Origin: Flavobacteriales bacterium
GTDB taxonomy: Bacteria > Bacteroidota > Bacteroidia > Flavobacteriales_F > PHOS-HE28
Length of the DNA stretch: 64,000 bases
Assembly: GCA_019638115.1 (NCBI GenBank)
Contig: JAHBUK010000001.1
Location: 416,287 to 480,286 of the forward strand
Direction of reading: 5' to 3'
Made by a program: the position numbers and the translations under genes. The stretch's first letter is position 1. Every line of letters starts with the position of its first letter. Under the pieces are notes generated by a model that did not search any database, had not been told where the DNA came from, and saw only the letters and a list, made by a program, of their open reading frames with translations. Below are positions 1 through 64,000 of this stretch, one piece after another.

Positions 1-2952
1 AGTACCTGCCGCTTCACCAGCACTTCCCCTGCCCGTGCTTTCACCAATGGCCTCACTTACACGTGGGAACCCTGCACCGCACCGAGCGCCACTGTTACCG
101 TGGGCAGCACCGATTGCGTGAACAACACCTTCAGCGCCACGGTGAACGTGACCAGCCTTGGGAACGCCGCCAATGTGAGCCTTGTAGCCAACCCGGGTGG
201 CACTGTGCTGAGCAACGTGGGCGTAGGAAGCCACACCGTGGACCTCCCCTTGGGCACCGTGGCCCTTACCCTCACGCACAACGGCAACAACAACTGCAAC
301 GTGTCGCTGGGCAACGTGGCCAACACCATGAGCTGCGTGGTGAACGGCCAGTGCTACGGATCCACTGCGCTTCCGCAGATCCCCGACAACGGTTGCGGAG
401 CGAACAACTACTATGAAGTGGGCATCCCCATCAGCGGCCTGCCGAACAACCTGAGCAATGCCCCCTTGGGTACCCTACTGGAAAGCGTGGACCTGATGGT
501 GGCGCACACCTACCGGGGCGACCTGCGCATCCACCTGGTCTCTCCCCAAGGCCAGCAGCGCGACCTTTTCCTGCGCAAGCCAAGCACAAATGCCGGTGGA
601 GACAACCTCGGCAACCCCTCCAACTGCCCTTCCGGAGCCCTGAAACTGCGCGATGGAGCAGCTGCGCTCACCACCATGAGCAGCTCCAGCAACAACGTTA
701 CCGGCACCTTCGCCCCGGAGCAGACCCTTGCCGGCTTCACGGGCAACCCGAACGGTACTTGGATCCTGCGCATCTGTGATGCTGCCGCACAGGATGTGGG
801 ACGCCTGCGCCACGTGCAACTGAATTTCGCTCAGAACGACTGCGCCGGGAACCTCGGTGGTGCGGCCCTGCCTGGCGCTACCTGCAACGATGGTGATGTG
901 TGCACCACCGGCGATGTGTACGACAACAACTGCAACTGCACCGGCACCTTGCAAGACAGCGATGGCGATGGTGTGTGCGATGCCAACGACGGATGCCCCT
1001 TTGATGCCAACAAGACCGCTCCCGGTGCGTGCGGCTGTGGCGTTGCTGATGTGCCCACCACCTGGTATGCGGATGTGGATGGCGACGGCTTTGGCGACCC
1101 CAACACCGGAATCGCTGGCTTCACCTGCATTCAGCCCAATGGCCATGTGGCCGACAACAGTGACCTGTGCCCCAACGACATCAATAAGGTAGCGCCCGGT
1201 GCATGCGGTTGCGGTACGCCCGACGTGGCCGTAACGTGGTACGCGGATACCGATGGCGACGGTTTTGGCGACCCCAACACCGGAATCTCAGGGTACACCT
1301 GCGACCAGCCCACAGGCTATGTGGCCAACAGTGGCGACCTCTGCCCCGATGATGCGAACAAGCAAGCTCCCGGCCAGTGCGGTTGCGGAACTGCCGATAT
1401 CGACACCGATGGCGATGGTATCGCTGATTGTGTGGACGCTTGCCCCAACGACCCCTTCAATGATGCGGACGGTGATGGTATCTGCGGCGACGTGGACAGC
1501 TGCCCCAACGCATTCGGCCAAGTGGGCTCTCCCTGCAACGCCGGTCCGGGCTTCATCCTGGGTACGCTGGATGCCAACTGCAACTGCGTGGGCGTTGCCT
1601 GCACGGACAATGTGACGCTGGAATTCACCACCGACGATGCGCCATCCGACCTGAGCTGGCAGCTGGTGGACGTGCTCACCAACACCACCATCTACCAAGG
1701 CCAGGGCTTCATGATGCCGCCTACTGCCGTGTTCCAATGGCAGTACTGCCTGCCCGCCGACCGTTGCTACAAGCTGCTGGTATCGGACAATGGCAATGGT
1801 ACCACCGGCAACCCCGGCTACGAACTCCGCCATACCGCCACGCAGCGTCGCATCATCGATGCCCGCGGGGGCTTCACCTTCAACGGCACCAGCCAGATCG
1901 CCAACGGATACAGCTTCTGCCTTGGCATGGGCACCGACGAACCGATGTACACCAGCACCGACAAAGCCTGGTGGCGCACCGGCGAATACCTGGTGGCACA
2001 GGAGAACCCGGCAGTTAGCGCAGCCTGGAGCGCACATGGCCCCACGGCCGATTCCGGCTACGAGTTCTGGTTCTTCGACCCGCACGGCAGCTACAACTTC
2101 CGCCGCTTCCGTGCACACAACCAGAGCGATGGTTTCGCCAATGTGGGCGCCACCCGTGCCTGCCACATGAAGGTGAACAACTGGGCGGCGGCCAACCACA
2201 TTCCCGAGCACACCCGCTTGAACGTGCGTATCCGTGGACGCGTGAGCGGCACCAACATGCCTTGGGGGCCTGCATCGGTGTTCGTGCGCAACGAAGCGCT
2301 GGCACAGAACCCGCCCACCAAACTGATGGACATCCCCGGCAACCAGTTCATCAGCTGCGGCCAATTCCGCCAGTTCGTGAGCAACCAGCGCATCCATGCA
2401 CGCCCCGTGAGCGGTGCCAACCTGTACCAATGGCGCTTCCGCATCGAGGCGGAGAACGTGGAGATCGTGCGGACCAGCACCACCTACTTCCTGAACCTGG
2501 GCTGGAGTGCCAGTGTGGCCGCTCCGCTGCAGAACAGCAAGACCTACGAGGTGGATGTGCGCGCCAGCCGCGACGGTGGAGCCACCTGGGGCGGCTATGA
2601 CAGCGATCCCTGGGGCGATGTGTGCCTGCTTACCATCGGCACCCCGCCCGCTATGGGTGGCAACCAGAACATGAGCCTGAGCGCCGATGGCGTGCTGGCC
2701 ATGTGGCCCAACCCCAACACGGGTGATCTGCTCTGGATCAGCCTCAGCGAGGTGGCACAAGACGTGGAGAGCATCGCGGTGGACATCCATGATCTGGTGG
2801 GCCAACGCATAATGACGCGCATGCTGCCTGTGCAAAGCCACAACGTGAACACTCCGCTTGAACTCCCCGGCAACTTGGCCACGGGCGTCTACACGGTGAC
2901 CATCGTTGCAGGCACTACCAGACATACCCAGCGTTTGGTGATCCAACGCTGA
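1..2952 (+). CDS. Large secreted T9SS (type A CTD) protein, 5'-truncated by window: proprotein-convertase P domain, Cys-rich/TSP3-like Ca-binding repeats
   Basis: The frame is open from base 1. P-domain-like HTYRGDL...NPNGTWILRICD; repeated DxDGDG-C and WYADxDGDGFGDP units; C-terminal MWPNPN...GVYTVTIVAG...RLVIQR typical of a T9SS CTD. Confidence 0.85.
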   Translation, partial: STCRFTSTSPARAFTNGLTYTWEPCTAPSATVTVGSTDCVNNTFSATVNVTSLGNAANVSLVANPGGTVLSNVGVGSHTVDLPLGTVALTLTHNGNNNCNVSLGNVANTMSCVVNGQCYGSTALPQIPDNGCGANNYYEVGIPISGLPNNLSNAPLGTLLESVDLMVAHTYRGDLRIHLVSPQGQQRDLFLRKPSTNAGGDNLGNPSNCPSGALKLRDGAAALTTMSSSSNNVTGTFAPEQTLAGFTGNPNGTWILRICDAAAQDVGRLRHVQLNFAQNDCAGNLGGAALPGATCNDGDVCTTGDVYDNNCNCTGTLQDSDGDGVCDANDGCPFDANKTAPGACGCGVADVPTTWYADVDGDGFGDPNTGIAGFTCIQPNGHVADNSDLCPNDINKVAPGACGCGTPDVAVTWYADTDGDGFGDPNTGISGYTCDQPTGYVANSGDLCPDDANKQAPGQCGCGTADIDTDGDGIADCVDACPNDPFNDADGDGICGDVDSCPNAFGQVGSPCNAGPGFILGTLDANCNCVGVACTDNVTLEFTTDDAPSDLSWQLVDVLTNTTIYQGQGFMMPPTAVFQWQYCLPADRCYKLLVSDNGNGTTGNPGYELRHTATQRRIIDARGGFTFNGTSQIANGYSFCLGMGTDEPMYTSTDKAWWRTGEYLVAQENPAVSAAWSAHGPTADSGYEFWFFDPHGSYNFRRFRAHNQSDGFANVGATRACHMKVNNWAAANHIPEHTRLNVRIRGRVSGTNMPWGPASVFVRNEALAQNPPTKLMDIPGNQFISCGQFRQFVSNQRIHARPVSGANLYQWRFRIEAENVEIVRTSTTYFLNLGWSASVAAPLQNSKTYEVDVRASRDGGATWGGYDSDPWGDVCLLTIGTPPAMGGNQNMSLSADGVLAMWPNPNTGDLLWISLSEVAQDVESIAVDIHDLVGQRIMTRMLPVQSHNVNTPLELPGNLATGVYTVTIVAGTTRHTQRLVIQR

Positions 2953-2970
2953 CCGAAAAAGGATCCAACA

Positions 2971-3003
2971 AGGGAACGGCGCTCCGATGGGGCGCCGTTC
3001 CCT
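2971..3003 (+). terminator. Stem-loop, likely intrinsic terminator
   Basis: AGGGAACGGCGC / GCGCCGTTCCCT perfect 12 bp stem just after the stop at 2952; weak U tract. Confidence 0.6.
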
Positions 3004-3159
3004 AATTAATGCCGCGACACAGATACTTGCTTGCATGCACGTAGCGGCTACCACAGGATCGCAGCAAAGCACTCATTCGGCCTGCGCTGGGCGGAGCGTG
3101 TTGATCGGCCACCGGATGTTCGTGAGCACACACCATCTTCGCGCTCCCATTCCTGTCGC

Positions 3160-5148
3160 ATGCGTTCCATAAGTCGGGTCATCCTATCCGGTCTCACGTT
3201 TCTTCTTGGAAGCAGTTCCCAGCTTTGGGCACAAGCGCCCCAGGACCAAGATCCCCGGCCGCTGGACACCGTGCGCGTGACCGCTACCCGGCTCGCGAGC
3301 CCGCTGCCCCGCACAGGACGAAGCCTGCAGGTGCTGGACAGTGCCGTGCTGGTGAACGCACCCCGCGTGGAGGTGAGCGAGGTGCTGCGCGCCAACACCC
3401 TGGTGGATGTGCGTCAGCGCGGCCCCTTCGATGTGCAGACCGACCTCAGCATCCGTGGCGGCACCTTCGACCAAACGCTGGTGCTGGTGGATGGCATCCC
3501 CATGACCGACCCGCAGACCGGGCACCACATGATGGACCTGCCCCTGCTGGCCGATGACCTGGAGCGCGCGGAAGTGCTGTACGGTGGTGCCTCACGCACC
3601 TTCGGCGGTGGCGCATTCAGCGGTGCGGTGAACCTCATCAGCAGGGCACCACAAGGCACCCGCGGCAGACTGATGCTGGAAGGCGGCGAGTACGGCTCCT
3701 ACCGGATGCGATTCAGCCAAAACCTGGCGAACGACAAGGGCGGGGTGCGCTTGAGCGGCTTCACCGGGAAGAGCGCGGGCTACGTGCCCAACAGCGACTT
3801 CGACATGAGCGGCGGCCAGGTGAATGGCGTGCGGCGCTGGGAGAAACTGAAACTGAGCGGCCAGCTGGGTGCCGTCCACAAGCGCTTCGGGGCGCAGAAC
3901 TTCTACAGTTCGGTCTACCCGGACCAGCAGGAGATCACCGGCACCTACCTGGGAAGCGTGGAATTGCGCAACGACGCCAGCGCCTGGGCCTGGAACGTGC
4001 GCGCCTATGGGCGGCAGCACGACGATGAGTTCCAGCTCTTCCGGGAAAGTGACGACCACTACCGCTACAGCAATGGCTTCTTCGTGCGCGGCGCCAGCGA
4101 TACCGCCCGCTTCACCCCCACGTTCTTCTACACCTTCCACAACCGGCACCGCACCCGCGTGGGTGGCGCGGAGGCCAATGTGCGCCGCAACTGGAGCGCG
4201 GGCACCACGGCACTGGGCATTCACGGCCGCTCGGAACACATCCTGAGCAATGTGCTCGGCGAACCGCTTCCCGCTCCGATCGACGCACCGGGCAGCCGCG
4301 AACAATTCACGCGGGGCGAGGACCGGCAGAACCTGGCCATCCACCTGGACCACCGGATCGAACGGGGGCGTTTCGGCGTGGATGCCGGCCTGCTGCTGAA
4401 CCTCAACAACGACTTCGTGCCCGAATGGGTGCCCGGAGTGGACCTCTTCCACCGGTGGAATACCAGGCATCACAGTTACGCCAACTACGGGCGCGCCTTC
4501 CGCCAGCCCACCTGGACCGACCTCTACTACAACCGGGGGGGCGCGCAAGGCAGCATCGACCTGCGCACCGAACATGCCGACCAGGTGGAACTCGGGCACC
4601 GGATCCTGGGCAGCAACTGGAAAGCGAGTGCCGCCCTGTGGCGCCGCATGGGCCGCGACCTGATCGATTGGGTGCGCCTGCCCGGGGAGACCACCGTACG
4701 CGCCTCGAACATCACCAACGTGGACCTCAATGGCGTGGAACTCTCCGGCAGCTACCTCACGGCGGATCGGCGCGGCGAAGGCGGTCTGCTCTTCGCCTAC
4801 CAATGGTCCGACCAGCAGGACTTCCCCTTCACCTCGCTCTACGTGCTGGACTACCTGAGCTACAACGCGCTCGTATGGTGGCAGCAGCAACTGGGCGCCG
4901 GATTCAGCGCGCGTGTGAACGCCAACTGGCGCACCCGCAACGGCACCTACGTGCGCTTCGCGGATGGCACCAAGGTGGAATACCCCGATCCCCTGCGCAT
5001 CGATCTGCGCGCCGACTGGACACGCGGACGCCTTGGCCTTTATGCCAGCGTGACCAATGTGCTGGACGCCGAACAGATGGACCGCGGCAATGTGCTCCTG
5101 CCCGGCCGCTGGTTCATGGGCGGCGCGAGCTTCACCTGGGGCAAGTAG
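3160..5148 (+). CDS. TonB-dependent receptor (BtuB-like)
   Basis: Signal peptide, TonB box LDTVRVTA, plug motif SIRGG...TLVLVDG...ERAEVLYG, C-terminal NVLD...PGRWFMGGASFTW. Start placed at ATG 3160. Confidence 0.9.
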   Translation: MRSISRVILSGLTFLLGSSSQLWAQAPQDQDPRPLDTVRVTATRLASPLPRTGRSLQVLDSAVLVNAPRVEVSEVLRANTLVDVRQRGPFDVQTDLSIRGGTFDQTLVLVDGIPMTDPQTGHHMMDLPLLADDLERAEVLYGGASRTFGGGAFSGAVNLISRAPQGTRGRLMLEGGEYGSYRMRFSQNLANDKGGVRLSGFTGKSAGYVPNSDFDMSGGQVNGVRRWEKLKLSGQLGAVHKRFGAQNFYSSVYPDQQEITGTYLGSVELRNDASAWAWNVRAYGRQHDDEFQLFRESDDHYRYSNGFFVRGASDTARFTPTFFYTFHNRHRTRVGGAEANVRRNWSAGTTALGIHGRSEHILSNVLGEPLPAPIDAPGSREQFTRGEDRQNLAIHLDHRIERGRFGVDAGLLLNLNNDFVPEWVPGVDLFHRWNTRHHSYANYGRAFRQPTWTDLYYNRGGAQGSIDLRTEHADQVELGHRILGSNWKASAALWRRMGRDLIDWVRLPGETTVRASNITNVDLNGVELSGSYLTADRRGEGGLLFAYQWSDQQDFPFTSLYVLDYLSYNALVWWQQQLGAGFSARVNANWRTRNGTYVRFADGTKVEYPDPLRIDLRADWTRGRLGLYASVTNVLDAEQMDRGNVLLPGRWFMGGASFTWGK

Positions 5149-5213
5149 CACAGCACATTGTACGAGCGGGAACCTGGATCCATGTCCGGGATCCCGGCCC
5201 CTTGCCCCCCGGC

Positions 5214-5221
5214 TATCTTCG
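5214..5221 (+). promoter_or_regulatory. Bacteroidetes-type -7 promoter element (TATCTTCG)
   Basis: Variant of TAnnTTTG about 25 nt upstream of ATG 5246; the same motif recurs before many genes in the window. Confidence 0.55.
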
Positions 5222-5245
5222 CGGCGTTCCCTTTCCCGCTTCATC

Positions 5246-6187
5246 ATGCTCAAACTCGAAGGCATCGTTAAACGCTATGGCCAACACCTGGCCCTGGACG
5301 GTGTATCCATGGAGGTGAAGGCCGGCCGCGTGTTCGGCCTGCTCGGACCCAACGGTGCGGGCAAGACCACGCTCATCCGCATCATCACGCGCATCACCGG
5401 ACCCGATGCCGGACAGGTTTACCTGGACGGCAGGCTCATGACCAACGAGGATGTGGCGCACATGGGCTACCTGCCCGAAGAGCGCGGCCTGTACAAGAAG
5501 ATGAAGGTGGGCGAACAGGCCCTGTACCTGGCCCAGCTCAAGGGCATGCCCAAGGCCGAGGCCCAGAAGCGCTTGAAGAACTGGTTCGAGCGTTGGGAGA
5601 TCGATGGCTGGTGGAACAAGAAGGTGGAGGAGCTGAGCAAGGGCATGGCCCAGAAGGTGCAGTTCATCAGCACCGTGCTGCACGCACCCAAGTTCCTCAT
5701 ACTCGATGAGCCCTTCAGCGGCTTCGACCCCATCAATGCGGAACTGATCCGCAACGAGATCCTGCGCCTGCGCGACGAAGGCACCACCGTGATGCTGAGC
5801 ACCCACAACATGGGCAGCGTGGAGGAACTGTGCGACGACATCGGCCTGATCGACAAGGCGCACTTGGTGCTGAACGGCAGCGTGGAGGAGATCCGCCAGC
5901 GCTACGCCACCAACACCTTCCGCGTGGAACTCACCGGCAATGCCGTTGCCCTTGGCAATGCGCTCTCCTTCACCGGCGAGCTGCTGGATGCACAGCAGAA
6001 GAACGGACGCACCGTGGCACGCATCCGCCTCACCAAAGGCATGAACCTGAACAAGGTGCTCACCCAGTTGCTGCCAGCCGTGGAGATCCACGCCGTGCAG
6101 GAGGAGGTGCCGCGCATGCACGAGATCTTCATCCGGGCGGTGAGCGAACAGGAGCCCGCGTTGGTGCCTGCGGACATGACCGAATGA
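5246..6187 (+). CDS. ABC-2 type transporter ATP-binding protein (YhaQ/NatA-like)
   Basis: Walker A GPNGAGKTT, signature LSKGMAQK, Walker B LILDEP, H-loop STH. Confidence 0.92.
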   Translation: MLKLEGIVKRYGQHLALDGVSMEVKAGRVFGLLGPNGAGKTTLIRIITRITGPDAGQVYLDGRLMTNEDVAHMGYLPEERGLYKKMKVGEQALYLAQLKGMPKAEAQKRLKNWFERWEIDGWWNKKVEELSKGMAQKVQFISTVLHAPKFLILDEPFSGFDPINAELIRNEILRLRDEGTTVMLSTHNMGSVEELCDDIGLIDKAHLVLNGSVEEIRQRYATNTFRVELTGNAVALGNALSFTGELLDAQQKNGRTVARIRLTKGMNLNKVLTQLLPAVEIHAVQEEVPRMHEIFIRAVSEQEPALVPADMTE

Positions 6188-6284
6188 AACCTGCGAAGGA
6201 CAACACGACCGTTCCAGCACAGCTTCCAACAGCAACCGATCAAGACCCCCTGAGCGCCCGGACAACGCCAGGCATCACGCCCCC

Positions 6285-7598
6285 ATGAACAAGATCGCCC
6301 TCATCATCAAACGGGAATTCCTCTCGCGCGTGCGGAAGCCCAGCTTCCTAATCATGACCCTGCTTGGGCCGCTTCTGATCGCCGGAGGCATCATGCTCAT
6401 CGTGTACCTGGGCATGCAGGGCAGCAGCGACCAGCACGTGCTGGTGGTGGACCCCAACGGCGTGATCGCATCCAAACTGAACAACGCGGACAAGATCAGC
6501 TTCTTCGTGGACGACGCAGCCTGGGACGACAGCACCTTCAAGGCCAGTCCGTACACCGTGATGGTGCGCTTCACCGAGGAGATCACCGACCCTACCGCCC
6601 TGATCTACTACAAGAAGCTGCCCAACCTGGGCGCCCAACGCACCATCGAGAACGAGTTGGAAAAAGCGGTGGAACTGCTCAAGCTGCGCCGGGCGGGCAT
6701 CGACGAGGAGAGCTACCGGCGCGTGCGGAAGAACCTGATCAGCAACTGGCTGGACATCGAGAAGACCGATCAGGAATCGCTGGAACAGGAGCGCGCCGGC
6801 ATCGGCTTCTTCTTCGGCTACTTCATGTTCATCTTCATCTTCCTCTACGGCATGCAGGTGATGCGCGGGGTGATGGAGGAGAAGCAGAACCGCGTGGTGG
6901 AAGTGCTGATCAGCAGTGTGCGTCCCTTCCAATTGATGATGGGCAAGATCATCGGCATCGCCATGGTGGGCTTCACGCAGTTCGTGCTCTGGATCGTGGC
7001 CACCACCCTGCTCATCGGCATCGGCTCGGCCGTGCTGCTGAAGGACCGCTACGACCCCAGCACGCTGGCCAACACACCCATGACCGCCCAGGTGCAGAAA
7101 CAACTGGGTGAGCAGGCCACGGCCGTGCCGGACGTGAACGACGTGAAACTGCTGAAAGCGATGGCCATGCTGGACATCCCGGTTATCCTGGGGCTGTTCC
7201 TCTTCTTCTTCATCGGTGGCTACCTGCTCTACAGTTCGCTGCTTGCCGCCATCGGCTCGGCCGTGGACAGCGAAGCGGACACACAGCAGTTCATGATGCC
7301 GGTGACACTGCCCATGATACTCGCCTTGGCCGTTGCCCAGATGGCGGTGTACAACCCCGAAAGCCCGGCGGTGCTTTGGTGCAGCTTCATCCCCTTCACC
7401 AGCCCGATCGTGATGATGGTGCGCGTGACCATGGGCAATGCCATGCTGTGGGAAGTGCTCCTGAGCATGGGCCTGCTCATCACCGCGTTCATGGGCACCA
7501 CCTGGCTGGCGGGTCGCATCTACCGGACGGGCATCCTTATGTACGGCAAGAAGGCGAGTTGGAAGGAGTTGGGGAAGTGGTTGTTCTATAAGGGATAG
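6285..7598 (+). CDS. ABC-2 type transporter permease (YhaP/NatB-like)
   Basis: N-terminal IIKREF...TM helix, EEKQNRVVEVLISSV...MMGKI motif, multiple C-terminal TM helices; adjacent to the ATPase. Confidence 0.9.
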   Translation: MNKIALIIKREFLSRVRKPSFLIMTLLGPLLIAGGIMLIVYLGMQGSSDQHVLVVDPNGVIASKLNNADKISFFVDDAAWDDSTFKASPYTVMVRFTEEITDPTALIYYKKLPNLGAQRTIENELEKAVELLKLRRAGIDEESYRRVRKNLISNWLDIEKTDQESLEQERAGIGFFFGYFMFIFIFLYGMQVMRGVMEEKQNRVVEVLISSVRPFQLMMGKIIGIAMVGFTQFVLWIVATTLLIGIGSAVLLKDRYDPSTLANTPMTAQVQKQLGEQATAVPDVNDVKLLKAMAMLDIPVILGLFLFFFIGGYLLYSSLLAAIGSAVDSEADTQQFMMPVTLPMILALAVAQMAVYNPESPAVLWCSFIPFTSPIVMMVRVTMGNAMLWEVLLSMGLLITAFMGTTWLAGRIYRTGILMYGKKASWKELGKWLFYKG

Positions 7599-7756
7599 TT
7601 GGGAGGTGGTTGGAGGTTGGGAGGTGGTTGGAGGTTGGGAGGTGGTTGGAGGTTGAGAGATGGTTGGAGGTTGGTTGGGAGGTGGAAGGGGGTTGGGTTA
7701 AAATGGATGTAGTTGTCAGTTGCGCACTACCGCCTGGCAACGGTCAACTGACCACT
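7598..7756. repeat. G/T-rich 18 bp tandem repeat plus small inverted repeat
   Basis: GTTGGGAGGTGGTTGGAG x3 plus degenerate copies (7598-7699), followed by GTCAGTTG...CAACTGAC. Confidence 0.85.
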
Positions 7757-7767
7757 CTGATAGCTGC

Positions 7768-8697
7768 ATGATCATGAACGGCATAATCGACCTCGGCACC
7801 AACACCTTCAAGCTACTCGTTTGCACGTGGCGTGATGGGCGTTTGCAGGTGCTGCATCGCGAGGAACTGCCTGTATACCTGGGCCGTGGCGGCATCGAGA
7901 AGGGGATCATCGCGCCGGATGCCTTCGAGCGGGGCATGGAGATCTTGCGGACGATCCGCGAACGCGCCACTTCGCTCGGGGCCTTAGCACTGCAGGGTTT
8001 TGGCACTTCGGCTTTGCGCAATGCCCGCAACGGCCACGAATTCACCCAGCGGGCCAAAGCCGAGCTGGACATCGATATCAGCATCATTCCGGGTGAGCAG
8101 GAAGCCGAGCTGATCCTGGAAGGTGTACGACAAGCCGTGTCGTTGGGGAGTCGCCCGGCACTGATCATGGACATCGGCGGCGGCAGCACGGAGTTCATCC
8201 TGGCCACGGAAAAGGCGTTGATGTGGAAACGCAGCTTCGAGCTGGGCGTCACCCGCCTACGCGAGCGCATCCCCGTGGGCGACCCCATCAGCGTGGAGGA
8301 GGAAGCACGCATCGCCGAACACCTGGACAGCCAGTTGGAGCCCTTGTATGCGGTGATCGAACGCCATGAGCCGCATTTGCTCATCGGCAGCGCGGGCAGC
8401 TTCGATACCCTGGCGGCCATGGTGCTGGCGGAGCAAGGCCTGAAGCTCGATCCATCATCCACCACCCTCCCCTTCCCGGCGCTCAGCTTCGATGCGTTGA
8501 AGGACCGGCTGCTGCGCATGACCCGTGCCGAACGCCTCTCCGTGCCCGGCCTTCCGGAGCACCGCGTGGACACCATCCCCTACGCGCTCATCCAGATCGA
8601 ACGTGTGCTGCTTGCCGGTGGCATCCGTGATCTGGCCTGGAGCCGGTATGCGCTGAAGGAAGGAGCGGCAGCGCGCTTGATGGAAGGCCCTGAGTAG
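7768..8697 (+). CDS. ppx: Ppx/GppA exopolyphosphatase family
   Basis: IIDLGTNTF, GTSALRNARN, IPGEQEA, DIGGGSTE motifs. Confidence 0.9.
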   Translation: MIMNGIIDLGTNTFKLLVCTWRDGRLQVLHREELPVYLGRGGIEKGIIAPDAFERGMEILRTIRERATSLGALALQGFGTSALRNARNGHEFTQRAKAELDIDISIIPGEQEAELILEGVRQAVSLGSRPALIMDIGGGSTEFILATEKALMWKRSFELGVTRLRERIPVGDPISVEEEARIAEHLDSQLEPLYAVIERHEPHLLIGSAGSFDTLAAMVLAEQGLKLDPSSTTLPFPALSFDALKDRLLRMTRAERLSVPGLPEHRVDTIPYALIQIERVLLAGGIRDLAWSRYALKEGAAARLMEGPE

Positions 8698-8710
8698 GGA
8701 TCGCCACTAC

Positions 8711-9493
8711 GCCCTACGGCACCTGCTCCACCCGCACCGCCGTGGGCACCGTACCGCCGATCGTTTGCAGGATCACATCACGATCATTGTCCGCACCCAC
8801 GTATTTGATGGTGCCGTCCAGGTTCACGTCCTCGGTGGCATAGGTGCCCTGCACCACGTTCACAGGGTTAGCGCCACCGATGGCCTGTAGCACAGCATCG
8901 CGATCATTGTCGGCACCGGTGTATTTCACCACGCCATCGAAGTTGGCATCGCCGGGCCAGAGCATGCGCTGGCCACCCACCTCGGTCTGCGCTTCTGCGC
9001 CATAGGTGGGCGTAAGCGGATCGGTGAAGTCCACCGTGGAGGGATCCGCCGACAATGGAATCGCTTGGGCGGTCATTACACCCAGGTGGTTGCGGTGGCG
9101 GATGGCGATGTGGTAGTTGCCGCGCGGCAGGTCGAACACCAGATCGGTAGATCCGTCCACATCCTTCACAAGACCATCGCGCCGCAACAAGGCGCTGCGC
9201 GTGCCCAACACCTGTGCGGGGTTGGTGGCAGCACGTAACTCCACCACCACCCAGTCAACAATGGCGTTGTTGTCCGGAACATCGAACACGGGCGGATCCG
9301 CACTCTCGGCACCGCCGTGCAAGCTGTGCCCGTAGCCCAATGCCGAGTAGGGCTCAACGGCGGGCAGCAGACCAAGCACACGCAGGCTATCGCTCATGTT
9401 GCCTGATGAGGTTGACGCACCGCCCAGCCGCACCCGGGGAGATACGCGCACACCTTTGGGCTGCGGACGGCTGTACACCGCCAGGTTGTGGCG
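8711..9493. repeat. ~780 bp near-identical direct repeat, copy 1 (copy 2 at 12904-13681)
   Basis: The 3' ends of genes F and E are nearly identical at DNA level. Confidence 0.9.
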
Positions 9494-12400
9494 GTATCGG
9501 GTTGAATGATCAGTGGCCCTCAGTTGCTTGAACTGCCCTGCGAAGTATGCTCGCTCTTTCGATAGATGGATCTTGTACAAGGCCCCAGGCCCGCTTGGAT
9601 CCCACGGGTTCACACCCCACCAACTCATATCCCCGCCGGATACCTGATATAGGTATGGGAGTCTGTGTCCGCCCGAGATCGGATGGTAGCCCAGGACATC
9701 CGCGAACAGTTCTTGAGCAGGTGCTGGTGGCAATGAGCCAGTGCCGAATATCACCTCCTCTCCTTCGGCGGCGACAGTCCTTGGCGACGGAAGCCCTGCA
9801 TCACTCCACACCCTGGTGATCGGCATCAGATCACCGTCCTGTATCGTAACCATGGCCAAGCCATTCGACCAACGCTCCTGCACCATACTGAAACCACCAA
9901 CGAAAGCCACACCCGTGGAAGAAGCTGAAATTGCGTGCACTGGGCCATTGCATGTTGGACCCCAAGGAAGGAGCTCACCGGATTGCAGGTCCACTGCCGC
10001 CAGACGCATCCGTTGTTGGGCATTGATGAACGTGAAGTCCCCTCCCATGTAAAGCACATCGTCGTGGATGGCGAGTGCACGGACCCGGCCGTTGGGTTGA
10101 TGCTCCCACTCCAACGCTTCGCCTGTGATCGCGTCATGGACCAGGACCCCATTCGTTGAACCCATGTACAAGCGTGGTCCCTTCACAACGAACGCATTCC
10201 ACTCAGCACTCCACGGAACAGGGACCGCAAAAGGCTCCAACGCACCAGTTGCGGCATCGATCCGCGCCACTCCTGACACAGCCTGCCCTTGAACCTCCGA
10301 CATAGCACCGGCGAGGTAGAGGTATCCGGCATCCAGGAAGATGGCGTGTACAGCTCCCACCACATCGATCTGTGTAGCATGGGGCCTTCCAGTACCTACA
10401 TCCAACACCAGCAAATTGGCATGCTCACCACCACCTTCCCAAATAACCTCTCTTTCATGGAAGCCCGGCTCAGCCATGACGAACACCGAATTGCCGACCA
10501 CGGCCACGCTGCCCGACCGCCCCCTTGGACCTGTCAGTTCCCCAACGGCAGACCCGTTTACCCGATGTATCGCACTCACTCCCATCCCTGACCAAAACCC
10601 GTTCGAAAGGCTAAGGAGCGCGATGCGTCCAACAACGAAAACGGTATCACCACTCACGCACAAACCCAATGCCGAAGGAGCCTCGATACCTGGTGTCGGA
10701 TCTTGATCGACCAATAAGTTCGTAAAGTCCTGTGGTTGCCAATCCAGCAAGGAGAACGAAGCCAGATCGAGGGCTGCCAGATTCCGGCGGACCTGCCCAT
10801 TCACTTCATGAAAACTTCCGACCAGGTACACCGAATCACCCTGGATGGCGATGTCGTTCACACGAGGAGGAGCGCCTTGGAACCCACTGAACACGGCTGA
10901 GAAGGGTCGCACTTCGGCGGTCGTCATCGACAGCGCTGCAACACCCGTTCGAGGCACTCCGCCGACCTGGGTGAAATCACCGCAGATGTAGAGGTCATCA
11001 CCCTTCAACTCCATTCCTTTCACACAGCCATTCACGGTGGTGGACCATGAACTGACCTGCCCACTGGTGATATCCACACGGGCAAGCCCCTGGCGTGGAA
11101 CTCCGCCCACGTAACCAATACAGCCGGCCAATACCAACTCGCCGTTCCATGCCAACATTTCGCGTATCCCCATCTGTCCGGAAGCAGAGATGTCCATGGA
11201 CCATCCCGTTGCTTGGCCTGTGGTGGCATCCAAGGCCACCAGGCGATATGAACCCCATTGAAGCGTTACCGACACACCCGATACGAAACCGAACAGGTGA
11301 ACACCGTTGGTACCAAGTACACTTGCCCGCCTGGGTTGCTGATGTTGCCAAGGCAGGACCTGTGCTGTTATTGGATCCACGGCAGCTATGCCGGACCGCT
11401 GCTGACCGCCAACACTGGCGAAGTTCCCGCTGATGTACACCACTCCATTCAAGGGCTCAAGTCGGGATATCGCAATATCCGTTTCGGGATGCCAAGGAGT
11501 AAGCGCACCCGTGAGCAGATCAATTTGCGCCACGCGCGTGCGAGGCTCACCATTCACGGAAGTGAACGGCCCGGTCAAATAGAGGATATCCCCTTCCGAT
11601 CGGATATCCTCAACGGTGCCCCCACTCACCGTGAAAGGAAGCGGTTGCACTGCACCTGTAACCAGATCGACCTTGGCGAAGCCTGCACAGGGCACTTCGT
11701 TGACCGTAGTGAAATCGCCACATACATAGGCCGAGCCGTTGTGCTCGATAACCCTGCGCAGACTCCCGTTCGCATCGAAGAGGGCTGGTATCGTTATACC
11801 TGTTACCGCATCCAACCAAGCCTGATCACTTTCGACCCCATTGATGAATTCATAAGGCCCGCCGATGTACACCTTTCCAGCAACCACTTGAAGCCATGGC
11901 AAGGGCTCATCATCTATTCCATAATAGGAGAAGAAATGCGCCTTGAATGGCAACAATTGGCCAGTCGCCATGTCGATCGCGGCGATGTAAGGCCTATCCT
12001 GCCATTGAACCCTGTCAAAAAACCCGGTGAGGTAAAGCACGTTGCCCGACACGGTCACCTGCTCGATCTTTCCGTTGACCCGTGCATCCCACGGATGTAA
12101 TGCACCATTTGCTGAAAACCTGGCCAATCCATCCCTGCGCTGTCCATCCACATACTTGAAATCACCCCACACATACCATCCTCCATCAGCTGCAGCGAAT
12201 GCTCCATTGACCTGACCATCAAAATCCACGGAATTCCACAGCAACTCACCCGTGTCACCGTGCAAGCTCCCCCAGTAATCCGGTGGATCACTTCCGGTGA
12301 TATGATCCTCGCGATGCGCCACGTAAAGCACGCCATCATGCAACAGCATGCGCTCAACCGTCCCACGATCGAATCCTGCCCCGGCATCACCACCAAAGGG

Positions 12401-12787
12401 CAGCAACTCCCCGCTGGCCGACACATGCGCGATCCGGTTGCGCGGCTGCCCATCCACTGCCGTGAAGGCACCACCGAGGTAGTAGCCGCCCTGTCCATCG
12501 GGCACCACATCATAAGCCTGATCGTTGGGCAGCGGTGCAGTGTGTACCGGCAGGCCCGTACTGCGATCCAGCGGTGTGCCACCGAACATGGGCGGACCAA
12601 CCTTGTTGAAAGCACCACCCACGTACACCACGCCGTTGGCCTCGTCCTCCACCACGGAATACACCGGGCCATCGGGCTGCCACCAGTGCTCCAAGAGTTC
12701 TTGCGCTTGGGTAGCGCTGATCATAACGAACATGCTCAACAGCGCGGGCGCCAAGGTCCTCGATAGTATGTCCATTGTGATCGGCAT
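8714..12787 (-). CDS. Secreted multi-beta-propeller repeat protein with conserved dockerin-like C-terminal module (gene F)
   Basis: Signal peptide; many repeats LY(V/L)GGxFTxVxGQxRxxxAAxDxxTG; C-terminal HRNHLGVMT...GDANFDGVVKYTGADNDRD...RVEQVP. Confidence 0.8.
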   Translation of the reverse strand: MPITMDILSRTLAPALLSMFVMISATQAQELLEHWWQPDGPVYSVVEDEANGVVYVGGAFNKVGPPMFGGTPLDRSTGLPVHTAPLPNDQAYDVVPDGQGGYYLGGAFTAVDGQPRNRIAHVSASGELLPFGGDAGAGFDRGTVERMLLHDGVLYVAHREDHITGSDPPDYWGSLHGDTGELLWNSVDFDGQVNGAFAAADGGWYVWGDFKYVDGQRRDGLARFSANGALHPWDARVNGKIEQVTVSGNVLYLTGFFDRVQWQDRPYIAAIDMATGQLLPFKAHFFSYYGIDDEPLPWLQVVAGKVYIGGPYEFINGVESDQAWLDAVTGITIPALFDANGSLRRVIEHNGSAYVCGDFTTVNEVPCAGFAKVDLVTGAVQPLPFTVSGGTVEDIRSEGDILYLTGPFTSVNGEPRTRVAQIDLLTGALTPWHPETDIAISRLEPLNGVVYISGNFASVGGQQRSGIAAVDPITAQVLPWQHQQPRRASVLGTNGVHLFGFVSGVSVTLQWGSYRLVALDATTGQATGWSMDISASGQMGIREMLAWNGELVLAGCIGYVGGVPRQGLARVDITSGQVSSWSTTVNGCVKGMELKGDDLYICGDFTQVGGVPRTGVAALSMTTAEVRPFSAVFSGFQGAPPRVNDIAIQGDSVYLVGSFHEVNGQVRRNLAALDLASFSLLDWQPQDFTNLLVDQDPTPGIEAPSALGLCVSGDTVFVVGRIALLSLSNGFWSGMGVSAIHRVNGSAVGELTGPRGRSGSVAVVGNSVFVMAEPGFHEREVIWEGGGEHANLLVLDVGTGRPHATQIDVVGAVHAIFLDAGYLYLAGAMSEVQGQAVSGVARIDAATGALEPFAVPVPWSAEWNAFVVKGPRLYMGSTNGVLVHDAITGEALEWEHQPNGRVRALAIHDDVLYMGGDFTFINAQQRMRLAAVDLQSGELLPWGPTCNGPVHAISASSTGVAFVGGFSMVQERWSNGLAMVTIQDGDLMPITRVWSDAGLPSPRTVAAEGEEVIFGTGSLPPAPAQELFADVLGYHPISGGHRLPYLYQVSGGDMSWWGVNPWDPSGPGALYKIHLSKERAYFAGQFKQLRATDHSTRYRHNLAVYSRPQPKGVRVSPRVRLGGASTSSGNMSDSLRVLGLLPAVEPYSALGYGHSLHGGAESADPPVFDVPDNNAIVDWVVVELRAATNPAQVLGTRSALLRRDGLVKDVDGSTDLVFDLPRGNYHIAIRHRNHLGVMTAQAIPLSADPSTVDFTDPLTPTYGAEAQTEVGGQRMLWPGDANFDGVVKYTGADNDRDAVLQAIGGANPVNVVQGTYATEDVNLDGTIKYVGADNDRDVILQTIGGTVPTAVRVEQVP

Positions 12788-12906
12788 TCGTAGTACCTAT
12801 TGCATCCATACCATTGATGAAGGTAGAACCTCCCTTGTCATTTCCTTCTTATCCATGCGCACCACGTTCATCCGCGTCATAGACCGGCAGAAGTGGCACC
12901 AAGCCC

Positions 12907-15900
12907 CTACGGCAACTGCTCCACCCGCACCGCCGTAGGCACCGTACCGCCGATCGTTTGCAGGATCACATCACGATCATTGTCCGCACCCACGTATTTG
13001 ATGGTGCCGTCCAGGTTCACGTCCTCGGTGGCGTAGGTGCCCTGCACCACGCTCAGTGGGTTGCTGCCGCCGATGGCCTGCAACACCGCATCGCGATCGT
13101 TGTCGGCGCCGGTGTATTTCACCACGCCATCGAAGTTGGCATCGCCGGGCCAGAGCATGCGCTGGCCACCCACCTCGGTCTGCGCTTCTGCGCCATAGGT
13201 GGGTGTGAGCGGATCGGTGAAGTCCACCGTGGAGGGATCCGCTGACAATGGAATCGCTTGGGCGGTCATTACACCCAGGTGGTTGCGGTGGCGATGGCAT
13301 GTGGTAGTTGCCGCGCGGCAGGTCGAACACCATCGGTGCATCCGTCCACATCCTTCACAAGACCATCGCGCCGCAAATGCAAGATGCTGCGCGTGCCCAA
13401 CACCTGTGCGGGGTTGGTGCAGCACGTAACTCCACCACCACCCAGTCAACAATGGCGTTGTTGTCCGGAACATCGAACACGGGCATCCGCACCTCGGCAC
13501 CGCCGTGCAAGCTGTGCCCGTAGCCCAATGCCGAGTAGGGCTCAACGGCGGGCAGCAGACCAAGCACACGCAGGCTATCGCTCATGTTGCCTGATGAGGT
13601 TGACGCACCGCCCAGCCGCACCCGGGGAGATACGCGCACACCTTTGGGCTGCGGACGGCTGTACACCGCCAGGTTGTGGCGTGCTGATCTGTTGCTCCAA
13701 AGGTCTCTGATCCGAGCGAACTCGCCCACCAGATAGATGCGTTCGTTGTTCAGGTTAGCATGCAGGAACGCCCCAGGAGTCCACGAGCTAAATGCGCCTT
13801 GAGCAGCACCTTCGGCATCACCGACGGGCAGACCCGTTCCAGAACCAGAAGGCATATGAAAGGACTCCAAGTAGCTCGTCACGGAGGCAAGAGGATCATT
13901 CGGAGTAGGATTGGTGCAGAGGACCACCAGATCACCTTCCGCAGCAACCGAATAGGTCGGAGGAATACAGCAATCTTCCCAGAAGCGAACATGCGGTAGA
14001 ACAGCCGCGTCCAACGTGGTCAACACGGCAAAACCATCCCGATATGTGTTCTGTACATCACTGAACGACCCCACGATCGCCACTCCATTGGAACTGGCCG
14101 AAATGTCCCGCACTGAGCCAGTCACGGAAGGGGCCCAATCCATAAGGGTGAGCGATGCCACATCGATGGCCGCCAATCGCATACGGGCCTGACCACCCAC
14201 TTCAGTGAAGTCACCACCCATGTATAGGACGTTCCCCAGCATATCCAATGCGCGCACACGTCCGTTCGCTTGAAGCGGCCATGGTACAGGCATACCCGTT
14301 ACAGCATCGTAGACCAGAAGACCAGCTTCGGAACCCATGTAGATGCGTCCTTCGTGGACTGCAAAGGCATGCAGTTCATCGCTCCAAGGAACCACTGATG
14401 CGAAAGGGACCAGCGTCCCGGTCTGTGTATCGATCCGCACGACCCCGGACGTAGCCTGGCCTTGGACTTCAGTTATTGGCCCAGCCAGGTACAACTGGCC
14501 ATCCGTTAACCGCAGCGCATGGACCTCTCCCACCACATCGATCTGTTGTGCTATGGGCTCACCGCTTATTACATCCATAGCGACCAAAGCGGTTCGCGAA
14601 CCGCCCCCCACCCAGCTCAGCTTTCTGTCGTATAAGTAATTATTGATCCCCAGTGCGAATAGTCGGGAATCGATCACCTTAAGTCGAAACACCACACCAT
14701 AAGGTGCTTGAACTTCTTCCAGCACTGCTCCTGTGCTCCGATCGGTCGCTGCAAGTCCATTGCGCTGTTCCGATATCCATGTGCCCGGTTGGGTCAGGTA
14801 GTTGAAGCGACCGCCAACGAAGACAGTGTCACCGCTTACTTCAATGGCATCCACCCCGCCCATGTCATCCGACCAGGAATTGATGTCCCAAGGTGCCCAG
14901 TCCGTAAGCTGCCCGGATTGCAGATCGACCGCGGCCATGGAGGCGCAGAATTCACCGTTCACTTGCCAGAACTTCCCGACCAGATAAAGGGTGTCGTTCA
15001 CGATGTCGATATCGTTCACGGCGACCGGCGTACCCTGGTATCCGGAAAGGGACAAGGTGAATGGAAGCACCTCTCCGTTCGTTGCTGAAACGGCTGCCAG
15101 ATGCATTCGAGGTTCACCGGAAACCTGAGTGAATCCACCACATAGGAAGAGCTCATCCCCACGGGGGGCAAGACGCAGCACAACATTCCCATTCAAGCCA
15201 ATGTCCCAGGGCAGGACCTGGGCATTCCCGAGATCCACCTTAGCCACGGAATTCCGAGGAGTGCCATCGATCGAATTGAAGCTGCCGGCCAGGAACAAAG
15301 CATCATCCGCAACGAGCATATCCATTACCTGCGGGGTGGATGGACCCTCAACCTGCAACTGCCAGCCGGTCGGCTCTCCACTCATTGCATCCAAAGCGAC
15401 CACCCGCAGACCTGGCACAGCAGTGGTGGTGACCGGATCGCAGCGAAGGAAGACCGCTTCTCCATTGCTTCCGAGCAAGGTTTTGGCACCCGGGTGCTGT
15501 GGATGCCAATTCGCCAGCTCCCCACTCTGGGCATCCACAGCGGCAGCACCATTGCGCACCTGCCCGTTCACCGCTGCGAATGGCCCGCTGAGGTACAGCA
15601 ACCCATCGGACAAAAGGAACTCCTCCACCACACCGCTCACTTGCGGGGCCCATGGGCTTAGCTGACCTGTGGCTGCATCGATCCGGGCCAGGCCACTGCG
15701 GGCTTCACCATTGATGCTGGTGAAGGTTCCGCGGAGGTAGAGTTGCCCATCCTCCAGCAGCAGGCCTTGCACCTGTCCTCCTTCCACGGAGAACGGCGTT
15801 GGAAGCAATTCACCGCTCCCGGCATCGACCACCGCGAAGCCGCTGCGCGGCTCGCCATTGATGACCGAGAAGTTGCCGCACAGCCAGGCAAGCCCATCAT

Positions 15901-16936
15901 GGACCACCATGGAACTCAAAATTCCGTTGGTGGTGAATGGCGGTACCACGTTCGCTCCCGTAGTGGCATCCACCCAACCTGGATTCGATCCAGCCCCATT
16001 GATCGACTCGAAGTTCCCGAAGAGATAGAGCTTATCGCCCAAGGGCAGGATCCTTATCGGATGCGGGTTCTGTATGGAACCGAAGGCCGTACTGAAAACA
16101 GCACTAAAGGGCAACAGCGACCAGGTGGGAATATGAATGGCCGCCATGCCGGAACGGGGCTGGCCAAGCACACTGTTGAAGCCGCCGGCGAGGTACATGA
16201 CATCCCCTACGACCACACAGCTTGCGACCCCGCCGTTCACTTGAAGATCCCATGGATGTGCAGCACCGTTGGCGCTTATGCGTGCAATGCCACCTCGCCT
16301 GACACCGCCAACATGAACAACTCCGCCATACATGTACCAGCCGTTGTTCGGCGCAGCAAAGGCGCCGATGGCATACCCGTCCAGTGTTGATGCGTCCCAG
16401 CCAAATGCCCCGTTGGTCTTTGACACAGGACCCGTGTAACCCGGCACGATCTGGGAGGATGTGGCCAGCTGCCGATGCGCCACATACAACACCCCGTCAT
16501 GCAACAGCATGCGTTCCACCGTACCCGCATCAAAGCCTGCACCGGCTTCGCCACCAAAGGGCAACAACACCCCACTTGCAGGTACATGCGCGATCCGGTT
16601 GCGCGGCTGTCCATCCACTGCGGTGAAGGTACCACCCAGGTAGTAGCCTCCCTGTCCATCGGGCACTACATCGTAGGCCTGGTCGCTGGGCAAAGGCGCA
16701 GTGTGTACCGGCAGACCCGTGCTGCGGTCCAGCGGTGTTCCTCCATACATGGGCGGACCCACTTTCTCGAACGCACCACCGACGTAGACCACGCCGTTGG
16801 CTTCGTCCTCCACAACGGAATACACCGCGCCATCGGGCTGCCACCAGTGGTCCAATAGTTCTTGTGCGAAGGTGCCGGTGGTGGGCGCTGCAAGGAGAGC
16901 GATCGCGAGCACACGCGAAGCATTTAGGCTGTTCAT
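12907..16936 (-). pseudogene. Tandem paralog of gene F (gene E), frameshifted within the C-terminal module; possibly a sequencing artefact
   Basis: ORFs 13355-16936 and 12907-13569 together rebuild a full F-like protein; several 1-3 nt indels relative to F cluster at ~13290-13495. Confidence 0.75.
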
Positions 16937-17063
16937 GGTAGGCGTGGTAATGTGGGACCGAACAACTGACCGAACACATCCTTGCAGGGACGAACGTGAA
17001 GGTAATGTCGGAATGGCTTTTTACAACACCCGGCACATACATCGCGCTGGCTATCTTTCCCGC

Positions 17064-18028
17064 ATGTCATCCGGACAGCGCCACCGCCTTTTGCGTTGGC
17101 TACCCACGCCGCAGACCGCGAATGAACATGCCCGCACGAATTACGTGCGCGCCAAACGCCTTCGGCACTTGCGGATCAACCTGCGCCGTGGGTTGAAGGA
17201 TGCGCTTTTCTCCTTGCTGGGGGTGTTCTCCGCAGCCTTCGCACTGGAGGGTTTCCTTTTGCCCAACGGCTTCCTGGACGGTGGTGCCACGGGCATCGCC
17301 CTGCTGGTGAACCGCTTCGTGGCGATCGAGTTCGCGGCGATCCTCATCATGATCAACATCCCCTTTCTGCTGATCGCCTACAAGCTCATAGGCCGTGCCT
17401 TTGCGCTGCGGGCAACCGGGTCCATTGTGGCCCTGGCATTGATCACCTGGCAGGTGGACTTTCCGGAAGTGACGCACGACAAGCTGCTGGTGGCGGCATT
17501 CGGCGGTTTCTTCATGGGTGCCGGCATCGGCCTCGCGGTACGTGGCGGCAGTGTGCTGGATGGCACCGAGGTGCTCGGCTTGGCGCTGGGGCGACGTATC
17601 GGCATCACCATCGGCGATGTGGTGCTGCTGATCAACGTGTTGATCTTCACCGTGGCCGCCTGGCTGATCGATGTGGAGACCGCGCTCTACGCCATGATCA
17701 CCTTCCTCGCCGCCAGCAAGACCATGGACCTGGTGATCGAAGGCATCGAGGAGTACAGCGGCATCACCATCATAAGTCCGCACCACGAGGACATCCGCCA
17801 CATGATCGCCAATACCATGGGACGCGGACTCACGGTATACAACGGCAAGCGCGGTTTCACCAAGGGTGCCGGTGCCAACGATGTGGACATCCTGTACTGC
17901 GTGTTGACCCGCCTGGAGGTGAGCCGCTTCCTCTCAGAGGTGCAGAAGATCGACCTAATGCTTTTGTGATCATGAGTCCGGTGAAGGATGTGAAGGGCGG
18001 CATCATGCGCAAGCGCAGGGCGCATTGA
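17064..18028 (+). CDS. YitT/DUF161-DUF2179 family membrane protein (1 nt frameshift at ~17955)
   Basis: FLLPNGFLDGGATGI, GGSVLDGTE, IEGIEEY motifs. Adding one base at ~17955 gives ...IDxNAFVIMSPVKDVKGGIMRKRRAH-stop at 18028, matching the intact copy at 24311-24499. Confidence 0.85.
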
Positions 18029-18050
18029 GGTCGTTCGCCTCCCTCCGCAC

Positions 18051-20837
18051 CTATGGCACCTGCTCCACCCTAACCGCCGTGGGCACACTGCCACCGATAG
18101 TCTGCAGGATCACATCGCGGTCATTGTCCGCACCCACGTATTTGATCGTGCCGTCCAGGTTGACATCCTCGGTGGCGTAGGTGCCCTGCACCACGTTCAC
18201 AGGGTTGGCGCCACCGATGGCCTGTAGCACCGCATCACGGTCGTTGTCGGCCCCGGTGTATTTCACCTGTCCGTCGAAGTTCACGTCCCCAGGCCAGAGC
18301 ACGCTCACACCGCCCACCTCGTTCACTGGTGCATTGCCATGGATGAATGCCGGCGGGTATACCGTGAAGTCGAAGGATGTGACCAGACCAGTGCCTGCAT
18401 CGTGTGTTTCCTGCTCATAGTAGGTGCGCACCCCGAGGTGGTTGCGGTGGTGTACCGAGACCATGAACCATGCGCCAGTGGCGGGGATAAGCACGGGCGA
18501 TAGGCCGTCGGTGTCCACCACCTGGCCATCGCGACGCAGCAGCGCGGCCCGTGCGTGATAAATGATCGATGCATCAATGATGTCCCGCAGTTCCAGCACC
18601 ACCCAGTCCACGATCGCGCCGGGACCTTCAACCGCCAGCACGTCCGCATGCACCGTTTCGCCACCACCGCCTTCGGGAAAGTTGTAGCCCAGGGCGGTGT
18701 ACGGTTCCTGCATGGGCAGCAAGCTATGTACACGCAGGTCGTCATGCATCAGACCCGTGTCTGCATCGTATGGACCACCCAGGAACACGCGTACGTCGAG
18801 CAGGACCGCTTCAGGTGGTATCGGCACCGAAAGCACACAGGGGTCGGTGATGATCGGTGGGTTGAAGTCGAAGTAGATGCCGGCCAGGTTCTCCACCTCA
18901 TCGCCAGGCTCGGTCATGAAACCATCACGCATTCGAATGCGGAAGGAGACCAGGCCATGGCTGAGTGCTTCGTTCACATTGCTGTCCGGGAGCATGATGC
19001 CCGGGAAGGCGAACTTGAGGATCCCGGCCCCCTTGATCATCCAAACGAAATTGTGCGAGGCGCCGAGGACATCGAGGCTCGCCGGATCCAATTGCGGCGG
19101 CAGTGTATCGATGATCAACACGTTGAAGGCAGTGTCCGTGCCGGTGTTCTGGAAACGGATCGTGTAATCGACCCACTGGTCCTCGCCGGGGATCCACGAG
19201 GTGTCGTTGCCACTGCTGGTGCGGGCCAATTTATCGTTGGGGTCATAGGCGCCGGTTATCACCCGGTCCACCGATGCGCTATTGTTGCTCAGATCACCGT
19301 CCTCATTGGTCGTTTCGGCCACCGCCGATACGGTGACCGTACTGCCCAGCAAGCCCACATCGGGCGGTACCTGAAAGTCCACCACGAACGATGCCTGACC
19401 GTACGGGGCTAGTGAAGGTAGCTGCCAGGTGAGGGTGTTGCCCTGGACGCTGGACCCATTCATAGGTTCGGCGGACAAGAACTCAAGGACCTCATCGAAC
19501 TCCACGCTCAGGGTCCAGTCCCCGGTGGGCAATGGCCCCAGGTTCTCAGTGAAGAACCTCACCCTGTAAGGAAAACCCGGCCGGGCGCTGCCTCTCGTCA
19601 TACCCAACCTCAGGTCCATGGGCACAGTTGCTTGCGAGGGGAAGTTGAAGTTTTCCACCCCAGGGACGCCCGTGATGGTGAAGGTGACCGGGTCGGCACC
19701 GCATATTGCCTGCGCTTGGGGATGGGACATGGTGGCCGTGTAGGTGCCCGTTGCAAGTACTAACGGTGAAGTGTACCCGCCACCTGTATTGGTGTAAACG
19801 GGGCCGGGCAACACCTCGATCACCGCATTGCGCAATGATGTTTCACCGCCATTGAACAAGCAATTCTCATTCGCATCAAGCCATGCCCTGCCCCTGGCCC
19901 TTCCGCAGGTTCCTCCTGCAGAGGGCACCTCCACAAGCACCGAATCGCCGATCACATGTGCGCCGGATTGGATCCTGACCCACCAGGACCCCGTAGGCAC
20001 CTGCTCTATGGTGCCCATCCCGCCGGGAGAAAGCCATACGCCAGTAGTCAACCAGTTACCGCCCGAAGCGTTCCTGCGTCGTAACTCCCCACCAGAAGCA
20101 GGCCAGGGACCAGGCACGGTAGCCCCTGCTGCCACGGTGACACGGCCGGTGGGCGCATTGGAACACGAACCTTCCACATCCACCAACTGGATCGCAGGGA
20201 GCACGGTGGGATTGCCGATCGCGAGGGTCATATTCACGTTCCCACCACATCCATTGAAGCCACTCGCATTGAGCACCGTGCCGGGAGACACATTGTCTAT
20301 TCGCCAGTTGCCAGAGCAAGTACTGGGAGTGCCAGAAGGACACGGTCCGGAGAGCCACGTGTATCCCGGGCCGTCGAACCATATATCGTAGGTCTCGGTC
20401 ATGTATACTGTACCATGTATTTGACCACCCGGAGAATAGGGGTAGTGCTGTGCATAGAATTCCATTTCTCCCGGATAACCGATCACATAGGGCTGTGCAT
20501 CATCCCATTTCACCAGTCCATCCCCGTTCGTTACCGACGCACTTGCTCCATTCATCCAATTCCCACCGAACAAATTATGGCTCCGGTACATCTGGTATTC
20601 TTCGTCGTTGTTGGCAATGTTCGGTGGCAGGGCATCCCATTGGATCATGATGGGGTAGATGGGGTTGTACACCGTAAGCCAGTACGACGAGACCCCTTCA
20701 TCGTAGCAAGTAATAGTAGGTGAGACTACCGTCACATTAAAATCCCCTTGTGCCCAAGCGCGCTCAGCGTGGCTGAACAGGAAGAGGCATGACACCATGG
20801 TCAGTAGAACATTACGCATGTGTTCCATGAGGTTCAT
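18051..20837 (-). CDS. Secreted protein with DUF11-like and DUF7619-like Ig domains plus dockerin-like C-terminal module (gene A)
   Basis: Signal peptide; DGDLSNNSAS; GAYDPNDK...YTIRFQNTGTDTA...IYFDFNPPI; C-terminal HRNHLG...GDVNFDGQVKYTG...RVEQVP. Confidence 0.8.
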   Translation of the reverse strand: MNLMEHMRNVLLTMVSCLFLFSHAERAWAQGDFNVTVVSPTITCYDEGVSSYWLTVYNPIYPIMIQWDALPPNIANNDEEYQMYRSHNLFGGNWMNGASASVTNGDGLVKWDDAQPYVIGYPGEMEFYAQHYPYSPGGQIHGTVYMTETYDIWFDGPGYTWLSGPCPSGTPSTCSGNWRIDNVSPGTVLNASGFNGCGGNVNMTLAIGNPTVLPAIQLVDVEGSCSNAPTGRVTVAAGATVPGPWPASGGELRRRNASGGNWLTTGVWLSPGGMGTIEQVPTGSWWVRIQSGAHVIGDSVLVEVPSAGGTCGRARGRAWLDANENCLFNGGETSLRNAVIEVLPGPVYTNTGGGYTSPLVLATGTYTATMSHPQAQAICGADPVTFTITGVPGVENFNFPSQATVPMDLRLGMTRGSARPGFPYRVRFFTENLGPLPTGDWTLSVEFDEVLEFLSAEPMNGSSVQGNTLTWQLPSLAPYGQASFVVDFQVPPDVGLLGSTVTVSAVAETTNEDGDLSNNSASVDRVITGAYDPNDKLARTSSGNDTSWIPGEDQWVDYTIRFQNTGTDTAFNVLIIDTLPPQLDPASLDVLGASHNFVWMIKGAGILKFAFPGIMLPDSNVNEALSHGLVSFRIRMRDGFMTEPGDEVENLAGIYFDFNPPIITDPCVLSVPIPPEAVLLDVRVFLGGPYDADTGLMHDDLRVHSLLPMQEPYTALGYNFPEGGGGETVHADVLAVEGPGAIVDWVVLELRDIIDASIIYHARAALLRRDGQVVDTDGLSPVLIPATGAWFMVSVHHRNHLGVRTYYEQETHDAGTGLVTSFDFTVYPPAFIHGNAPVNEVGGVSVLWPGDVNFDGQVKYTGADNDRDAVLQAIGGANPVNVVQGTYATEDVNLDGTIKYVGADNDRDVILQTIGGSVPTAVRVEQVP

Positions 20838-20972
20838 GTTTCAACGCAACTCCAGGTAGCGCAAATGTGTGCTTTGCGCAAGGGCCGGCCCCTCTCGCGT
20901 ATCCCGGATCATACCATCAAGACGGTATCTCTCCATGATAGTTGCCGCAGCGAACATACATCCGCAGCTCGA

Positions 20973-21070
20973 TCAAGGCACCTGCTCCACCCGCACCGCC
21001 GTGGGTACGGCTCCACCGATCGTCTGTAGGATCACATCGCGGTCGTTGTTCGCGCCCACGTATTTGATCG
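20973..21070 (-). pseudogene. Orphan 3' fragment of a dockerin-like-module gene (A')
   Basis: The minus strand encodes IKYVGANNDRDVILQTIGGAVPTAVRVEQVP-stop with no upstream gene body. Confidence 0.85.
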
Positions 21071-21239
21071 CAAGGTCCGGATACAACTGAGCCGGTGAAT
21101 AAGATCCGAACATATGCGAGGGGTGCAATGGAGGTTATGTTGGTAGGGGAGGCTGCGTACTCCTTCTCCTTCTCCTCCTTCACCTTACCAAACCCGAGTT
21201 TCGATCGAGCTGTCCTTTACTTCCACCTGATCAATATTC

Positions 21240-23735
21240 CTACTGCTTCACCACCCTCACCACCCCGCTGCCCTGCGCGTTCCACACCCGCAGCAGGTAC
21301 AGGCCCGCTGGCTTTGTGGTCAGGTCCAGCACGCTGAGCGCACCAACCGCCCGCTGCTCCAACACACGCCGGCCCGCCGCATCGTACACCACCATCCAGG
21401 TGCCACCCGCTTCCGCACCACGCAACAGCACCTGATACTGCCCGCTGCCCGGGTTGGGGAACACCTGCACACCAAGCACGGGCACCTCCGCCACACCGGT
21501 GGTGGTGGCGAACAGGTTCTGCGTGGTGTTGGTCACGATCGCCTCGTTGAAATCGAAGAAGATGTGCGCCGTGTTCTCGATCAACGTGCCCACCGGCAAG
21601 CCAGGCAACGGTTTGATCCGGTACTGCACGTAGCCGATGCTTCCCTCCGGGTCGCTGGTGCTGTCCGGCAGCATGATGTTGTTGAAGCGGAAGGTGAGCA
21701 AGCTGCCACTGAGGTAGGTGAGCACAGGATGGCTGTAGCCAGTGACCATGAAGGAGTTCAGGTCGAGGTTGCTGTCCAGTGTATCGGCGATGCGGATGTT
21801 GAAGGCCGGGGCGTTGCCCGTGTTCTGGAAGAATATAGTGTAGGTGAAGGGGTCCACGTAGCCCGGCGGCACATCCACCGGCCACACACGCTTCACATTG
21901 GGGTCGTACGAGTTCACCACATCGTAGCAATAGGTGAGCGAATTGTTGCCGGGGTTGATGTCCCCTGCCATCGGGGCAACGGTAACTGTTACGCACACCG
22001 TATCGCCAGCGGCGGCCGTACTGTCGGCACGCATCACCAGGCGGAAGTCCTGCTGGTTGTTCACCGTGGCGAAATCGGGGATGGTGTAGGTGAACTGCAT
22101 GGCCCCCGTGATCGTGGGCGTGAGGGCACCTGGTGCGGGTTGCAGATATTCAACCGGCCCGTCCACATCCACGGTCACCGTGCCCCCGATCCCGGCGGCA
22201 CACTGAAGACCGTACGCGCTGATCAGGTCACCGGCGATGATGTGCAGCGTATGGGTCTGGAAGGGGAATACCCAGCCTGTGGCCGCCACCGATGCCACGC
22301 CCACATCAAAACCGGGCTGGCAAGTCACGCCGAAGTCCACACCTGCCCCAGTTGGATCGGCAGCACTGAGCACCACCTCCTGCGCATCACCCGGCATCGT
22401 ACACGAGGGCATGTATGCCATGTCCGCCGTTACCAGCAGCACAGTGTATTCACCCGCTTCGGCAACAAAGTGGTAGTGCCCATCCGCCTGCGAGGTGGTC
22501 ATGGCAAGCAGTTCACCCTGAGCATCGAGCAGTTTCAGGGATACACCCACAAGGCCGGGTTCACCTGCGTCCTGCATGCAGTTGCCGTTCACATCGTCGA
22601 ACACCTTACCCACGATGCCAGCGAACCCAGTGCATCCATAGGGGTTGTTGTCCAGGTCGGTGAGGTCGCAGATCGGGAAGTCCAACCAATAGGCACTCGG
22701 GCCGCTCATGGCCGGTACGGTGTTGGGCAGGCAGGTGAAGGGGTTATCGGAGATATTGAATGTAACCACCCAGCTGCTGACCAGACTGTTGGGCAACGTG
22801 GGCAAACAGGTGAGCAAGTTGTTCTGGCAGGTCAGGCCCAGTAGACCCTCGGGCAACTGCGGCAACGTAACGAGCGCGTTGGAAGCACACAACAAGTACT
22901 GGAGACCGTCCGGCAACGGTGGCAATGCGGTGAGCCCGTTGCCGCCACACCCGAGCAATACCAGGGAGGCTGGCAGGGTAGGTAAAGCTGCGAGCGGGTT
23001 GTTATCGCAACCTAGCTCTGTCAGCGCGGCAGGCAGGGATGGCAACGCGGTGAGCGCATTGTCCATGCAATTCAGCAGGGTGAGCGCAGCAGGCAGTGCG
23101 GGCAGGGAAGTGAGTTCGTTCACGTCGCACATCAGGATCGACATGTTGGCGGGAAGCGAGGGCAGCGCGGCGAGGGCGTTGGCCCCGCAGTCGAGTTCGA
23201 GCAATGCGCCAGGCAGGGCGGGCAAGGCCACCAGGCTATTGCCTCTACAGGACAGCACGGCCAGCGAGGCAGGCAACACCGGCAATTCAGCAAGTGAGTT
23301 GAAGCTGGCCTCCAACCAGGTCAACGTGGGCGGAAGTGCGGGCAGCGCCTCCAACATGTTCGCTGCGCAGATCAATGTGGTCAGACCCGGTGGCAGGGTG
23401 GGCAACTCGGAGAGCATGTTGAGACCACAATCCAGGTAGGTCAATGTCGCAGGCATCTCGGGCATTTCCATCAGGAAGTTGTCCGCGCAGTAAAGACTGT
23501 CCAGGTTTACGAAGTATTCGATCCCCGTGAGGTCGGTGATCCCTGCGGAGATCAGGTCAAGCATCGTCGCAGTGATCACCTCCGGACAACTGGTATCCAG
23601 TAGCTCCTCGTTCATGCAATCCGGGAACAGCTCGATGAGCCGACCCGCGAAAAAAGGATCGGGGATCGTTACCCATTGTGCCGAAGCGGTGAGGTGGAGA
23701 CCCATGAGCAGGGCCAGTAGCGTAGTGTGCTTCAT
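21240..23735 (-). CDS. Secreted leucine-rich repeat protein with SdrD-B-like and DUF7619-like domains and T9SS CTD (gene B)
   Basis: IPDPFF N-cap; ~20 aa LxxLPxLPxxLxxLxCxxN repeats; GKVFDDVNGNC; SYDPNVK...FQNTG...FDFN; VFPNPG...GLYLLRV...VRVVKQ. Confidence 0.85.
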   Translation of the reverse strand: MKHTTLLALLMGLHLTASAQWVTIPDPFFAGRLIELFPDCMNEELLDTSCPEVITATMLDLISAGITDLTGIEYFVNLDSLYCADNFLMEMPEMPATLTYLDCGLNMLSELPTLPPGLTTLICAANMLEALPALPPTLTWLEASFNSLAELPVLPASLAVLSCRGNSLVALPALPGALLELDCGANALAALPSLPANMSILMCDVNELTSLPALPAALTLLNCMDNALTALPSLPAALTELGCDNNPLAALPTLPASLVLLGCGGNGLTALPPLPDGLQYLLCASNALVTLPQLPEGLLGLTCQNNLLTCLPTLPNSLVSSWVVTFNISDNPFTCLPNTVPAMSGPSAYWLDFPICDLTDLDNNPYGCTGFAGIVGKVFDDVNGNCMQDAGEPGLVGVSLKLLDAQGELLAMTTSQADGHYHFVAEAGEYTVLLVTADMAYMPSCTMPGDAQEVVLSAADPTGAGVDFGVTCQPGFDVGVASVAATGWVFPFQTHTLHIIAGDLISAYGLQCAAGIGGTVTVDVDGPVEYLQPAPGALTPTITGAMQFTYTIPDFATVNNQQDFRLVMRADSTAAAGDTVCVTVTVAPMAGDINPGNNSLTYCYDVVNSYDPNVKRVWPVDVPPGYVDPFTYTIFFQNTGNAPAFNIRIADTLDSNLDLNSFMVTGYSHPVLTYLSGSLLTFRFNNIMLPDSTSDPEGSIGYVQYRIKPLPGLPVGTLIENTAHIFFDFNEAIVTNTTQNLFATTTGVAEVPVLGVQVFPNPGSGQYQVLLRGAEAGGTWMVVYDAAGRRVLEQRAVGALSVLDLTTKPAGLYLLRVWNAQGSGVVRVVKQ

Positions 23736-23864
23736 GCTGGTGGGGCTGGTGGCCTTACCGGTGATCCGCGGCGGGGCTTCGATAGGTGAAGGTATGCTGG
23801 ATAGACGTGCCGATCCCGCAGCTGTTGCCCGCCCTAAACCTCCTCACGGTCCCGGCCTTCCCCC

Positions 23865-24317
23865 CTACTGCTTCACCACCCGTACCACCCCGCTACCCTG
23901 CGCGTTCCATACCCGCAGCAGGTACACGCCCGCTGGCTGTGCGGTCAGATCAAGCATGCTGAGCGCACCTGCCGCCCGCTGCTCCAGCACTCGCCGGCTG
24001 GCCGCATCGTACACCTCCATCCAGGTGGCACCCGCCTCCGCACCACGCAACAGTACCTGGTACTGCCCGCTGCCCGGGTTGGGGAATACCTGCACACCAA
24101 GCACGGACACCTCCGCCACACCCGTGGTGGTGGTGAACAGGTTCTGCGTGGTGTTGGTCACGATCGCCTCGTTGAAGTCGAAGAAGATGTGCGCCGTGTT
24201 CTCGATCAGCGTGCCCACCTCCAGGCCAGCCAGCGGCTTGATCCGGTACTGCACAAAGCCGATGCTTCCTTCGGGATCCCTGGTGCTGACCTGCAGCAAG
24301 ATGTTGTCGAAACGGCA
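23865..24317 (-). pseudogene. Truncated 3' part of a gene-B paralog (B')
   Basis: Aligns without gaps to 21240-21692 (offset 2625). Retains the DUF7619 tail and T9SS CTD but is cut at the yitT-fragment junction. Confidence 0.9.
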
Positions 24318-24499
24318 AACGAAGATCCACCAAGGGCGCCGGTGCCAACGATGTGGACATCCTCTACTGCGTATTGACCCGCCTGGAGGTAAGCCGCTTC
24401 CTATCAGAAGTGCAGAAGATCGACCGCAACGCCTTCGTGATCATGAGCCCGGTGAAGGATGTGAAGGGTGGGATCATGCGGAAGCGCAGGGTGCATTAA
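24311..24499 (+). repeat. Duplicated 3' end of the yitT-family gene (direct repeat of 17841-18028)
   Basis: Encodes NGKRRSTKGAGANDVDILYCVLTRLEVSRFLSEVQKIDRNAFVIMSPVKDVKGGIMRKRRVH-stop; differences are mostly synonymous. Confidence 0.92.
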
Positions 24500-24515
24500 G
24501 GTAACGACTTGTACA

Positions 24516-27500
24516 CTATGGCATCTGCTCTACCCGAACCGCTGTAGGCACCGTGCCACCTATGGTTTGCAGGATCACGTCGCGATCGTTGGCTGCACCT
24601 GTGTACTTCACCTGGCCATCCAAATTGACATCGGCGTCGTAGTAGCCGTACACAATGTCCGTCGGTATGGCACCGCCAATAGCCTGGAGCATCAGGTCAC
24701 GGTCATTATCATTACCTGTGTACTTCACCTGCCCATCGTGGTTGACGTCGGCCGGCCAGAGCAACATCGTCCCGTTCACGTTTTTCTGGGCGCTTGTTCC
24801 AAAGGTCGCCGTGGCCGGGTTGGTGAAGTCGACCATGGTCGCACCCGATGTAAGCGCGATGGGTGCTGCGGTCATCACACCCAAGTGGTTGCGGTGACGG
24901 ATGGCTATATGGTATTCACCGGGTTCGATCGTGAAAAAGACCGCGCTGTTACCATCGCTGCCTACCACATCGCCATCACGTTGCAACAGCGCACTGCGTG
25001 TAGCAAGTATCGGATACAGGGGAGCACCACCGCGCAATTCGACCAACACCCAATCAACTATCGCATTGACCCCGCTCGTTCCGAAGACGGACGGCTGCAC
25101 GGTCTCACTTCCCCCACCTCCAGCCTGTGCGAAGCCCATGGCCGAATAAGGTTCCGTGCCGGGTATAACACCAAGTACGCGCAATACATCGGTCATCAGC
25201 GGAGTCGCGTAGGGTCCCGAGAGCATGACCCTCGCTGCTACACCGACTTGTAACGGATCGGAGATGAGGTACGCCGAACCTGAATTGCTCATCGGGTTCA
25301 TCCCGTAAATGTCGTGATCCTCATCCCTGGCACCCACGATCGCACGGCCTCCATCGATCGAAACCGAATAACCGAACCGGTCGCCTTCTTCCCGGTCACC
25401 TGCAACGATCTTCCCCTTCTGTGACCATGAGGTACCATTGCGTTCGAACAAATAAGCGGCCCCGGCATATTCGAGCGGATCGTTCCCGAGTATATCATGA
25501 CGATCGTTTATTGCGCCCACCAAGGCACGATCACCACTGATCGAAACGGACCAGCCGAACCAAGCACTGACCTGTCTATCGGCTGGGACTATCTTCTGCT
25601 GTTGGATCCATTGCCCACCCGTGTTCTTGAAAATGTAGGCCGATCCCGCATTGTAGGTGGAGCCGCCCCCGTTCTCATCACGTGCATCATATAAAGCACC
25701 GACAATGGCGTGATCCCCATCAATGGCGCCGCTCCAACCAAAGTAGGCCCCTGGTGTACGATCACTGGCCACGAGCTTCTGTTGCTGGTCCCACACATCG
25801 CCATTGCGTTGGAAGATATACGCAGAGCCGGCGTTCAGCAGGGTATTGTCCCCGTTCTCATCCTCATCCTCACCCAAGGTACCCACGAAGGCGTGGGCGC
25901 CGCTGATGGATACCCCTACACCGAAGCTATCGGTTTCACCACGATCACTGGCCACAAGCTTCGCCTGCTGTGCCCAAGTACTGCCGGTGCGCTTGAAGAT
26001 GTATGCTGCACCCGCATTGGTGATCATATTCCCTCCCTGTTCATCGAGGCTATTGCCATGTGCACTCACGATCACATATTCACCGCTGATCGCTACAAAA
26101 TTCCCGAATTGATCTCCGGGGTTCCGGTCCGAGGCTACGATCTTCTGCTGCTCGACCCAAACCCCATCGGTACGCTTGAAAATGTACGCGGAACCAGCCA
26201 TCATGACGGTCGTGCCGCCCCAGCCGACGCCGTGTCCGTCAGTTTTTGCACCGACCACGGCGTAATCACCGTCAATGGCCACCCCAACCCCGAATTCGTC
26301 ACCTGCGGTCCGATCGCTGGCCACGATCTTCTGCTGTTGGACCCACTCGGTCCCGGTCCAATGAAAAATATAGGCTCCACCTGCATTGTTCACTGGGGAT
26401 CCTCCCACGGCATTCCCATCCGTAGACCGAGCACCAACAATGGCGTAGTCACCACTGATGGCCACGCTGACCCCGAAATTATCCATACTTGACCTGTCAA
26501 GAGCGACCACCTTGTCCACCACCATAGGAGTGACCGGTGGACCCACACAATTACACGTGTAATTCCAGTGGTCCGGACCAGTATTCGGGTTGCCATCATC
26601 GCAGGGGGTTCCCGGTTGGCAAGTGGGTGTGGAGAAGGTGATCGATGCGCTGAAAGCGGAACTACCCCCGAGACATACGGATCCCACCCTGAATTCATAG
26701 GATGTACCTGCGACCAATCCGGTCAATAGTAGGCTTGTGTCCGCTATCGCAGTGATCGCATTCCAAGTACTGGACATTGAGGGCTTCCATTCCAGATCAT
26801 AGGTGTCGGCCCCGGCCACTGCAGACCATACCAGTGTGGCACCAGTCCCAGAAACATCCAAGGACATCAACCCGTGAGGGTCCCCACAGCCGGCACATGA
26901 ATTCAAGCAGGGTGCCATATTTACGTTATTGAGAATAACGGCAGTAGGTTGGGGACCGAACCCGTTACTGAAGTTTATACCAGTATCCGTCCAGCGGTGA
27001 CAGTAGCTCATAATAGTACCACCGTTCGGCGGCATGGGACCCTGCTGGCAGCTACCTTCGGTATTGAAGCATCCATCAATGGCAGTATTGTTCCCGTTCC
27101 ATGCGCAAGCATGTGTATGGCGAGAACCCATCAAGTGTCCCTCCTCGTGGGTGACGACCATTATGCTCCAACTATAGGTAGGCAGCGGTTGATATGACCA
27201 ACTCACTCCACTGTAGCACATGCTCGAACTTGGAACTGCATTACAGAGGCCTGCCAATCCGCTGGCCACGCCCCCCCCACACCCGTAACCGATCAAATGG
27301 GCCAGATCACCATTGAACGAAGTACGATAGCCCCGGAACTGGGTGAGTAGCCCGGATGCGTTCACGGCTGTGTAGGGGCTGGGGATATCCCAGATGAACA
27401 GCTGGGACAGCCGCACGGAGACCCCATCATTGGCGAACAAGACCGCATGTAGATTGAACAGGCCTGTGATATAATTCGATGTTGCATTGATACCACCCTT

Positions 27501-28190
27501 GTGCTGAAAGACATCATGGTCCACCTCCCAATAAAGGTCGACACACCTAAGGCTCCTTGCCCCTTCTTGAAGCACCAGGTCATCAGGGGCATATGAGCCA
27601 TCATCTTCGGGTGTTTCACAGCTTATCACCGGCACATCGAACATATCCCGCTCAGCATAATAGACATGCTCACCACTCCCGTCCCCGAATTTGCCCAGCA
27701 CATGATTCCCTCGTTGGTCGCTTACGAAGCCCATCACTTCATCCTCGAAGATGCTGATCGCCGCAAGTGTATTTGGATCACCGTCAATGACACCTTGGTA
27801 ATGCAATCCGGGGGCATGCGCTATTGCTCGACCGGAACTAGCGACCGTCATGGAGAAATCATCAGAGAAGATGTGGACACGTGTCAGAAGGAGGTCCACC
27901 GCACCTCCGGTCGCAGGTATCACGAGGACCACGTTTGACGGCCGTTCTCTGATCACGTCGAGCAGCGTAGGGATATGAACTTGGAACAGGGAGGCATGTT
28001 CCACAATTGCATTTACGGCATGGTCACGCACCACTTGGACGGGTTCTGCCAAGAAGGGCTCCACTCTCTTGAACGGTGTGCGCTTCTCTTCCAAGTGCGC
28101 GATCAGTTCCGCCACGCGTCCACTAGCACGCTCCTGTCCAATGGCACATTGCCACAACAATGCGGCTGCAAATACAATGGATGCTTTCAT
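24516..28190 (-). CDS. Secreted M12/reprolysin-like zinc metalloprotease with FN3, FG-GAP repeats and dockerin-like C-terminal module (gene C)
   Basis: HEEGHLMGSRH zinc motif with Met-turn TIMSY; FN3 LxAGTSYEFRV; about seven FGxxVxIxGDxAxVGA repeats; HRNHLGVMT...RVEQMP. Confidence 0.88.
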   Translation of the reverse strand: MKASIVFAAALLWQCAIGQERASGRVAELIAHLEEKRTPFKRVEPFLAEPVQVVRDHAVNAIVEHASLFQVHIPTLLDVIRERPSNVVLVIPATGGAVDLLLTRVHIFSDDFSMTVASSGRAIAHAPGLHYQGVIDGDPNTLAAISIFEDEVMGFVSDQRGNHVLGKFGDGSGEHVYYAERDMFDVPVISCETPEDDGSYAPDDLVLQEGARSLRCVDLYWEVDHDVFQHKGGINATSNYITGLFNLHAVLFANDGVSVRLSQLFIWDIPSPYTAVNASGLLTQFRGYRTSFNGDLAHLIGYGCGGGVASGLAGLCNAVPSSSMCYSGVSWSYQPLPTYSWSIMVVTHEEGHLMGSRHTHACAWNGNNTAIDGCFNTEGSCQQGPMPPNGGTIMSYCHRWTDTGINFSNGFGPQPTAVILNNVNMAPCLNSCAGCGDPHGLMSLDVSGTGATLVWSAVAGADTYDLEWKPSMSSTWNAITAIADTSLLLTGLVAGTSYEFRVGSVCLGGSSAFSASITFSTPTCQPGTPCDDGNPNTGPDHWNYTCNCVGPPVTPMVVDKVVALDRSSMDNFGVSVAISGDYAIVGARSTDGNAVGGSPVNNAGGAYIFHWTGTEWVQQQKIVASDRTAGDEFGVGVAIDGDYAVVGAKTDGHGVGWGGTTVMMAGSAYIFKRTDGVWVEQQKIVASDRNPGDQFGNFVAISGEYVIVSAHGNSLDEQGGNMITNAGAAYIFKRTGSTWAQQAKLVASDRGETDSFGVGVSISGAHAFVGTLGEDEDENGDNTLLNAGSAYIFQRNGDVWDQQQKLVASDRTPGAYFGWSGAIDGDHAIVGALYDARDENGGGSTYNAGSAYIFKNTGGQWIQQQKIVPADRQVSAWFGWSVSISGDRALVGAINDRHDILGNDPLEYAGAAYLFERNGTSWSQKGKIVAGDREEGDRFGYSVSIDGGRAIVGARDEDHDIYGMNPMSNSGSAYLISDPLQVGVAARVMLSGPYATPLMTDVLRVLGVIPGTEPYSAMGFAQAGGGGSETVQPSVFGTSGVNAIVDWVLVELRGGAPLYPILATRSALLQRDGDVVGSDGNSAVFFTIEPGEYHIAIRHRNHLGVMTAAPIALTSGATMVDFTNPATATFGTSAQKNVNGTMLLWPADVNHDGQVKYTGNDNDRDLMLQAIGGAIPTDIVYGYYDADVNLDGQVKYTGAANDRDVILQTIGGTVPTAVRVEQMP

Positions 28191-29629
28191 GGTAATTGAT
28201 GTATTCGTACCGCCGTTGGGACCACACCGCCAATGGTCTGCAGGATGACGTCGCGGTCGTTGTTCGCACCCGCGTAACTGATGGTGCCGTCGAGGTTCAG
28301 ATCCAATATGCTGTACACGTTGCTCACCGTGTTGGTGGGTACGCTTCCGCCGATGGCCACGAGGATGAGGTCACGGTCGTTGTCATTGCCCACGTAACGT
28401 ATGATACCATCCATTGAGGCATCGCCAGGCCATAAGCACTGCACCGTGCCAACGGCTGTTCGCGCTCCTTTGCCGTATGCGCTCGTGCCACTCAACCTGA
28501 AGTCGATCATGGTAGTGGTTGAGCCCCACAGGAGCGTGCGCGGTGTGGCTGTCATTACACCCAAGTGGTTCCGGTGCCTGATGGTCACATGGTAGTTTCC
28601 TGAAACCACCGGCGCATTGATGTAGCTCTCCCCATTCAAGCCCACCACATCACCATCGCGCTGGATCAATGCGGGCCTTGAATGCAGAACCGTGGCTGGA
28701 TCCGAGGCGCTGCGCAGTTCCACGACCACCCAATCGACGATCGCGTTGTTCCCGGTTACCGCCAACAACGATGGCGTTAGCGATGCGCCCAGTGCGGTGC
28801 CCACATAGGTGTAGCCCATTGCTGAATAAGGCTCTGTTGCCGGGATCGAACCAGCGGCGCGCAGCTGATCGCCCATGAGCGTGCCGCTGGGCAATGCGCC
28901 CGCAAGTGCCGTACGCAAGTTGAATTGCACGCCGCAATCGCCAGCGTTGCTCGGAACCAGTGCGGAGACAGGAAAGAAGCACTCCACATTGAAGGGTGAA
29001 ATGCACGACAGCGCTGCTCCCCGAAAAATGTCCACGACATAATCACCTGCGGGGAGCGCTTGGCCGAAATGCCAGCCGGAGGGTGATTCCGCGGTCCAAT
29101 CCGCCGCGATGCTCCCGTTACAGATCTGCCCGGTTGGGATATGCATCATATGGTAATTGAAATTGAATGGGCCCGGGCAGAAGCTCGATGTTGAATAAGG
29201 CGGCGTGTTGAAGTTCCCGGACCAACGGAGCGTGGGGCCAACAGTGCAATCGTGGGTGAACGAGACATCAGGCAGCATGGGAACATGGTCGAACCAGAAT
29301 ACCTGCGTCGATGCCTGGCAGCCCATCGCATCGATTACCGCGATTGTTGCCTGTTGCGTACCCGGCGACAGATTCGTCATCTCTCCGCTCCAGGAATTGT
29401 CGTTGGTGCTCCCATACGCCCCCCCAGGTCCGGAACTGATCGCGACGTTCACCGTGAACGGCGCGGTGCCTCCCGACCACATGGCCCAGGCCAGCGGCGT
29501 GCTTTGATTGTCGCAATCCACCTGAACACCTGCGGAGCCGAGCTCGATGTCGCACTGCGCTTGGGTGCTGCCGGGAAGCACCAGGAATAGGAATGCGGGC
29601 GCTGCGAGCGCAAGAACGAAGTGCCTCAT
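28187..29629 (-). CDS. Secreted protein with dockerin-like C-terminal module (gene D)
   Basis: Signal peptide; Cys-containing unknown N-terminal half; HRNHLGVMT...GDASMDGIIRYVGNDNDRD...RIHQLP. Stop overlaps the start of gene C (ATGA). Confidence 0.8.
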   Translation of the reverse strand: MRHFVLALAAPAFLFLVLPGSTQAQCDIELGSAGVQVDCDNQSTPLAWAMWSGGTAPFTVNVAISSGPGGAYGSTNDNSWSGEMTNLSPGTQQATIAVIDAMGCQASTQVFWFDHVPMLPDVSFTHDCTVGPTLRWSGNFNTPPYSTSSFCPGPFNFNYHMMHIPTGQICNGSIAADWTAESPSGWHFGQALPAGDYVVDIFRGAALSCISPFNVECFFPVSALVPSNAGDCGVQFNLRTALAGALPSGTLMGDQLRAAGSIPATEPYSAMGYTYVGTALGASLTPSLLAVTGNNAIVDWVVVELRSASDPATVLHSRPALIQRDGDVVGLNGESYINAPVVSGNYHVTIRHRNHLGVMTATPRTLLWGSTTTMIDFRLSGTSAYGKGARTAVGTVQCLWPGDASMDGIIRYVGNDNDRDLILVAIGGSVPTNTVSNVYSILDLNLDGTISYAGANNDRDVILQTIGGVVPTAVRIHQLP

Positions 29630-29742
29630 GATCTCCAGTTCATGATGGTCAGACGTTGCTTCCGTGAAAAGTTGCCTAAAACTATCACTTTGCCCCCGCC
29701 CTGCCCATCTTTGCCTTCACCCTTTCAACGGGCTTACCGACC

Positions 29743-30918
29743 ATGGCCAACATCCTCATCATCGACGACGAAAAAGCGATCCGCTACGCCCTGCGCGAGA
29801 TCCTGGAGCACGAAGGCCACAAAGTGGAAGAGGCCGAGGACGGTGCAATGGGATTGGACAAGGCGAAGAAGGGCAAGTTCGACCTGGTGCTCTGCGACAT
29901 CAAGATGCCCAAGATGGACGGCATTGAAGTGCTGGAGAAACTGCAGGTACACAACGAGGAACTGCCCGTGGTGATGATCAGCGGGCACGGCACCATCGAT
30001 ACGGCCGTGGACGCGCTGAAGAAGGGCGCCTTCGACTTCATCCAGAAACCGCCCGACATCAACCGGATCCTGGTGAGCGTGCGCAACGCGCTGGACCGCG
30101 GCAACCTGGTGCAGGAGACCAAGGTGCTGCGCACGAAGGTGGGCAAGGCCAAGGGCAACGGCGTGCAGATGATCGGTGAGAGCAAGGCTTTGCAGGCCAT
30201 CCGCGAAATGATCGAGAAGGTGGCGCCCAGCGATGCGCGCGTGCTGATCACCGGTGGCAACGGGGCCGGCAAGGAAGGCGTGGCCCGGCTGATGCACGAG
30301 AAAAGCCAACGCGCCCAGGGCCCCTATATCGAGGTGAACTGCGCGGCCATCCCCGGCGAACTGATCGAGAGTGAGCTCTTCGGCCATGTGAAGGGCAGCT
30401 TCACCAGCGCCATCAAGGACCGCAAAGGCAAATTCGAACTGGCCGATGGGGGTACCCTGTTCCTGGACGAGATCGGCGACATGGCGCTGGCCGCCCAGGC
30501 CAAGGTGCTGCGCGCTTTGCAGGAGGGCCGCATCACCCCGGTGGGTGGCGACAAGGACATCCAGGTGAACGTGCGGGTGATCGCCGCCACCAACAAGGAC
30601 CTGCGCAAGGAGATCGAGAAGGGCAACTTCCGCGAGGATCTCTTCCACCGCCTGAGCGTGATCCCCATCCACGTGCCCAGCCTCAGCGAGCGTTTGGAGG
30701 ACATCCCCCTACTGGCCGAGCACTTCATCAACCTGGTCTGCACGGAACAGGGCATTGCCCCGAAGAAGATCTCGGACAAGGCCATCAAGGAGCTGCAAAA
30801 GCTGCCCTGGACCGGCAACGTGCGCGAATTGCGCAACGTGATCGAACGCTTGGTGATCCTAAGCGGCAAGGAAATCGGCGACGGTGAGGTGAAGGCTTAC
30901 GCGGTTCCGCGCGCTTGA
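29743..30918 (+). CDS. Sigma-54-type AAA+ response regulator (NtrC/NtrX family)
   Basis: Receiver IIDDE...CDIKMP; ITGGNGAGKE; ESELFGHVKGSFTSA; FLDEIGD; WTGNVRELRN; no C-terminal HTH seen. Confidence 0.9.
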   Translation: MANILIIDDEKAIRYALREILEHEGHKVEEAEDGAMGLDKAKKGKFDLVLCDIKMPKMDGIEVLEKLQVHNEELPVVMISGHGTIDTAVDALKKGAFDFIQKPPDINRILVSVRNALDRGNLVQETKVLRTKVGKAKGNGVQMIGESKALQAIREMIEKVAPSDARVLITGGNGAGKEGVARLMHEKSQRAQGPYIEVNCAAIPGELIESELFGHVKGSFTSAIKDRKGKFELADGGTLFLDEIGDMALAAQAKVLRALQEGRITPVGGDKDIQVNVRVIAATNKDLRKEIEKGNFREDLFHRLSVIPIHVPSLSERLEDIPLLAEHFINLVCTEQGIAPKKISDKAIKELQKLPWTGNVRELRNVIERLVILSGKEIGDGEVKAYAVPRA

Positions 30919-31101
30919 GCACCCAATTCAGTACCTGCGCTGCTTCCGTTGGTCGATCGGCAAACACCGTTCGCCGGATCCAACCGCCCTGTGTTCGCAG
31001 AGTTCGGCCCCGGGAGGCAACCACCCTCCCACATCGGCGTCTACTTTGGTGGAACCAAAGCCGTACCCCGGTACGGCTGAACGAACATAAAACTGCAAGC
31101 C

Positions 31102-31566
31102 ATGGAACTGTTGAACAGCATTTATCACTGGTTCGTGGGCATCCACGACTTCTTCTACCACCAAATGGGGGTGGCTTTCTACTACATGCTGATGTTCCTG
31201 GCGGTGATCGCTGCCATGGCACAATGGCGCTTGTATGACAAGGCAGGCCAGCCGGGCTGGGCCGCGCTCGTGCCAGTGCTGAACGTGATCGTGTTCCTGC
31301 GTATCGTGGGGCGCCCCGCCAGCGATGCCTGGAAGATGCTGATCCCGATCTACGGTCAGTTGTACTTCATCCCCCTGGTTTGGATCGAGGTGTGCCAGAG
31401 CTTCGGCAAGCGCAGCACCTTGGATTACATCCTGGTGATCGCGCTCAACGGCTTGTACATCCTGAACCTGGCCATGAGCGACGACACCCAGTACATGGGT
31501 CCGGTGCATGGGAACCAGGCACCACCTCCTGCGCGGAAGCTCTCCAGCCAGCCTTCGATGGCATAG
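31102..31566 (+). CDS. DUF5684-like membrane protein
   Basis: WRLYDKAGQPGWAALVP...SFGK motif. Confidence 0.7.
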   Translation: MELLNSIYHWFVGIHDFFYHQMGVAFYYMLMFLAVIAAMAQWRLYDKAGQPGWAALVPVLNVIVFLRIVGRPASDAWKMLIPIYGQLYFIPLVWIEVCQSFGKRSTLDYILVIALNGLYILNLAMSDDTQYMGPVHGNQAPPPARKLSSQPSMA

Positions 31567-31584
31567 AGCCCGCAAAAGCCAACA

Positions 31585-31614
31585 AGAAAGCCGCCTCTTC
31601 CGGGGCGGCTTTCT
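31585..31614. terminator. Bidirectional intrinsic terminator
   Basis: AGAAAGCCGCC / GGCGGCTTTCT stem between convergent genes. Confidence 0.75.
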
Positions 31615-31633
31615 CGTTCTCGGGATTTCTGGA

Positions 31634-34279
31634 TCAGCTCAGCAGCTCCGCCGCCTTCTTCAGTGCGTCGGCCATTCCGCCGGGCTCTTTGCCACCCGCC
31701 GTTGCGAAATCGGGTTGACCGCCGCCGCCACCCTTGATCAATGGTCCAAGCTGCTTGATCAGCTCACCGGCCTTCAGGCCTGAGGCATCCATGAAGGTCT
31801 TACCCAGCGAAACGGCCAACAGCGGTTTGCCATCAAGCACCGACCCGGCGATGAAGCCCAGGTCCGGGTGCTGTTCGCGCAATTGATAGCCCAGGTCCTT
31901 CAGACTTTGGGCATCCAGGTCCAGTCGTTCCACCAGGAATTTCGCGCCTTTGCCGTTGGGCTTGGCGTTCGCTGGCAACGAGGTGGCGAGTCCTTTCACC
32001 TTCTCTTTGGCGAACTTCTCCAACTCCTTACCCATGGATGCGTGTTGCTCCAAGAGCTTCTCCACTGCTTGTACGATGTCCGAAGGGTTCTTAAACAAGG
32101 CGTTGATGGCCTCCAACTTCGCGAGCTTCTCGTTGATCATGCGCTCGGCCTCCACGCTCGTGATGGCCTCGATGCGGCGGATGCCTGCGGCCAGTGCGCT
32201 CTCGCTCACGATGCGGAAGGGGCCGATGACGCCGGTGCGCGGCACGTGCGTTCCTCCGCAGAGCTCCACGCTGGGACCGAACTTCACCACGCGCACATTG
32301 TCGCCGTACTTCTCGCCGAAGAGCGCCATGGCGCCCATGGCTTTGGCCTCCGCGACGGGCACGTTGCGCTTGTCGTCGAAGACGATGTCGTCGGTGATCA
32401 TGGCGTTCACCTCGCGCTCGATGGTGGCCAGCTCCTCGGGGGTCACCTTGGCGAAGTGGCTGATGTCGAAGCGCAGACGGTCGGGTGCCACGAGCGAGCC
32501 CTTCTGTTCCACGTGTGTGCCCAGGTGCTTGCGCAGCACGTGGTGCAGCAAGTGCGTAGCCGTGTGGTTGCGCGCGGTGAGGCCGCGGCGTTGCGTGTTC
32601 ACCTGCGCGGTGAGCGGTTTCTCAACGTCCTTCGGCAGCTCTTTCGTGAAATGCACGATCAGCTGGTTCTCGCGCTTGGTGTCGATCACTTCGACCTGAT
32701 CGGCCCCTTGGATCAGCCAGCCTTGATCGCCCACTTGTCCGCCGCCTTCGGCATAGAATGGCGTGCGATCGAGCACAAGCTGGAACTGGTCGCCGCCCTT
32801 ACCGCTCACCTTGCGGTAGCGCAGGATGCGGGCCTCGGTGCTGAGCTCATCGTAGCCGATGAAGGCGGTCTCGCCCTTGCCCAGTTCCACCCAATCGCCA
32901 GTGGTTACTGCAGTAGCTGCGCGTGAGCGTTCCTTCTGCTTCTGTAGTTCGGCCTCGAAGCCCTTCATATCCACGTCCATCTTCTGCTCACGGGCGATGA
33001 GCTGCGTGAGGTCGATGGGGAAGCCGTAGGTGTCGAAAAGCTCGAAGGCGCGGTCCCCAGCAAGCGTTCCCTTCGATTCTGAGAGCGCTTGTTCGAGACG
33101 CTTGGTGCCTTGCTCCAATGTGCGGAGGAAGGCTTTCTCTTCTTCCTGGATCACGCTTTCGATGAGCTGCTGTTGCTTGCGCAGTTCAGGGAATTGGTCG
33201 CCCATCTCTTTCGCGAGCGTGGGCACCAACGAGAACATGAACGGCTCATTGAAGCCGAGGAAGCTGTAGCCGTAACGCACGGCGCGGCGCAGGATGCGGC
33301 GGATCACGTAGCCTGCGCCGGTGTTGCTGGGCAGCTGTCCATCGGCGATCGCGAAGCTGATGGCGCGCAAGTGGTCGGCGATCACGCGCATGGCCACATC
33401 CGTCATCCACTGGGACTCTTCGCGACTCCGGGTCGAGCCCGGAGTGACAAGCCCGTCGTACGTCTTGCCACTCCGCTTCGCGATGGCCTGGATCAGCGGC
33501 TGGAACACGTCGGTGTCGTAGTTGCTGCGCTTGCCTTGCAGCACCATGCACAGGCGCTCGAAGCCCATGCCGGTGTCCACGTGCTGGGCGGGCAGTTCCA
33601 CGAGCGAGCCGTCGGCCTTGCGCTCGAACTGCATGAACACGTTGTTCCAGATCTCGATCACCTGCGGGTGGTCGTTGTTCACCAGCTCGCGGCCGGGCTT
33701 CTGCGCCTTCTCCTCGGCGGTGCGCACGTCCACGTGGATCTCTGTGCATGGCCCGCAGGGACCGGTGTCGCCCATCTCCCAGAAGTTGTCCTTGCGCGAG
33801 AATGGAAGGATGCGTTCCTCGGGCATGTACTGCAACCAAAGTTGGCGGGTCTCTTCATCGGCGGGCAGGCCGTCCTTCTCGTCGCCGCCGAAGTAGGTGA
33901 CGTAGATGCTCGACGTGTCGATCTTGTACTCATCCACCAACAGCTCCCACGCCCACTGGATCGCTTCCTTCTTGAAGTAATCGCCAAAACTCCAGTTGCC
34001 GAGCATCTCGAACATGGTGTGGTGGTAGGTGTCGATGCCCACCTCCTCCAGGTCGTTGTGCTTGCCGGAAACGCGCAGGCACTTCTGCGTGTCGGCGATG
34101 CGGGTGTGCTTGGCCTCGCGGTTGCCCAGGAAGAGGTCCTTGAACTGGTTCATGCCCGCGTTGGTGAACATGAGCGTGGGGTCGTCCTTGATCACCATGG
34201 GTGCGCTGGGCACGATCTGGTGGCCGCGCTTGGCGAAATGGTCGAGGAACTTCTGGCGGATCTGCTGGGAAGTGAGCAT
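31634..34279 (-). CDS. alaS: Alanine--tRNA ligase
   Basis: DPTLMFTNAGMNQFK, HHTMFEMLGNWSFGDYFK, DTGMGFER, HTATH, ELCGGTH, GGGG. Start at ATG 34279. Confidence 0.98.
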   Translation of the reverse strand: MLTSQQIRQKFLDHFAKRGHQIVPSAPMVIKDDPTLMFTNAGMNQFKDLFLGNREAKHTRIADTQKCLRVSGKHNDLEEVGIDTYHHTMFEMLGNWSFGDYFKKEAIQWAWELLVDEYKIDTSSIYVTYFGGDEKDGLPADEETRQLWLQYMPEERILPFSRKDNFWEMGDTGPCGPCTEIHVDVRTAEEKAQKPGRELVNNDHPQVIEIWNNVFMQFERKADGSLVELPAQHVDTGMGFERLCMVLQGKRSNYDTDVFQPLIQAIAKRSGKTYDGLVTPGSTRSREESQWMTDVAMRVIADHLRAISFAIADGQLPSNTGAGYVIRRILRRAVRYGYSFLGFNEPFMFSLVPTLAKEMGDQFPELRKQQQLIESVIQEEEKAFLRTLEQGTKRLEQALSESKGTLAGDRAFELFDTYGFPIDLTQLIAREQKMDVDMKGFEAELQKQKERSRAATAVTTGDWVELGKGETAFIGYDELSTEARILRYRKVSGKGGDQFQLVLDRTPFYAEGGGQVGDQGWLIQGADQVEVIDTKRENQLIVHFTKELPKDVEKPLTAQVNTQRRGLTARNHTATHLLHHVLRKHLGTHVEQKGSLVAPDRLRFDISHFAKVTPEELATIEREVNAMITDDIVFDDKRNVPVAEAKAMGAMALFGEKYGDNVRVVKFGPSVELCGGTHVPRTGVIGPFRIVSESALAAGIRRIEAITSVEAERMINEKLAKLEAINALFKNPSDIVQAVEKLLEQHASMGKELEKFAKEKVKGLATSLPANAKPNGKGAKFLVERLDLDAQSLKDLGYQLREQHPDLGFIAGSVLDGKPLLAVSLGKTFMDASGLKAGELIKQLGPLIKGGGGGQPDFATAGGKEPGGMADALKKAAELLS
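33424..33448. repeat. In-frame palindromic element inside alaS
   Basis: ACTCCGGG-TCGAG-CCCGGAGT hairpin; translates as VTPGSTRS within an apparent extra loop. Confidence 0.55.
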
Positions 34280-34321
34280 GGCGGGTTGCGGAAAAGCGCC
34301 TGCCTTCCGGCAGACAGGCCG

Positions 34322-34329
34322 CGAAGGTA
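34322..34329 (-). promoter_or_regulatory. -7 promoter element for alaS (TACCTTCG)
   Basis: CGAAGGTA on the + strand about 43 nt upstream of the alaS ATG. Confidence 0.55.
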
Positions 34330-34456
34330 CCGAGCAGCCACCCTCCGTGCCCAACCGGGGCTTCTTTGGGCGATCAACGATCCTTAACGGCCTTGGAGCA
34401 AGGGGGCGGTGCGTTGCGCGGGCATCGCCGCTATCTTCGCCTGCCTGCCACCAGCC

Positions 34457-35428
34457 ATGCCCGAGCACAAGTACCGCTTCAACCCGCAGACGCTCAATTT
34501 CGAGCGGATCCGGCTTTCAGCCTGGCAGCGCACCAAGCGCATCCTGCTGCTGCTGACCCCCGGACTGGTGGTGGGCCTGCTGGGCATCTTCCTGGTCTAC
34601 CAGTTCCTGGACAGCCCCAAGGAGGCCCTTCTCCGGCGGGAGAACAAGCAGCTGCTGTTGCAGTACGAACTGTTGAACAAGCAACTGGCGGAACTGGACC
34701 GGGTGATGCTGGACGTGCGCCGCCGCGACGACAACATCTACCGGGTGATCTTCGAGGCGGACCCGCTCCCGGAGAACATGCGCCAAGCGGGCTCCGGCGG
34801 ATCCAACCGCTACAAGGACCTGCAGGGCTTCGCAAGCAGTGATCTGGTGACCGACACCCGCAAGCGCCTGGACAAGCTTTCACGCCAGCTGGTGGTGCAA
34901 TCCAAGTCCCTGGACGAAGTGGCTTCCATGGTGCTTCGCAAGCAGGAGATGCTGGCCAGCATTCCTTCCATCCAACCCGTGGCCAACAAGGACCTCACCA
35001 GCACGGCCGGTGGCTTCGGGTGGCGCATCCACCCCATCCACAAGATCAGCAAGTTCCACGCGGGCATGGACTTCACGGCCAAGACCGGCACACCCATCTA
35101 CGCCACCGGCGATGGGCGTGTGGTGTTCGCGGAGTACGCCACCAACGGCTACGGCATGCACGTGATCATCGACCACGGATACGACTACCAGACGCTATAC
35201 GCCCACCTGAGCAAGCTGAACGTGAAGCGCGGCCAGAAGGTGAAACGCGGGGATGTGATCGGCCTGATCGGCAACACGGGCCTGAGCGCCGGACCGCACC
35301 TGCACTACGAAGTGCACAAAGGCGGCGAGCCCGTGGACCCCGTGAACTTCTTCTTCAACGACCTGAGCCCGCAGGAATACGTGCAAATGCTGGAGATCTC
35401 GCGGAACGCTGGGCAATCCCTCGATTGA
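34457..35428 (+). CDS. M23 family metallopeptidase
   Basis: HAGMDF, YAHL, GPHLHYEV motifs; N-terminal TM and coiled coil; TATCTTCG box at 34432. Confidence 0.92.
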   Translation: MPEHKYRFNPQTLNFERIRLSAWQRTKRILLLLTPGLVVGLLGIFLVYQFLDSPKEALLRRENKQLLLQYELLNKQLAELDRVMLDVRRRDDNIYRVIFEADPLPENMRQAGSGGSNRYKDLQGFASSDLVTDTRKRLDKLSRQLVVQSKSLDEVASMVLRKQEMLASIPSIQPVANKDLTSTAGGFGWRIHPIHKISKFHAGMDFTAKTGTPIYATGDGRVVFAEYATNGYGMHVIIDHGYDYQTLYAHLSKLNVKRGQKVKRGDVIGLIGNTGLSAGPHLHYEVHKGGEPVDPVNFFFNDLSPQEYVQMLEISRNAGQSLD

Positions 35429-35735
35429 TGTGAAGATGACCAGATGTGGAAATGTGAAGATGGCCCCCAAAGCGGGGATGTGGAGATGACCAGATGTGGA
35501 GATGTGAAAATGGCCCCCAAAGCGGGGATGTGAAGATGACCAGATGTGGAAATGGCCCCAATGTGGAGATGTGAAAATGACCAGATGTGGAGATGGCTCG
35601 ATGTGGAACTGTGGTCATGCCGGGATCCCATTTTCACATCCTCTCATCATCCTCTCATCTTCACATCCTCTCATCTTCACATCCTCACATCCTCACATCT
35701 TCACATCTTCACATCTTCACATCCTCTCATCTTCC
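35427..35735. repeat. Large imperfect inverted repeat built of 8 bp tandem units
   Basis: The left arm has GATGTGAA/GATGTGGA/GATGACCA units arranged as a 50 bp higher-order repeat (35427-35476, 35477-35526, partial third). The right arm has TTCACATC/CTCACATC/CTCTCATC units (35630-35732). Confidence 0.9.
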
Positions 35736-35786
35736 CCCCCCCGATTCCTTCTTTAGTAGCTTGCGCCGGCGTATCCTGATGCCCTG

Positions 35787-36167
35787 ATGCCTTACAAGGA
35801 AAAAACCATCGAAAAGCTCTATTGGACCATCGGCGAGGTGGCTGCCGAGCTTGAGGTGAACACCTCCTTGATCCGCCATTGGGAGAAGGAGATCGGCATG
35901 GTGCGGCCCAAGCGCACGGGTCGCGGTGACCGGCTTTACACCCGCAAGGAGATCGACCTGCTGAAGCGCATCCAGCACTTGGTGAAGGACCAGGGCTTCA
36001 CGTTGCAAGGTGCCCGGGAACAGTTGCGCAAAGGAGCGGCCAACGCAGGCCCCGCAGAGGATGTGCACGCCGAGCTGCGCGAACGCCTGCTGCGGATACG
36101 CACCCAGCTGCTCGAGCTCAGCGTGGGGGCCGAAACGGTTCAGCAGTACGACCCGGTGGAGAGGTAG
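35787..36167 (+). CDS. MerR family transcriptional regulator
   Basis: KLYWTIGEVA...LIRHWEKE...RGDRLYT...GFTLQGA. Confidence 0.88.
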   Translation: MPYKEKTIEKLYWTIGEVAAELEVNTSLIRHWEKEIGMVRPKRTGRGDRLYTRKEIDLLKRIQHLVKDQGFTLQGAREQLRKGAANAGPAEDVHAELRERLLRIRTQLLELSVGAETVQQYDPVER

Positions 36168-37108
36168 TCGGTAATGTATTCCCGTACCCCTTCCTCCAGC
36201 GTGGTGAACGGCTTATCGTAGCCGATGCCCTGCAGCTTGCTCATGTCGGCCTCGGTGTAGTACTGGTACTTGTCGCGGATGTCCGCCGGGGTGTCCACGA
36301 AGGAGATCTGCTCCTCCTTCCCCATGGCCTTGAAGGTGGCGCGCACAAGATCCAGGAAAGTGCGTGCCTTGCCGCTGCCCAGATTGTAGAGCCCGCTATT
36401 CTTGCGGTGTTCCATCAGGAAGAGGCACACGTTGCACACGTCCTTCACATACACGAAGTCGCGCAGCTGCTCCCCATCCTTGTAGTCGGGGTTGTGGCTG
36501 CGGAAGAGCTTCATGCCGCCCGTGGCGCTGATCTGGTTGAAGGCATGGAACACCACGCTGGCCATGCGGCCTTTGTGGTACTCGTTGGGCCCGTAAACGT
36601 TGAAGAACTTGAGGCCGGCCCAGAAGAAGGGTTTCCGCTCCTGTCCGAGCGCCCACTTGTCAAAATCGTTCTTGCTGTCACCGTAGGGGTTGAGCGGCTT
36701 CAACTGGTACGGAAGCGCATCGTCCTTGTCGCTGTAGCCCAGTTCGCCGCCGCCATACGTGGCCGCGCTGGAAGCATAGACCAGCGGGATGCCGTAATTC
36801 ACGCAGGCCTCCCACATGCGCTGGCTGTAGTGCAGGTTCAGCTCGTCGAAGATGGCCTTGTTGAACTCGGTGGTGTCCGTGCGTGCACCCAGGTGGAAGA
36901 TGAACTGCACGAGCTTCTGGTTGGCATCCAACCAGGTGAAGAAGTCCTTGCGGTCCACGCGGGCGGTGAGCGTCTTGCCCGCCAGGTTGGGGGCCTTGTC
37001 CGCGCGGCTGAAGTCATCCACCGCCACGATGTCCTGCCAGCCTTGGCGCAGGAGTTCGCCCACCAAGGCACTGCCGATGAAGCCTGCTGCTCCGGTCACT
37101 ATGATCAT
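36140..37108 (-). CDS. rfaD: ADP-L-glycero-D-manno-heptose 6-epimerase
   Basis: MIIVTGAAGFIGS, YASSAATYG, PLNPYGDSK, FFNVYGPNEYHKGRMASV, RDFVYV. Confidence 0.93.
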   Translation of the reverse strand: MIIVTGAAGFIGSALVGELLRQGWQDIVAVDDFSRADKAPNLAGKTLTARVDRKDFFTWLDANQKLVQFIFHLGARTDTTEFNKAIFDELNLHYSQRMWEACVNYGIPLVYASSAATYGGGELGYSDKDDALPYQLKPLNPYGDSKNDFDKWALGQERKPFFWAGLKFFNVYGPNEYHKGRMASVVFHAFNQISATGGMKLFRSHNPDYKDGEQLRDFVYVKDVCNVCLFLMEHRKNSGLYNLGSGKARTFLDLVRATFKAMGKEEQISFVDTPADIRDKYQYYTEADMSKLQGIGYDKPFTTLEEGVREYITDYLSTGSYC

Positions 37109-37200
37109 GCCCGCGAAGGTACCGGTGAACAAGGCGCCGCTCCAAGGGTTCCATTGCGGTGCGCAGGAACGCGCTTGTGCCCAACCTACCTTTACACCCG

Positions 37201-37620
37201 ATGCCCATTGTACACATCACCCGCCGGGAGCGCTTCTGTGCATCGCACCGGCTGGCCCGTCCGGACTGGAGCGATGCCAAGAACCTGGAGGTCTTCGGCA
37301 AGTGCTCCAACCCCAATGGCCACGGCCACAACTACGTGCTCTGGGTAACGGTGGCCGGTCAGCAGGACCCGGAGACGAGCTTCGTCACCGACCTCAGCCT
37401 GCTGAGCCGCATCATCAAGGAGCACGTGATCGACCAGCTCGACCACAAGAACATCGACCTGGACGTGCCCTTCATGAAAGGCCGATACAGCAGCACGGAG
37501 AATCTGTGCGTGGCCATTTGGGAGCAGCTGCAAGGGCCGGTGAGCGCGCTGGGTGTGCAGTTGAAGACCGTGAAGGTGGAGGAGACCGAGAACAACTATG
37601 CGGAGTATCATGGCGAATAG
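37201..37620 (+). CDS. 6-pyruvoyl-tetrahydropterin synthase family (PTPS/QueD), CX5HGH type
   Basis: FCASHRL...[13 protein letters not shown]...LDHKN...STENL...ETENN. Confidence 0.9.
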
Positions 37621-38239
37621 CGAGCACGAAACCACCGGCGAAGGCTACGAGCGCATCGACCAGTATGATCCCGCCTCGATAGAACGGATCAGCGGGCACT
37701 ACGGCGAGATCCTTTCCGCCATTGGCGAGGACCCTGAACGCGAAGGTCTCAAACGCACTCCGGAGCGCGTCGCCAAAGCCCTGCAATACCTCACCCACGG
37801 CTACGACCTGGATCCGGCAGCCATCCTGCGGAGCGCCATGTTCACCGAGGATTACAGCCAGATGGTGGTGGTGAAGGACATCGAGGTGTACAGCATGTGC
37901 GAGCACCACATGCTGCCCTTCTTCGGCAAGGCACACGTGGCCTACATCCCGAACGGACGCATTGTGGGCCTGAGCAAGATCCCCCGCGTGGTGGACGCTT
38001 ATGCCCGGCGTCTGCAGGTGCAGGAACGCCTCACCAACGAGATCCGCGACTGCATCCAGGAGACCCTGCAACCACTGGGCGTGGCCGTGGTGATGGAATG
38101 CAGCCATCTTTGCATGCAGATGCGGGGGATACAGAAGCAGAACTCGGTGACCACCACTTCGGCGTTCACCGGTATCTTTCTCGACGACCACCGCACCCGC
38201 GAGGAATTCATCAAACTGATCGGCACACGACTACATTGA
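37610..38239 (+). CDS. folE: GTP cyclohydrolase I
   Basis: [50 protein letters not shown]. Confidence 0.97.
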
Positions 38240-38243
38240 GCCT

Positions 38244-38303
38244 TCGTTGTTCGTTGTCCAATGGACACACCGAACAACGCTCACCGAACAACGACCCACG
38301 AAC
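38244..38303. repeat. Short inverted repeat of 7 bp units
   Basis: TCGTTGTTCGTTGT paired with CGAACAACG (x2). Confidence 0.6.
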
Positions 38304-39056
38304 ATGGAAAACCAGAACAGCTTCCCCACCCCACAAAGCGGACAGGTCATTTATGGCCCGGATGCCGATGTCAGCGCCAACATCCGCACCTTCCTGGCCA
38401 GCGTGTTCAGCTACATGACCTTGGCCCTGGTGATCAGCGGCGCCATGGCCTGGTGGTTCGGCACCGACATGGAGAAGATGGCACTGCTCTTCAAGCCCGA
38501 TGGAACGGGCCCGAGCATTGCCGGCTGGATCGTGATGTTCGCCCCGCTGGGCCTGGTGTTCCTCATGGGCGGTCTGGTGGAGAAGCTTAGCGGCCCCGTG
38601 CTGCTGCTCACCTTCATCGCCTTCGCGGCCATCATGGGCGTAAGCTTCAGCTACATCTTCATCATCTACCCGCTCACGGCCATCGCCAACGTGTTCTTCA
38701 TCACGGCCGCGGTGTTCGGCATCATGGCCTTTGCCGGGTACACCACCAAGACCGACCTCACCAAGCTGGGCAGCCTGCTGTTCATCGGCCTCATCGGCAT
38801 CATCCTCGGCTCGCTCGCCAACGCCTTCATCTTCAAGAGCGGCACCATGGACTACATCATCACCATCATCGGTGTGGTGGTGTTCACCGGCCTCACCGCC
38901 TACCACGTACAGCGCCTCAAGACCATGGGCGAGAGCGTGATGAACGGCACGGAAAGCGCCCAGAAGATGGCCTTGATGGGGGCGCTCAGCCTCTACCTGG
39001 CCTTCATCAACCTCTTCCTGATGTTGCTGCGCCTGTTCGGCGGGCGCAGGGATTAG
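38304..39056 (+). CDS. Bax inhibitor-1/YccA family membrane protein
   Basis: About seven TM helices; GYTTKTDLT; ALSLYLAFINLFLMLLRLFG. Confidence 0.92.
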   Translation: MENQNSFPTPQSGQVIYGPDADVSANIRTFLASVFSYMTLALVISGAMAWWFGTDMEKMALLFKPDGTGPSIAGWIVMFAPLGLVFLMGGLVEKLSGPVLLLTFIAFAAIMGVSFSYIFIIYPLTAIANVFFITAAVFGIMAFAGYTTKTDLTKLGSLLFIGLIGIILGSLANAFIFKSGTMDYIITIIGVVVFTGLTAYHVQRLKTMGESVMNGTESAQKMALMGALSLYLAFINLFLMLLRLFGGRRD

Positions 39057-39070
39057 GCGCAATTGAATTA

Positions 39071-39163
39071 GGGTTGTTGAGGAGTTGAGAAGTTGCAAGT
39101 TGGTAGTTGTGCCAACGCCTTCAACTCCTCAACCTCTCAACTCCTCAACCTCTCAACTTCCCC
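39071..39163. repeat. Inverted repeat of 8 bp tandem units
   Basis: GTTGAGGAGTTGAGAAGTTG on the left, (TCAACTCCTCAACCTC)x2 TCAAC on the right; same unit as inside rsgA. Confidence 0.85.
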
Positions 39164-39164
39164 A

Positions 39165-40040
39165 ATGACCGCATACGTTTTCCCCGGACAAGGCAGCCAG
39201 TTCCCCGGCATGGGCAAGGACCTGTATGATGCCGACAGCAACGCGCGCATCTGGTTCGAGCACGCCAACGACATCCTGGGCTTCAACCTCACCAACGTGA
39301 TGTTCACGGGCAGCGAGGCCGACCTGAAGCAAACGAACGTTACCCAGCCCGCGATCTTCCTGCACAGCGTGGTGAAGGCCAAAGTGCTGGGCGATGCGTT
39401 CCAACCCGCCATGGTGGCCGGGCACAGCCTGGGCGAGTTCAGCGCACTGGTGGCCGCCGGTGCCATGGAGTTCGCCGATGGTTTGAAACTGGTGGCCGCG
39501 CGTGCCAATGCTATGCAGAAGGCCTGCGAACTGCAGCCGAGCACCATGGCCGCGATCCTGGGCCTGGAGGACGAGAAGGTGGAAGAGGTCTGCAAGACCA
39601 TCCCCGGTGTGGTCGTGCCCGCCAATTACAACTGCCCTGGCCAATTGGTTATCAGTGGCAGCGTGGAGTCCGTGAACGCCGCCTGCGAGGCCTTGAAGGC
39701 CGCCGGAGCCAAGCGCGCACTGGTGCTGCAGGTGGGCGGCGCCTTCCACAGCCCACTGATGGAGCCCGCCCGCGTGGAACTGGAAACGGCCATCGCCTTC
39801 ACCCCCATCGTGAACCCGCGCTGCCCCGTTTACCAGAACGTGGATGCCCGCCCGCACACCGATCCCGCCCGCATCAAGGCCAACCTGATCGCGCAACTCA
39901 CCGCACCTGTACGCTGGACCCAGACCATGCAGCACATGCTGGCCGATGGCTGCAGCAAGGTGGTTGAAGTGGGCCCCGGCAATGTGTTGCAGGGGCTGTT
40001 CAAGAAGGTGAATAGGGAGTTGGAGACGGCGGCCGGATGA
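39165..40040 (+). CDS. fabD: Malonyl CoA-ACP transacylase
   Basis: FPGQGSQ, TQPAI, AGHSLGE, ANYNCPGQLVISG, GAFHSPLM, EVGPG. Confidence 0.97.
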   Translation: MTAYVFPGQGSQFPGMGKDLYDADSNARIWFEHANDILGFNLTNVMFTGSEADLKQTNVTQPAIFLHSVVKAKVLGDAFQPAMVAGHSLGEFSALVAAGAMEFADGLKLVAARANAMQKACELQPSTMAAILGLEDEKVEEVCKTIPGVVVPANYNCPGQLVISGSVESVNAACEALKAAGAKRALVLQVGGAFHSPLMEPARVELETAIAFTPIVNPRCPVYQNVDARPHTDPARIKANLIAQLTAPVRWTQTMQHMLADGCSKVVEVGPGNVLQGLFKKVNRELETAAG

Positions 40041-40067
40041 AGGTACCATGCGTATATTCGCATTTAC

Positions 40068-41616
40068 ATGATGCGCCGTGGATTGATTTTTTTAGCGCTT
40101 TGGAGCATACCCCTGCTTGAAGCTGCAGCCCAGGGCTTAGGTAACGAGAACAACCGGCGATATGCTTTTGGCCAGCATCTTGGCAACGACTTCACGACCG
40201 AACTAGAGTACTTCAAGGACGAAGCCTACTTGATGGTAGCTCGCATAGATACAGGCGTGGGTAGCAATCGACGCACTTGGATCGGCCTATCTGTGCTTGA
40301 TATATCTCTGGACAAGATATCCGAAAGGAGACTGGATCACCCGGTGAACTTTTTCAGCATCAACACCTCTCATGGGAACCATACATCAAGAGTGAGCGAT
40401 GGTTACCTCGTGTTAACCAGTGTTTATGACAGCACTAGTTTGCTCTCAGGCTACCTTTTCAAACTCAATGAGCAACTTGACACGATCTGGACAAGGTTAT
40501 ACAGCGACGGCCAAGCCAGCTTCACGGCGCAAGAACTGTTACCAATGAGCGATGGTTTCAGTTTGGTCGGCACAACCTTCAGCACTCCATCAAAGGGGAT
40601 GGTTTACCGCTTGGATAATGCTGGAAATGAACAATGGTCAGCGACCGTTGGCTCTCCCGAATACAGCTACTCAATCCATGGTGGAGTACGCACCTCCGAT
40701 GACGGAATGGTACTCGTTGGCAACCGTCGTTCAAGTAATAACGTCAAGCGTGCCATTGCAATAAGACTGTCTTCAACAGGAGAAGTTATCTGGGAACAAC
40801 CCTATACCGCATTCAGCCATGGAGATGTATTCCAAAGCATCATAGCATTATCATCGGGGGGCTTTGTCATGGTTGGAGCGTCCGACACGATCCCCGGATG
40901 GGTCGACCGGTTAAAACAGTACGTAGTTCGGATCAACGAAGCAGGTGATACGCTCTGGACCAAGCTCATTGATGAACCGGCTTCGAACAATCGGTGCCTT
41001 TGGGACCTGATCGAGCTACCTGACGGGAACCTGATCGCTGTCGGAATGATCGATCTGGAGACTTCCTTTTCCTGGAAGGGTTCCGTTACCAAGCTGAGCA
41101 GTGATGGTGAGGTGCTCTGGCACAATTGGTATCAATACACGGATAGTACGGCATCGGCTAGTAATGGCTGGCTTATGGAGGTGATGCTCGACCGCGATCC
41201 GAATTACATCCTTTGCGCAGGCACTCTGTATCCCGTTCCGTTCAGCGATCCGGTTGACTTCGACGTGGATAGTTGGTTGATCCGCCTGGATATGGATGGA
41301 TGCCTGGTGCCCGGATGTAACCTTGTAACGGGCATCAACACCCAGTATGTAGGCATGGGTGAAGCCTTAAGGTTGCAACCCAGCTACGCGTTACACGACA
41401 CTGCACATCGGCTTGCCAAGCCAGATGAACCTCTGCGACCCACTCCTACTTACTATCCTTAGTAGTGATGGCAAGCGCATTCATGAACAAGTCTTGCCTG
41501 ATCGAATGGAACATGCTTTGGAGATCGACTTGCTCCATTACACAAGTGGACTTTATTACGTCCATCTTTCCAGCGGATCCGCTTGGCTGGCAGGGGTGAA
41601 ACTTATGGTCGAATAG
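40068..41616 (+). pseudogene. Secreted T9SS protein with repeated xW(T/E/S)xx beta-propeller-like units; frameshift before the CTD
   Basis: Signal peptide; DTIWTR/DTLWTK-type repeats; DMDGCLVPGC linker. The CTD (SGLYYVHL...VKLMVE) lies in another frame (41413-41616). Visibly lower GC than the flanks. Confidence 0.7.
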
Positions 41617-41647
41617 TCAAAGTATGAACGCCGACCGCCCACCCGAA

Positions 41648-41812
41648 AAGGCCAACCTGATCGTACAACTCACAGCACCCGTACGCTGGACGCAGACCAT
41701 GCAGCAAATGCTGGCCGATGGCTGCAACAAGGCGGTGGAAGTGGGCCCCGGCAATGTGTTGCAGGGGCTGTTCAAGAAGGTGAGCAGGGAGGTGGATAAG
41801 GCGGCTGCGTGA
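41648..41812 (+). repeat. Duplicated 3' end of fabD (direct repeat of 39876-40040)
   Basis: 165 bp ungapped, 17 mismatches by hand count (~90%); encodes KANLIVQLTAPVRWTQ...REVDKAAA-stop. Confidence 0.93.
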
Positions 41813-42027
41813 TGCTCAAGTTGAGCGAACCGTGGGTGCGCCACTTGCTCACGCAACCAGAAACCGGCATGGGCTATCAAATCGCCATTGTCAATTTGAA
41901 GGATGGCCGCGTGTTCCAACACGTCATCATTATTGGGGATGAGGTCCACGAGGTTGATTGCTCACCTCATGTTCCGTTCACCAACGCTGACATTCTGGAT
42001 ATTGAAGTTCGCAACGGACTCGAATGA
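41809..42027 (+). CDS. Small hypothetical protein (PETGMGYQ motif)
   Basis: 72 aa ORF whose start overlaps the stop of the fabD 3' copy. Confidence 0.65.
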   Translation: MMLKLSEPWVRHLLTQPETGMGYQIAIVNLKDGRVFQHVIIIGDEVHEVDCSPHVPFTNADILDIEVRNGLE

Positions 42028-42095
42028 GACCGGTATTGTTAGCCGTTCCAGTTCACTAAGACTGTTGAAGGTCGCGCAAAGCGGACTCACAGCAT

Positions 42096-42395
42096 TCACC
42101 CCTTCATGGCCTTCGGATCCCGCCGTGAATCGAAGATGTCGGTGACTATGATCCGTTCCGGGGTGATGCGATAGATGATCTTGAACGGCCCAACGATAAC
42201 CCGACGGTGTTGCAGACCGAGCACTTCAAGATCGGGTTCCAATTGACCACTGTACGCGTTGCCCTTCAGCCATTCCAACTTATCAGCAACCTGCCCCTGA
42301 AGCTCTCTGATGTAGCTGATGGAATGGGTTCTGGCCAACAAACGAAGCGTTCGCCGTTTGCTCTCGTTGGCCTGCGCTAATACGATCAGCTTCAC
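42096..42395 (-). CDS. Type II TA toxin, RelE/ParE family
   Basis: 99 aa; GQLEP...HRRVIVGPFKIIYRI...IVTDIFDSRRDP; overlaps the upstream antitoxin. Confidence 0.8.
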   Translation of the reverse strand: MKLIVLAQANESKRRTLRLLARTHSISYIRELQGQVADKLEWLKGNAYSGQLEPDLEVLGLQHRRVIVGPFKIIYRITPERIIVTDIFDSRRDPKAMKG

Positions 42396-42643
42396 GCGCG
42401 ACGTTTGGTCTTCGGCTTCTTCGCGTACAAGCTCTCGATGAACTCATCCATGTCCTTGTTGAACTCCTCCAAGGTCTGAAAACGCCCTGCCTTCAGGTCC
42501 TCTTCAGCCTTCAACGCCCGCTTTACCATGGCACTTTGCCGCACTGGCTTCTCAAGGACCTTGGCCACCCTTTCCAACACGGCTGGGTCCTTCACCGAAT
42601 CGATGAGCTTCTTTAAATGGGCTTTGCGTTGCGGGATGGTCAT
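42392..42643 (-). CDS. Putative antitoxin
   Basis: 83 aa directly upstream of the toxin; AEEDLKAGR motif; TATCTTTG promoter box at 42660-42667. Confidence 0.7.
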   Translation of the reverse strand: MTIPQRKAHLKKLIDSVKDPAVLERVAKVLEKPVRQSAMVKRALKAEEDLKAGRFQTLEEFNKDMDEFIESLYAKKPKTKRRA

Positions 42644-42731
42644 GCTCCTTTCTTGAACCCAAAGATAACCAGCGCACTATCCCGAAGGGTGCTCCGCGAG
42701 CCGTGTTGCTCCCGAACTTCGCGGCCGATCC

Positions 42732-43958
42732 ATGATCACCAAACCTCTGGCGCAACCTCCACAAGCCTCCGCTAAGGCTGCAGCCGGGCGCATGGTGCTT
42801 CCCATCCTCTTCGCCATCGCCTTCTCGCACCTGCTGAACGATACGGTGCAGTCGCTGATCCCTGCGATCTATCCGCTGGTGAAGGAGTCCTTCCAGTTGA
42901 GCTACGCGCAGATAGGGTTGATCACGCTCACCTTCCAGCTCACGGCCTCCATCCTGCAACCCTTGGTCGGCATGTGGACCGATAAGCGGCCGCAGCCCTT
43001 CGCACTGGTGGCGGGCATGGGCTCCACCTTGCTGGGCTTAGTGCTGCTGTCGCAAGCGCGGTCGTTCCCGATGATCATCGGGGCCGTGGCCTTTGTGGGT
43101 GTGGGTTCGTCCATCTTCCATCCGGAGGCTTCGCGTATGGCCTACATGGCCGCAGGCGGTAGGCGCGCGTTGGCGCAGAGCGTGTTCCAACTCGGCGGAA
43201 ATGCTGGATCGGCATTGGGGCCGTTGCTCGCTGCCTTGATCATTGTGCCACTTGGGCAGGCCACCGTGGGCTGGTTCGTGGTGCTGCCGCTGATCGCCAT
43301 GGTGGTGCTGTGGCGCGTGGGGCGCTGGTACCTGCGCGTGATGGCCATCCAGGCGCACCGGGCATCGCGTACGGCACAGGTGGTGCGGACAGCGCTGCCG
43401 AAGCGCAAAGTGATCTTCATCGTTTCCATGCTCCTGCTGCTGATCTTCTCCAAGCAGTTCTACCTGGCCAGCATGACGAGCTACTACACCTTCTACCTCA
43501 TCGGCCGTTTCGGCCTGTCCGTACAGGAGGCGCAGGTGCAGCTCTTCGTGTTCCTCTTCGCTGCGGCCATCGGCACCCTGGCAGGTGGTCTGCTGGCGGA
43601 TCGTGTGGGCTACAAGAACATCATCTGGTTGTCCATCCTGGGAGCAGCCCCCTTCACCCTGCTCCTACCCTACGCGGACCAGCTGTGGACGAGCATCCTG
43701 GCGGCGAGCGCAGGCTTCATCCTGGCCTCGGCCTTCTCGGCGATCCTGGTCTATGCGCAACTGATGATACCCGGCCGCGTGGGCCTGGTCTCCGGCCTCT
43801 TCTTCGGGTTCGCGTTCGGCATGGCCGGCGTGGGTTCCGCAGTGCTTGGTCGCCTGGCGGATGCCACCAGCATCAACACCGTGTTCGCGGTGTGCTCCTT
43901 CCTGCCCTTGATCGGGCTGGTGTGCGTGTTCCTGCCGGACCAGAAACGGTTTGCGTGA
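42732..43958 (+). CDS. MFS transporter, Fsr (fosmidomycin resistance) family
   Basis: SHLLNDTVQSLIPAIYP, QLTASILQP, SSIFHPEASR, AQSVFQLGGNAGSALGP. Confidence 0.9.
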   Translation: MITKPLAQPPQASAKAAAGRMVLPILFAIAFSHLLNDTVQSLIPAIYPLVKESFQLSYAQIGLITLTFQLTASILQPLVGMWTDKRPQPFALVAGMGSTLLGLVLLSQARSFPMIIGAVAFVGVGSSIFHPEASRMAYMAAGGRRALAQSVFQLGGNAGSALGPLLAALIIVPLGQATVGWFVVLPLIAMVVLWRVGRWYLRVMAIQAHRASRTAQVVRTALPKRKVIFIVSMLLLLIFSKQFYLASMTSYYTFYLIGRFGLSVQEAQVQLFVFLFAAAIGTLAGGLLADRVGYKNIIWLSILGAAPFTLLLPYADQLWTSILAASAGFILASAFSAILVYAQLMIPGRVGLVSGLFFGFAFGMAGVGSAVLGRLADATSINTVFAVCSFLPLIGLVCVFLPDQKRFA

Positions 43959-43966
43959 TGGGCTAA

Positions 43967-44221
43967 TTACTGAGCGCTAACAGCCTGTTCCGGCAAGGCT
44001 TCCATGAACTGCTCCATCTCGCGATCGAATTCATCCATAGTCTTGTACGTGCCCGCTTTGAGCTGCTCCTCGGATCGAAGCACCCTTTGGACCAGATCAC
44101 TCTGAAAAGCAACATCCCTTGTCTTCCTCTGCAGGACATTATCCACCAGATCAAGCACCGCAGCATCCTGCTCGGCCTCGATCAACTTCTTCAACAAAGC
44201 TTTCTTCGTCGCGGTGGTCAT
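43967..44221 (-). CDS. Orphan antitoxin-like protein, paralog of 42392-42643
   Basis: KxxLKKLI...DxAVL...(S/A)EExLKAG...T(M/L)(D/E)EF...M(E/D)xF shared with the antitoxin; TAGCTTTG box at 44237-44244. Confidence 0.65.
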   Translation of the reverse strand: MTTATKKALLKKLIEAEQDAAVLDLVDNVLQRKTRDVAFQSDLVQRVLRSEEQLKAGTYKTMDEFDREMEQFMEALPEQAVSAQ

Positions 44222-44263
44222 GTCGTCAGCTTTGCCCAAAGCTAGTGCGGACCGCAGGCACTT

Positions 44264-45013
44264 TCACAAGCCGGAGTTCAACAGCTTTCCACTCCCTATC
44301 AGCTTGTGCAGGTAGGGCCGCGTGAGCGTGTTGTGGATGGCCTGCACGTGGTTCATGTTGTGGCAATCGCTGCCAAGCAACTCGTAGTAGCCGGCATCGA
44401 TCATGCGTTCGGCCACCTGCTTGGCCTGGGGGCCATAGGCTCCTGAAAGGGCCACGAGGTTGAGTTGGAAGAGGACACCGCGTTCCTTCAGTTCAGTGAA
44501 CTTGTTGAAGTCGTTGTACCAGAAGGTGTAGCGTTCCGGATGCGCCAGCACGGGGCGGTAGCCTTGGGTCTGCATCTGGAACACCACGTGTTTCAACATG
44601 GCCGGCTCACCGATGAATGGCAGCTCGAACAGCAGCAGTTTGTTGCCGAACGTGAGCACGGTGCCTGCGTTCACCTGTTCTTCCAATGCGTGGTCCAGGT
44701 AGTACTCGGCAGCGGCCTCCACGGTGATGTCCAGGCCCTGGCGCTGCACCTCGGCGCGCACCTTCTCCAAGCCACCCAGGATCATCTCCGGGCTGTTCTT
44801 GTAGCCATCGGCCATGCTGTGCGGGGTGGTGATCACCTTGCGGTAGCCAAGGTCGTGCATGGCCTTGAGCAGCTCCATGGTCTGCTCCAAGGTCTGCGCA
44901 CCGTCGTCGATGCCGGGGATGAAGTGTGAGTGCACATCGCAGCGCAGCACGCTGAGATCCGCCGGGCCCAACACCGGCTCGCTCTTGCCGAACAGCTTGC
45001 CGAAAAGTCCCAT
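44264..45013 (-). CDS. CpsB/YwqE family tyrosine-protein phosphatase (PHP)
   Basis: DVHSHFIPGIDDGA, ITTPH, AAEYY, LAHPERY, GSDCH. Confidence 0.92.
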   Translation of the reverse strand: MGLFGKLFGKSEPVLGPADLSVLRCDVHSHFIPGIDDGAQTLEQTMELLKAMHDLGYRKVITTPHSMADGYKNSPEMILGGLEKVRAEVQRQGLDITVEAAAEYYLDHALEEQVNAGTVLTFGNKLLLFELPFIGEPAMLKHVVFQMQTQGYRPVLAHPERYTFWYNDFNKFTELKERGVLFQLNLVALSGAYGPQAKQVAERMIDAGYYELLGSDCHNMNHVQAIHNTLTRPYLHKLIGSGKLLNSGL

Positions 45014-46152
45014 CAGTTCTGGGTGTAGTGCTCCTTGTAGTACTGCTGATAGGCGCCGCTGGTCACATGGTCCAGCCACTCGGTGTTGGCCAGGTACCAG
45101 TCCACGGTGCGCTCCAGGCCCACCTCGAAGGTGATGCTCGGCTTCCACCCCAGCTCGCGCTCGATCTTGCCGGCATCGATGGCGTAGCGCAGGTCGTGCC
45201 CGGCGCGGTCGGTGACGTAAGTGATCAGCTTCGCGCTCTCGCCTTCAGCACGACCAAGCTTCTTGTCCATGATGGAACAGAGCAGGTGTACCAGGTCGAT
45301 GTTCTTCCACTCGTTGTGTCCGCCGATGTTGTAGGTCTCGCCGTTCCTGCCGGTGTGGAAAATGGTGTCGATGGCGGCGGCGTGGTCCTCCACCCACAGC
45401 CAGTCGCGCACGTTCTCGCCCTTGCCGTACACAGGCAGCGGCTTGTTGTTGCGGATGTTGTTGACCATGAGCGGGATCAACTTCTCGGGGAAGTGGTGGC
45501 TGCCATAGTTGTTGCTGCAGTTGCTCACCACGAAGGGCAGCTTGTAGGTGTTGCCGTAGGCGCGCACGAAGTGATCGCTCGCGGCCTTGCTGGCGCTGTA
45601 GGGGCTCTGCGGATCGTAGGGCGTGGTCTCCAGGAAGAGGCTGTCGTCGTGCAGCGAGCCGTAGACCTCGTCGGTGGAAACGTGGTAGAAACGCACCCCA
45701 CCCCCGCCCTCCCCCGGGGGGAGGGAGGAATGCGCCTCACCCCCGGCCCCTCTCCCGGGGAGAGGGGAGGAACTCACTCCAAGTTGCGCTTTCCATGCTG
45801 CTTTCGCAGCGTTGAGCAGGGTGACGGTTCCGAAGACGTTGGTGCGCACGAAAGACAACGGATCGGTGATGCTGCGGTCCACATGGCTTTCGGCTGCGAG
45901 GTGGATGACGCCATCGATGTTGTGCTCCTTGAACACCTCGGCAACGGCATCGGCATCGCAGATGTCGGCCTTCACGAAGGTGTAGTTGGGTGCGTTCTCG
46001 ATATCGCGCAGGTTCTCCAGGTTACCCGCATAGGTAAGCGCATCGAGGTTGATGATGCGGTACTGCGGGTACTTGGTAACGAAGCGGCGCACCACGTGGC
46101 TGCCGATGAAACCGGCACCGCCGGTGATGAGGATGGATCTTGCGTTGGACAT
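45013..46152 (-). CDS. rfbB: dTDP-glucose 4,6-dehydratase (with in-frame palindromic insertion)
   Basis: ITGGAGFIGS, DALTYAGNLENL, HLAAESHVDRSI, HVSTDEVYG, SPYSASKA, NCSNNYG, FPEKLIP. Confidence 0.96.
   Translation of the reverse strand: MSNARSILITGGAGFIGSHVVRRFVTKYPQYRIINLDALTYAGNLENLRDIENAPNYTFVKADICDADAVAEVFKEHNIDGVIHLAAESHVDRSITDPLSFVRTNVFGTVTLLNAAKAAWKAQLGVSSSPLPGRGAGGEAHSSLPPGEGGGGVRFYHVSTDEVYGSLHDDSLFLETTPYDPQSPYSASKAASDHFVRAYGNTYKLPFVVSNCSNNYGSHHFPEKLIPLMVNNIRNNKPLPVYGKGENVRDWLWVEDHAAAIDTIFHTGRNGETYNIGGHNEWKNIDLVHLLCSIMDKKLGRAEGESAKLITYVTDRAGHDLRYAIDAGKIERELGWKPSITFEVGLERTVDWYLANTEWLDHVTSGAYQQYYKEHYTQN
45697..45772. repeat. Two tandem GC-rich hairpins in-frame inside rfbB
   Basis: CCCTCCC..GGGAGGG (45707-45725) and CCCCTCTCC..GGAGAGGGG (45747-45767); peptide SPLPGRGAGGEAHSSLPPGEGGGG. 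Confidence 0.8.
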
Positions 46153-46188
46153 ACGGGCACAAAGATGCGGCGAAGAGGGGCCAGGGTA

Positions 46189-46551
46189 TCAGATGTCGAT
46201 CACGGATAGCCTGCCCTTATCGACTTCAAGCAGGAAGCGTGGTCTTTCGTTCAAGCTGGCGATGTGTTCCATGTTATCGAACAGGATCGCCGAAAGTTCC
46301 TTGTGCGGTATGTTCCCAAGGTTCACCTTGATGAGCTTGCGCGGCGTTCCTTGTACGATAGCGCTATCCCGGAAGTCCGTGTCCTTCGTGATCAGGATAC
46401 GATCCTCTCGGTCGGCCAAGTGGGCGATGTCCTTGTCCGAAGTGTGCCTCTTCGCTGGAAGCTGGTTCACGTGCATACTCTCACGACCCGCCTTCGCCAA
46501 GCGCTTGGATAAAGCTATCGGGATATGAACGTCGCACAGGAAGCGCATCAC
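46189..46551 (-). CDS. DUF5615 PIN-like toxin
   Basis: MRFLCDVHIP...SDKDI...REDRILITKDTDF. Confidence 0.85.
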   Translation of the reverse strand: MMRFLCDVHIPIALSKRLAKAGRESMHVNQLPAKRHTSDKDIAHLADREDRILITKDTDFRDSAIVQGTPRKLIKVNLGNIPHKELSAILFDNMEHIASLNERPRFLLEVDKGRLSVIDI

Positions 46552-46781
46552 GCCACATCACCCAATGAATGGCCCGAGACCATGAGCTTGGCGTAGTTCA
46601 GGCTCGCTTGGATGTCATCCTTTTCAAGTTCGGGATGCTCAGAGAGGATCTCCTCAGCGGACATCCCCGAGCCAAGCATGTCGATGATCACCTCCACCGG
46701 CCAGCGCATGCCCCGGATGCAGGGCTTGCCATGGCAGATGGCGGGGTCGATGGTGATACGGCCGAGATGGGAGCGTTCCAT
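46548..46781 (-). CDS. DUF433 family antitoxin
   Basis: RITIDPAICHGKPCIRGMR...EEILSEHPELEKDDIQASLNYA; start at ATG 46781. Confidence 0.9.
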   Translation of the reverse strand: MERSHLGRITIDPAICHGKPCIRGMRWPVEVIIDMLGSGMSAEEILSEHPELEKDDIQASLNYAKLMVSGHSLGDVA

Positions 46782-46839
46782 GGTAGCGTAAAGATAGAGC
46801 ACTGAGCGACCTAGTACATGGATCGGCATTGCCTTATGC

Positions 46840-46936
46840 ACGAAACGATGCACCACGTGGCTGCAGATGCAACCGGCACCGCCGGTGATGAGCATGGACC
46901 CAATGTGGGTGAACCAGCGTCAAAGATGCAGGGAAG
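46840..46936 (-). repeat. Duplicated 5' end plus promoter of rfbB (direct repeat of 46079-46175)
   Basis: 97 bp ungapped alignment (offset 761), including the CATCTTTG box; encodes LITGGAGCICSHVVHRFV. Confidence 0.88.
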
Positions 46937-46980
46937 CATATGTCGAGCCATCAATGATCGACCCGATGCACAATGGTCCT

Positions 46981-47343
46981 TCAAATCGCACTCCCCTTGG
47001 GCTTCGCGATACGCTTGGAAACGAAGCGCATCAACCAGATGACCACGACCGCTGGTGCGTAATACTCCCAGAAGATGTACTGAAAATAGAACGCTGACAT
47101 GGCCAGAACATTGAGCACTGGGTGCAATTCATGTCCACTCATCCCTGAGAATCCTGCCAGGATCAAGGGATAGATCGTGAGGATCGCCAAGCCCCCTTGG
47201 AAGAGGATACTTCGATCAACTGTCCGCAAGAGCTTGTTCCAAGCAAAGCCATTGAACAAGCCACAGCGAATACCATGGAATAGCATGGGCGCCAACAGGA
47301 TCACCAAGCCAAGTAAGATGAGTATGTATCCCTTGGCTGCCAT
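46981..47343 (-). CDS. Hypothetical membrane protein
   Basis: 120 aa hydrophobic ORF with lower GC, inserted in the polysaccharide operon. Confidence 0.55.
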   Translation of the reverse strand: MAAKGYILILLGLVILLAPMLFHGIRCGLFNGFAWNKLLRTVDRSILFQGGLAILTIYPLILAGFSGMSGHELHPVLNVLAMSAFYFQYIFWEYYAPAVVVIWLMRFVSKRIAKPKGSAI

Positions 47344-47356
47344 GCAAGTGCCTTAC

Positions 47357-48655
47357 CTACAAGCTCCAGTACCGCAGCTCCTTCACCTTGTTCCGGAATA
47401 CGCCCTTCAGATCCACCAGCACACCTTTCGGCTTCAGCATGCCCTTGAACCAGGCTTCGTCCTTGCTTGCGTACTCGCTGTGGTTCACGGCGACGATGAT
47501 GGCGTCGTAGGGACCTTTCATCTCCGGGGCAAGTTCGTAACCGTATTCGTGCTTCACCTCGGCGGCATCGGCGTGCGGATCGGTCACGTCCACCTGGCAG
47601 CTGAAGCTCTTCAGCTCGTTGATCACATCGGCCACCTTGCTGTTGCGGATGTCGGTGACGTTCTCCTTGAAGGTGGCGCCCATCACCAGCACCCGCGCAT
47701 CGGCGGGGTTGGTGCCGCCGCTGATGATCTTCTTCACGGTCTGCTTGGCCACGTAGCCGCCCATGCTGTCGTTCACGAAGCGGCCGGCATCGATGATCTG
47801 CGCGTGGTAGCCCAGTTCCTTGGCCTTGTAAACGAGGTAGTAGGGATCCACACCGATGCAGTGGCCGCCCACCAGGCCCGGCTGGAACTTCAGGAAATTC
47901 CACTTGGTGCCCGCGGCCGCCAGCACATCGTAGGTGTTGATGCCCATGCGGTTGAAGATGATCGAGAGTTCGTTTATCAGGGCGATGTTCACGTCGCGCT
48001 GGGTGTTCTCGATGATCTTGGCGGCCTCGGCCACCTTGATGCTGGCTGCGCGGTGCACACCGGCTTTCACCACCAGCTCGTACACCTTGGCGATCAGCTC
48101 GGCGCTCTCGGGATCGCAGCCGCTGCTCACCTTCACGATGCTCTCCAAGGTGTGCTCCTTGTCCCCTGGGTTGATGCGCTCGGGGCTATAGCCCACCTTG
48201 AAGTCGTCCACGAACTTCAGCTTGCTGAGCTCCTCCAGCAAAGGCACGCAGTCCTCTTCCGTGCAGCCGGGGTACACGGTGCTTTCGTACACCACGAAAT
48301 CGCCCTTCTTCAACACCTGGCCCACGGTGCGCGTGGCGCCGAGCAGGGGGGTCAGGTCGGGGATGTTCTGCGTGTCGATCGGTGTGGGCACGGCCACGAT
48401 GAAGAACTCCACGTCCTTCAGATCGTTGAGGTCGGCGGTGAAATGGATGTCGCAGCCCTCGAACTCGGAAGCCTCCAACTCATTGCTTGGGTCCTCGTTG
48501 CGGCGCATCATGTCCACGCGTTGCTGGTTGATGTCGAAGCCCACCACCTTGATCTTGCGGGCGAAGGCCAGCGCGATGGGAAGGCCCACATAGCCCAATC
48601 CGATCACGGCCAGCTTGGCATCCTTCTTCAGGAGCCGGTCATACAGGTTGCTCAT
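47357..48655 (-). CDS. UDP-N-acetylhexosamine 6-dehydrogenase (WbpA/TviB-like)
   Basis: IGLGYVGLP, VAVPTP, YESTVYPG, YSPERINPGD, AEAAKIIENTQRD, GLVGGHCIGVDPYY. Confidence 0.92.
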   Translation of the reverse strand: MSNLYDRLLKKDAKLAVIGLGYVGLPIALAFARKIKVVGFDINQQRVDMMRRNEDPSNELEASEFEGCDIHFTADLNDLKDVEFFIVAVPTPIDTQNIPDLTPLLGATRTVGQVLKKGDFVVYESTVYPGCTEEDCVPLLEELSKLKFVDDFKVGYSPERINPGDKEHTLESIVKVSSGCDPESAELIAKVYELVVKAGVHRAASIKVAEAAKIIENTQRDVNIALINELSIIFNRMGINTYDVLAAAGTKWNFLKFQPGLVGGHCIGVDPYYLVYKAKELGYHAQIIDAGRFVNDSMGGYVAKQTVKKIISGGTNPADARVLVMGATFKENVTDIRNSKVADVINELKSFSCQVDVTDPHADAAEVKHEYGYELAPEMKGPYDAIIVAVNHSEYASKDEAWFKGMLKPKGVLVDLKGVFRNKVKELRYWSL

Positions 48656-49676
48656 TCCGCTTCTGGTAAATGCGTTCTATGATCTCCACCACCTTCAAGC
48701 CTTCCAAGGCGTTGGTGGTGAGCGTTGTTCTTCCTTTCAGGGTATCCACCACATTGTCCACGATGAAGCCGTGGTTGTTGGCGCTGCCCTTGTAATGGCC
48801 GTAGTCATTGGCCGGATTGGTGGGCGCCAGCTCGGGCATCTCGTAGCCCTTGATGTGGCAGTACTCCACCTTGTCCATGTACTGCCCGCCCACCTTCACG
48901 CTCCCCTTGGAGCCGATGATGGTCATGCTGCTCTCCAGGTTCCTGTCCCAAACGGCGGTGCTGTAGTTGATGCAGCCCATGCCGCCGTTCAGGAAACGGA
49001 AGTTCACCAGGCCACTGTCCTCGAAGGTGGTGAGGCCCTTGTGGTTGAAGTCGGCGAACCTGCCTTGGATCTCCGTGATATCGCCGAACAGCCAGTACAG
49101 GATGTCCACGAAATGGCTGAACTGGGTGAAGAGCGTGCCGCCATCCATGTCGGAGGAGCCCTTCCAGTTGCCGGGTTTGTAGTAGCGCTCGTCGCGGTTC
49201 CAGTAGCAGTTCACCTGCACCAGGAAGATGTCGCCCAGATGCCCTTCATCCACCAACTGCTTCAGCCACTGGCTGGGTGGGCTGTAGCGGTTCTGCATCA
49301 CGCAGAACACGGTGCGGTGCACCTGCAGGGCCTTGTAGATGATGGCCTCGCAATCGGCCTTGGTGAGGGCCATGGGCTTCTCCACGATCACGTGCTTGCG
49401 CTGCTCCAGGGCAAGGATGCTCTGCCGGGCATGCAGGCCGTTGGGGGTGCAGATGTTCACCACATCGATCCCGGGCATGGCCGCGAGCATGGCTCCCATG
49501 TCCTCGAAGACCGGTACACCGAAGTGCTCAATGCCGAGCTCCGTGCTTGGACGGGGATCGCACAAAGCCACCAACTCCCCTTCCGGGTGCCGCCCCACCA
49601 TCTCCGCATGGCGCTTGCCGATGTGGCCGCAGCCGACCACGGCGAACTTCATTTTGTGCTCTGGAGGTAGTGACAT
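48639..49676 (-). CDS. Gfo/Idh/MocA oxidoreductase (WbpB-like)
   Basis: VVGCGHIG, ICTPNGLH, VEKPM, MQNRY, WNRDERYY, DGGTLFTQFSH. Confidence 0.9.
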   Translation of the reverse strand: MSLPPEHKMKFAVVGCGHIGKRHAEMVGRHPEGELVALCDPRPSTELGIEHFGVPVFEDMGAMLAAMPGIDVVNICTPNGLHARQSILALEQRKHVIVEKPMALTKADCEAIIYKALQVHRTVFCVMQNRYSPPSQWLKQLVDEGHLGDIFLVQVNCYWNRDERYYKPGNWKGSSDMDGGTLFTQFSHFVDILYWLFGDITEIQGRFADFNHKGLTTFEDSGLVNFRFLNGGMGCINYSTAVWDRNLESSMTIIGSKGSVKVGGQYMDKVEYCHIKGYEMPELAPTNPANDYGHYKGSANNHGFIVDNVVDTLKGRTTLTTNALEGLKVVEIIERIYQKRNEQPV

Positions 49677-49729
49677 CGCTCGGGGTTCAGCTGATCAACG
49701 TCCGAGAGGATATGGAAGCGGTCAGAAGC

Positions 49730-49809
49730 TCACACGGAGACACAGAGACACGGAGAAGCCCAACAGGCCAGCGTAGCTGGTGGCTCCGTGGCTCCGTGGC
49801 TCCGTGTGA
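49730..49809. repeat. Inverted repeat of 8 bp tandem units (CACGGAGA-type)
   Basis: TCACACGGAGACACAGAGACACGGAG (49730-49755) versus CTCCGTGGCTCCGTGGCTCCGTGTGA (49784-49809); 3 mismatches in 26 bp. Confidence 0.85.
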
Positions 49810-49919
49810 CAGCATCGCTTCATCAAACCCATCAAGCTCCACCATCGCACGATGCGGATACCAAGTCTCAATGAGCGGCACCGCACGCACTGGCAGTTCG
49901 GGGGAACATGTCCTATTGC

Positions 49920-50492
49920 TCATGCGATCCGTGTTACCCGGCCATCGGCCAGCTTGTACTGCTGCCCACTCTCCGGACATTCCGCCTCACCAGCCTCGTT
50001 GAACTTCAGTTTGTGGCCGTATTCGCTCATCCAACCGCTATGACGCGCAGGGTTGCCTACCACCAAGGCATAGTCCGGCACTTCCTTGGTGACCACCGCC
50101 CCGGCACCGATGAAGGCGAAGCGACCGATGTCGTGCCCGCAGACGATGGTAGCGTTGGCCCCAATGGAGGCGCCCTGCTTAACCAGCGTGCGCAGGTATT
50201 GATCGCGTCGGGCCACGGCACTGCGCGGATTGATCACGTTAGTGAACACCATGCTGGGGCCGAGGAAGACATCGTCCTCGCACTCCACGCCGGTGTAGAT
50301 GCTCACGTTGTTCTGCACCTTCACGTTGCGCCCCAGCTTCACGCCAGGGCTCACCACCACGTTCTGCCCAATGTTGCAGCCATCGCCAATGGTGCAGCCC
50401 GGCATGATGTGGCTGAAGTGCCAGATGCGCACACCCTCACCGATGGTGCAGCCTTCGTCGATGACGGCGGTGGGGTGGGCGGTGTAGGGCAT
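49920..50492 (-). CDS. Hexapeptide-repeat N-acetyltransferase (WbpD-like)
   Basis: [46 protein letters not shown]. Confidence 0.92.
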
Positions 50493-50613
50493 GATAGCAT
50501 GTGGTCATGTGCCCATGTGCTCATGGACCCACGCCGAAGGGCTGCGAAGGTACCGAAGGGGGGCGTATCTTGTCGGGGCATCTGAAGGCTGGTTTAACAG
50601 AACACCCCCCAAC

Positions 50614-51519
50614 ATGCGTATACTCCTGACCATCCTATTGCTTACACCCACGCTGATCAGTACGGCTCAAGAATGGTGTACGCCAGGAGCCAAATGGAGC
50701 TATCAGATCGATGGTTGGTTCATCCAGACCCAGGATACCTATACCTACTTGGCGGACACGTTCTATGAAGGCCGGATGGCGCAAAAGATCCAAGTCCATT
50801 CCCTAGGAACCCTGTTGGGTAGTATCCCCCCTGAGGAAGTCGACGAGATCTGGACAGAATTCACCGCTGTAGAAGATGGTATCGTATGGATCTGGAAGAC
50901 CTATGGGGGGACCCCAAGTTGGGATACCCTCTACTGGTTCGGCGCACAAGTAGGAGATCGTTGGTGGCCTATTGCACATCCTTTGGAATGCCCACCCTTT
51001 GGCATGTTGGAAGTGGTATCCACGGGAAGCATGGAGTTACAGGGGGTCGAGCTGGCCACGGTCACGGTGGTGATCATAAATGAGGACGGTGAACCGTACT
51101 CCCTTCCTTTTACGATCACGGAGCGGATCGGCAGCATCCCACGCATTGTGCCATCGTACTTCTGCAATTTGATCATCGAGTATCCCTTTATTCCCGGGGC
51201 CTGTTATGCGGACCAGGAGATCGAGTTCTCACTAGGGGGCTTGGACTGTACACTGACAGTTAATGTTGAGCAAGAAAATGATCGGGTTGATAAGCCGACC
51301 CTCCACCCCAACCCCGGCACCACATTCCAACTCACCGGCATCGGCCAAAGCCCTGCCCTGATGCGTATGCTGGATGTTCAGGGCCGTACGGTACACGAAG
51401 GCCTGTTTGTTACGGAGCATTCGATGGTCGACATCCCGGGGCTGAATGCGGGCACCTACTTGGTACACTTGCAGTTCAGCGATGGTCGCCGGGAAGTATT
51501 GCGCTGGACCAAGGAGTAG
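50614..51519 (+). CDS. Secreted T9SS (type A CTD) protein
   Basis: Signal peptide, QEWCTPGAKWSY, DTLYWFGAQVGDRW, ITERIGS, LHPNPG...AGTYLV...RWTKE. Confidence 0.8.
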   Translation: MRILLTILLLTPTLISTAQEWCTPGAKWSYQIDGWFIQTQDTYTYLADTFYEGRMAQKIQVHSLGTLLGSIPPEEVDEIWTEFTAVEDGIVWIWKTYGGTPSWDTLYWFGAQVGDRWWPIAHPLECPPFGMLEVVSTGSMELQGVELATVTVVIINEDGEPYSLPFTITERIGSIPRIVPSYFCNLIIEYPFIPGACYADQEIEFSLGGLDCTLTVNVEQENDRVDKPTLHPNPGTTFQLTGIGQSPALMRMLDVQGRTVHEGLFVTEHSMVDIPGLNAGTYLVHLQFSDGRREVLRWTKE

Positions 51520-51680
51520 AAGCCATCTCAAAACAATCCTTCGGGCTGCGCCGGGGTCTTTTTCGGCCATCCATCGTTGCTCAACCCTTACAGAGCATCC
51601 AGCTTTGCGCGGGTTTCGCGCCTTGGCTGGCCGCAAAATCCCTCCGGCTCGCTGCCAAAAACTATTTTGAGATGGCTTCT
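51518..51680. mobile_element. MITE-like element, 163 bp, 16 bp perfect terminal inverted repeats
   Basis: AGAAGCCATCTCAAAA (51518-51533) / TTTTGAGATGGCTTCT (51665-51680); non-coding interior. Confidence 0.75.
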
Positions 51681-51702
51681 TGCTTGTCAGACGGCAACCG
51701 CT

Positions 51703-52626
51703 TCACGGAGCATCCGGCAGCAGCAAGTCCAGCGCATCTTCCAGCTTCACTGCTTCTGGCAGCGCACCGATGTTCTGCAAAGCCTGCATGACCTCGCCCA
51801 AGGCTTCGGGGTGCAGCTTCTGTCCGGTATTCCAACGCACGCCGCTGAACCAGGCCTGTGCATCCTCCAGCTCCAGCTTGTAGCGCTGGGCGATCATTTC
51901 CGAAGCGGTCTTCTTCTGCATAAGCCCTGCGGCCTGATCCCGGATCACCTTCAAGGCGCGCAACACCTTGTCGGGGTGCTCCGCCAGCACGGCATCGGAA
52001 GCCACCAACACGAACGCTGGCCAAGGGTTCTGGTACTCGTCCACGCGCAGCAACTCACCGGCATCCACATAGGGCTTGGTGGTGTACTTCTCCCACAGGA
52101 AAGCGGCCGGGGCGGCTTGCTGCAAGCGGACCAAAGCGCCCTTCAGGTCGTTCACCACCTCCAGGTCCTGCGTTTGCAGGGTGCGGCCATGCGCACCGGC
52201 ATAGGCCATGGCCACCAGGTGGCTGCCCGAATTGGGCCGACTGATGGCATAAGGGACCGAGGCCAACTGCTCCGGGCTTTGCATACCGGAACCAGCTCCC
52301 ACGTGTACGCCCCAGGTCAGTGGCGTATCCACGTAGGCCGCCACGATCCTGGCCGGGTTGCCGTTCAGGATGTCGCGCACGGCACCCTCGGTGACCATGA
52401 TAGCCAGGTCCAGTTCGCCCTTGCGCAACAGTTCGCACATGGCGCCGGTGCCTTCCGGAACGGTGCGCCACTTCAGCTCGATGCCGGCGCGCACGAAGGC
52501 ACGACGCTCCAAGGCCAGCATCCACGGCAGGTTGAAGTGCTCGGGCACCCCAGCTATGCGGAGCGTGGTGAGTTCGCGCTGCTCCTCGGCCGCAGCAGCA
52601 ATGGGGTTCTTTCGCTTGGTCTTCAC
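51703..52626 (-). CDS. Periplasmic-binding-protein type 2 (NMT1/THI5-like) substrate-binding protein
   Basis: LRIAGVPEHFNLPW, PEGTGAM, TPLTWGVH, SGSHL, FLWEKYTTKP, WPAFV. The GTG start at 52626 is inferred. Confidence 0.8.
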   Translation of the reverse strand: MKTKRKNPIAAAAEEQRELTTLRIAGVPEHFNLPWMLALERRAFVRAGIELKWRTVPEGTGAMCELLRKGELDLAIMVTEGAVRDILNGNPARIVAAYVDTPLTWGVHVGAGSGMQSPEQLASVPYAISRPNSGSHLVAMAYAGAHGRTLQTQDLEVVNDLKGALVRLQQAAPAAFLWEKYTTKPYVDAGELLRVDEYQNPWPAFVLVASDAVLAEHPDKVLRALKVIRDQAAGLMQKKTASEMIAQRYKLELEDAQAWFSGVRWNTGQKLHPEALGEVMQALQNIGALPEAVKLEDALDLLLPDAP

Positions 52627-52836
52627 GGTGAAGTGATGGGGCGTAAAGGTCCGATTTGCCCAGCATTGGAACTGGAACGAATGGAACACAGGACGGAATG
52701 CTGGTCTTGGTCAATGCCAACTCCGAGGTTTCCCGTTGCGTTCCAGCGGTCGGCACCACTTCATGCCATGACCGCAAATCCATAGTCGCACTATGGATTT
52801 GCGGTCATCGAACAATCGAAGCAGGTCAAATGACCC

Positions 52837-53829
52837 CTACTTCCGCACATACCCCTCGAAACTGAAGTGCTCCTTCTCGTTCAGCTCCTCTTGGGTAAGG
52901 CTCTTGAAGTAGTCGTAGGTGATCTTAAGACCCGTGGCGCGATCCACCTTGGGTTCCCACTGCAGCAGCTTCTTGGCCAGGGTGATGTCCGGCTGGCGCT
53001 GCATGGGATCATCCTGCGGCAGGGGCTTGTAGATCACCTTTTGGGTGGTGCCCGTGAGCTTGATGATCTCCTCGGCGAACTGCGCGATGGTGATCTCGCT
53101 GGGGTTGCCCACGTTCACCGGACCGGCATAGTCGCTGAGCAGTAGGCGGTAGATGCCTTCCACCAGGTCGTCCACGTAGCAAAAGCTGCGGGTCTGGCGG
53201 CCATCACCGAACACGGTGAGGTCCTCGCCTCGCAAAGCCTGGCCGATGAATGCTGGCAACACGCGGCCGTCGTTCAGACGCATGCGCGGGCCGTAAGTGT
53301 TGAAGATGCGCACGATGCGCGTCTCCACCCCGTGGTAGGTGTGGTAGGCCATGGTGATGGCCTCCTGGAAACGTTTGGCCTCGTCATACACGCCGCGCGG
53401 GCCAACGGTGTTCACGTGGCCCCAGTAATCTTCGGGCTGCGGGTGTACCTGTGGGTCGCCGTAGATCTCGCTGGTGCTGGCCACCAGGATCCGCGCGCCT
53501 TTCGCCTTGGCCAGGCCGAGCAGGTTGTGCGTGCCCAGTGAGCTCACCTTCAGGGTCTGGATCGGGATCTTCAGGTAATCGATCGGCGAGGCAGGGCTGG
53601 CGAAGTGCAGGATGTACTTCAGCTCGCCCGGCACATGCACGTACTTGCTCACATCGTGGTTGTAGAACTCGAACTGCTCCAGTTTGAAGAGGTGTTCGAT
53701 GTTCTTCAGCCTGCCGGTGATGAGGTTGTCCATGGCAATGACATGGTAACCTTCTTTTATGAAGCGGTCGCAGAGGTGCGAGCCAAGGAAACCGGCAGCA
53801 CCGGTGATGAGGACACGTTCGCGTTTCAT
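52837..53829 (-). CDS. UDP-glucuronate decarboxylase-like SDR (UXS family)
   Basis: [60 protein letters not shown]. Confidence 0.9.
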
Positions 53830-53836
53830 GCGGTGT

Positions 53837-53998
53837 GGGGGGGAGGATGAAGGAGGTGAAGGAGGTGAAGGAGGTGAAGGAAGTGAGGAAGGCGAAGGGT
53901 GATGTAATGCGAGGTGAGGTCGGGACCTGACTGGTAAGCTCGATGGATATGAGGAGGCCCTCCTCCTTATCCTCCATCACCTCCCTGCCTTCCCTCTC
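53837..53998. repeat. Inverted repeat of 9 bp tandem units
   Basis: (AGGAGGTGA)n arm at 53837-53904 and complementary CCTCCTCCTTATCCTCCATCACCTCC arm at 53958-53998. Confidence 0.8.
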
Positions 53999-54003
53999 GG
54001 CAT

Positions 54004-55320
54004 TCAGGCTTCAACGGTCTGGCGGCCAACGCTCACGTAGCGGAAGCCGAGTTCCTTCATTTCATCGAGGTCATAGAGGTTGCGGCCATCGAAGATCACC
54101 TTCTCCGTTAGCGCCTCGGCAACACGCTTGAAGTCGGGCGTGCGGAACAAGGCCCACTCGGTGGCCACGATCAGCGCATCGGCACCTTTCAAGGCTTCGT
54201 ACTCGTCCTTGGCGAAGGCGACCTTGTCGCCCATCAACTTGCCCACGTTGGGCATGGCCTCGGGGTCGAAGGCGGTAACGGTGGCACCGGCTGCCACCAG
54301 CGCATCGATCACGTACAGGGCGGGTGCCTCGCGGATGTCGTCGGTATCGGGCTTGAAGGCCAGGCCCCACAAGGCGAAATGCTTGCCCTTGAGCTCACCA
54401 CCGAAGTGTGCCTTGATCTTGGGGATGATGGATGTCTTCTGCTGCTCGTTCACTTCCATCACGCTCTTGATGATCTGGAACTCGTAGCCGGCATCGCCGC
54501 CGCTCTTGGCCAGCGCCTGCACGTCCTTGGGGAAGCAGCTACCACCGTACCCGATGCCGGGGAAGAGGAAGCGCTTGCCGATGCGGGTGTCGGTACCCAT
54601 GCCGATGCGCACCTTGTCCACGTCGGCACCCACGCGCTCGCAGAAATTCGCGATCTCGTTCATGAAGGTGATCTTGGTGGCGAGGAAGGCGTTGGCGGCA
54701 TACTTGGTGAGCTCCGCGCTGCGCTCATCCATGAAGATGATGGGATTGCCTTGGCGCACGAAGGGTTTGTAGAGGTCCTCCATCACCTTGCGGGCACGCT
54801 CGCTGCTGGTACCCACCACCACGCGATCGGGCTTCAGGAAATCATCCACGGCGAAGCCTTCGCGCAGGAACTCGGGGTTGCTCACCACATCGAAGAGGTC
54901 TTCCTTGGCGTTCTTGGCCAACGCGGCATGCACCTTTTCGGCGGTACCCACGGGCACGGTGCTCTTGTCCACGATCACCTTGTAATCGGTGATGATCTTG
55001 CCAAGGTCGTCTGCCACGCCCAGCACGTACTTCAGGTCGGCGCTGCCGTCCTCGCCGGGGGGCGTGGGCAGGGCCAGGAAGATGATCTGCGCATCCTTGA
55101 TGGCGCTGGCCAGATCGGTGGTGAAGCTGAGGCGGCCTTGGCGGATGTTGCGCTCAAAGAGCACATCGAGGTGCGGCTCGTAGATGGGCACCTTGCCATC
55201 CTTCATCATTTGCACCTTGTTGGCGTCGATGTCCACACAGATCACGTGGTTGCCGGTCTCGGCGAAGCAGGTTCCTGTTACAAGGCCCACGTATCCGGTG
55301 CCTACTACTGCGATGTTCAT
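54004..55320 (-). CDS. ugd: UDP-glucose 6-dehydrogenase
   Basis: VVGTGYVGLV, KSTVPVGT, SNPEFLREG, AELTKYAAN, GYGGSCFPKD, GLAFKPDTDDIRE. Confidence 0.95.
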   Translation of the reverse strand: MNIAVVGTGYVGLVTGTCFAETGNHVICVDIDANKVQMMKDGKVPIYEPHLDVLFERNIRQGRLSFTTDLASAIKDAQIIFLALPTPPGEDGSADLKYVLGVADDLGKIITDYKVIVDKSTVPVGTAEKVHAALAKNAKEDLFDVVSNPEFLREGFAVDDFLKPDRVVVGTSSERARKVMEDLYKPFVRQGNPIIFMDERSAELTKYAANAFLATKITFMNEIANFCERVGADVDKVRIGMGTDTRIGKRFLFPGIGYGGSCFPKDVQALAKSGGDAGYEFQIIKSVMEVNEQQKTSIIPKIKAHFGGELKGKHFALWGLAFKPDTDDIREAPALYVIDALVAAGATVTAFDPEAMPNVGKLMGDKVAFAKDEYEALKGADALIVATEWALFRTPDFKRVAEALTEKVIFDGRNLYDLDEMKELGFRYVSVGRQTVEA

Positions 55321-55390
55321 TGGAATGGTTGGGGGTTGTGCGTTGGGTGCTTGAGGGTTGGCGAACTGCCGACCACGCTCTGCCAACTGC

Positions 55391-56527
55391 TTACTGGTTG
55401 TTCTTGAAGAAAGCCTTCACGGCCGATGTGATATGGTCCAGCTGCTGCTGATCGAGTTCCGTGCTCATGGGTAGGCTGAGCACTTGTTCCATGAGCATTT
55501 CGGTGACCGGCAAATCTCCTTTGCGGATCCCATAACCCTCATAGGCTTTTTGAAGGTGCAATGGGACCGGGTAGTAGATCATGGCTGGAATGTCCGAACG
55601 TTCAAGGTGGGCCTTCAACGCATCTCTCAAGTCGCCGGTTACGCGCAATGTGTACTGATGGAAAACATGGGTACTGTCCGCGCTCCGCTGGGGGGTGTGC
55701 ACGTTTTGCAAACCAGCAAAAGCGGCATCGTAATGCGCAGCGGCGGCCTGCCTGGCCTGCCCATAGGCATCCAGGTGGCGCAGTTTGATGCGCAGAATGG
55801 CGGCTTGAATGCTGTCCAATCGGCTGTTCACGCCCACCACATCGTGGTAGTAGCGCACTTCGCTACCATGGTTGCACACTTGACGGATCCGCTTGGCAAG
55901 GGCATCGTCGTTGGTGAAGATCGCGCCACCGTCCCCATAGCAACCCAGGTTCTTGCTGGGGAAGAAACTGGTGGTGCCCACATGACCGATGGTACCCGCT
56001 TTCTTCTTGGAGCCATCCGGAAAGGTGTAATCGCTACCCACCGCCTGGCAATTGTCTTCGATCACATGGAGGTCATGCTCCTGGGCGATGGCCATGATGG
56101 CGGCCATATCGGCGGTTTGCCCGAAAAGATGAACGGGCACTATGGCCTTGGTACGCGGCGTGATCTTGCGCTTTACATCTTCCGGATCGATGTTGAAGGT
56201 ACCGGGCAACACCTCGGCGAACACCGGCCGCAGACCGAGCAAGGCCACCACTTCCACCGTGGCCACGAAGGTGAAGCTCGGCGTGATCACCTCGTCGCCG
56301 GGCTGCAGGCCAAGGGCCATCATGGCGATCTGTAGCGCATCGGTGCCGTTCGCACATCCTATGGCGTGCTTCACATCCAGGTAGCTGGCCAGCTCCTGCT
56401 CAAAGGCCTTCACCTCCGGGCCATTGATGAACTGCGCACGCTCCATAACGCCGAGCACAGCGCTATCCACCTCGTTCTTGATCTTGGCGTACTGGCCGAC
56501 GAGGTCGACCATCTGGATGGGCTTCAT
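55391..56527 (-). CDS. DegT/DnrJ/EryC1/StrS aminotransferase (WbpE-like)
   Basis: ANGTDALQIA, PVHLFGQ, IEDNCQA, SFFPSKNLGCYGDGG, GVNSRLDSIQAA, LSLPM. Confidence 0.93.
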   Translation of the reverse strand: MKPIQMVDLVGQYAKIKNEVDSAVLGVMERAQFINGPEVKAFEQELASYLDVKHAIGCANGTDALQIAMMALGLQPGDEVITPSFTFVATVEVVALLGLRPVFAEVLPGTFNIDPEDVKRKITPRTKAIVPVHLFGQTADMAAIMAIAQEHDLHVIEDNCQAVGSDYTFPDGSKKKAGTIGHVGTTSFFPSKNLGCYGDGGAIFTNDDALAKRIRQVCNHGSEVRYYHDVVGVNSRLDSIQAAILRIKLRHLDAYGQARQAAAAHYDAAFAGLQNVHTPQRSADSTHVFHQYTLRVTGDLRDALKAHLERSDIPAMIYYPVPLHLQKAYEGYGIRKGDLPVTEMLMEQVLSLPMSTELDQQQLDHITSAVKAFFKNNQ

Positions 56528-56688
56528 GAAGTATGATGTGTGATAGTGCCTACCGCTCAGGCATTGTGAAGTGGCGCGGCGGGCGCGAAGATAAGCGGCC
56601 ACTCGCCGGGTGTACTCTTGCGGAGCTTATGAGAACACACGCGTCGGAACGCTTCCGCCTTGGCTCGCCTGGGCTAACTTCGCGCACC

Positions 56689-57441
56689 ATGCGCGCCCTC
56701 CGAACGCTTCTCCTGTTACTTCCCCTGTGCCAGCAAGTGCATGCGCAGGTCAGCATACGCGATACCTCCATGGCACTTACTGCGGTGAGCGCCAGTTATG
56801 CTTACCAGATACCGGGTGGCGATATGGCGCTCCGCTTCGGAGGCAACAGCAACCTGGGGATCAACGTGCTGCGCAAGTTCCCCAGCAACTACCTGATTGG
56901 CCTTGAAGGCGCCTTCCTGTTCGGGAACCAGGTGCGTGAGTCGGGGCTATTGCGCAACGTGATCACACGCGAAGGGCAGATCGTTGACCAGGATGGTGTG
57001 ATGGCCGACATCCAACTGTTCGAGCGCGGATATACCATCATGGCCGTGGCCGGCAAGATCATTCCGGTGGCCGGCCCCAACCCGAATTCCGGCCTTATGC
57101 TGAAACTGGGCTTCGGGTACATACGCCACAAGATCCGCATCCAGACACAGAAGAACGAAGTGCCAAACCTGCAAGGTGATTACCTGCAGGGGTATGACCG
57201 CTTGAGCGCGGGCCCTGCTTCCATGCTCTACATCGGCTATCAGCACTTCGGCAACCGCGGTCGGATCAACTTCAACATCGGCTTTGAAATGACCACGGGC
57301 TTTACGCAACCGCTTCGGGCATTCAACTTCGACACGGAGCGGGCCGAAACGGGCACTCGCTTCGATGGCCTTATGGGCTTGCGGGCAGGTTGGTCCCTGC
57401 CGATCTACAAGCGGCGCGACGACCGCATCCACTTCTACTGA
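56689..57441 (+). CDS. Hypothetical outer-membrane beta-barrel-like protein
   Basis: Signal peptide, amphipathic beta strands, aromatic C-terminus; TAACTTCG box at 56675. Confidence 0.65.
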   Translation: MRALRTLLLLLPLCQQVHAQVSIRDTSMALTAVSASYAYQIPGGDMALRFGGNSNLGINVLRKFPSNYLIGLEGAFLFGNQVRESGLLRNVITREGQIVDQDGVMADIQLFERGYTIMAVAGKIIPVAGPNPNSGLMLKLGFGYIRHKIRIQTQKNEVPNLQGDYLQGYDRLSAGPASMLYIGYQHFGNRGRINFNIGFEMTTGFTQPLRAFNFDTERAETGTRFDGLMGLRAGWSLPIYKRRDDRIHFY

Positions 57442-58722
57442 ATGCCGCTGTTGTACGACATCGGCACGGCGCTCTATCATGCGGGCATCCGTGCAGCAGC
57501 CCCGTTCAAGCCCAAGGCAAGGCAGTGGGTGGATGGTCGGAAAGGTCTGTGGGAAAGACTGGAAGCACGACGCGATGCCTTGCACGGATGCCTTTGGATG
57601 CACTGCGCCAGCGTGGGTGAGTTCGAACAGGGATTGCCGGTGCTGGAGGCCATCAAGCGGGAACACCCGGATCTTCCGGTGCTCCTCACCTTCTACAGCC
57701 CCAGTGGTTACGAAGCCCGCAAGGGTCTTGGCTCAGACCGGGCAGGCAGCCTCGTTACGCACGTGGAATACCTTCCGCCGGATGGTGTGGCCAATGCGCA
57801 ACGCCTGCTTGCACTGGTCCGCCCCAAGGCAGCGCTGTGGGTGAAGTACGAGTTCTGGTACCACCACCTGGCCGCCCTGAAGAAGGCCCGTGTACCGACC
57901 TTCCTCGTGTCGGCCATCTTCCGGGAGGAGCAGCCTTTCTTCCGTTGGTATGGCGGCACCCATCGTCGCATGTTGCGCTGCTTCACGCAGGTGTTCGTGC
58001 AGGACGAGGCATCGCTCCAGTTGCTGGGGCGCATCGGCATCGCGAATGCCATCCTGAGCGGCGACACGCGATTCGACCGGGTGGCCGCCATCGCTGCCGA
58101 AAGCTCGGCGCTGCCGCTTGCGCAAGCGTTCAGGGGTAACGGTCCGGTATTGGTCTGCGGCAGCACCTGGCCGGCGGATGAGGCCTTGCTCAGCGATGCC
58201 TTCAGCAGGATGGAGCAGGCACCGAAGTGCTTGGTAGCACCGCATGAACTGGAGGCCAACGGCTTGCTGGCCACGGAGCAGCACTTCCCGAAACCGCTGG
58301 CCCGCTGGAGCGAGTTGGAAGCCATCGACCCCGGCAATGTGGCCGCTGTGCTGGGTGCTGAGCGTTCGAGCACCTTGCTGGTGGACCGGATGGGCCTGCT
58401 TGCACGCCTCTACCAACACGGCGATGTGGCCTACGTGGGTGGCGGCTTCGGCAATGGCATACACAGCCTGCTGGAACCCGCCGCATGGGGTCTGCCCGTG
58501 ATCTTCGGCCCCAGGCATGGCAAGTTCGCCGAGGCCCGCGGGCTGATCGCCAATGGAGGAGGATTTGAAGTACGGGATGCCGGACAACTGCACGACATCC
58601 TGGGCAAGCTGTTGGGCGATCCAGCGTTCAGGGCGCAAGCCTCACAGCGGGCACGCGCTTATGTGCGGGAACGCACCGGTGCCTCCGCAAAAGTGCTGCG
58701 GGCGGTCGAACCGGTCTTGTAG
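57442..58722 (+). CDS. waaA: 3-deoxy-D-manno-octulosonic acid transferase
   Basis: WMHCASVGEFEQ, TFYSPSGY, KYEFW, GDTRFDRV, GSTW, YVGGGF..HSLLEPA. Confidence 0.93.
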   Translation: MPLLYDIGTALYHAGIRAAAPFKPKARQWVDGRKGLWERLEARRDALHGCLWMHCASVGEFEQGLPVLEAIKREHPDLPVLLTFYSPSGYEARKGLGSDRAGSLVTHVEYLPPDGVANAQRLLALVRPKAALWVKYEFWYHHLAALKKARVPTFLVSAIFREEQPFFRWYGGTHRRMLRCFTQVFVQDEASLQLLGRIGIANAILSGDTRFDRVAAIAAESSALPLAQAFRGNGPVLVCGSTWPADEALLSDAFSRMEQAPKCLVAPHELEANGLLATEQHFPKPLARWSELEAIDPGNVAAVLGAERSSTLLVDRMGLLARLYQHGDVAYVGGGFGNGIHSLLEPAAWGLPVIFGPRHGKFAEARGLIANGGGFEVRDAGQLHDILGKLLGDPAFRAQASQRARAYVRERTGASAKVLRAVEPVL

Positions 58723-58754
58723 GCTGACTTGCAGGCTGGCCATCCGGCACAGAC

Positions 58755-60332
58755 CTACTGCCCCAACTCGATCTTCACCGGTAGGAGCTTGCTGCCGCCC
58801 AGCTTGGAAGAACCCAGCACGTAGTACTCGCCCTTGGCCACGTGGAACAGCTGTGTGCCTTGGATGAAATCGTTGGCCCCGCTGGAACGCAGCACTGCCT
58901 TGGTCCGCTCGGATCCGTCCTTGCCGAAGAGCACATAGGCCGAATAGGGCTGCTTCATCTCCAAGTGGCTCTGCTCCTTCGACTTGGATTTGCGGCGTGC
59001 CGCCAAGGGCTCGCTGTCCAGCAGGAAGATGAGCAGTTGGTCCTCGTGTACCAGCGGGAAGGGCTGGCCGATGCGCAGGTCATAGGTCACATGCAGGCGG
59101 CGATACACGGTGCTCCACTCCTCCTTGCCTTTCGCATCCAGACTGTACACCTGCATCGGTCCGTGCACCCAGCGTAGGCCGGAAAGGGCCAGCTTCGTCT
59201 CGGGCTTGTCGGTCTGCAGGTAGTACTCGTTGATCAGGAAGAAACCACCGTCCCGCCGGGGTAGCAGGTCCAGCACACGCATGCCCTTGGCCATCCAGGC
59301 ATCCTCGCTGTCGTAGTCGACCATCCAGCTGGAAGTGATGTCCACCTTGGCTTGCCCGGGAGGTAGGTAGGCGATGAAGTTCACGAGGGTGGCTTCGCCC
59401 TTCGGGTTCAATCCGCCGTGAATGCCACCGATGGCGATGCGTCCATCATCCAAGGCCCGGAAGCGTAGGCTCTTGACGTAACGGTCCTTCAAACCGGTCT
59501 CGCAGAGGGTGATGCCATCGTTGTTCACCAAGGTGATGTCCAACTTATAGCTGGTGCTGTCCTTCTTGGCATCGGCCACCTTGGCGGGCATGTGCGACAC
59601 CAGGTACACATTGCCCATGTTATCCAGCTGCACATCTTCAAACCGCTGGTTGGGTGCCAGGTCCATGGTGCGTTTCCAGCGGACGTCCATACCGCGATCC
59701 ACCACCACCATCAGGTGACGCACCTTGCCATCGGTGCCTTCCACCACGGGTGCGTGTACCAGCATCAGGTTGGTATCGGGGGAGAAGGTGGTGAAGAAGG
59801 GGTCGCGGAACGCGGAACCGGCGGGGATCACCTGGCCGGTGCCTTTCACCAGGGCATCGAACTGGCACAGGGGCTCGAAGGGCGGGTGTAGGCGGGTGAG
59901 GTTCGGATCGAGCTTCTGCCAGTAGAGTTCCACGCGGCCCTGGATGGTGTCGCGGCGGGCGGCGATCATGATGGGCTGCCCACCGAAGAGCACGAGGTCC
60001 TCCAGGAAGAGCATGCCTGCCTTCACCTTCAAGGTGGGCTCCTGGTTGCGGGTCACCCCAAGCTTGTCGCGGCCGTAGATCTCGAACTTGGGCGACATGC
60101 GATCGAAGGGCTGCACGCCCGGACCTTCATCACGCACCCGCATCACCATCAGGTTGCTGGGCCCCATGCGGAAGAGGCTGCGCGGCTGGCGCTTGTCCTC
60201 GGCCTGGGGATCCGCGCTCATGCGCACCTTCAGTTTCAACTTGTCTTCCTGGGCTTGCACGGCGGCAAGGGAGCCGGAGAACAGGAATGCGGCGAAAAGA
60301 CTTCGGTGAAGGATGGCGTTCAGGTTCTTCAT
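58755..60332 (-). CDS. Hypothetical exported protein
   Basis: Long ORF with typical codon usage and a signal peptide (AVQA-QE). Confidence 0.7.
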   Translation of the reverse strand: MKNLNAILHRSLFAAFLFSGSLAAVQAQEDKLKLKVRMSADPQAEDKRQPRSLFRMGPSNLMVMRVRDEGPGVQPFDRMSPKFEIYGRDKLGVTRNQEPTLKVKAGMLFLEDLVLFGGQPIMIAARRDTIQGRVELYWQKLDPNLTRLHPPFEPLCQFDALVKGTGQVIPAGSAFRDPFFTTFSPDTNLMLVHAPVVEGTDGKVRHLMVVVDRGMDVRWKRTMDLAPNQRFEDVQLDNMGNVYLVSHMPAKVADAKKDSTSYKLDITLVNNDGITLCETGLKDRYVKSLRFRALDDGRIAIGGIHGGLNPKGEATLVNFIAYLPPGQAKVDITSSWMVDYDSEDAWMAKGMRVLDLLPRRDGGFFLINEYYLQTDKPETKLALSGLRWVHGPMQVYSLDAKGKEEWSTVYRRLHVTYDLRIGQPFPLVHEDQLLIFLLDSEPLAARRKSKSKEQSHLEMKQPYSAYVLFGKDGSERTKAVLRSSGANDFIQGTQLFHVAKGEYYVLGSSKLGGSKLLPVKIELGQ

Positions 60333-60403
60333 GCGGTTGGCTTCAACGGGGGCCAAGATAGCAGGTCCCCGAAGGCGCCGAGCCTACCCAAGACCTTGCC
60401 GAT

Positions 60404-60745
60404 CTATCCCTGTAGTTTCGGATTCTGCTTGTGCCGATCGCCATCGCGCGCGCTTTTGGCGGCCATGCGGCGCTCCCAGGCTTGCTGCAGATCGATGCCG
60501 GTCTGGTTGGCCAGGCACAATACCACGAAGAGCACATCGGCCAGCTCCTCCCCCAGGTCCTTGGCCTTGTCGCTCTCCTTCTCACTTTGCTCGCCATAGC
60601 GCCGGGCCATGATGCGGGCCACCTCCCCCACTTCCTCGCTGAGCATGGCCATGTTGGTGAGCGGATCGAAGTAGCGCACGCCCACCTCATTGATCCAGCG
60701 ATCCACTTCTGCTTGCAGTGCGCTCAGCTCTTTTCCATTGCTCAT
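60404..60745 (-). CDS. MazG-like nucleotide pyrophosphohydrolase (YpjD family)
   Basis: YFDPLTNMAMLSEEVGEVAR...EELADVLFV. Confidence 0.92.
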   Translation of the reverse strand: MSNGKELSALQAEVDRWINEVGVRYFDPLTNMAMLSEEVGEVARIMARRYGEQSEKESDKAKDLGEELADVLFVVLCLANQTGIDLQQAWERRMAAKSARDGDRHKQNPKLQG

Positions 60746-61197
60746 TACTCGCGGAGTTTACTGTCCATCACGATCGTTACCGGCCCATCGTTCACAAGGC
60801 CCACCTGCATGTCCGCGCCGAACTCTCCGCTGCGCACCGGCCTGCCCAGCAGTTCGCTCAGGCGCTGCTTGGCACGCAGGTACAGGGGCACGGCCTCCTC
60901 GGGCCGGGCGGCACGGATGTAACTGGGCCGGTTGCCCTTCACGGTACCGGCCAGCAGCGTGAACTGGCTCACCAGCATCACTTCTCCCTGCACCTGTGTG
61001 ATGTCCAGGTTCATCACCCCTTCCGCATCGGGAAAGATCCGCAGCCGCACCAGCTTACCGCAGAGCCACTCCAGCTCCTCCTCCGTATCGCCAACCTCCA
61101 CACCCAGCAGGATGAGCATGCCACGACCGATGTGTGCATGTTCAGCCCCGCTGATGTGCACCGATGCACTGCTTACCCGCTGCACGACCGCCCGCAT
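60745..61197 (-). CDS. dtd: D-aminoacyl-tRNA deacylase
   Basis: MRAVVQRV, SQFTL, GNRPSY, GEFGADM, NDGPVT. Confidence 0.97.
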   Translation of the reverse strand: MRAVVQRVSSASVHISGAEHAHIGRGMLILLGVEVGDTEEELEWLCGKLVRLRIFPDAEGVMNLDITQVQGEVMLVSQFTLLAGTVKGNRPSYIRAARPEEAVPLYLRAKQRLSELLGRPVRSGEFGADMQVGLVNDGPVTIVMDSKLRE

Positions 61198-61200
61198 GGC

Positions 61201-62016
61201 TCAGCGCACCCGTTGTTCAATGAAAGAACGAACGCGATCGCGCTTCTCCGCATCGCTGCCCCGTCCAGTGATGCCATCGCGCCAATACCCGTAGGTGGAA
61301 TTGGGCAGCAGGATGAAGTACTGCGAAAGTTGGCCGGACATCCTGTACATGCTCGGCAGCCCCTGATCGGCACTCCGGTCCTTCAAGGCTTGGTCGTAGT
61401 CCGTCAGTTGATCACCAACAAGTAGCACTACGCGGTGCTTGCGGCTCACTCCCGCACGGCGCTCGGTCTTGTCGCTCGTGCCCTGCATGGTGAGCACATG
61501 TTCCTTGTCCGCCATGGGGAAGCCGTGCTTGGCCAGGTTGGTGATGGTCACCTCCTGCTCATCGGCATCGCGGTTGGTGATGTAGTACACGCTGCAACCG
61601 CGCGAGACGGCGTAGTTCAGGAAGTCCAGCGCACCGGGCAAGGGTTTGGCCTCGGCTCGGGCGGTCCAGGCTTTCCAGGTCTCGGGCGTGTAGTTGCGCC
61701 CTTCCAGGATGTTCTGCAACTCGTAGGGGCTGTTGTCCAGCACGGTCTCGTCCACATCCACGATCACCGCTGGCGGCAGGCTGTCCGGCAGGGCCAGGTT
61801 GGCGTCCAACTTGATCCGTGCGAATGCATAGCCCTGCTCATACAACCAGGCCACCTCGGCAGAGGCGTTCTGGTACAGGGTGGCGTTCACGTTCTGCTGC
61901 GACAACTGCGCGCTCGCCGGGTTCTCACCATCCGTGGTGAGCGCACGTGGGCTGGCGCAGGAGAGCAGGACTGCTGTGAGCGTCAGCAGCAGGAGGGACT
62001 TGTGTTGTCGTTTCAT
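61201..62016 (-). CDS. Class C acid phosphatase / 5'-nucleotidase lipoprotein, e(P4) family
   Basis: Lipobox LLSC, DVDETVLDNSPY, YITNR, GDQLTDY, LPNSTYGYW. Confidence 0.9.
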   Translation of the reverse strand: MKRQHKSLLLLTLTAVLLSCASPRALTTDGENPASAQLSQQNVNATLYQNASAEVAWLYEQGYAFARIKLDANLALPDSLPPAVIVDVDETVLDNSPYELQNILEGRNYTPETWKAWTARAEAKPLPGALDFLNYAVSRGCSVYYITNRDADEQEVTITNLAKHGFPMADKEHVLTMQGTSDKTERRAGVSRKHRVVLLVGDQLTDYDQALKDRSADQGLPSMYRMSGQLSQYFILLPNSTYGYWRDGITGRGSDAEKRDRVRSFIEQRVR

Positions 62017-62027
62017 TCCGAAGCGGT

Positions 62028-63158
62028 TCAATCCAGTCTGTAGGGGCTTTCCTCGTCGATGCCCGCGAGCATGTCCAAGTAGCTGTTGTAGCGGCTTGCG
62101 GCCACCTCTCCCGCTTCCACGGCCTTGCGCACGGCACAGCCGGGCTCGTCCTTGTGCATGCAGTTGTTGAAGCGGCAGTGCTGTTTCAAGCGGAACATCT
62201 CCGGGTACTGGTCACCGATGTCCTCGGGACGCAGATCCACCAGCCCGAAACCCTTGACGCCGGGGGTGTCGATGATGAAGGTTGGGGGTTGTGGGGCCGG
62301 GGCAATGTCCGGCAGGCTTCCAGCCTGTCGATGCAGGTCGGTTGAGGAGTTGAGGAGTTGAGAGGTTGAGAGTTGAGAAGTTGTTGCTTCGCTTTGCTCG
62401 CAATGGCCGGGTTGAGGGGTTGTTGCTTCGCTTTGCTCGAAATGACCGGGTTGTGGGGTTGTCCAACCGTCCGTATTCACCTCGTACATCTCTGCATTGG
62501 TGGTGGTATGCTGCCCTTTGCCGCTGGCCTCGCTGATCTCCAGCGTATGCAGGTCGAGTTCCGGGTCGATGGCATTCACCAAGGTGCTTTTGCCAACCCC
62601 GCTGTGGCCGGAGAGCAGTGTGACCTTTCCCTTCAGCAGGACCTTCAACTCAGGTACACCGGTGCCGTTCATGGCCGATGTGATCACCGTGCGATAGCCG
62701 GCACCCTCATACACCTCCTGGTACTCGGCCAGGCGATCGAGCTCTTCTTCCACCCGCAGGTCGTCCACCTTGTTGAACACGATGATCACCGGCACTTGGT
62801 AGGCCTCGGCCGTAACCAGGAAACGATCGATGAAGCCGAAAGAGGTGCGCGGACGGGCCACCGTTACCATGAGCAGGGCCTGGTCCAAGTTGGCGGCGAT
62901 CACGTGCTTGTGGTGGCTCAGGTTCACGCTGCGGCGCACCAGGTAGTTGCGCCGGTCGTGCAGGTCCACGATGGAACCCGGCAACTCGTTGGAGCGCTGC
63001 TCCTCGAAAGTGACCACATCGCCTACGGAAAGGGGGTTGGTACTCTTCCAGCCCTTGATCCGCAGTTTGCCCTGCGCCACACATTCGTGCAGGCTGCCAT
63101 CCTCACCCCTTACGAGGTAGCGGCTTCCGGTGCTGCGAAGAACAAGGCCTTGGGGCAT
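62028..63158 (-). CDS. rsgA: Ribosome small subunit-dependent GTPase A with ~60 aa repeat-derived insertion
   Basis: IAANLDQ, NKVD, GHSGVGKSTL, GQHTTT, DTPG, CRFNNCMHKDEPGC. Confidence 0.96.
   Translation of the reverse strand: MPQGLVLRSTGSRYLVRGEDGSLHECVAQGKLRIKGWKSTNPLSVGDVVTFEEQRSNELPGSIVDLHDRRNYLVRRSVNLSHHKHVIAANLDQALLMVTVARPRTSFGFIDRFLVTAEAYQVPVIIVFNKVDDLRVEEELDRLAEYQEVYEGAGYRTVITSAMNGTGVPELKVLLKGKVTLLSGHSGVGKSTLVNAIDPELDLHTLEISEASGKGQHTTTNAEMYEVNTDGWTTPQPGHFEQSEATTPQPGHCEQSEATTSQLSTSQLLNSSTDLHRQAGSLPDIAPAPQPPTFIIDTPGVKGFGLVDLRPEDIGDQYPEMFRLKQHCRFNNCMHKDEPGCAVRKAVEAGEVAASRYNSYLDMLAGIDEESPYRLD
62281..62465. repeat. Composite repeat insertion in-frame within rsgA
   Basis: Hairpin CGGCAGGCT-TCC-AGCCTGTCG (62310-62330); GAGTTGAG tandem units (62341-62383); 39 bp duplication (62380-62418, 62419-62457). 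Confidence 0.85.
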
Positions 63159-63295
63159 GGTGGGCAACAAAGATGGCGCAGGAAGATGAAGCACTTGCAT
63201 GGCCGCTCCCCGATCAGGGCCACACGTGGCGCATGGCACCACCACCGTATCCCGGAGCATCACCGGATGCTCCGGGGCACATCACGGAAGCAGCC

Positions 63296-63303
63296 TACCT
63301 TCG
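63296..63303 (+). promoter_or_regulatory. -7 promoter element (TACCTTCG) immediately before gldA
   Basis: The box ends 4 nt before ATG 63308. Confidence 0.55.
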
Positions 63304-63307
63304 CGGC

Positions 63308-64000
63308 ATGTCCATCGTGGTCCGCAACGTTACCAAGCTCTACGGCGAGCAGAAGGCGCTGAACGAGGTCAGCTTTGAGATCGGCAGCCGCGAAGTAGTC
63401 GGCTTCCTGGGTCCGAACGGTGCCGGAAAGAGCACCATGATGAAGATCCTCACCTGCTTCATTCCGCCAACACAAGGCGATGCACTGGTCTGCGGGCACG
63501 ACATCCTCAGCGCCAGCATGGAAGTGCGCCGCAACGTGGGCTACCTGCCCGAGCACAACCCGCTCTACCTGGACCTCTACGTGCGGGAATACCTCCACTT
63601 CGTGGCCGGCATCCATGGCCTTCAGCAGCGCAACAAGCGCGTGCAGGAGATGATCGACATGGTGGGGCTGGGTCGCGAACAGCACAAACGCATCGGCCAG
63701 CTCAGCAAAGGGTACCGCCAACGCGTCGGTCTGGCGCAAGCCATGATCCATGACCCCCAGGTACTGATCCTGGATGAACCCACCAGCGGTTTGGACCCCA
63801 ACCAGCTGGTGGAGGTACGCGGCCTCATCAAGCAGATCGGCCAGTCCAAAACGGTGATGTTGAGCACCCACATCATGCAGGAGGTGGAAGCCATCTGCGG
63901 AAGGGTGATCATCATTGACCGCGGGCAAGTGGTTGCCGATGGCAAGGCCAGCGAGATCCGCGGCGGCGGCCACCAGCGCGAGGTGTTGGAAGTGGAGTTC
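63308..64000 (+). CDS. gldA: Gliding motility ABC transporter ATP-binding subunit GldA (3'-truncated by window; absent from the ORF track)
   Basis: MSIVVRNVTKLYGEQKAL...GFLGPNGAGKSTMMK...GYLPEHNPLYLDLYVREYL...LSKGYRQRVGLAQA...LILDEPTSGLDPNQ. Confidence 0.85.
   Translation, partial: MSIVVRNVTKLYGEQKALNEVSFEIGSREVVGFLGPNGAGKSTMMKILTCFIPPTQGDALVCGHDILSASMEVRRNVGYLPEHNPLYLDLYVREYLHFVAGIHGLQQRNKRVQEMIDMVGLGREQHKRIGQLSKGYRQRVGLAQAMIHDPQVLILDEPTSGLDPNQLVEVRGLIKQIGQSKTVMLSTHIMQEVEAICGRVIIIDRGQVVADGKASEIRGGGHQREVLEVEF

Follow-up and report, generated by a model that had tools for sequence, protein, structure and literature searches.

Duplicated gene ends at three loci

The window (the whole 64,000-nucleotide stretch analysed, lying on a 1.15-Mb contig, C1, of a wastewater bacterium whose genome was assembled as a MAG from bioreactor metagenome data) contains three loci at which a truncated second gene terminus is found beyond 0.66-6.3 kb of accessory DNA. 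A first-pass annotation had described this architecture, here termed an islet, at yitT, fabD and rfbB, and alignment confirmed the repeats at all three. The yitT ends (17841-18031 and 24311-24502) are 88-90% identical with a 1-nt indel; the fabD ends (39856-40040 and 41628-41812) are 86% identical without gaps, or 89.4% over 170 nt by blastn (E 3e-55); and the rfbB 5' ends, which include 23 nt of upstream sequence (46079-46175 and 46840-46936), are 77% identical (75/97). In every pair homology begins abruptly inside the gene, and its limit is the stop codon or, for rfbB, a point 23 nt before the start codon. Open reading frames (ORFs) were selected using an in-house GC3-based picker rather than a gene finder.

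The yitT-family membrane protein gene (16797-17969, forward strand; Pfam YitT_membrane, 2.5e-54, with a truncated DUF2179) probably starts further in than its ORF. While the gene names of the first-pass annotation stand (matches to YitT_membrane/DUF2179, TIGR00128 and TIGR01181), its term "intact gene" is unsupported for yitT because the ORF ends early: the gene-attached copy A (17841-18031, forward) carries, relative to the displaced copy, a 1-nt deletion near 17956, as a result of which the ORF stops at 17969 (...QKIDLMLL*). Displaced copy B (24311-24502, forward) keeps its reading frame through to the stop codon, and the two copies differ at 16 synonymous and 3 non-synonymous codons. Between them lie genes for a 928-aa secreted-type protein with DUF11 and DUF7619 (18051-20837, reverse; GC3 0.70 vs 0.82-0.90 in housekeeping genes) and an 831-aa LRR protein with a T9SS type A sorting domain (21240-23735, reverse), followed by a truncated repeat of the last 452 nt of the latter gene (23864-24315, reverse; 90% identity), which adjoins the displaced yitT end and is cut at that junction. 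The interior of the 831-like gene is thereby joined non-homologously to the interior of yitT at 24311-24315, with approximately 3-5 nt of microhomology. Homology between the yitT copies runs on at 78% into the 3' end of a convergent neighbour (17841-18301 vs 24311-24763). The genes that follow, encoding a 1224-aa FG-GAP/reprolysin protein and a 480-aa protein (24516-29629, reverse), belong to a hypervariable interval between yitT and a sigma-54 regulator, which differs by kilobases among relatives, all 12 of which have a single yitT end. Tandem paralogues abound in this region: the 3' end of the 831-aa gene recurs at an interval of 2625 nt, and a 1193-aa gene has a decayed copy at 8712-12706.

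At the second locus, fabD (ACP S-malonyltransferase; 39093-40040, forward; TIGR00128, 320 bits; attached end copy 39856-40040) is followed by a gene for a 464-aa beta-propeller-like protein (40068-41462, forward; GC3 0.56) and the displaced, aligned fabD 3' end (41628-41812, forward). The T9SS label previously given to this cargo was not borne out, as the protein has weak beta-propeller matches only and no T9SS sorting domain; among the cargo scanned, that domain was found only in the 831-aa gene at yitT and its 144-aa fragment. No homologue of the 464-aa cargo was found at the 11 relatives' fabD loci examined, and fabD directly precedes an MFS gene in G018 and in a 12.6-kb contig of a relative with approximately 96% identity. 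A ParE-type toxin-antitoxin pair (42096-42643, reverse), which separates the displaced fabD end from the MFS gene, is present in some relatives and absent from others.

The third islet lies at the 5' end of rfbB (dTDP-glucose 4,6-dehydratase; 45013-46152, reverse; TIGR01181, 469 bits), whose attached 5' copy with 23 nt of upstream sequence occupies 46079-46175. Its cargo is a toxin-antitoxin cassette (46189-46895, reverse) composed of a DUF5615/PIN-like gene (46189-46551) and a DUF433 ORF (46548-46895) that likely starts near 46781. The displaced rfbB 5' end and upstream box (46840-46936, reverse) is decayed, with a broken GxxGxxG motif and an in-frame fusion to the DUF433 ORF. This pair failed to reach the cut-off of the genome self-blast (E 1e-8); it is nevertheless real, since both copies match the rfbB 5' ends of relatives (87.5-96% for the attached copy; 84-88% over 53-59 nt, E 1e-12 to 1e-15, for the displaced copy). 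In all four relatives examined (G048, G009, G020, and G021), rfbB lies approximately 5-150 nt from its upstream gene. Locus alignments thus revealed empty or alternative alleles in relatives at all three window loci, which the first-pass annotation had proposed to look for.

Integrity of the assembly

Given that the source is a bioreactor MAG and that the displaced ends resemble alleles of a related strain, the islets could in principle be artefacts in which haplotypes of co-existing strains were joined in tandem, an objection that the first-pass annotation had itself raised. For the fabD islet this is contradicted by k-mer contigs from three runs in three independent studies, which cover the fabD joints with 0 differences (X1, 39982-41767; X2, 39982-41486; X3, 41502-41789), and in X1 the depth of the cargo (79.6) matches that of its flanks (83-90). 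A contig from a relative of approximately 95% identity (X4) is colinear over the whole rfbB islet, the same architecture recurs in assemblies of at least seven other species, and overlapping reads cannot create a joint that links the interior of one gene to that of another. The read-contig check covered 38.5-48 kb, with the yitT islet and all islets elsewhere lying beyond it, and islets are more numerous here than in two same-genus MAGs of comparable contiguity; both facts leave some room for artefact; as a general explanation we nonetheless consider it highly improbable.

Recurrence of islets and absence of a dedicated recombinase

The self-blast for repeated termini yielded 32 further candidate islets in the genome (>30 per 4 Mb), 22 at 3' ends and 10 at 5' ends, compared to 0-4 per 800 kb in the three genomes used for comparison, in agreement with the recurrence proposed in the first-pass annotation. 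Its attribution of the habit to "this lineage" was not supported, however, as two genomes of the same genus were far poorer (4 and 1 candidate termini per 800 kb vs 7-10 here). Cargo usually comprises 1-2 genes (median 1.2 kb), including toxin-antitoxin pairs, RhuM-family genes, secreted proteins, and singletons, and the duplicated ends measure 47-517 nt. One aminotransferase gene carries arrays of displaced ends, up to four in number, in five species; of the 11 displaced copies, 10 end no more than 3 nt from the stop codon (that of G021 falls approximately 37 nt short), and their inner ends vary, giving lengths of 47-346 nt. At another locus (G000:C2), two displaced ends meet bluntly, with 0-1 nt of microhomology, in the order A-end / cargo1 / B-end' | A-end' / cargo2 / B-end; among relatives this locus is empty in five and holds other cargo in four.

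Restored genes with displaced ends are also what site-specific integrative elements carrying a replacement gene end would leave behind had their integrase been lost or supplied in trans, and the arrays resemble tandem accretion at tmRNA genes (PMC3146451). However, no integrase or transposase family was detected in the 29 window ORFs scanned (13.3-48.7 kb), which bears out the earlier observation, and the recombinase genes it had suggested looking for elsewhere amount to four tyrosine recombinases in the whole genome, none of them on C1, for more than 30 different target genes. Moreover, no motif or core is shared by the borders of the 32 islets, repeats at a single gene have different inner limits in different events, 10 islets are located at 5' ends, and the cargo is small. 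Such remnants are therefore a very unlikely source of the islets.

Divergence between repeat copies

Across the 22 islets at 3' ends, 127 codons differ synonymously and 86 non-synonymously, with differences by codon position of 54/52/144. Random changes would be 24% synonymous, and neutral drift of one copy would give approximately 40%, from which even the nine youngest pairs (≥92% identity; 33 synonymous vs 19 non-synonymous) depart (P = 5e-4). Because differences are mainly synonymous even in these pairs, the copies at 3' ends were, judging from codon patterns, distinct functional alleles when joined, which supports the proposal that displaced ends come from relatives. The signal is not uniform: non-synonymous differences predominate in 16 of the 32 islets, and the 10 islets at 5' ends, for which start-codon calls are crude, lack a third-position bias (46/29/41). 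Both points count against additive recombination, discussed below.

Synonymous bias also bears on whether a homology-free cassette entered a staggered break near a gene terminus, producing a true long target-site duplication whose copies begin identical and diverge later, as the term "insertion with long target duplication" would literally imply. Evidence in keeping with such an origin comes from the cassette family represented at rfbB, which is found beside four unrelated genes in four species (rfbB, a SAM-methyltransferase gene, rsmG, and a superoxide dismutase gene), in each case bracketed by a duplicate of the local gene end (51-304 nt). These DUF433/DUF5615 cassettes are of near-constant length (635-697 nt) and barely exceed their two ORFs. 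The G051 repeats differ at 5 or 6 of approximately 300 positions (approximately 98% identity, counted on the alignment), and in Furuta et al. 2010 repeats were closer to each other than to the empty allele (e.g. 417/423 vs 345/370; PMC2853133). The bias in the youngest pairs nevertheless argues against it, as do single loci with the same bias (yitT, as above; C3:396808, 6 synonymous vs 0 non-synonymous; G005, 4 vs 0). We also know of no bacterial mechanism for staggers of 50-500 nt, and regard this origin as unlikely, if less so than the other alternatives.

The tandem paralogues in the region (the 831-aa gene 3' end and the 1193-aa gene copy) and the B'|A' joint at C2, which has the geometry of a tandem-duplication joint, would suit in-situ tandem duplication of a gene end and its neighbourhood, after which one cargo copy was lost or replaced. 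Each of the more than 30 loci would then need at least two rare steps, and this origin is further opposed by unrelated cargos on either side and by synonymous-biased divergence, which shows a history of the copies as functional genes in different genomes; we consider it quite improbable.

A proposed route of gene acquisition

We propose that the islets are probably scars of additive ("insertion-duplication") recombination, the partner being DNA of a diverged relative. An incoming piece would carry a conserved gene end together with the adjoining accessory gene(s) of the relative. The first exchange would be ordinary homologous recombination within the last 50-500 nt of the gene, and the second border would form by a non-homologous joint, either because the piece was circularised beforehand and entered through a single Campbell-type crossover, or through homology-facilitated illegitimate recombination (HFIR) of a linear piece at integration; if the proposal is correct, we give these options about equal weight. 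The product would be the gene, new cargo, a truncated second gene end, and the old neighbourhood, without need of an enzyme belonging to the element. Repeated events at one gene would stack cassettes with displaced ends between them, and survival of the structure would be favoured by the shortness and divergence of the repeats and by toxin-antitoxin cargo.

The data establish the architecture, the origin of the copies as separate alleles, the existence of empty and alternative alleles, the recurrence of islets, and the absence of a recombinase or common core from the ORFs and borders scanned; the sequence of steps, the nature of the intermediate, and any part played by RecA are inferred. No circle, excision product, or donor genome was seen, and on short contigs an integrated islet is indistinguishable from a circle plus an empty site; the circles favoured in the first-pass annotation fit the data no better than the linear, one-anchor HFIR route. 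Its idea that gene termini act as homologous docking sites is not supported as a full account, given one cassette family at four gene ends: docking alone cannot bring a cassette to a new gene for the first time, and an extra illegitimate step is therefore assumed. Several observations count against additive recombination. The trimmed DUF433/DUF5615 cassettes are not obviously a product of random break points, no clean donor/recipient mosaic was seen at informative sites in fabD, and the C2 joint is atypical for HFIR.

Comparison with known systems

Prophage e14 and phage 21 at icd, and islands targeted to tRNA and tmRNA genes, bring a replacement gene end and strand the old one as a direct repeat. 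The islets likewise combine a replacement end with a stranded end, but insertion of those elements involves an integrase and a fixed crossover core, neither of which the islets have.

The architecture matches both "insertion with long target duplication" and the products of single crossover or HFIR (for HFIR, de Vries and Wackernagel 2002; Prudhomme et al. 2002; both cited in PMC5361080), and the route proposed in the first-pass annotation is thus not new. The former was described for restriction-modification genes (Furuta, Abe and Kobayashi 2010, PMC2853133; Nobusato et al. 2000, cited there); an invade-and-release cycle of invasion, amplification, and release through the repeats was proposed, the authors stating that release and re-infection lacked support from experiments. 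As in those insertions, a small selfish or accessory unit without a mobility gene is flanked here by long, variable direct repeats (>30 bp to approximately 420 bp there) that are single-copy in the empty-site genome and often overlap a gene 3' end (PMC2853133). Unlike the insertions described there, the cargo is of the varied types listed above, the host is a Flavobacteriales MAG with >30 islets per 4 Mb and arrays of up to four displaced ends, and the copies differ mostly synonymously, as separate alleles rather than fresh duplications. The islets would represent a known scar type, unusually frequent here, by which genes arrive from relatives without an insertion enzyme of their own.

With a non-replicating plasmid carrying a lacZ end in E. 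coli, duplication was detected by PCR in 56 of 60 recombinants, and the 14 sequenced recombinants carried duplications of 109-950 bp formed by single crossover (Amarir-Bouhram et al. 2011, PMC3240628), the HFIR frequency being 3e-10. The islets share with these events one homologous exchange, one non-homologous joint, and no element enzyme (PMC3240628), and their duplicated ends span 47-517 nt; the laboratory events, however, start with engineered plasmids or transforming DNA, and the joint at C2 is blunt rather than microhomologous.

At Rhs, CDI, and T6SS effector loci (Kirchberger et al. 2017, PMC5361080), orphan 3' ends and immunity arrays are similar in that one displacement after another builds up runs of truncated 3' ends together with the genes downstream of them, other strains are the source of the alleles, and HFIR was proposed as the mechanism. 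What is displaced at those loci is the variable toxic tip of a single polymorphic toxin gene (PMC5361080), whereas the docking genes here are housekeeping genes (fabD, rfbB, yitT, rsmG, superoxide dismutase, and aminotransferase) whose function is unchanged.

Sequence comparisons and survey criteria

Islets, defined here as a gene followed by cargo and a displaced, truncated second copy of that gene's end, were sought throughout the window's own genome (G000, with the window at C1:416287-480286), a metagenome-assembled genome of 4.06 Mb in 9 contigs with 60% G+C, by self-blastn (word size 11) combined with crude gene calls from a GC3-based ORF picker. A locus was retained where the terminus of a gene of at least 150 aa was repeated as a truncated copy just outside that gene. 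Comparison with three other genomes (G009 and G016 of the same genus, and G038 of another family with 47% G+C) was performed with an identical pipeline on samples in 20-kb pieces, counting distinct host gene termini. Contigs of four public metagenome runs (X1 to X4) were compared with window positions 38500-48000 only; X1 is a bioreactor metagenome run and the probable source, X2 and X3 are from two further studies, and stretches without cover in X3 and X4 were not counted as evidence.

Islets of the window and their alleles in relatives

The three repeat pairs that the first-pass annotation had placed at yitT, fabD and rfbB were all recovered by repeat alignments and blastn, and the three gene names held on domain and family searches. 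The direct repeats are 97-190 nt long, each thus exceeding 30 bp; in all three pairs homology sets in abruptly inside the gene and extends to the stop codon or to a point shortly before the start codon. No recombinase was among the 29 ORFs from 13.3 to 48.7 kb that were scanned with Pfam, in agreement with the claim that the islets lack integrases and transposases. Empty or alternative alleles in relatives, on which the initial reading had been made to depend, were found at the window loci, and the gene end was present as a single copy at 11 of 11 fabD, 12 of 12 yitT, and 5 of 5 rfbB loci.

The fabD 3' end pair (39856-40040 and 41628-41812) is 86% identical without gaps, or 89.4% over 170 nt by blastn (E 3e-55). 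The cargo had been described as T9SS cargo, a label that did not survive family searches, in which a T9SS sorting domain was not detected. One X1 contig (39982-41767) runs from the fabD end through the complete cargo into the displaced end, at a depth of 79.6 against 83-90 in the flanks; an identical X2 contig covers 39982-41486, and an identical X3 contig (41502-41789) spans the joint between cargo and displaced end. In X4, which holds a relative approximately 95-96% identical, a 12.6-kb contig joins fabD (40033) to the MFS gene (42788) by 106 letters of different sequence, showing that the fabD islet is absent in a close relative. It is important to note that contigs break in a 46-nt core identical in both fabD copies, so that an islet in the chromosome and a free circle accompanied by an empty site, which share the same k-mers, are indistinguishable in these data. 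A scan of metagenome contigs for the exact 57-nt joint between cargo and displaced end gave 0 matches, and neither a second fabD end nor the cargo was found within 1.5-kb flanks at 11 loci of the genus. The MFS gene follows fabD almost directly in one of these relatives (G018), an empty site, while others carry 0.5-0.6 kb or a ParE-type pair downstream of fabD. At informative sites, compared with 11 relatives that are too distant for reciprocal donor/recipient hybrids to be recognised, derived states are scattered over both copies.

At rfbB, the 5' end plus 23 nt upstream (46079-46175) is repeated at 46840-46936 with 75 of 97 positions identical. The X4 relative is colinear throughout this region (45791-48000), so the rfbB islet predates the split from that relative, an age that fits the decay of the displaced copy (77% identity, 1 synonymous versus 9 non-synonymous differences, and a broken GxxGxxG motif). 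Identity to the 5' ends of relatives is 87.5-96% for the gene-attached copy and 84-88% for the displaced one. In four relatives (G048, G009, G020, and G021), each with a single 5' copy, rfbB starts approximately 5-150 nt from an upstream sugar-dehydrogenase gene; a fifth (G051) has one 5' copy and other cargo at the locus.

The yitT 3' end pair (17841-18031 and 24311-24502) is 88-90% identical with one 1-nt indel, and by blastn the homology extends into the convergent neighbour at 78% identity. Each islet was initially said to begin with an intact gene; for yitT the reverse applies, as the gene-attached copy has a 1-nt deletion and its ORF stops 59 nt early, while the displaced copy is intact. 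The working copy consequently terminates at 17950-17969 in ...QKIDLMLL*, the last 24 residues of its DUF2179 domain missing; either the gene is genuinely truncated or the assembly contains an error. The displaced yitT end directly abuts a truncated copy of the 831-aa cargo gene, with 3-5 nt of microhomology. The 12 relatives carry alternative cargos, with no strictly empty allele among them; their interval between yitT and a sigma-54 regulator gene varies on a kilobase scale (approximately 1.5 to 16 kb by subtraction of match coordinates) and is full of paralogous secreted-protein genes.

Genome-wide distribution of gene-end islets

The self-blastn count that the first-pass annotation had proposed yielded 32 further islet candidates in G000, 22 at 3' ends and 10 at 5' ends, with a median repeat of 122 nt at a median identity of 90% and a median cargo of 1.2 kb, usually one or two genes whose G+C is lower than the genome average; two of the loci lie at C2:16463 and C2:21030. 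The count of 32 is a lower bound, since neither the yitT nor the rfbB pair passed the survey filter. Recurrent docking is borne out, both by these loci and by arrays in other species. The proposal that it is a habit of the whole lineage stands only for G000, where the 800-kb samples held 10, 7, and 9 termini and a 620-kb sample held 5; counts per 800 kb were 4 in G009 (two of them piece-boundary artefacts), 1 in G016, and 0 in G038. With over 30 islets, G000 exceeds the two same-genus genomes roughly 2- to 10-fold in density, and given the low counts in the three comparison genomes the excess is a feature of this genome or its species and does not extend to the whole genus.

Further cargos in G000 include HepT with MntA, a HEPN protein, a DUF2442 protein, and a J-domain protein. 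Only 2 related pairs occurred among 34 cargo proteins compared within the genome; cargo families are thus mostly single-copy, which rules out a multi-copy element as the source of the islets. At C3:798482-800898, three displaced copies of the 3' end of one 408-aa gene (83-164 nt, 92-94% identity) are spaced 0.6-1.3 kb apart.

Allelic origin of the displaced copies

Across the 22 3'-end islets, differences between the two copies fall 54/52/144 on codon positions 1/2/3, with 127 synonymous and 86 non-synonymous codon differences; the yitT copies alone differ by 16 synonymous and 3 non-synonymous. If an islet arose by duplication in situ, one copy drifting neutrally thereafter, we estimate that approximately 40% of the differences would be synonymous, while random single-base changes in the nine youngest pairs (at least 92% identity) would be synonymous in only 24% of cases. 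Those nine pairs show 33 synonymous versus 19 non-synonymous differences (P = 5e-4 against neutral drift). The synonymous bias at 3' ends indicates that the copies diverged mostly at a time when each was a functional gene in a genome of its own, and the earlier view that displaced ends come from relatives thereby holds. Later decay is also present: of the 32 displaced copies, 13 contain stops or indels. The 10 5'-end islets show no such bias (46/29/41 by codon position), for which start-codon calls may be at fault.

Related cassettes and arrays in other species

The rfbB cargo is a toxin-antitoxin pair of DUF433 and DUF5615/PIN-like proteins, with homologues at nine other loci among 61 genomes of the genus. 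At three of the nine, the cassette clearly lies between the local gene end and its duplicate: in G005, 107 nt of the 3' end of a SAM-methyltransferase gene (90% identity; 4 synonymous and 0 non-synonymous differences); in G043, 51 nt of the rsmG 3' end (96% identity); and in G051, approximately 300 nt of the 3' end of an Fe/Mn superoxide dismutase gene (5 or 6 differences, approximately 98% identity as counted on the alignment). Two of the other six have weak or complex repeats and four have none, one of these being almost without flank. Tightly trimmed, the cassettes have nothing in common beyond the two ORFs, and their ends differ.

Arrays also occur at a gene that, from a reading of its translation, we take to be a class-III aminotransferase. 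Its islet in G000 (C3:540825) carries a VapC-like PIN gene and a 74-aa partner, and displaced 3' ends of the gene were found in four more species: G055 (1), G021 (1), G046 (3), and G023 (4). These displaced copies range from 47 to 346 nt, and 10 of the 11 in the five species reach within 3 nt of the stop codon, the exception, in G021, ending approximately 37 nt short of it. Cassettes between the ends encode RhuM-family proteins, VapBC, and a PIN protein with a DUF6364 partner. A unit in which RhuM is followed by a displaced end of 86-87 nt, its inner end always at the same point, recurs at L184 (G023:C9), L176 (G046:C120), and L183 (G055:C47), in different array positions; it is colinear in the three species at 77-84% identity. 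As the host genes are 78% identical, the units are about as diverged as their hosts, and such units can evidently be old and stable.

Mechanism of islet formation

No 8-10-mer was enriched at the 64 cargo borders of the 32 islets by k-mer counts, and inner ends vary at a single gene, both of which argue against a fixed crossover core. A genome-wide PF00589 search identified four tyrosine recombinases in G000, none of them on C1, the contig of the window; Pfam scans of the window ORFs contained no serine recombinase. Site-specific integrative elements of the e14/icd type or of tRNA islands, which would use a recombinase and a fixed core, do not fit, since no recombinase lies in or next to the window islets and no core is shared by the insertions. 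Integrons do not fit either, as there is no integrase near the arrays and cassettes are separated by gene-end copies and not by a shared element. A diversity-generating retroelement would leave adenine-specific changes beside a reverse transcriptase and is rejected: no such family appeared in the window Pfam scans, and mismatches are of all kinds and mostly synonymous.

Additive recombination with the DNA of a relative fits these observations best: a homologous exchange within the gene end would be combined with one non-homologous joint. Homology-facilitated illegitimate recombination (HFIR) would be expected to leave a joint with 3-10 nt of microhomology. Identifiable joints are those at yitT (3-5 nt of microhomology) and at a locus on C2, the other joints having no identifiable second parent. 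The C2 locus has the order A-end, 1.0 kb, B-end', A-end', 1.7 kb, B-end, in which the displaced ends of a convergent gene pair abut bluntly (0-1 nt of microhomology); A and B are direct neighbours in five relatives, and four others carry other cargo. Closure of a circle would produce such a joint, as would two alleles arranged in tandem or an illegitimate join with a single anchor. No match to Ku (NHEJ) was found in G000. A ComEC homologue is present, as it is in 10 of 14 control genomes, and is hence uninformative on natural transformation.

This route is of a known kind. Laboratory work in E. coli with a non-replicating plasmid carrying a lacZ end gave the same outcome (PMC3240628): PCR detected a duplication in 56 of 60 recombinants, sequencing of 14 revealed duplications of 109-950 bp from a single crossover, and the frequency of true HFIR is given as 3e-10. 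For orphan arrays at T6SS and Rhs loci, too, HFIR has been put forward as the mechanism (PMC5361080). The architecture itself is described by Furuta et al. 2010 (PMC2853133) as 'insertion with long target duplication' of restriction-modification genes, and those authors propose a cycle of invasion, amplification, and release while stating that release and re-infection are unproven. Islets share with their cases an empty site in relatives (fabD, rfbB, and C2), direct repeats of more than 30 bp with one copy in the empty genome, and no mobility gene in or beside the insert; unlike theirs, the window cargo comprises toxin-antitoxin pairs, secreted proteins, and a beta-propeller protein. The merodiploid model of PMC3784515 requires pre-existing repeats and does not fit. 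A search of the literature, with partial coverage, returned no report of integrase-free arrays of gene-end cassettes on a genome-wide scale in Bacteroidota. Overall, the earlier interpretation is partly supported, namely in the origin from relatives, the lack of a dedicated recombinase, and recurrent docking.

Potential significance of gene-end cassettes

It is possible, although we consider it rather unlikely, that the islets serve as functional units in a cassette system that resembles an integron but is recombinase-free. Each cassette would be tagged with the terminal 50-350 nt of a housekeeping gene; recombination by the host between the two copies of that end would free it as a circle, which could dock through the same tag into the same gene of any relative, and repeated docking would build arrays. 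Toxin-antitoxin cargo would exploit this route and guard the islet against loss. If this were true, the synonymous-only differences of young copies would provide the first trace of 're-infection', a step that Kobayashi's group had put forward but could not demonstrate.

If recombination at gene ends adds cassettes instead of swapping them, any housekeeping gene terminus is a possible landing pad, and accessory genes, above all toxin-antitoxin and defence-type genes, could spread among related bacteria without integrase, transposase, or att site. Because island-finding software relies on those features, such islets would be missed. A dated sample of a donor or former allele is also preserved in the displaced ends, so that gene flow among uncultured wastewater Flavobacteriales can be read directly. 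The islet density of G000 makes this genome a natural setting in which the cycle of invasion and release proposed for selfish gene cassettes could be examined.

Other repeats and indels

Several structures of other appearance were also observed. At C2:87889-95971, four copies of a 120-140-nt intergenic repeat lie 1.6-2.6 kb apart together with two other repeat pairs and adjoin a tyrosine recombinase gene (C2:96907-97368); they may represent another type of cassette array, one linked to a recombinase. Within the window, 8712-13681 holds a decayed tandem copy of a 1193-aa gene, whose 3' end and downstream DNA have a second copy 4.2 kb away (785 nt, 96% identity) and whose 395-nt 5' piece is repeated at 86%, with only small ORFs between the repeats. 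A foldback array at 35427-35750, between M23 peptidase and MerR genes, consists of runs of 8-nt and 50-nt units with their complement mirrored on the other side. A 90-aa ORF of no known family occupies 43967-44239; the surrounding 330 nt are replaced by 27 letters in the X4 relative (approximately 95% identical), which looks like another small indel without an obvious repeat. Finally, rfbB itself contains an in-frame insertion at 45695-45790, approximately 95 nt of a short repeat element with many copies in G000 and related genomes, where the X4 relative has 36 other letters and other species have no insertion.
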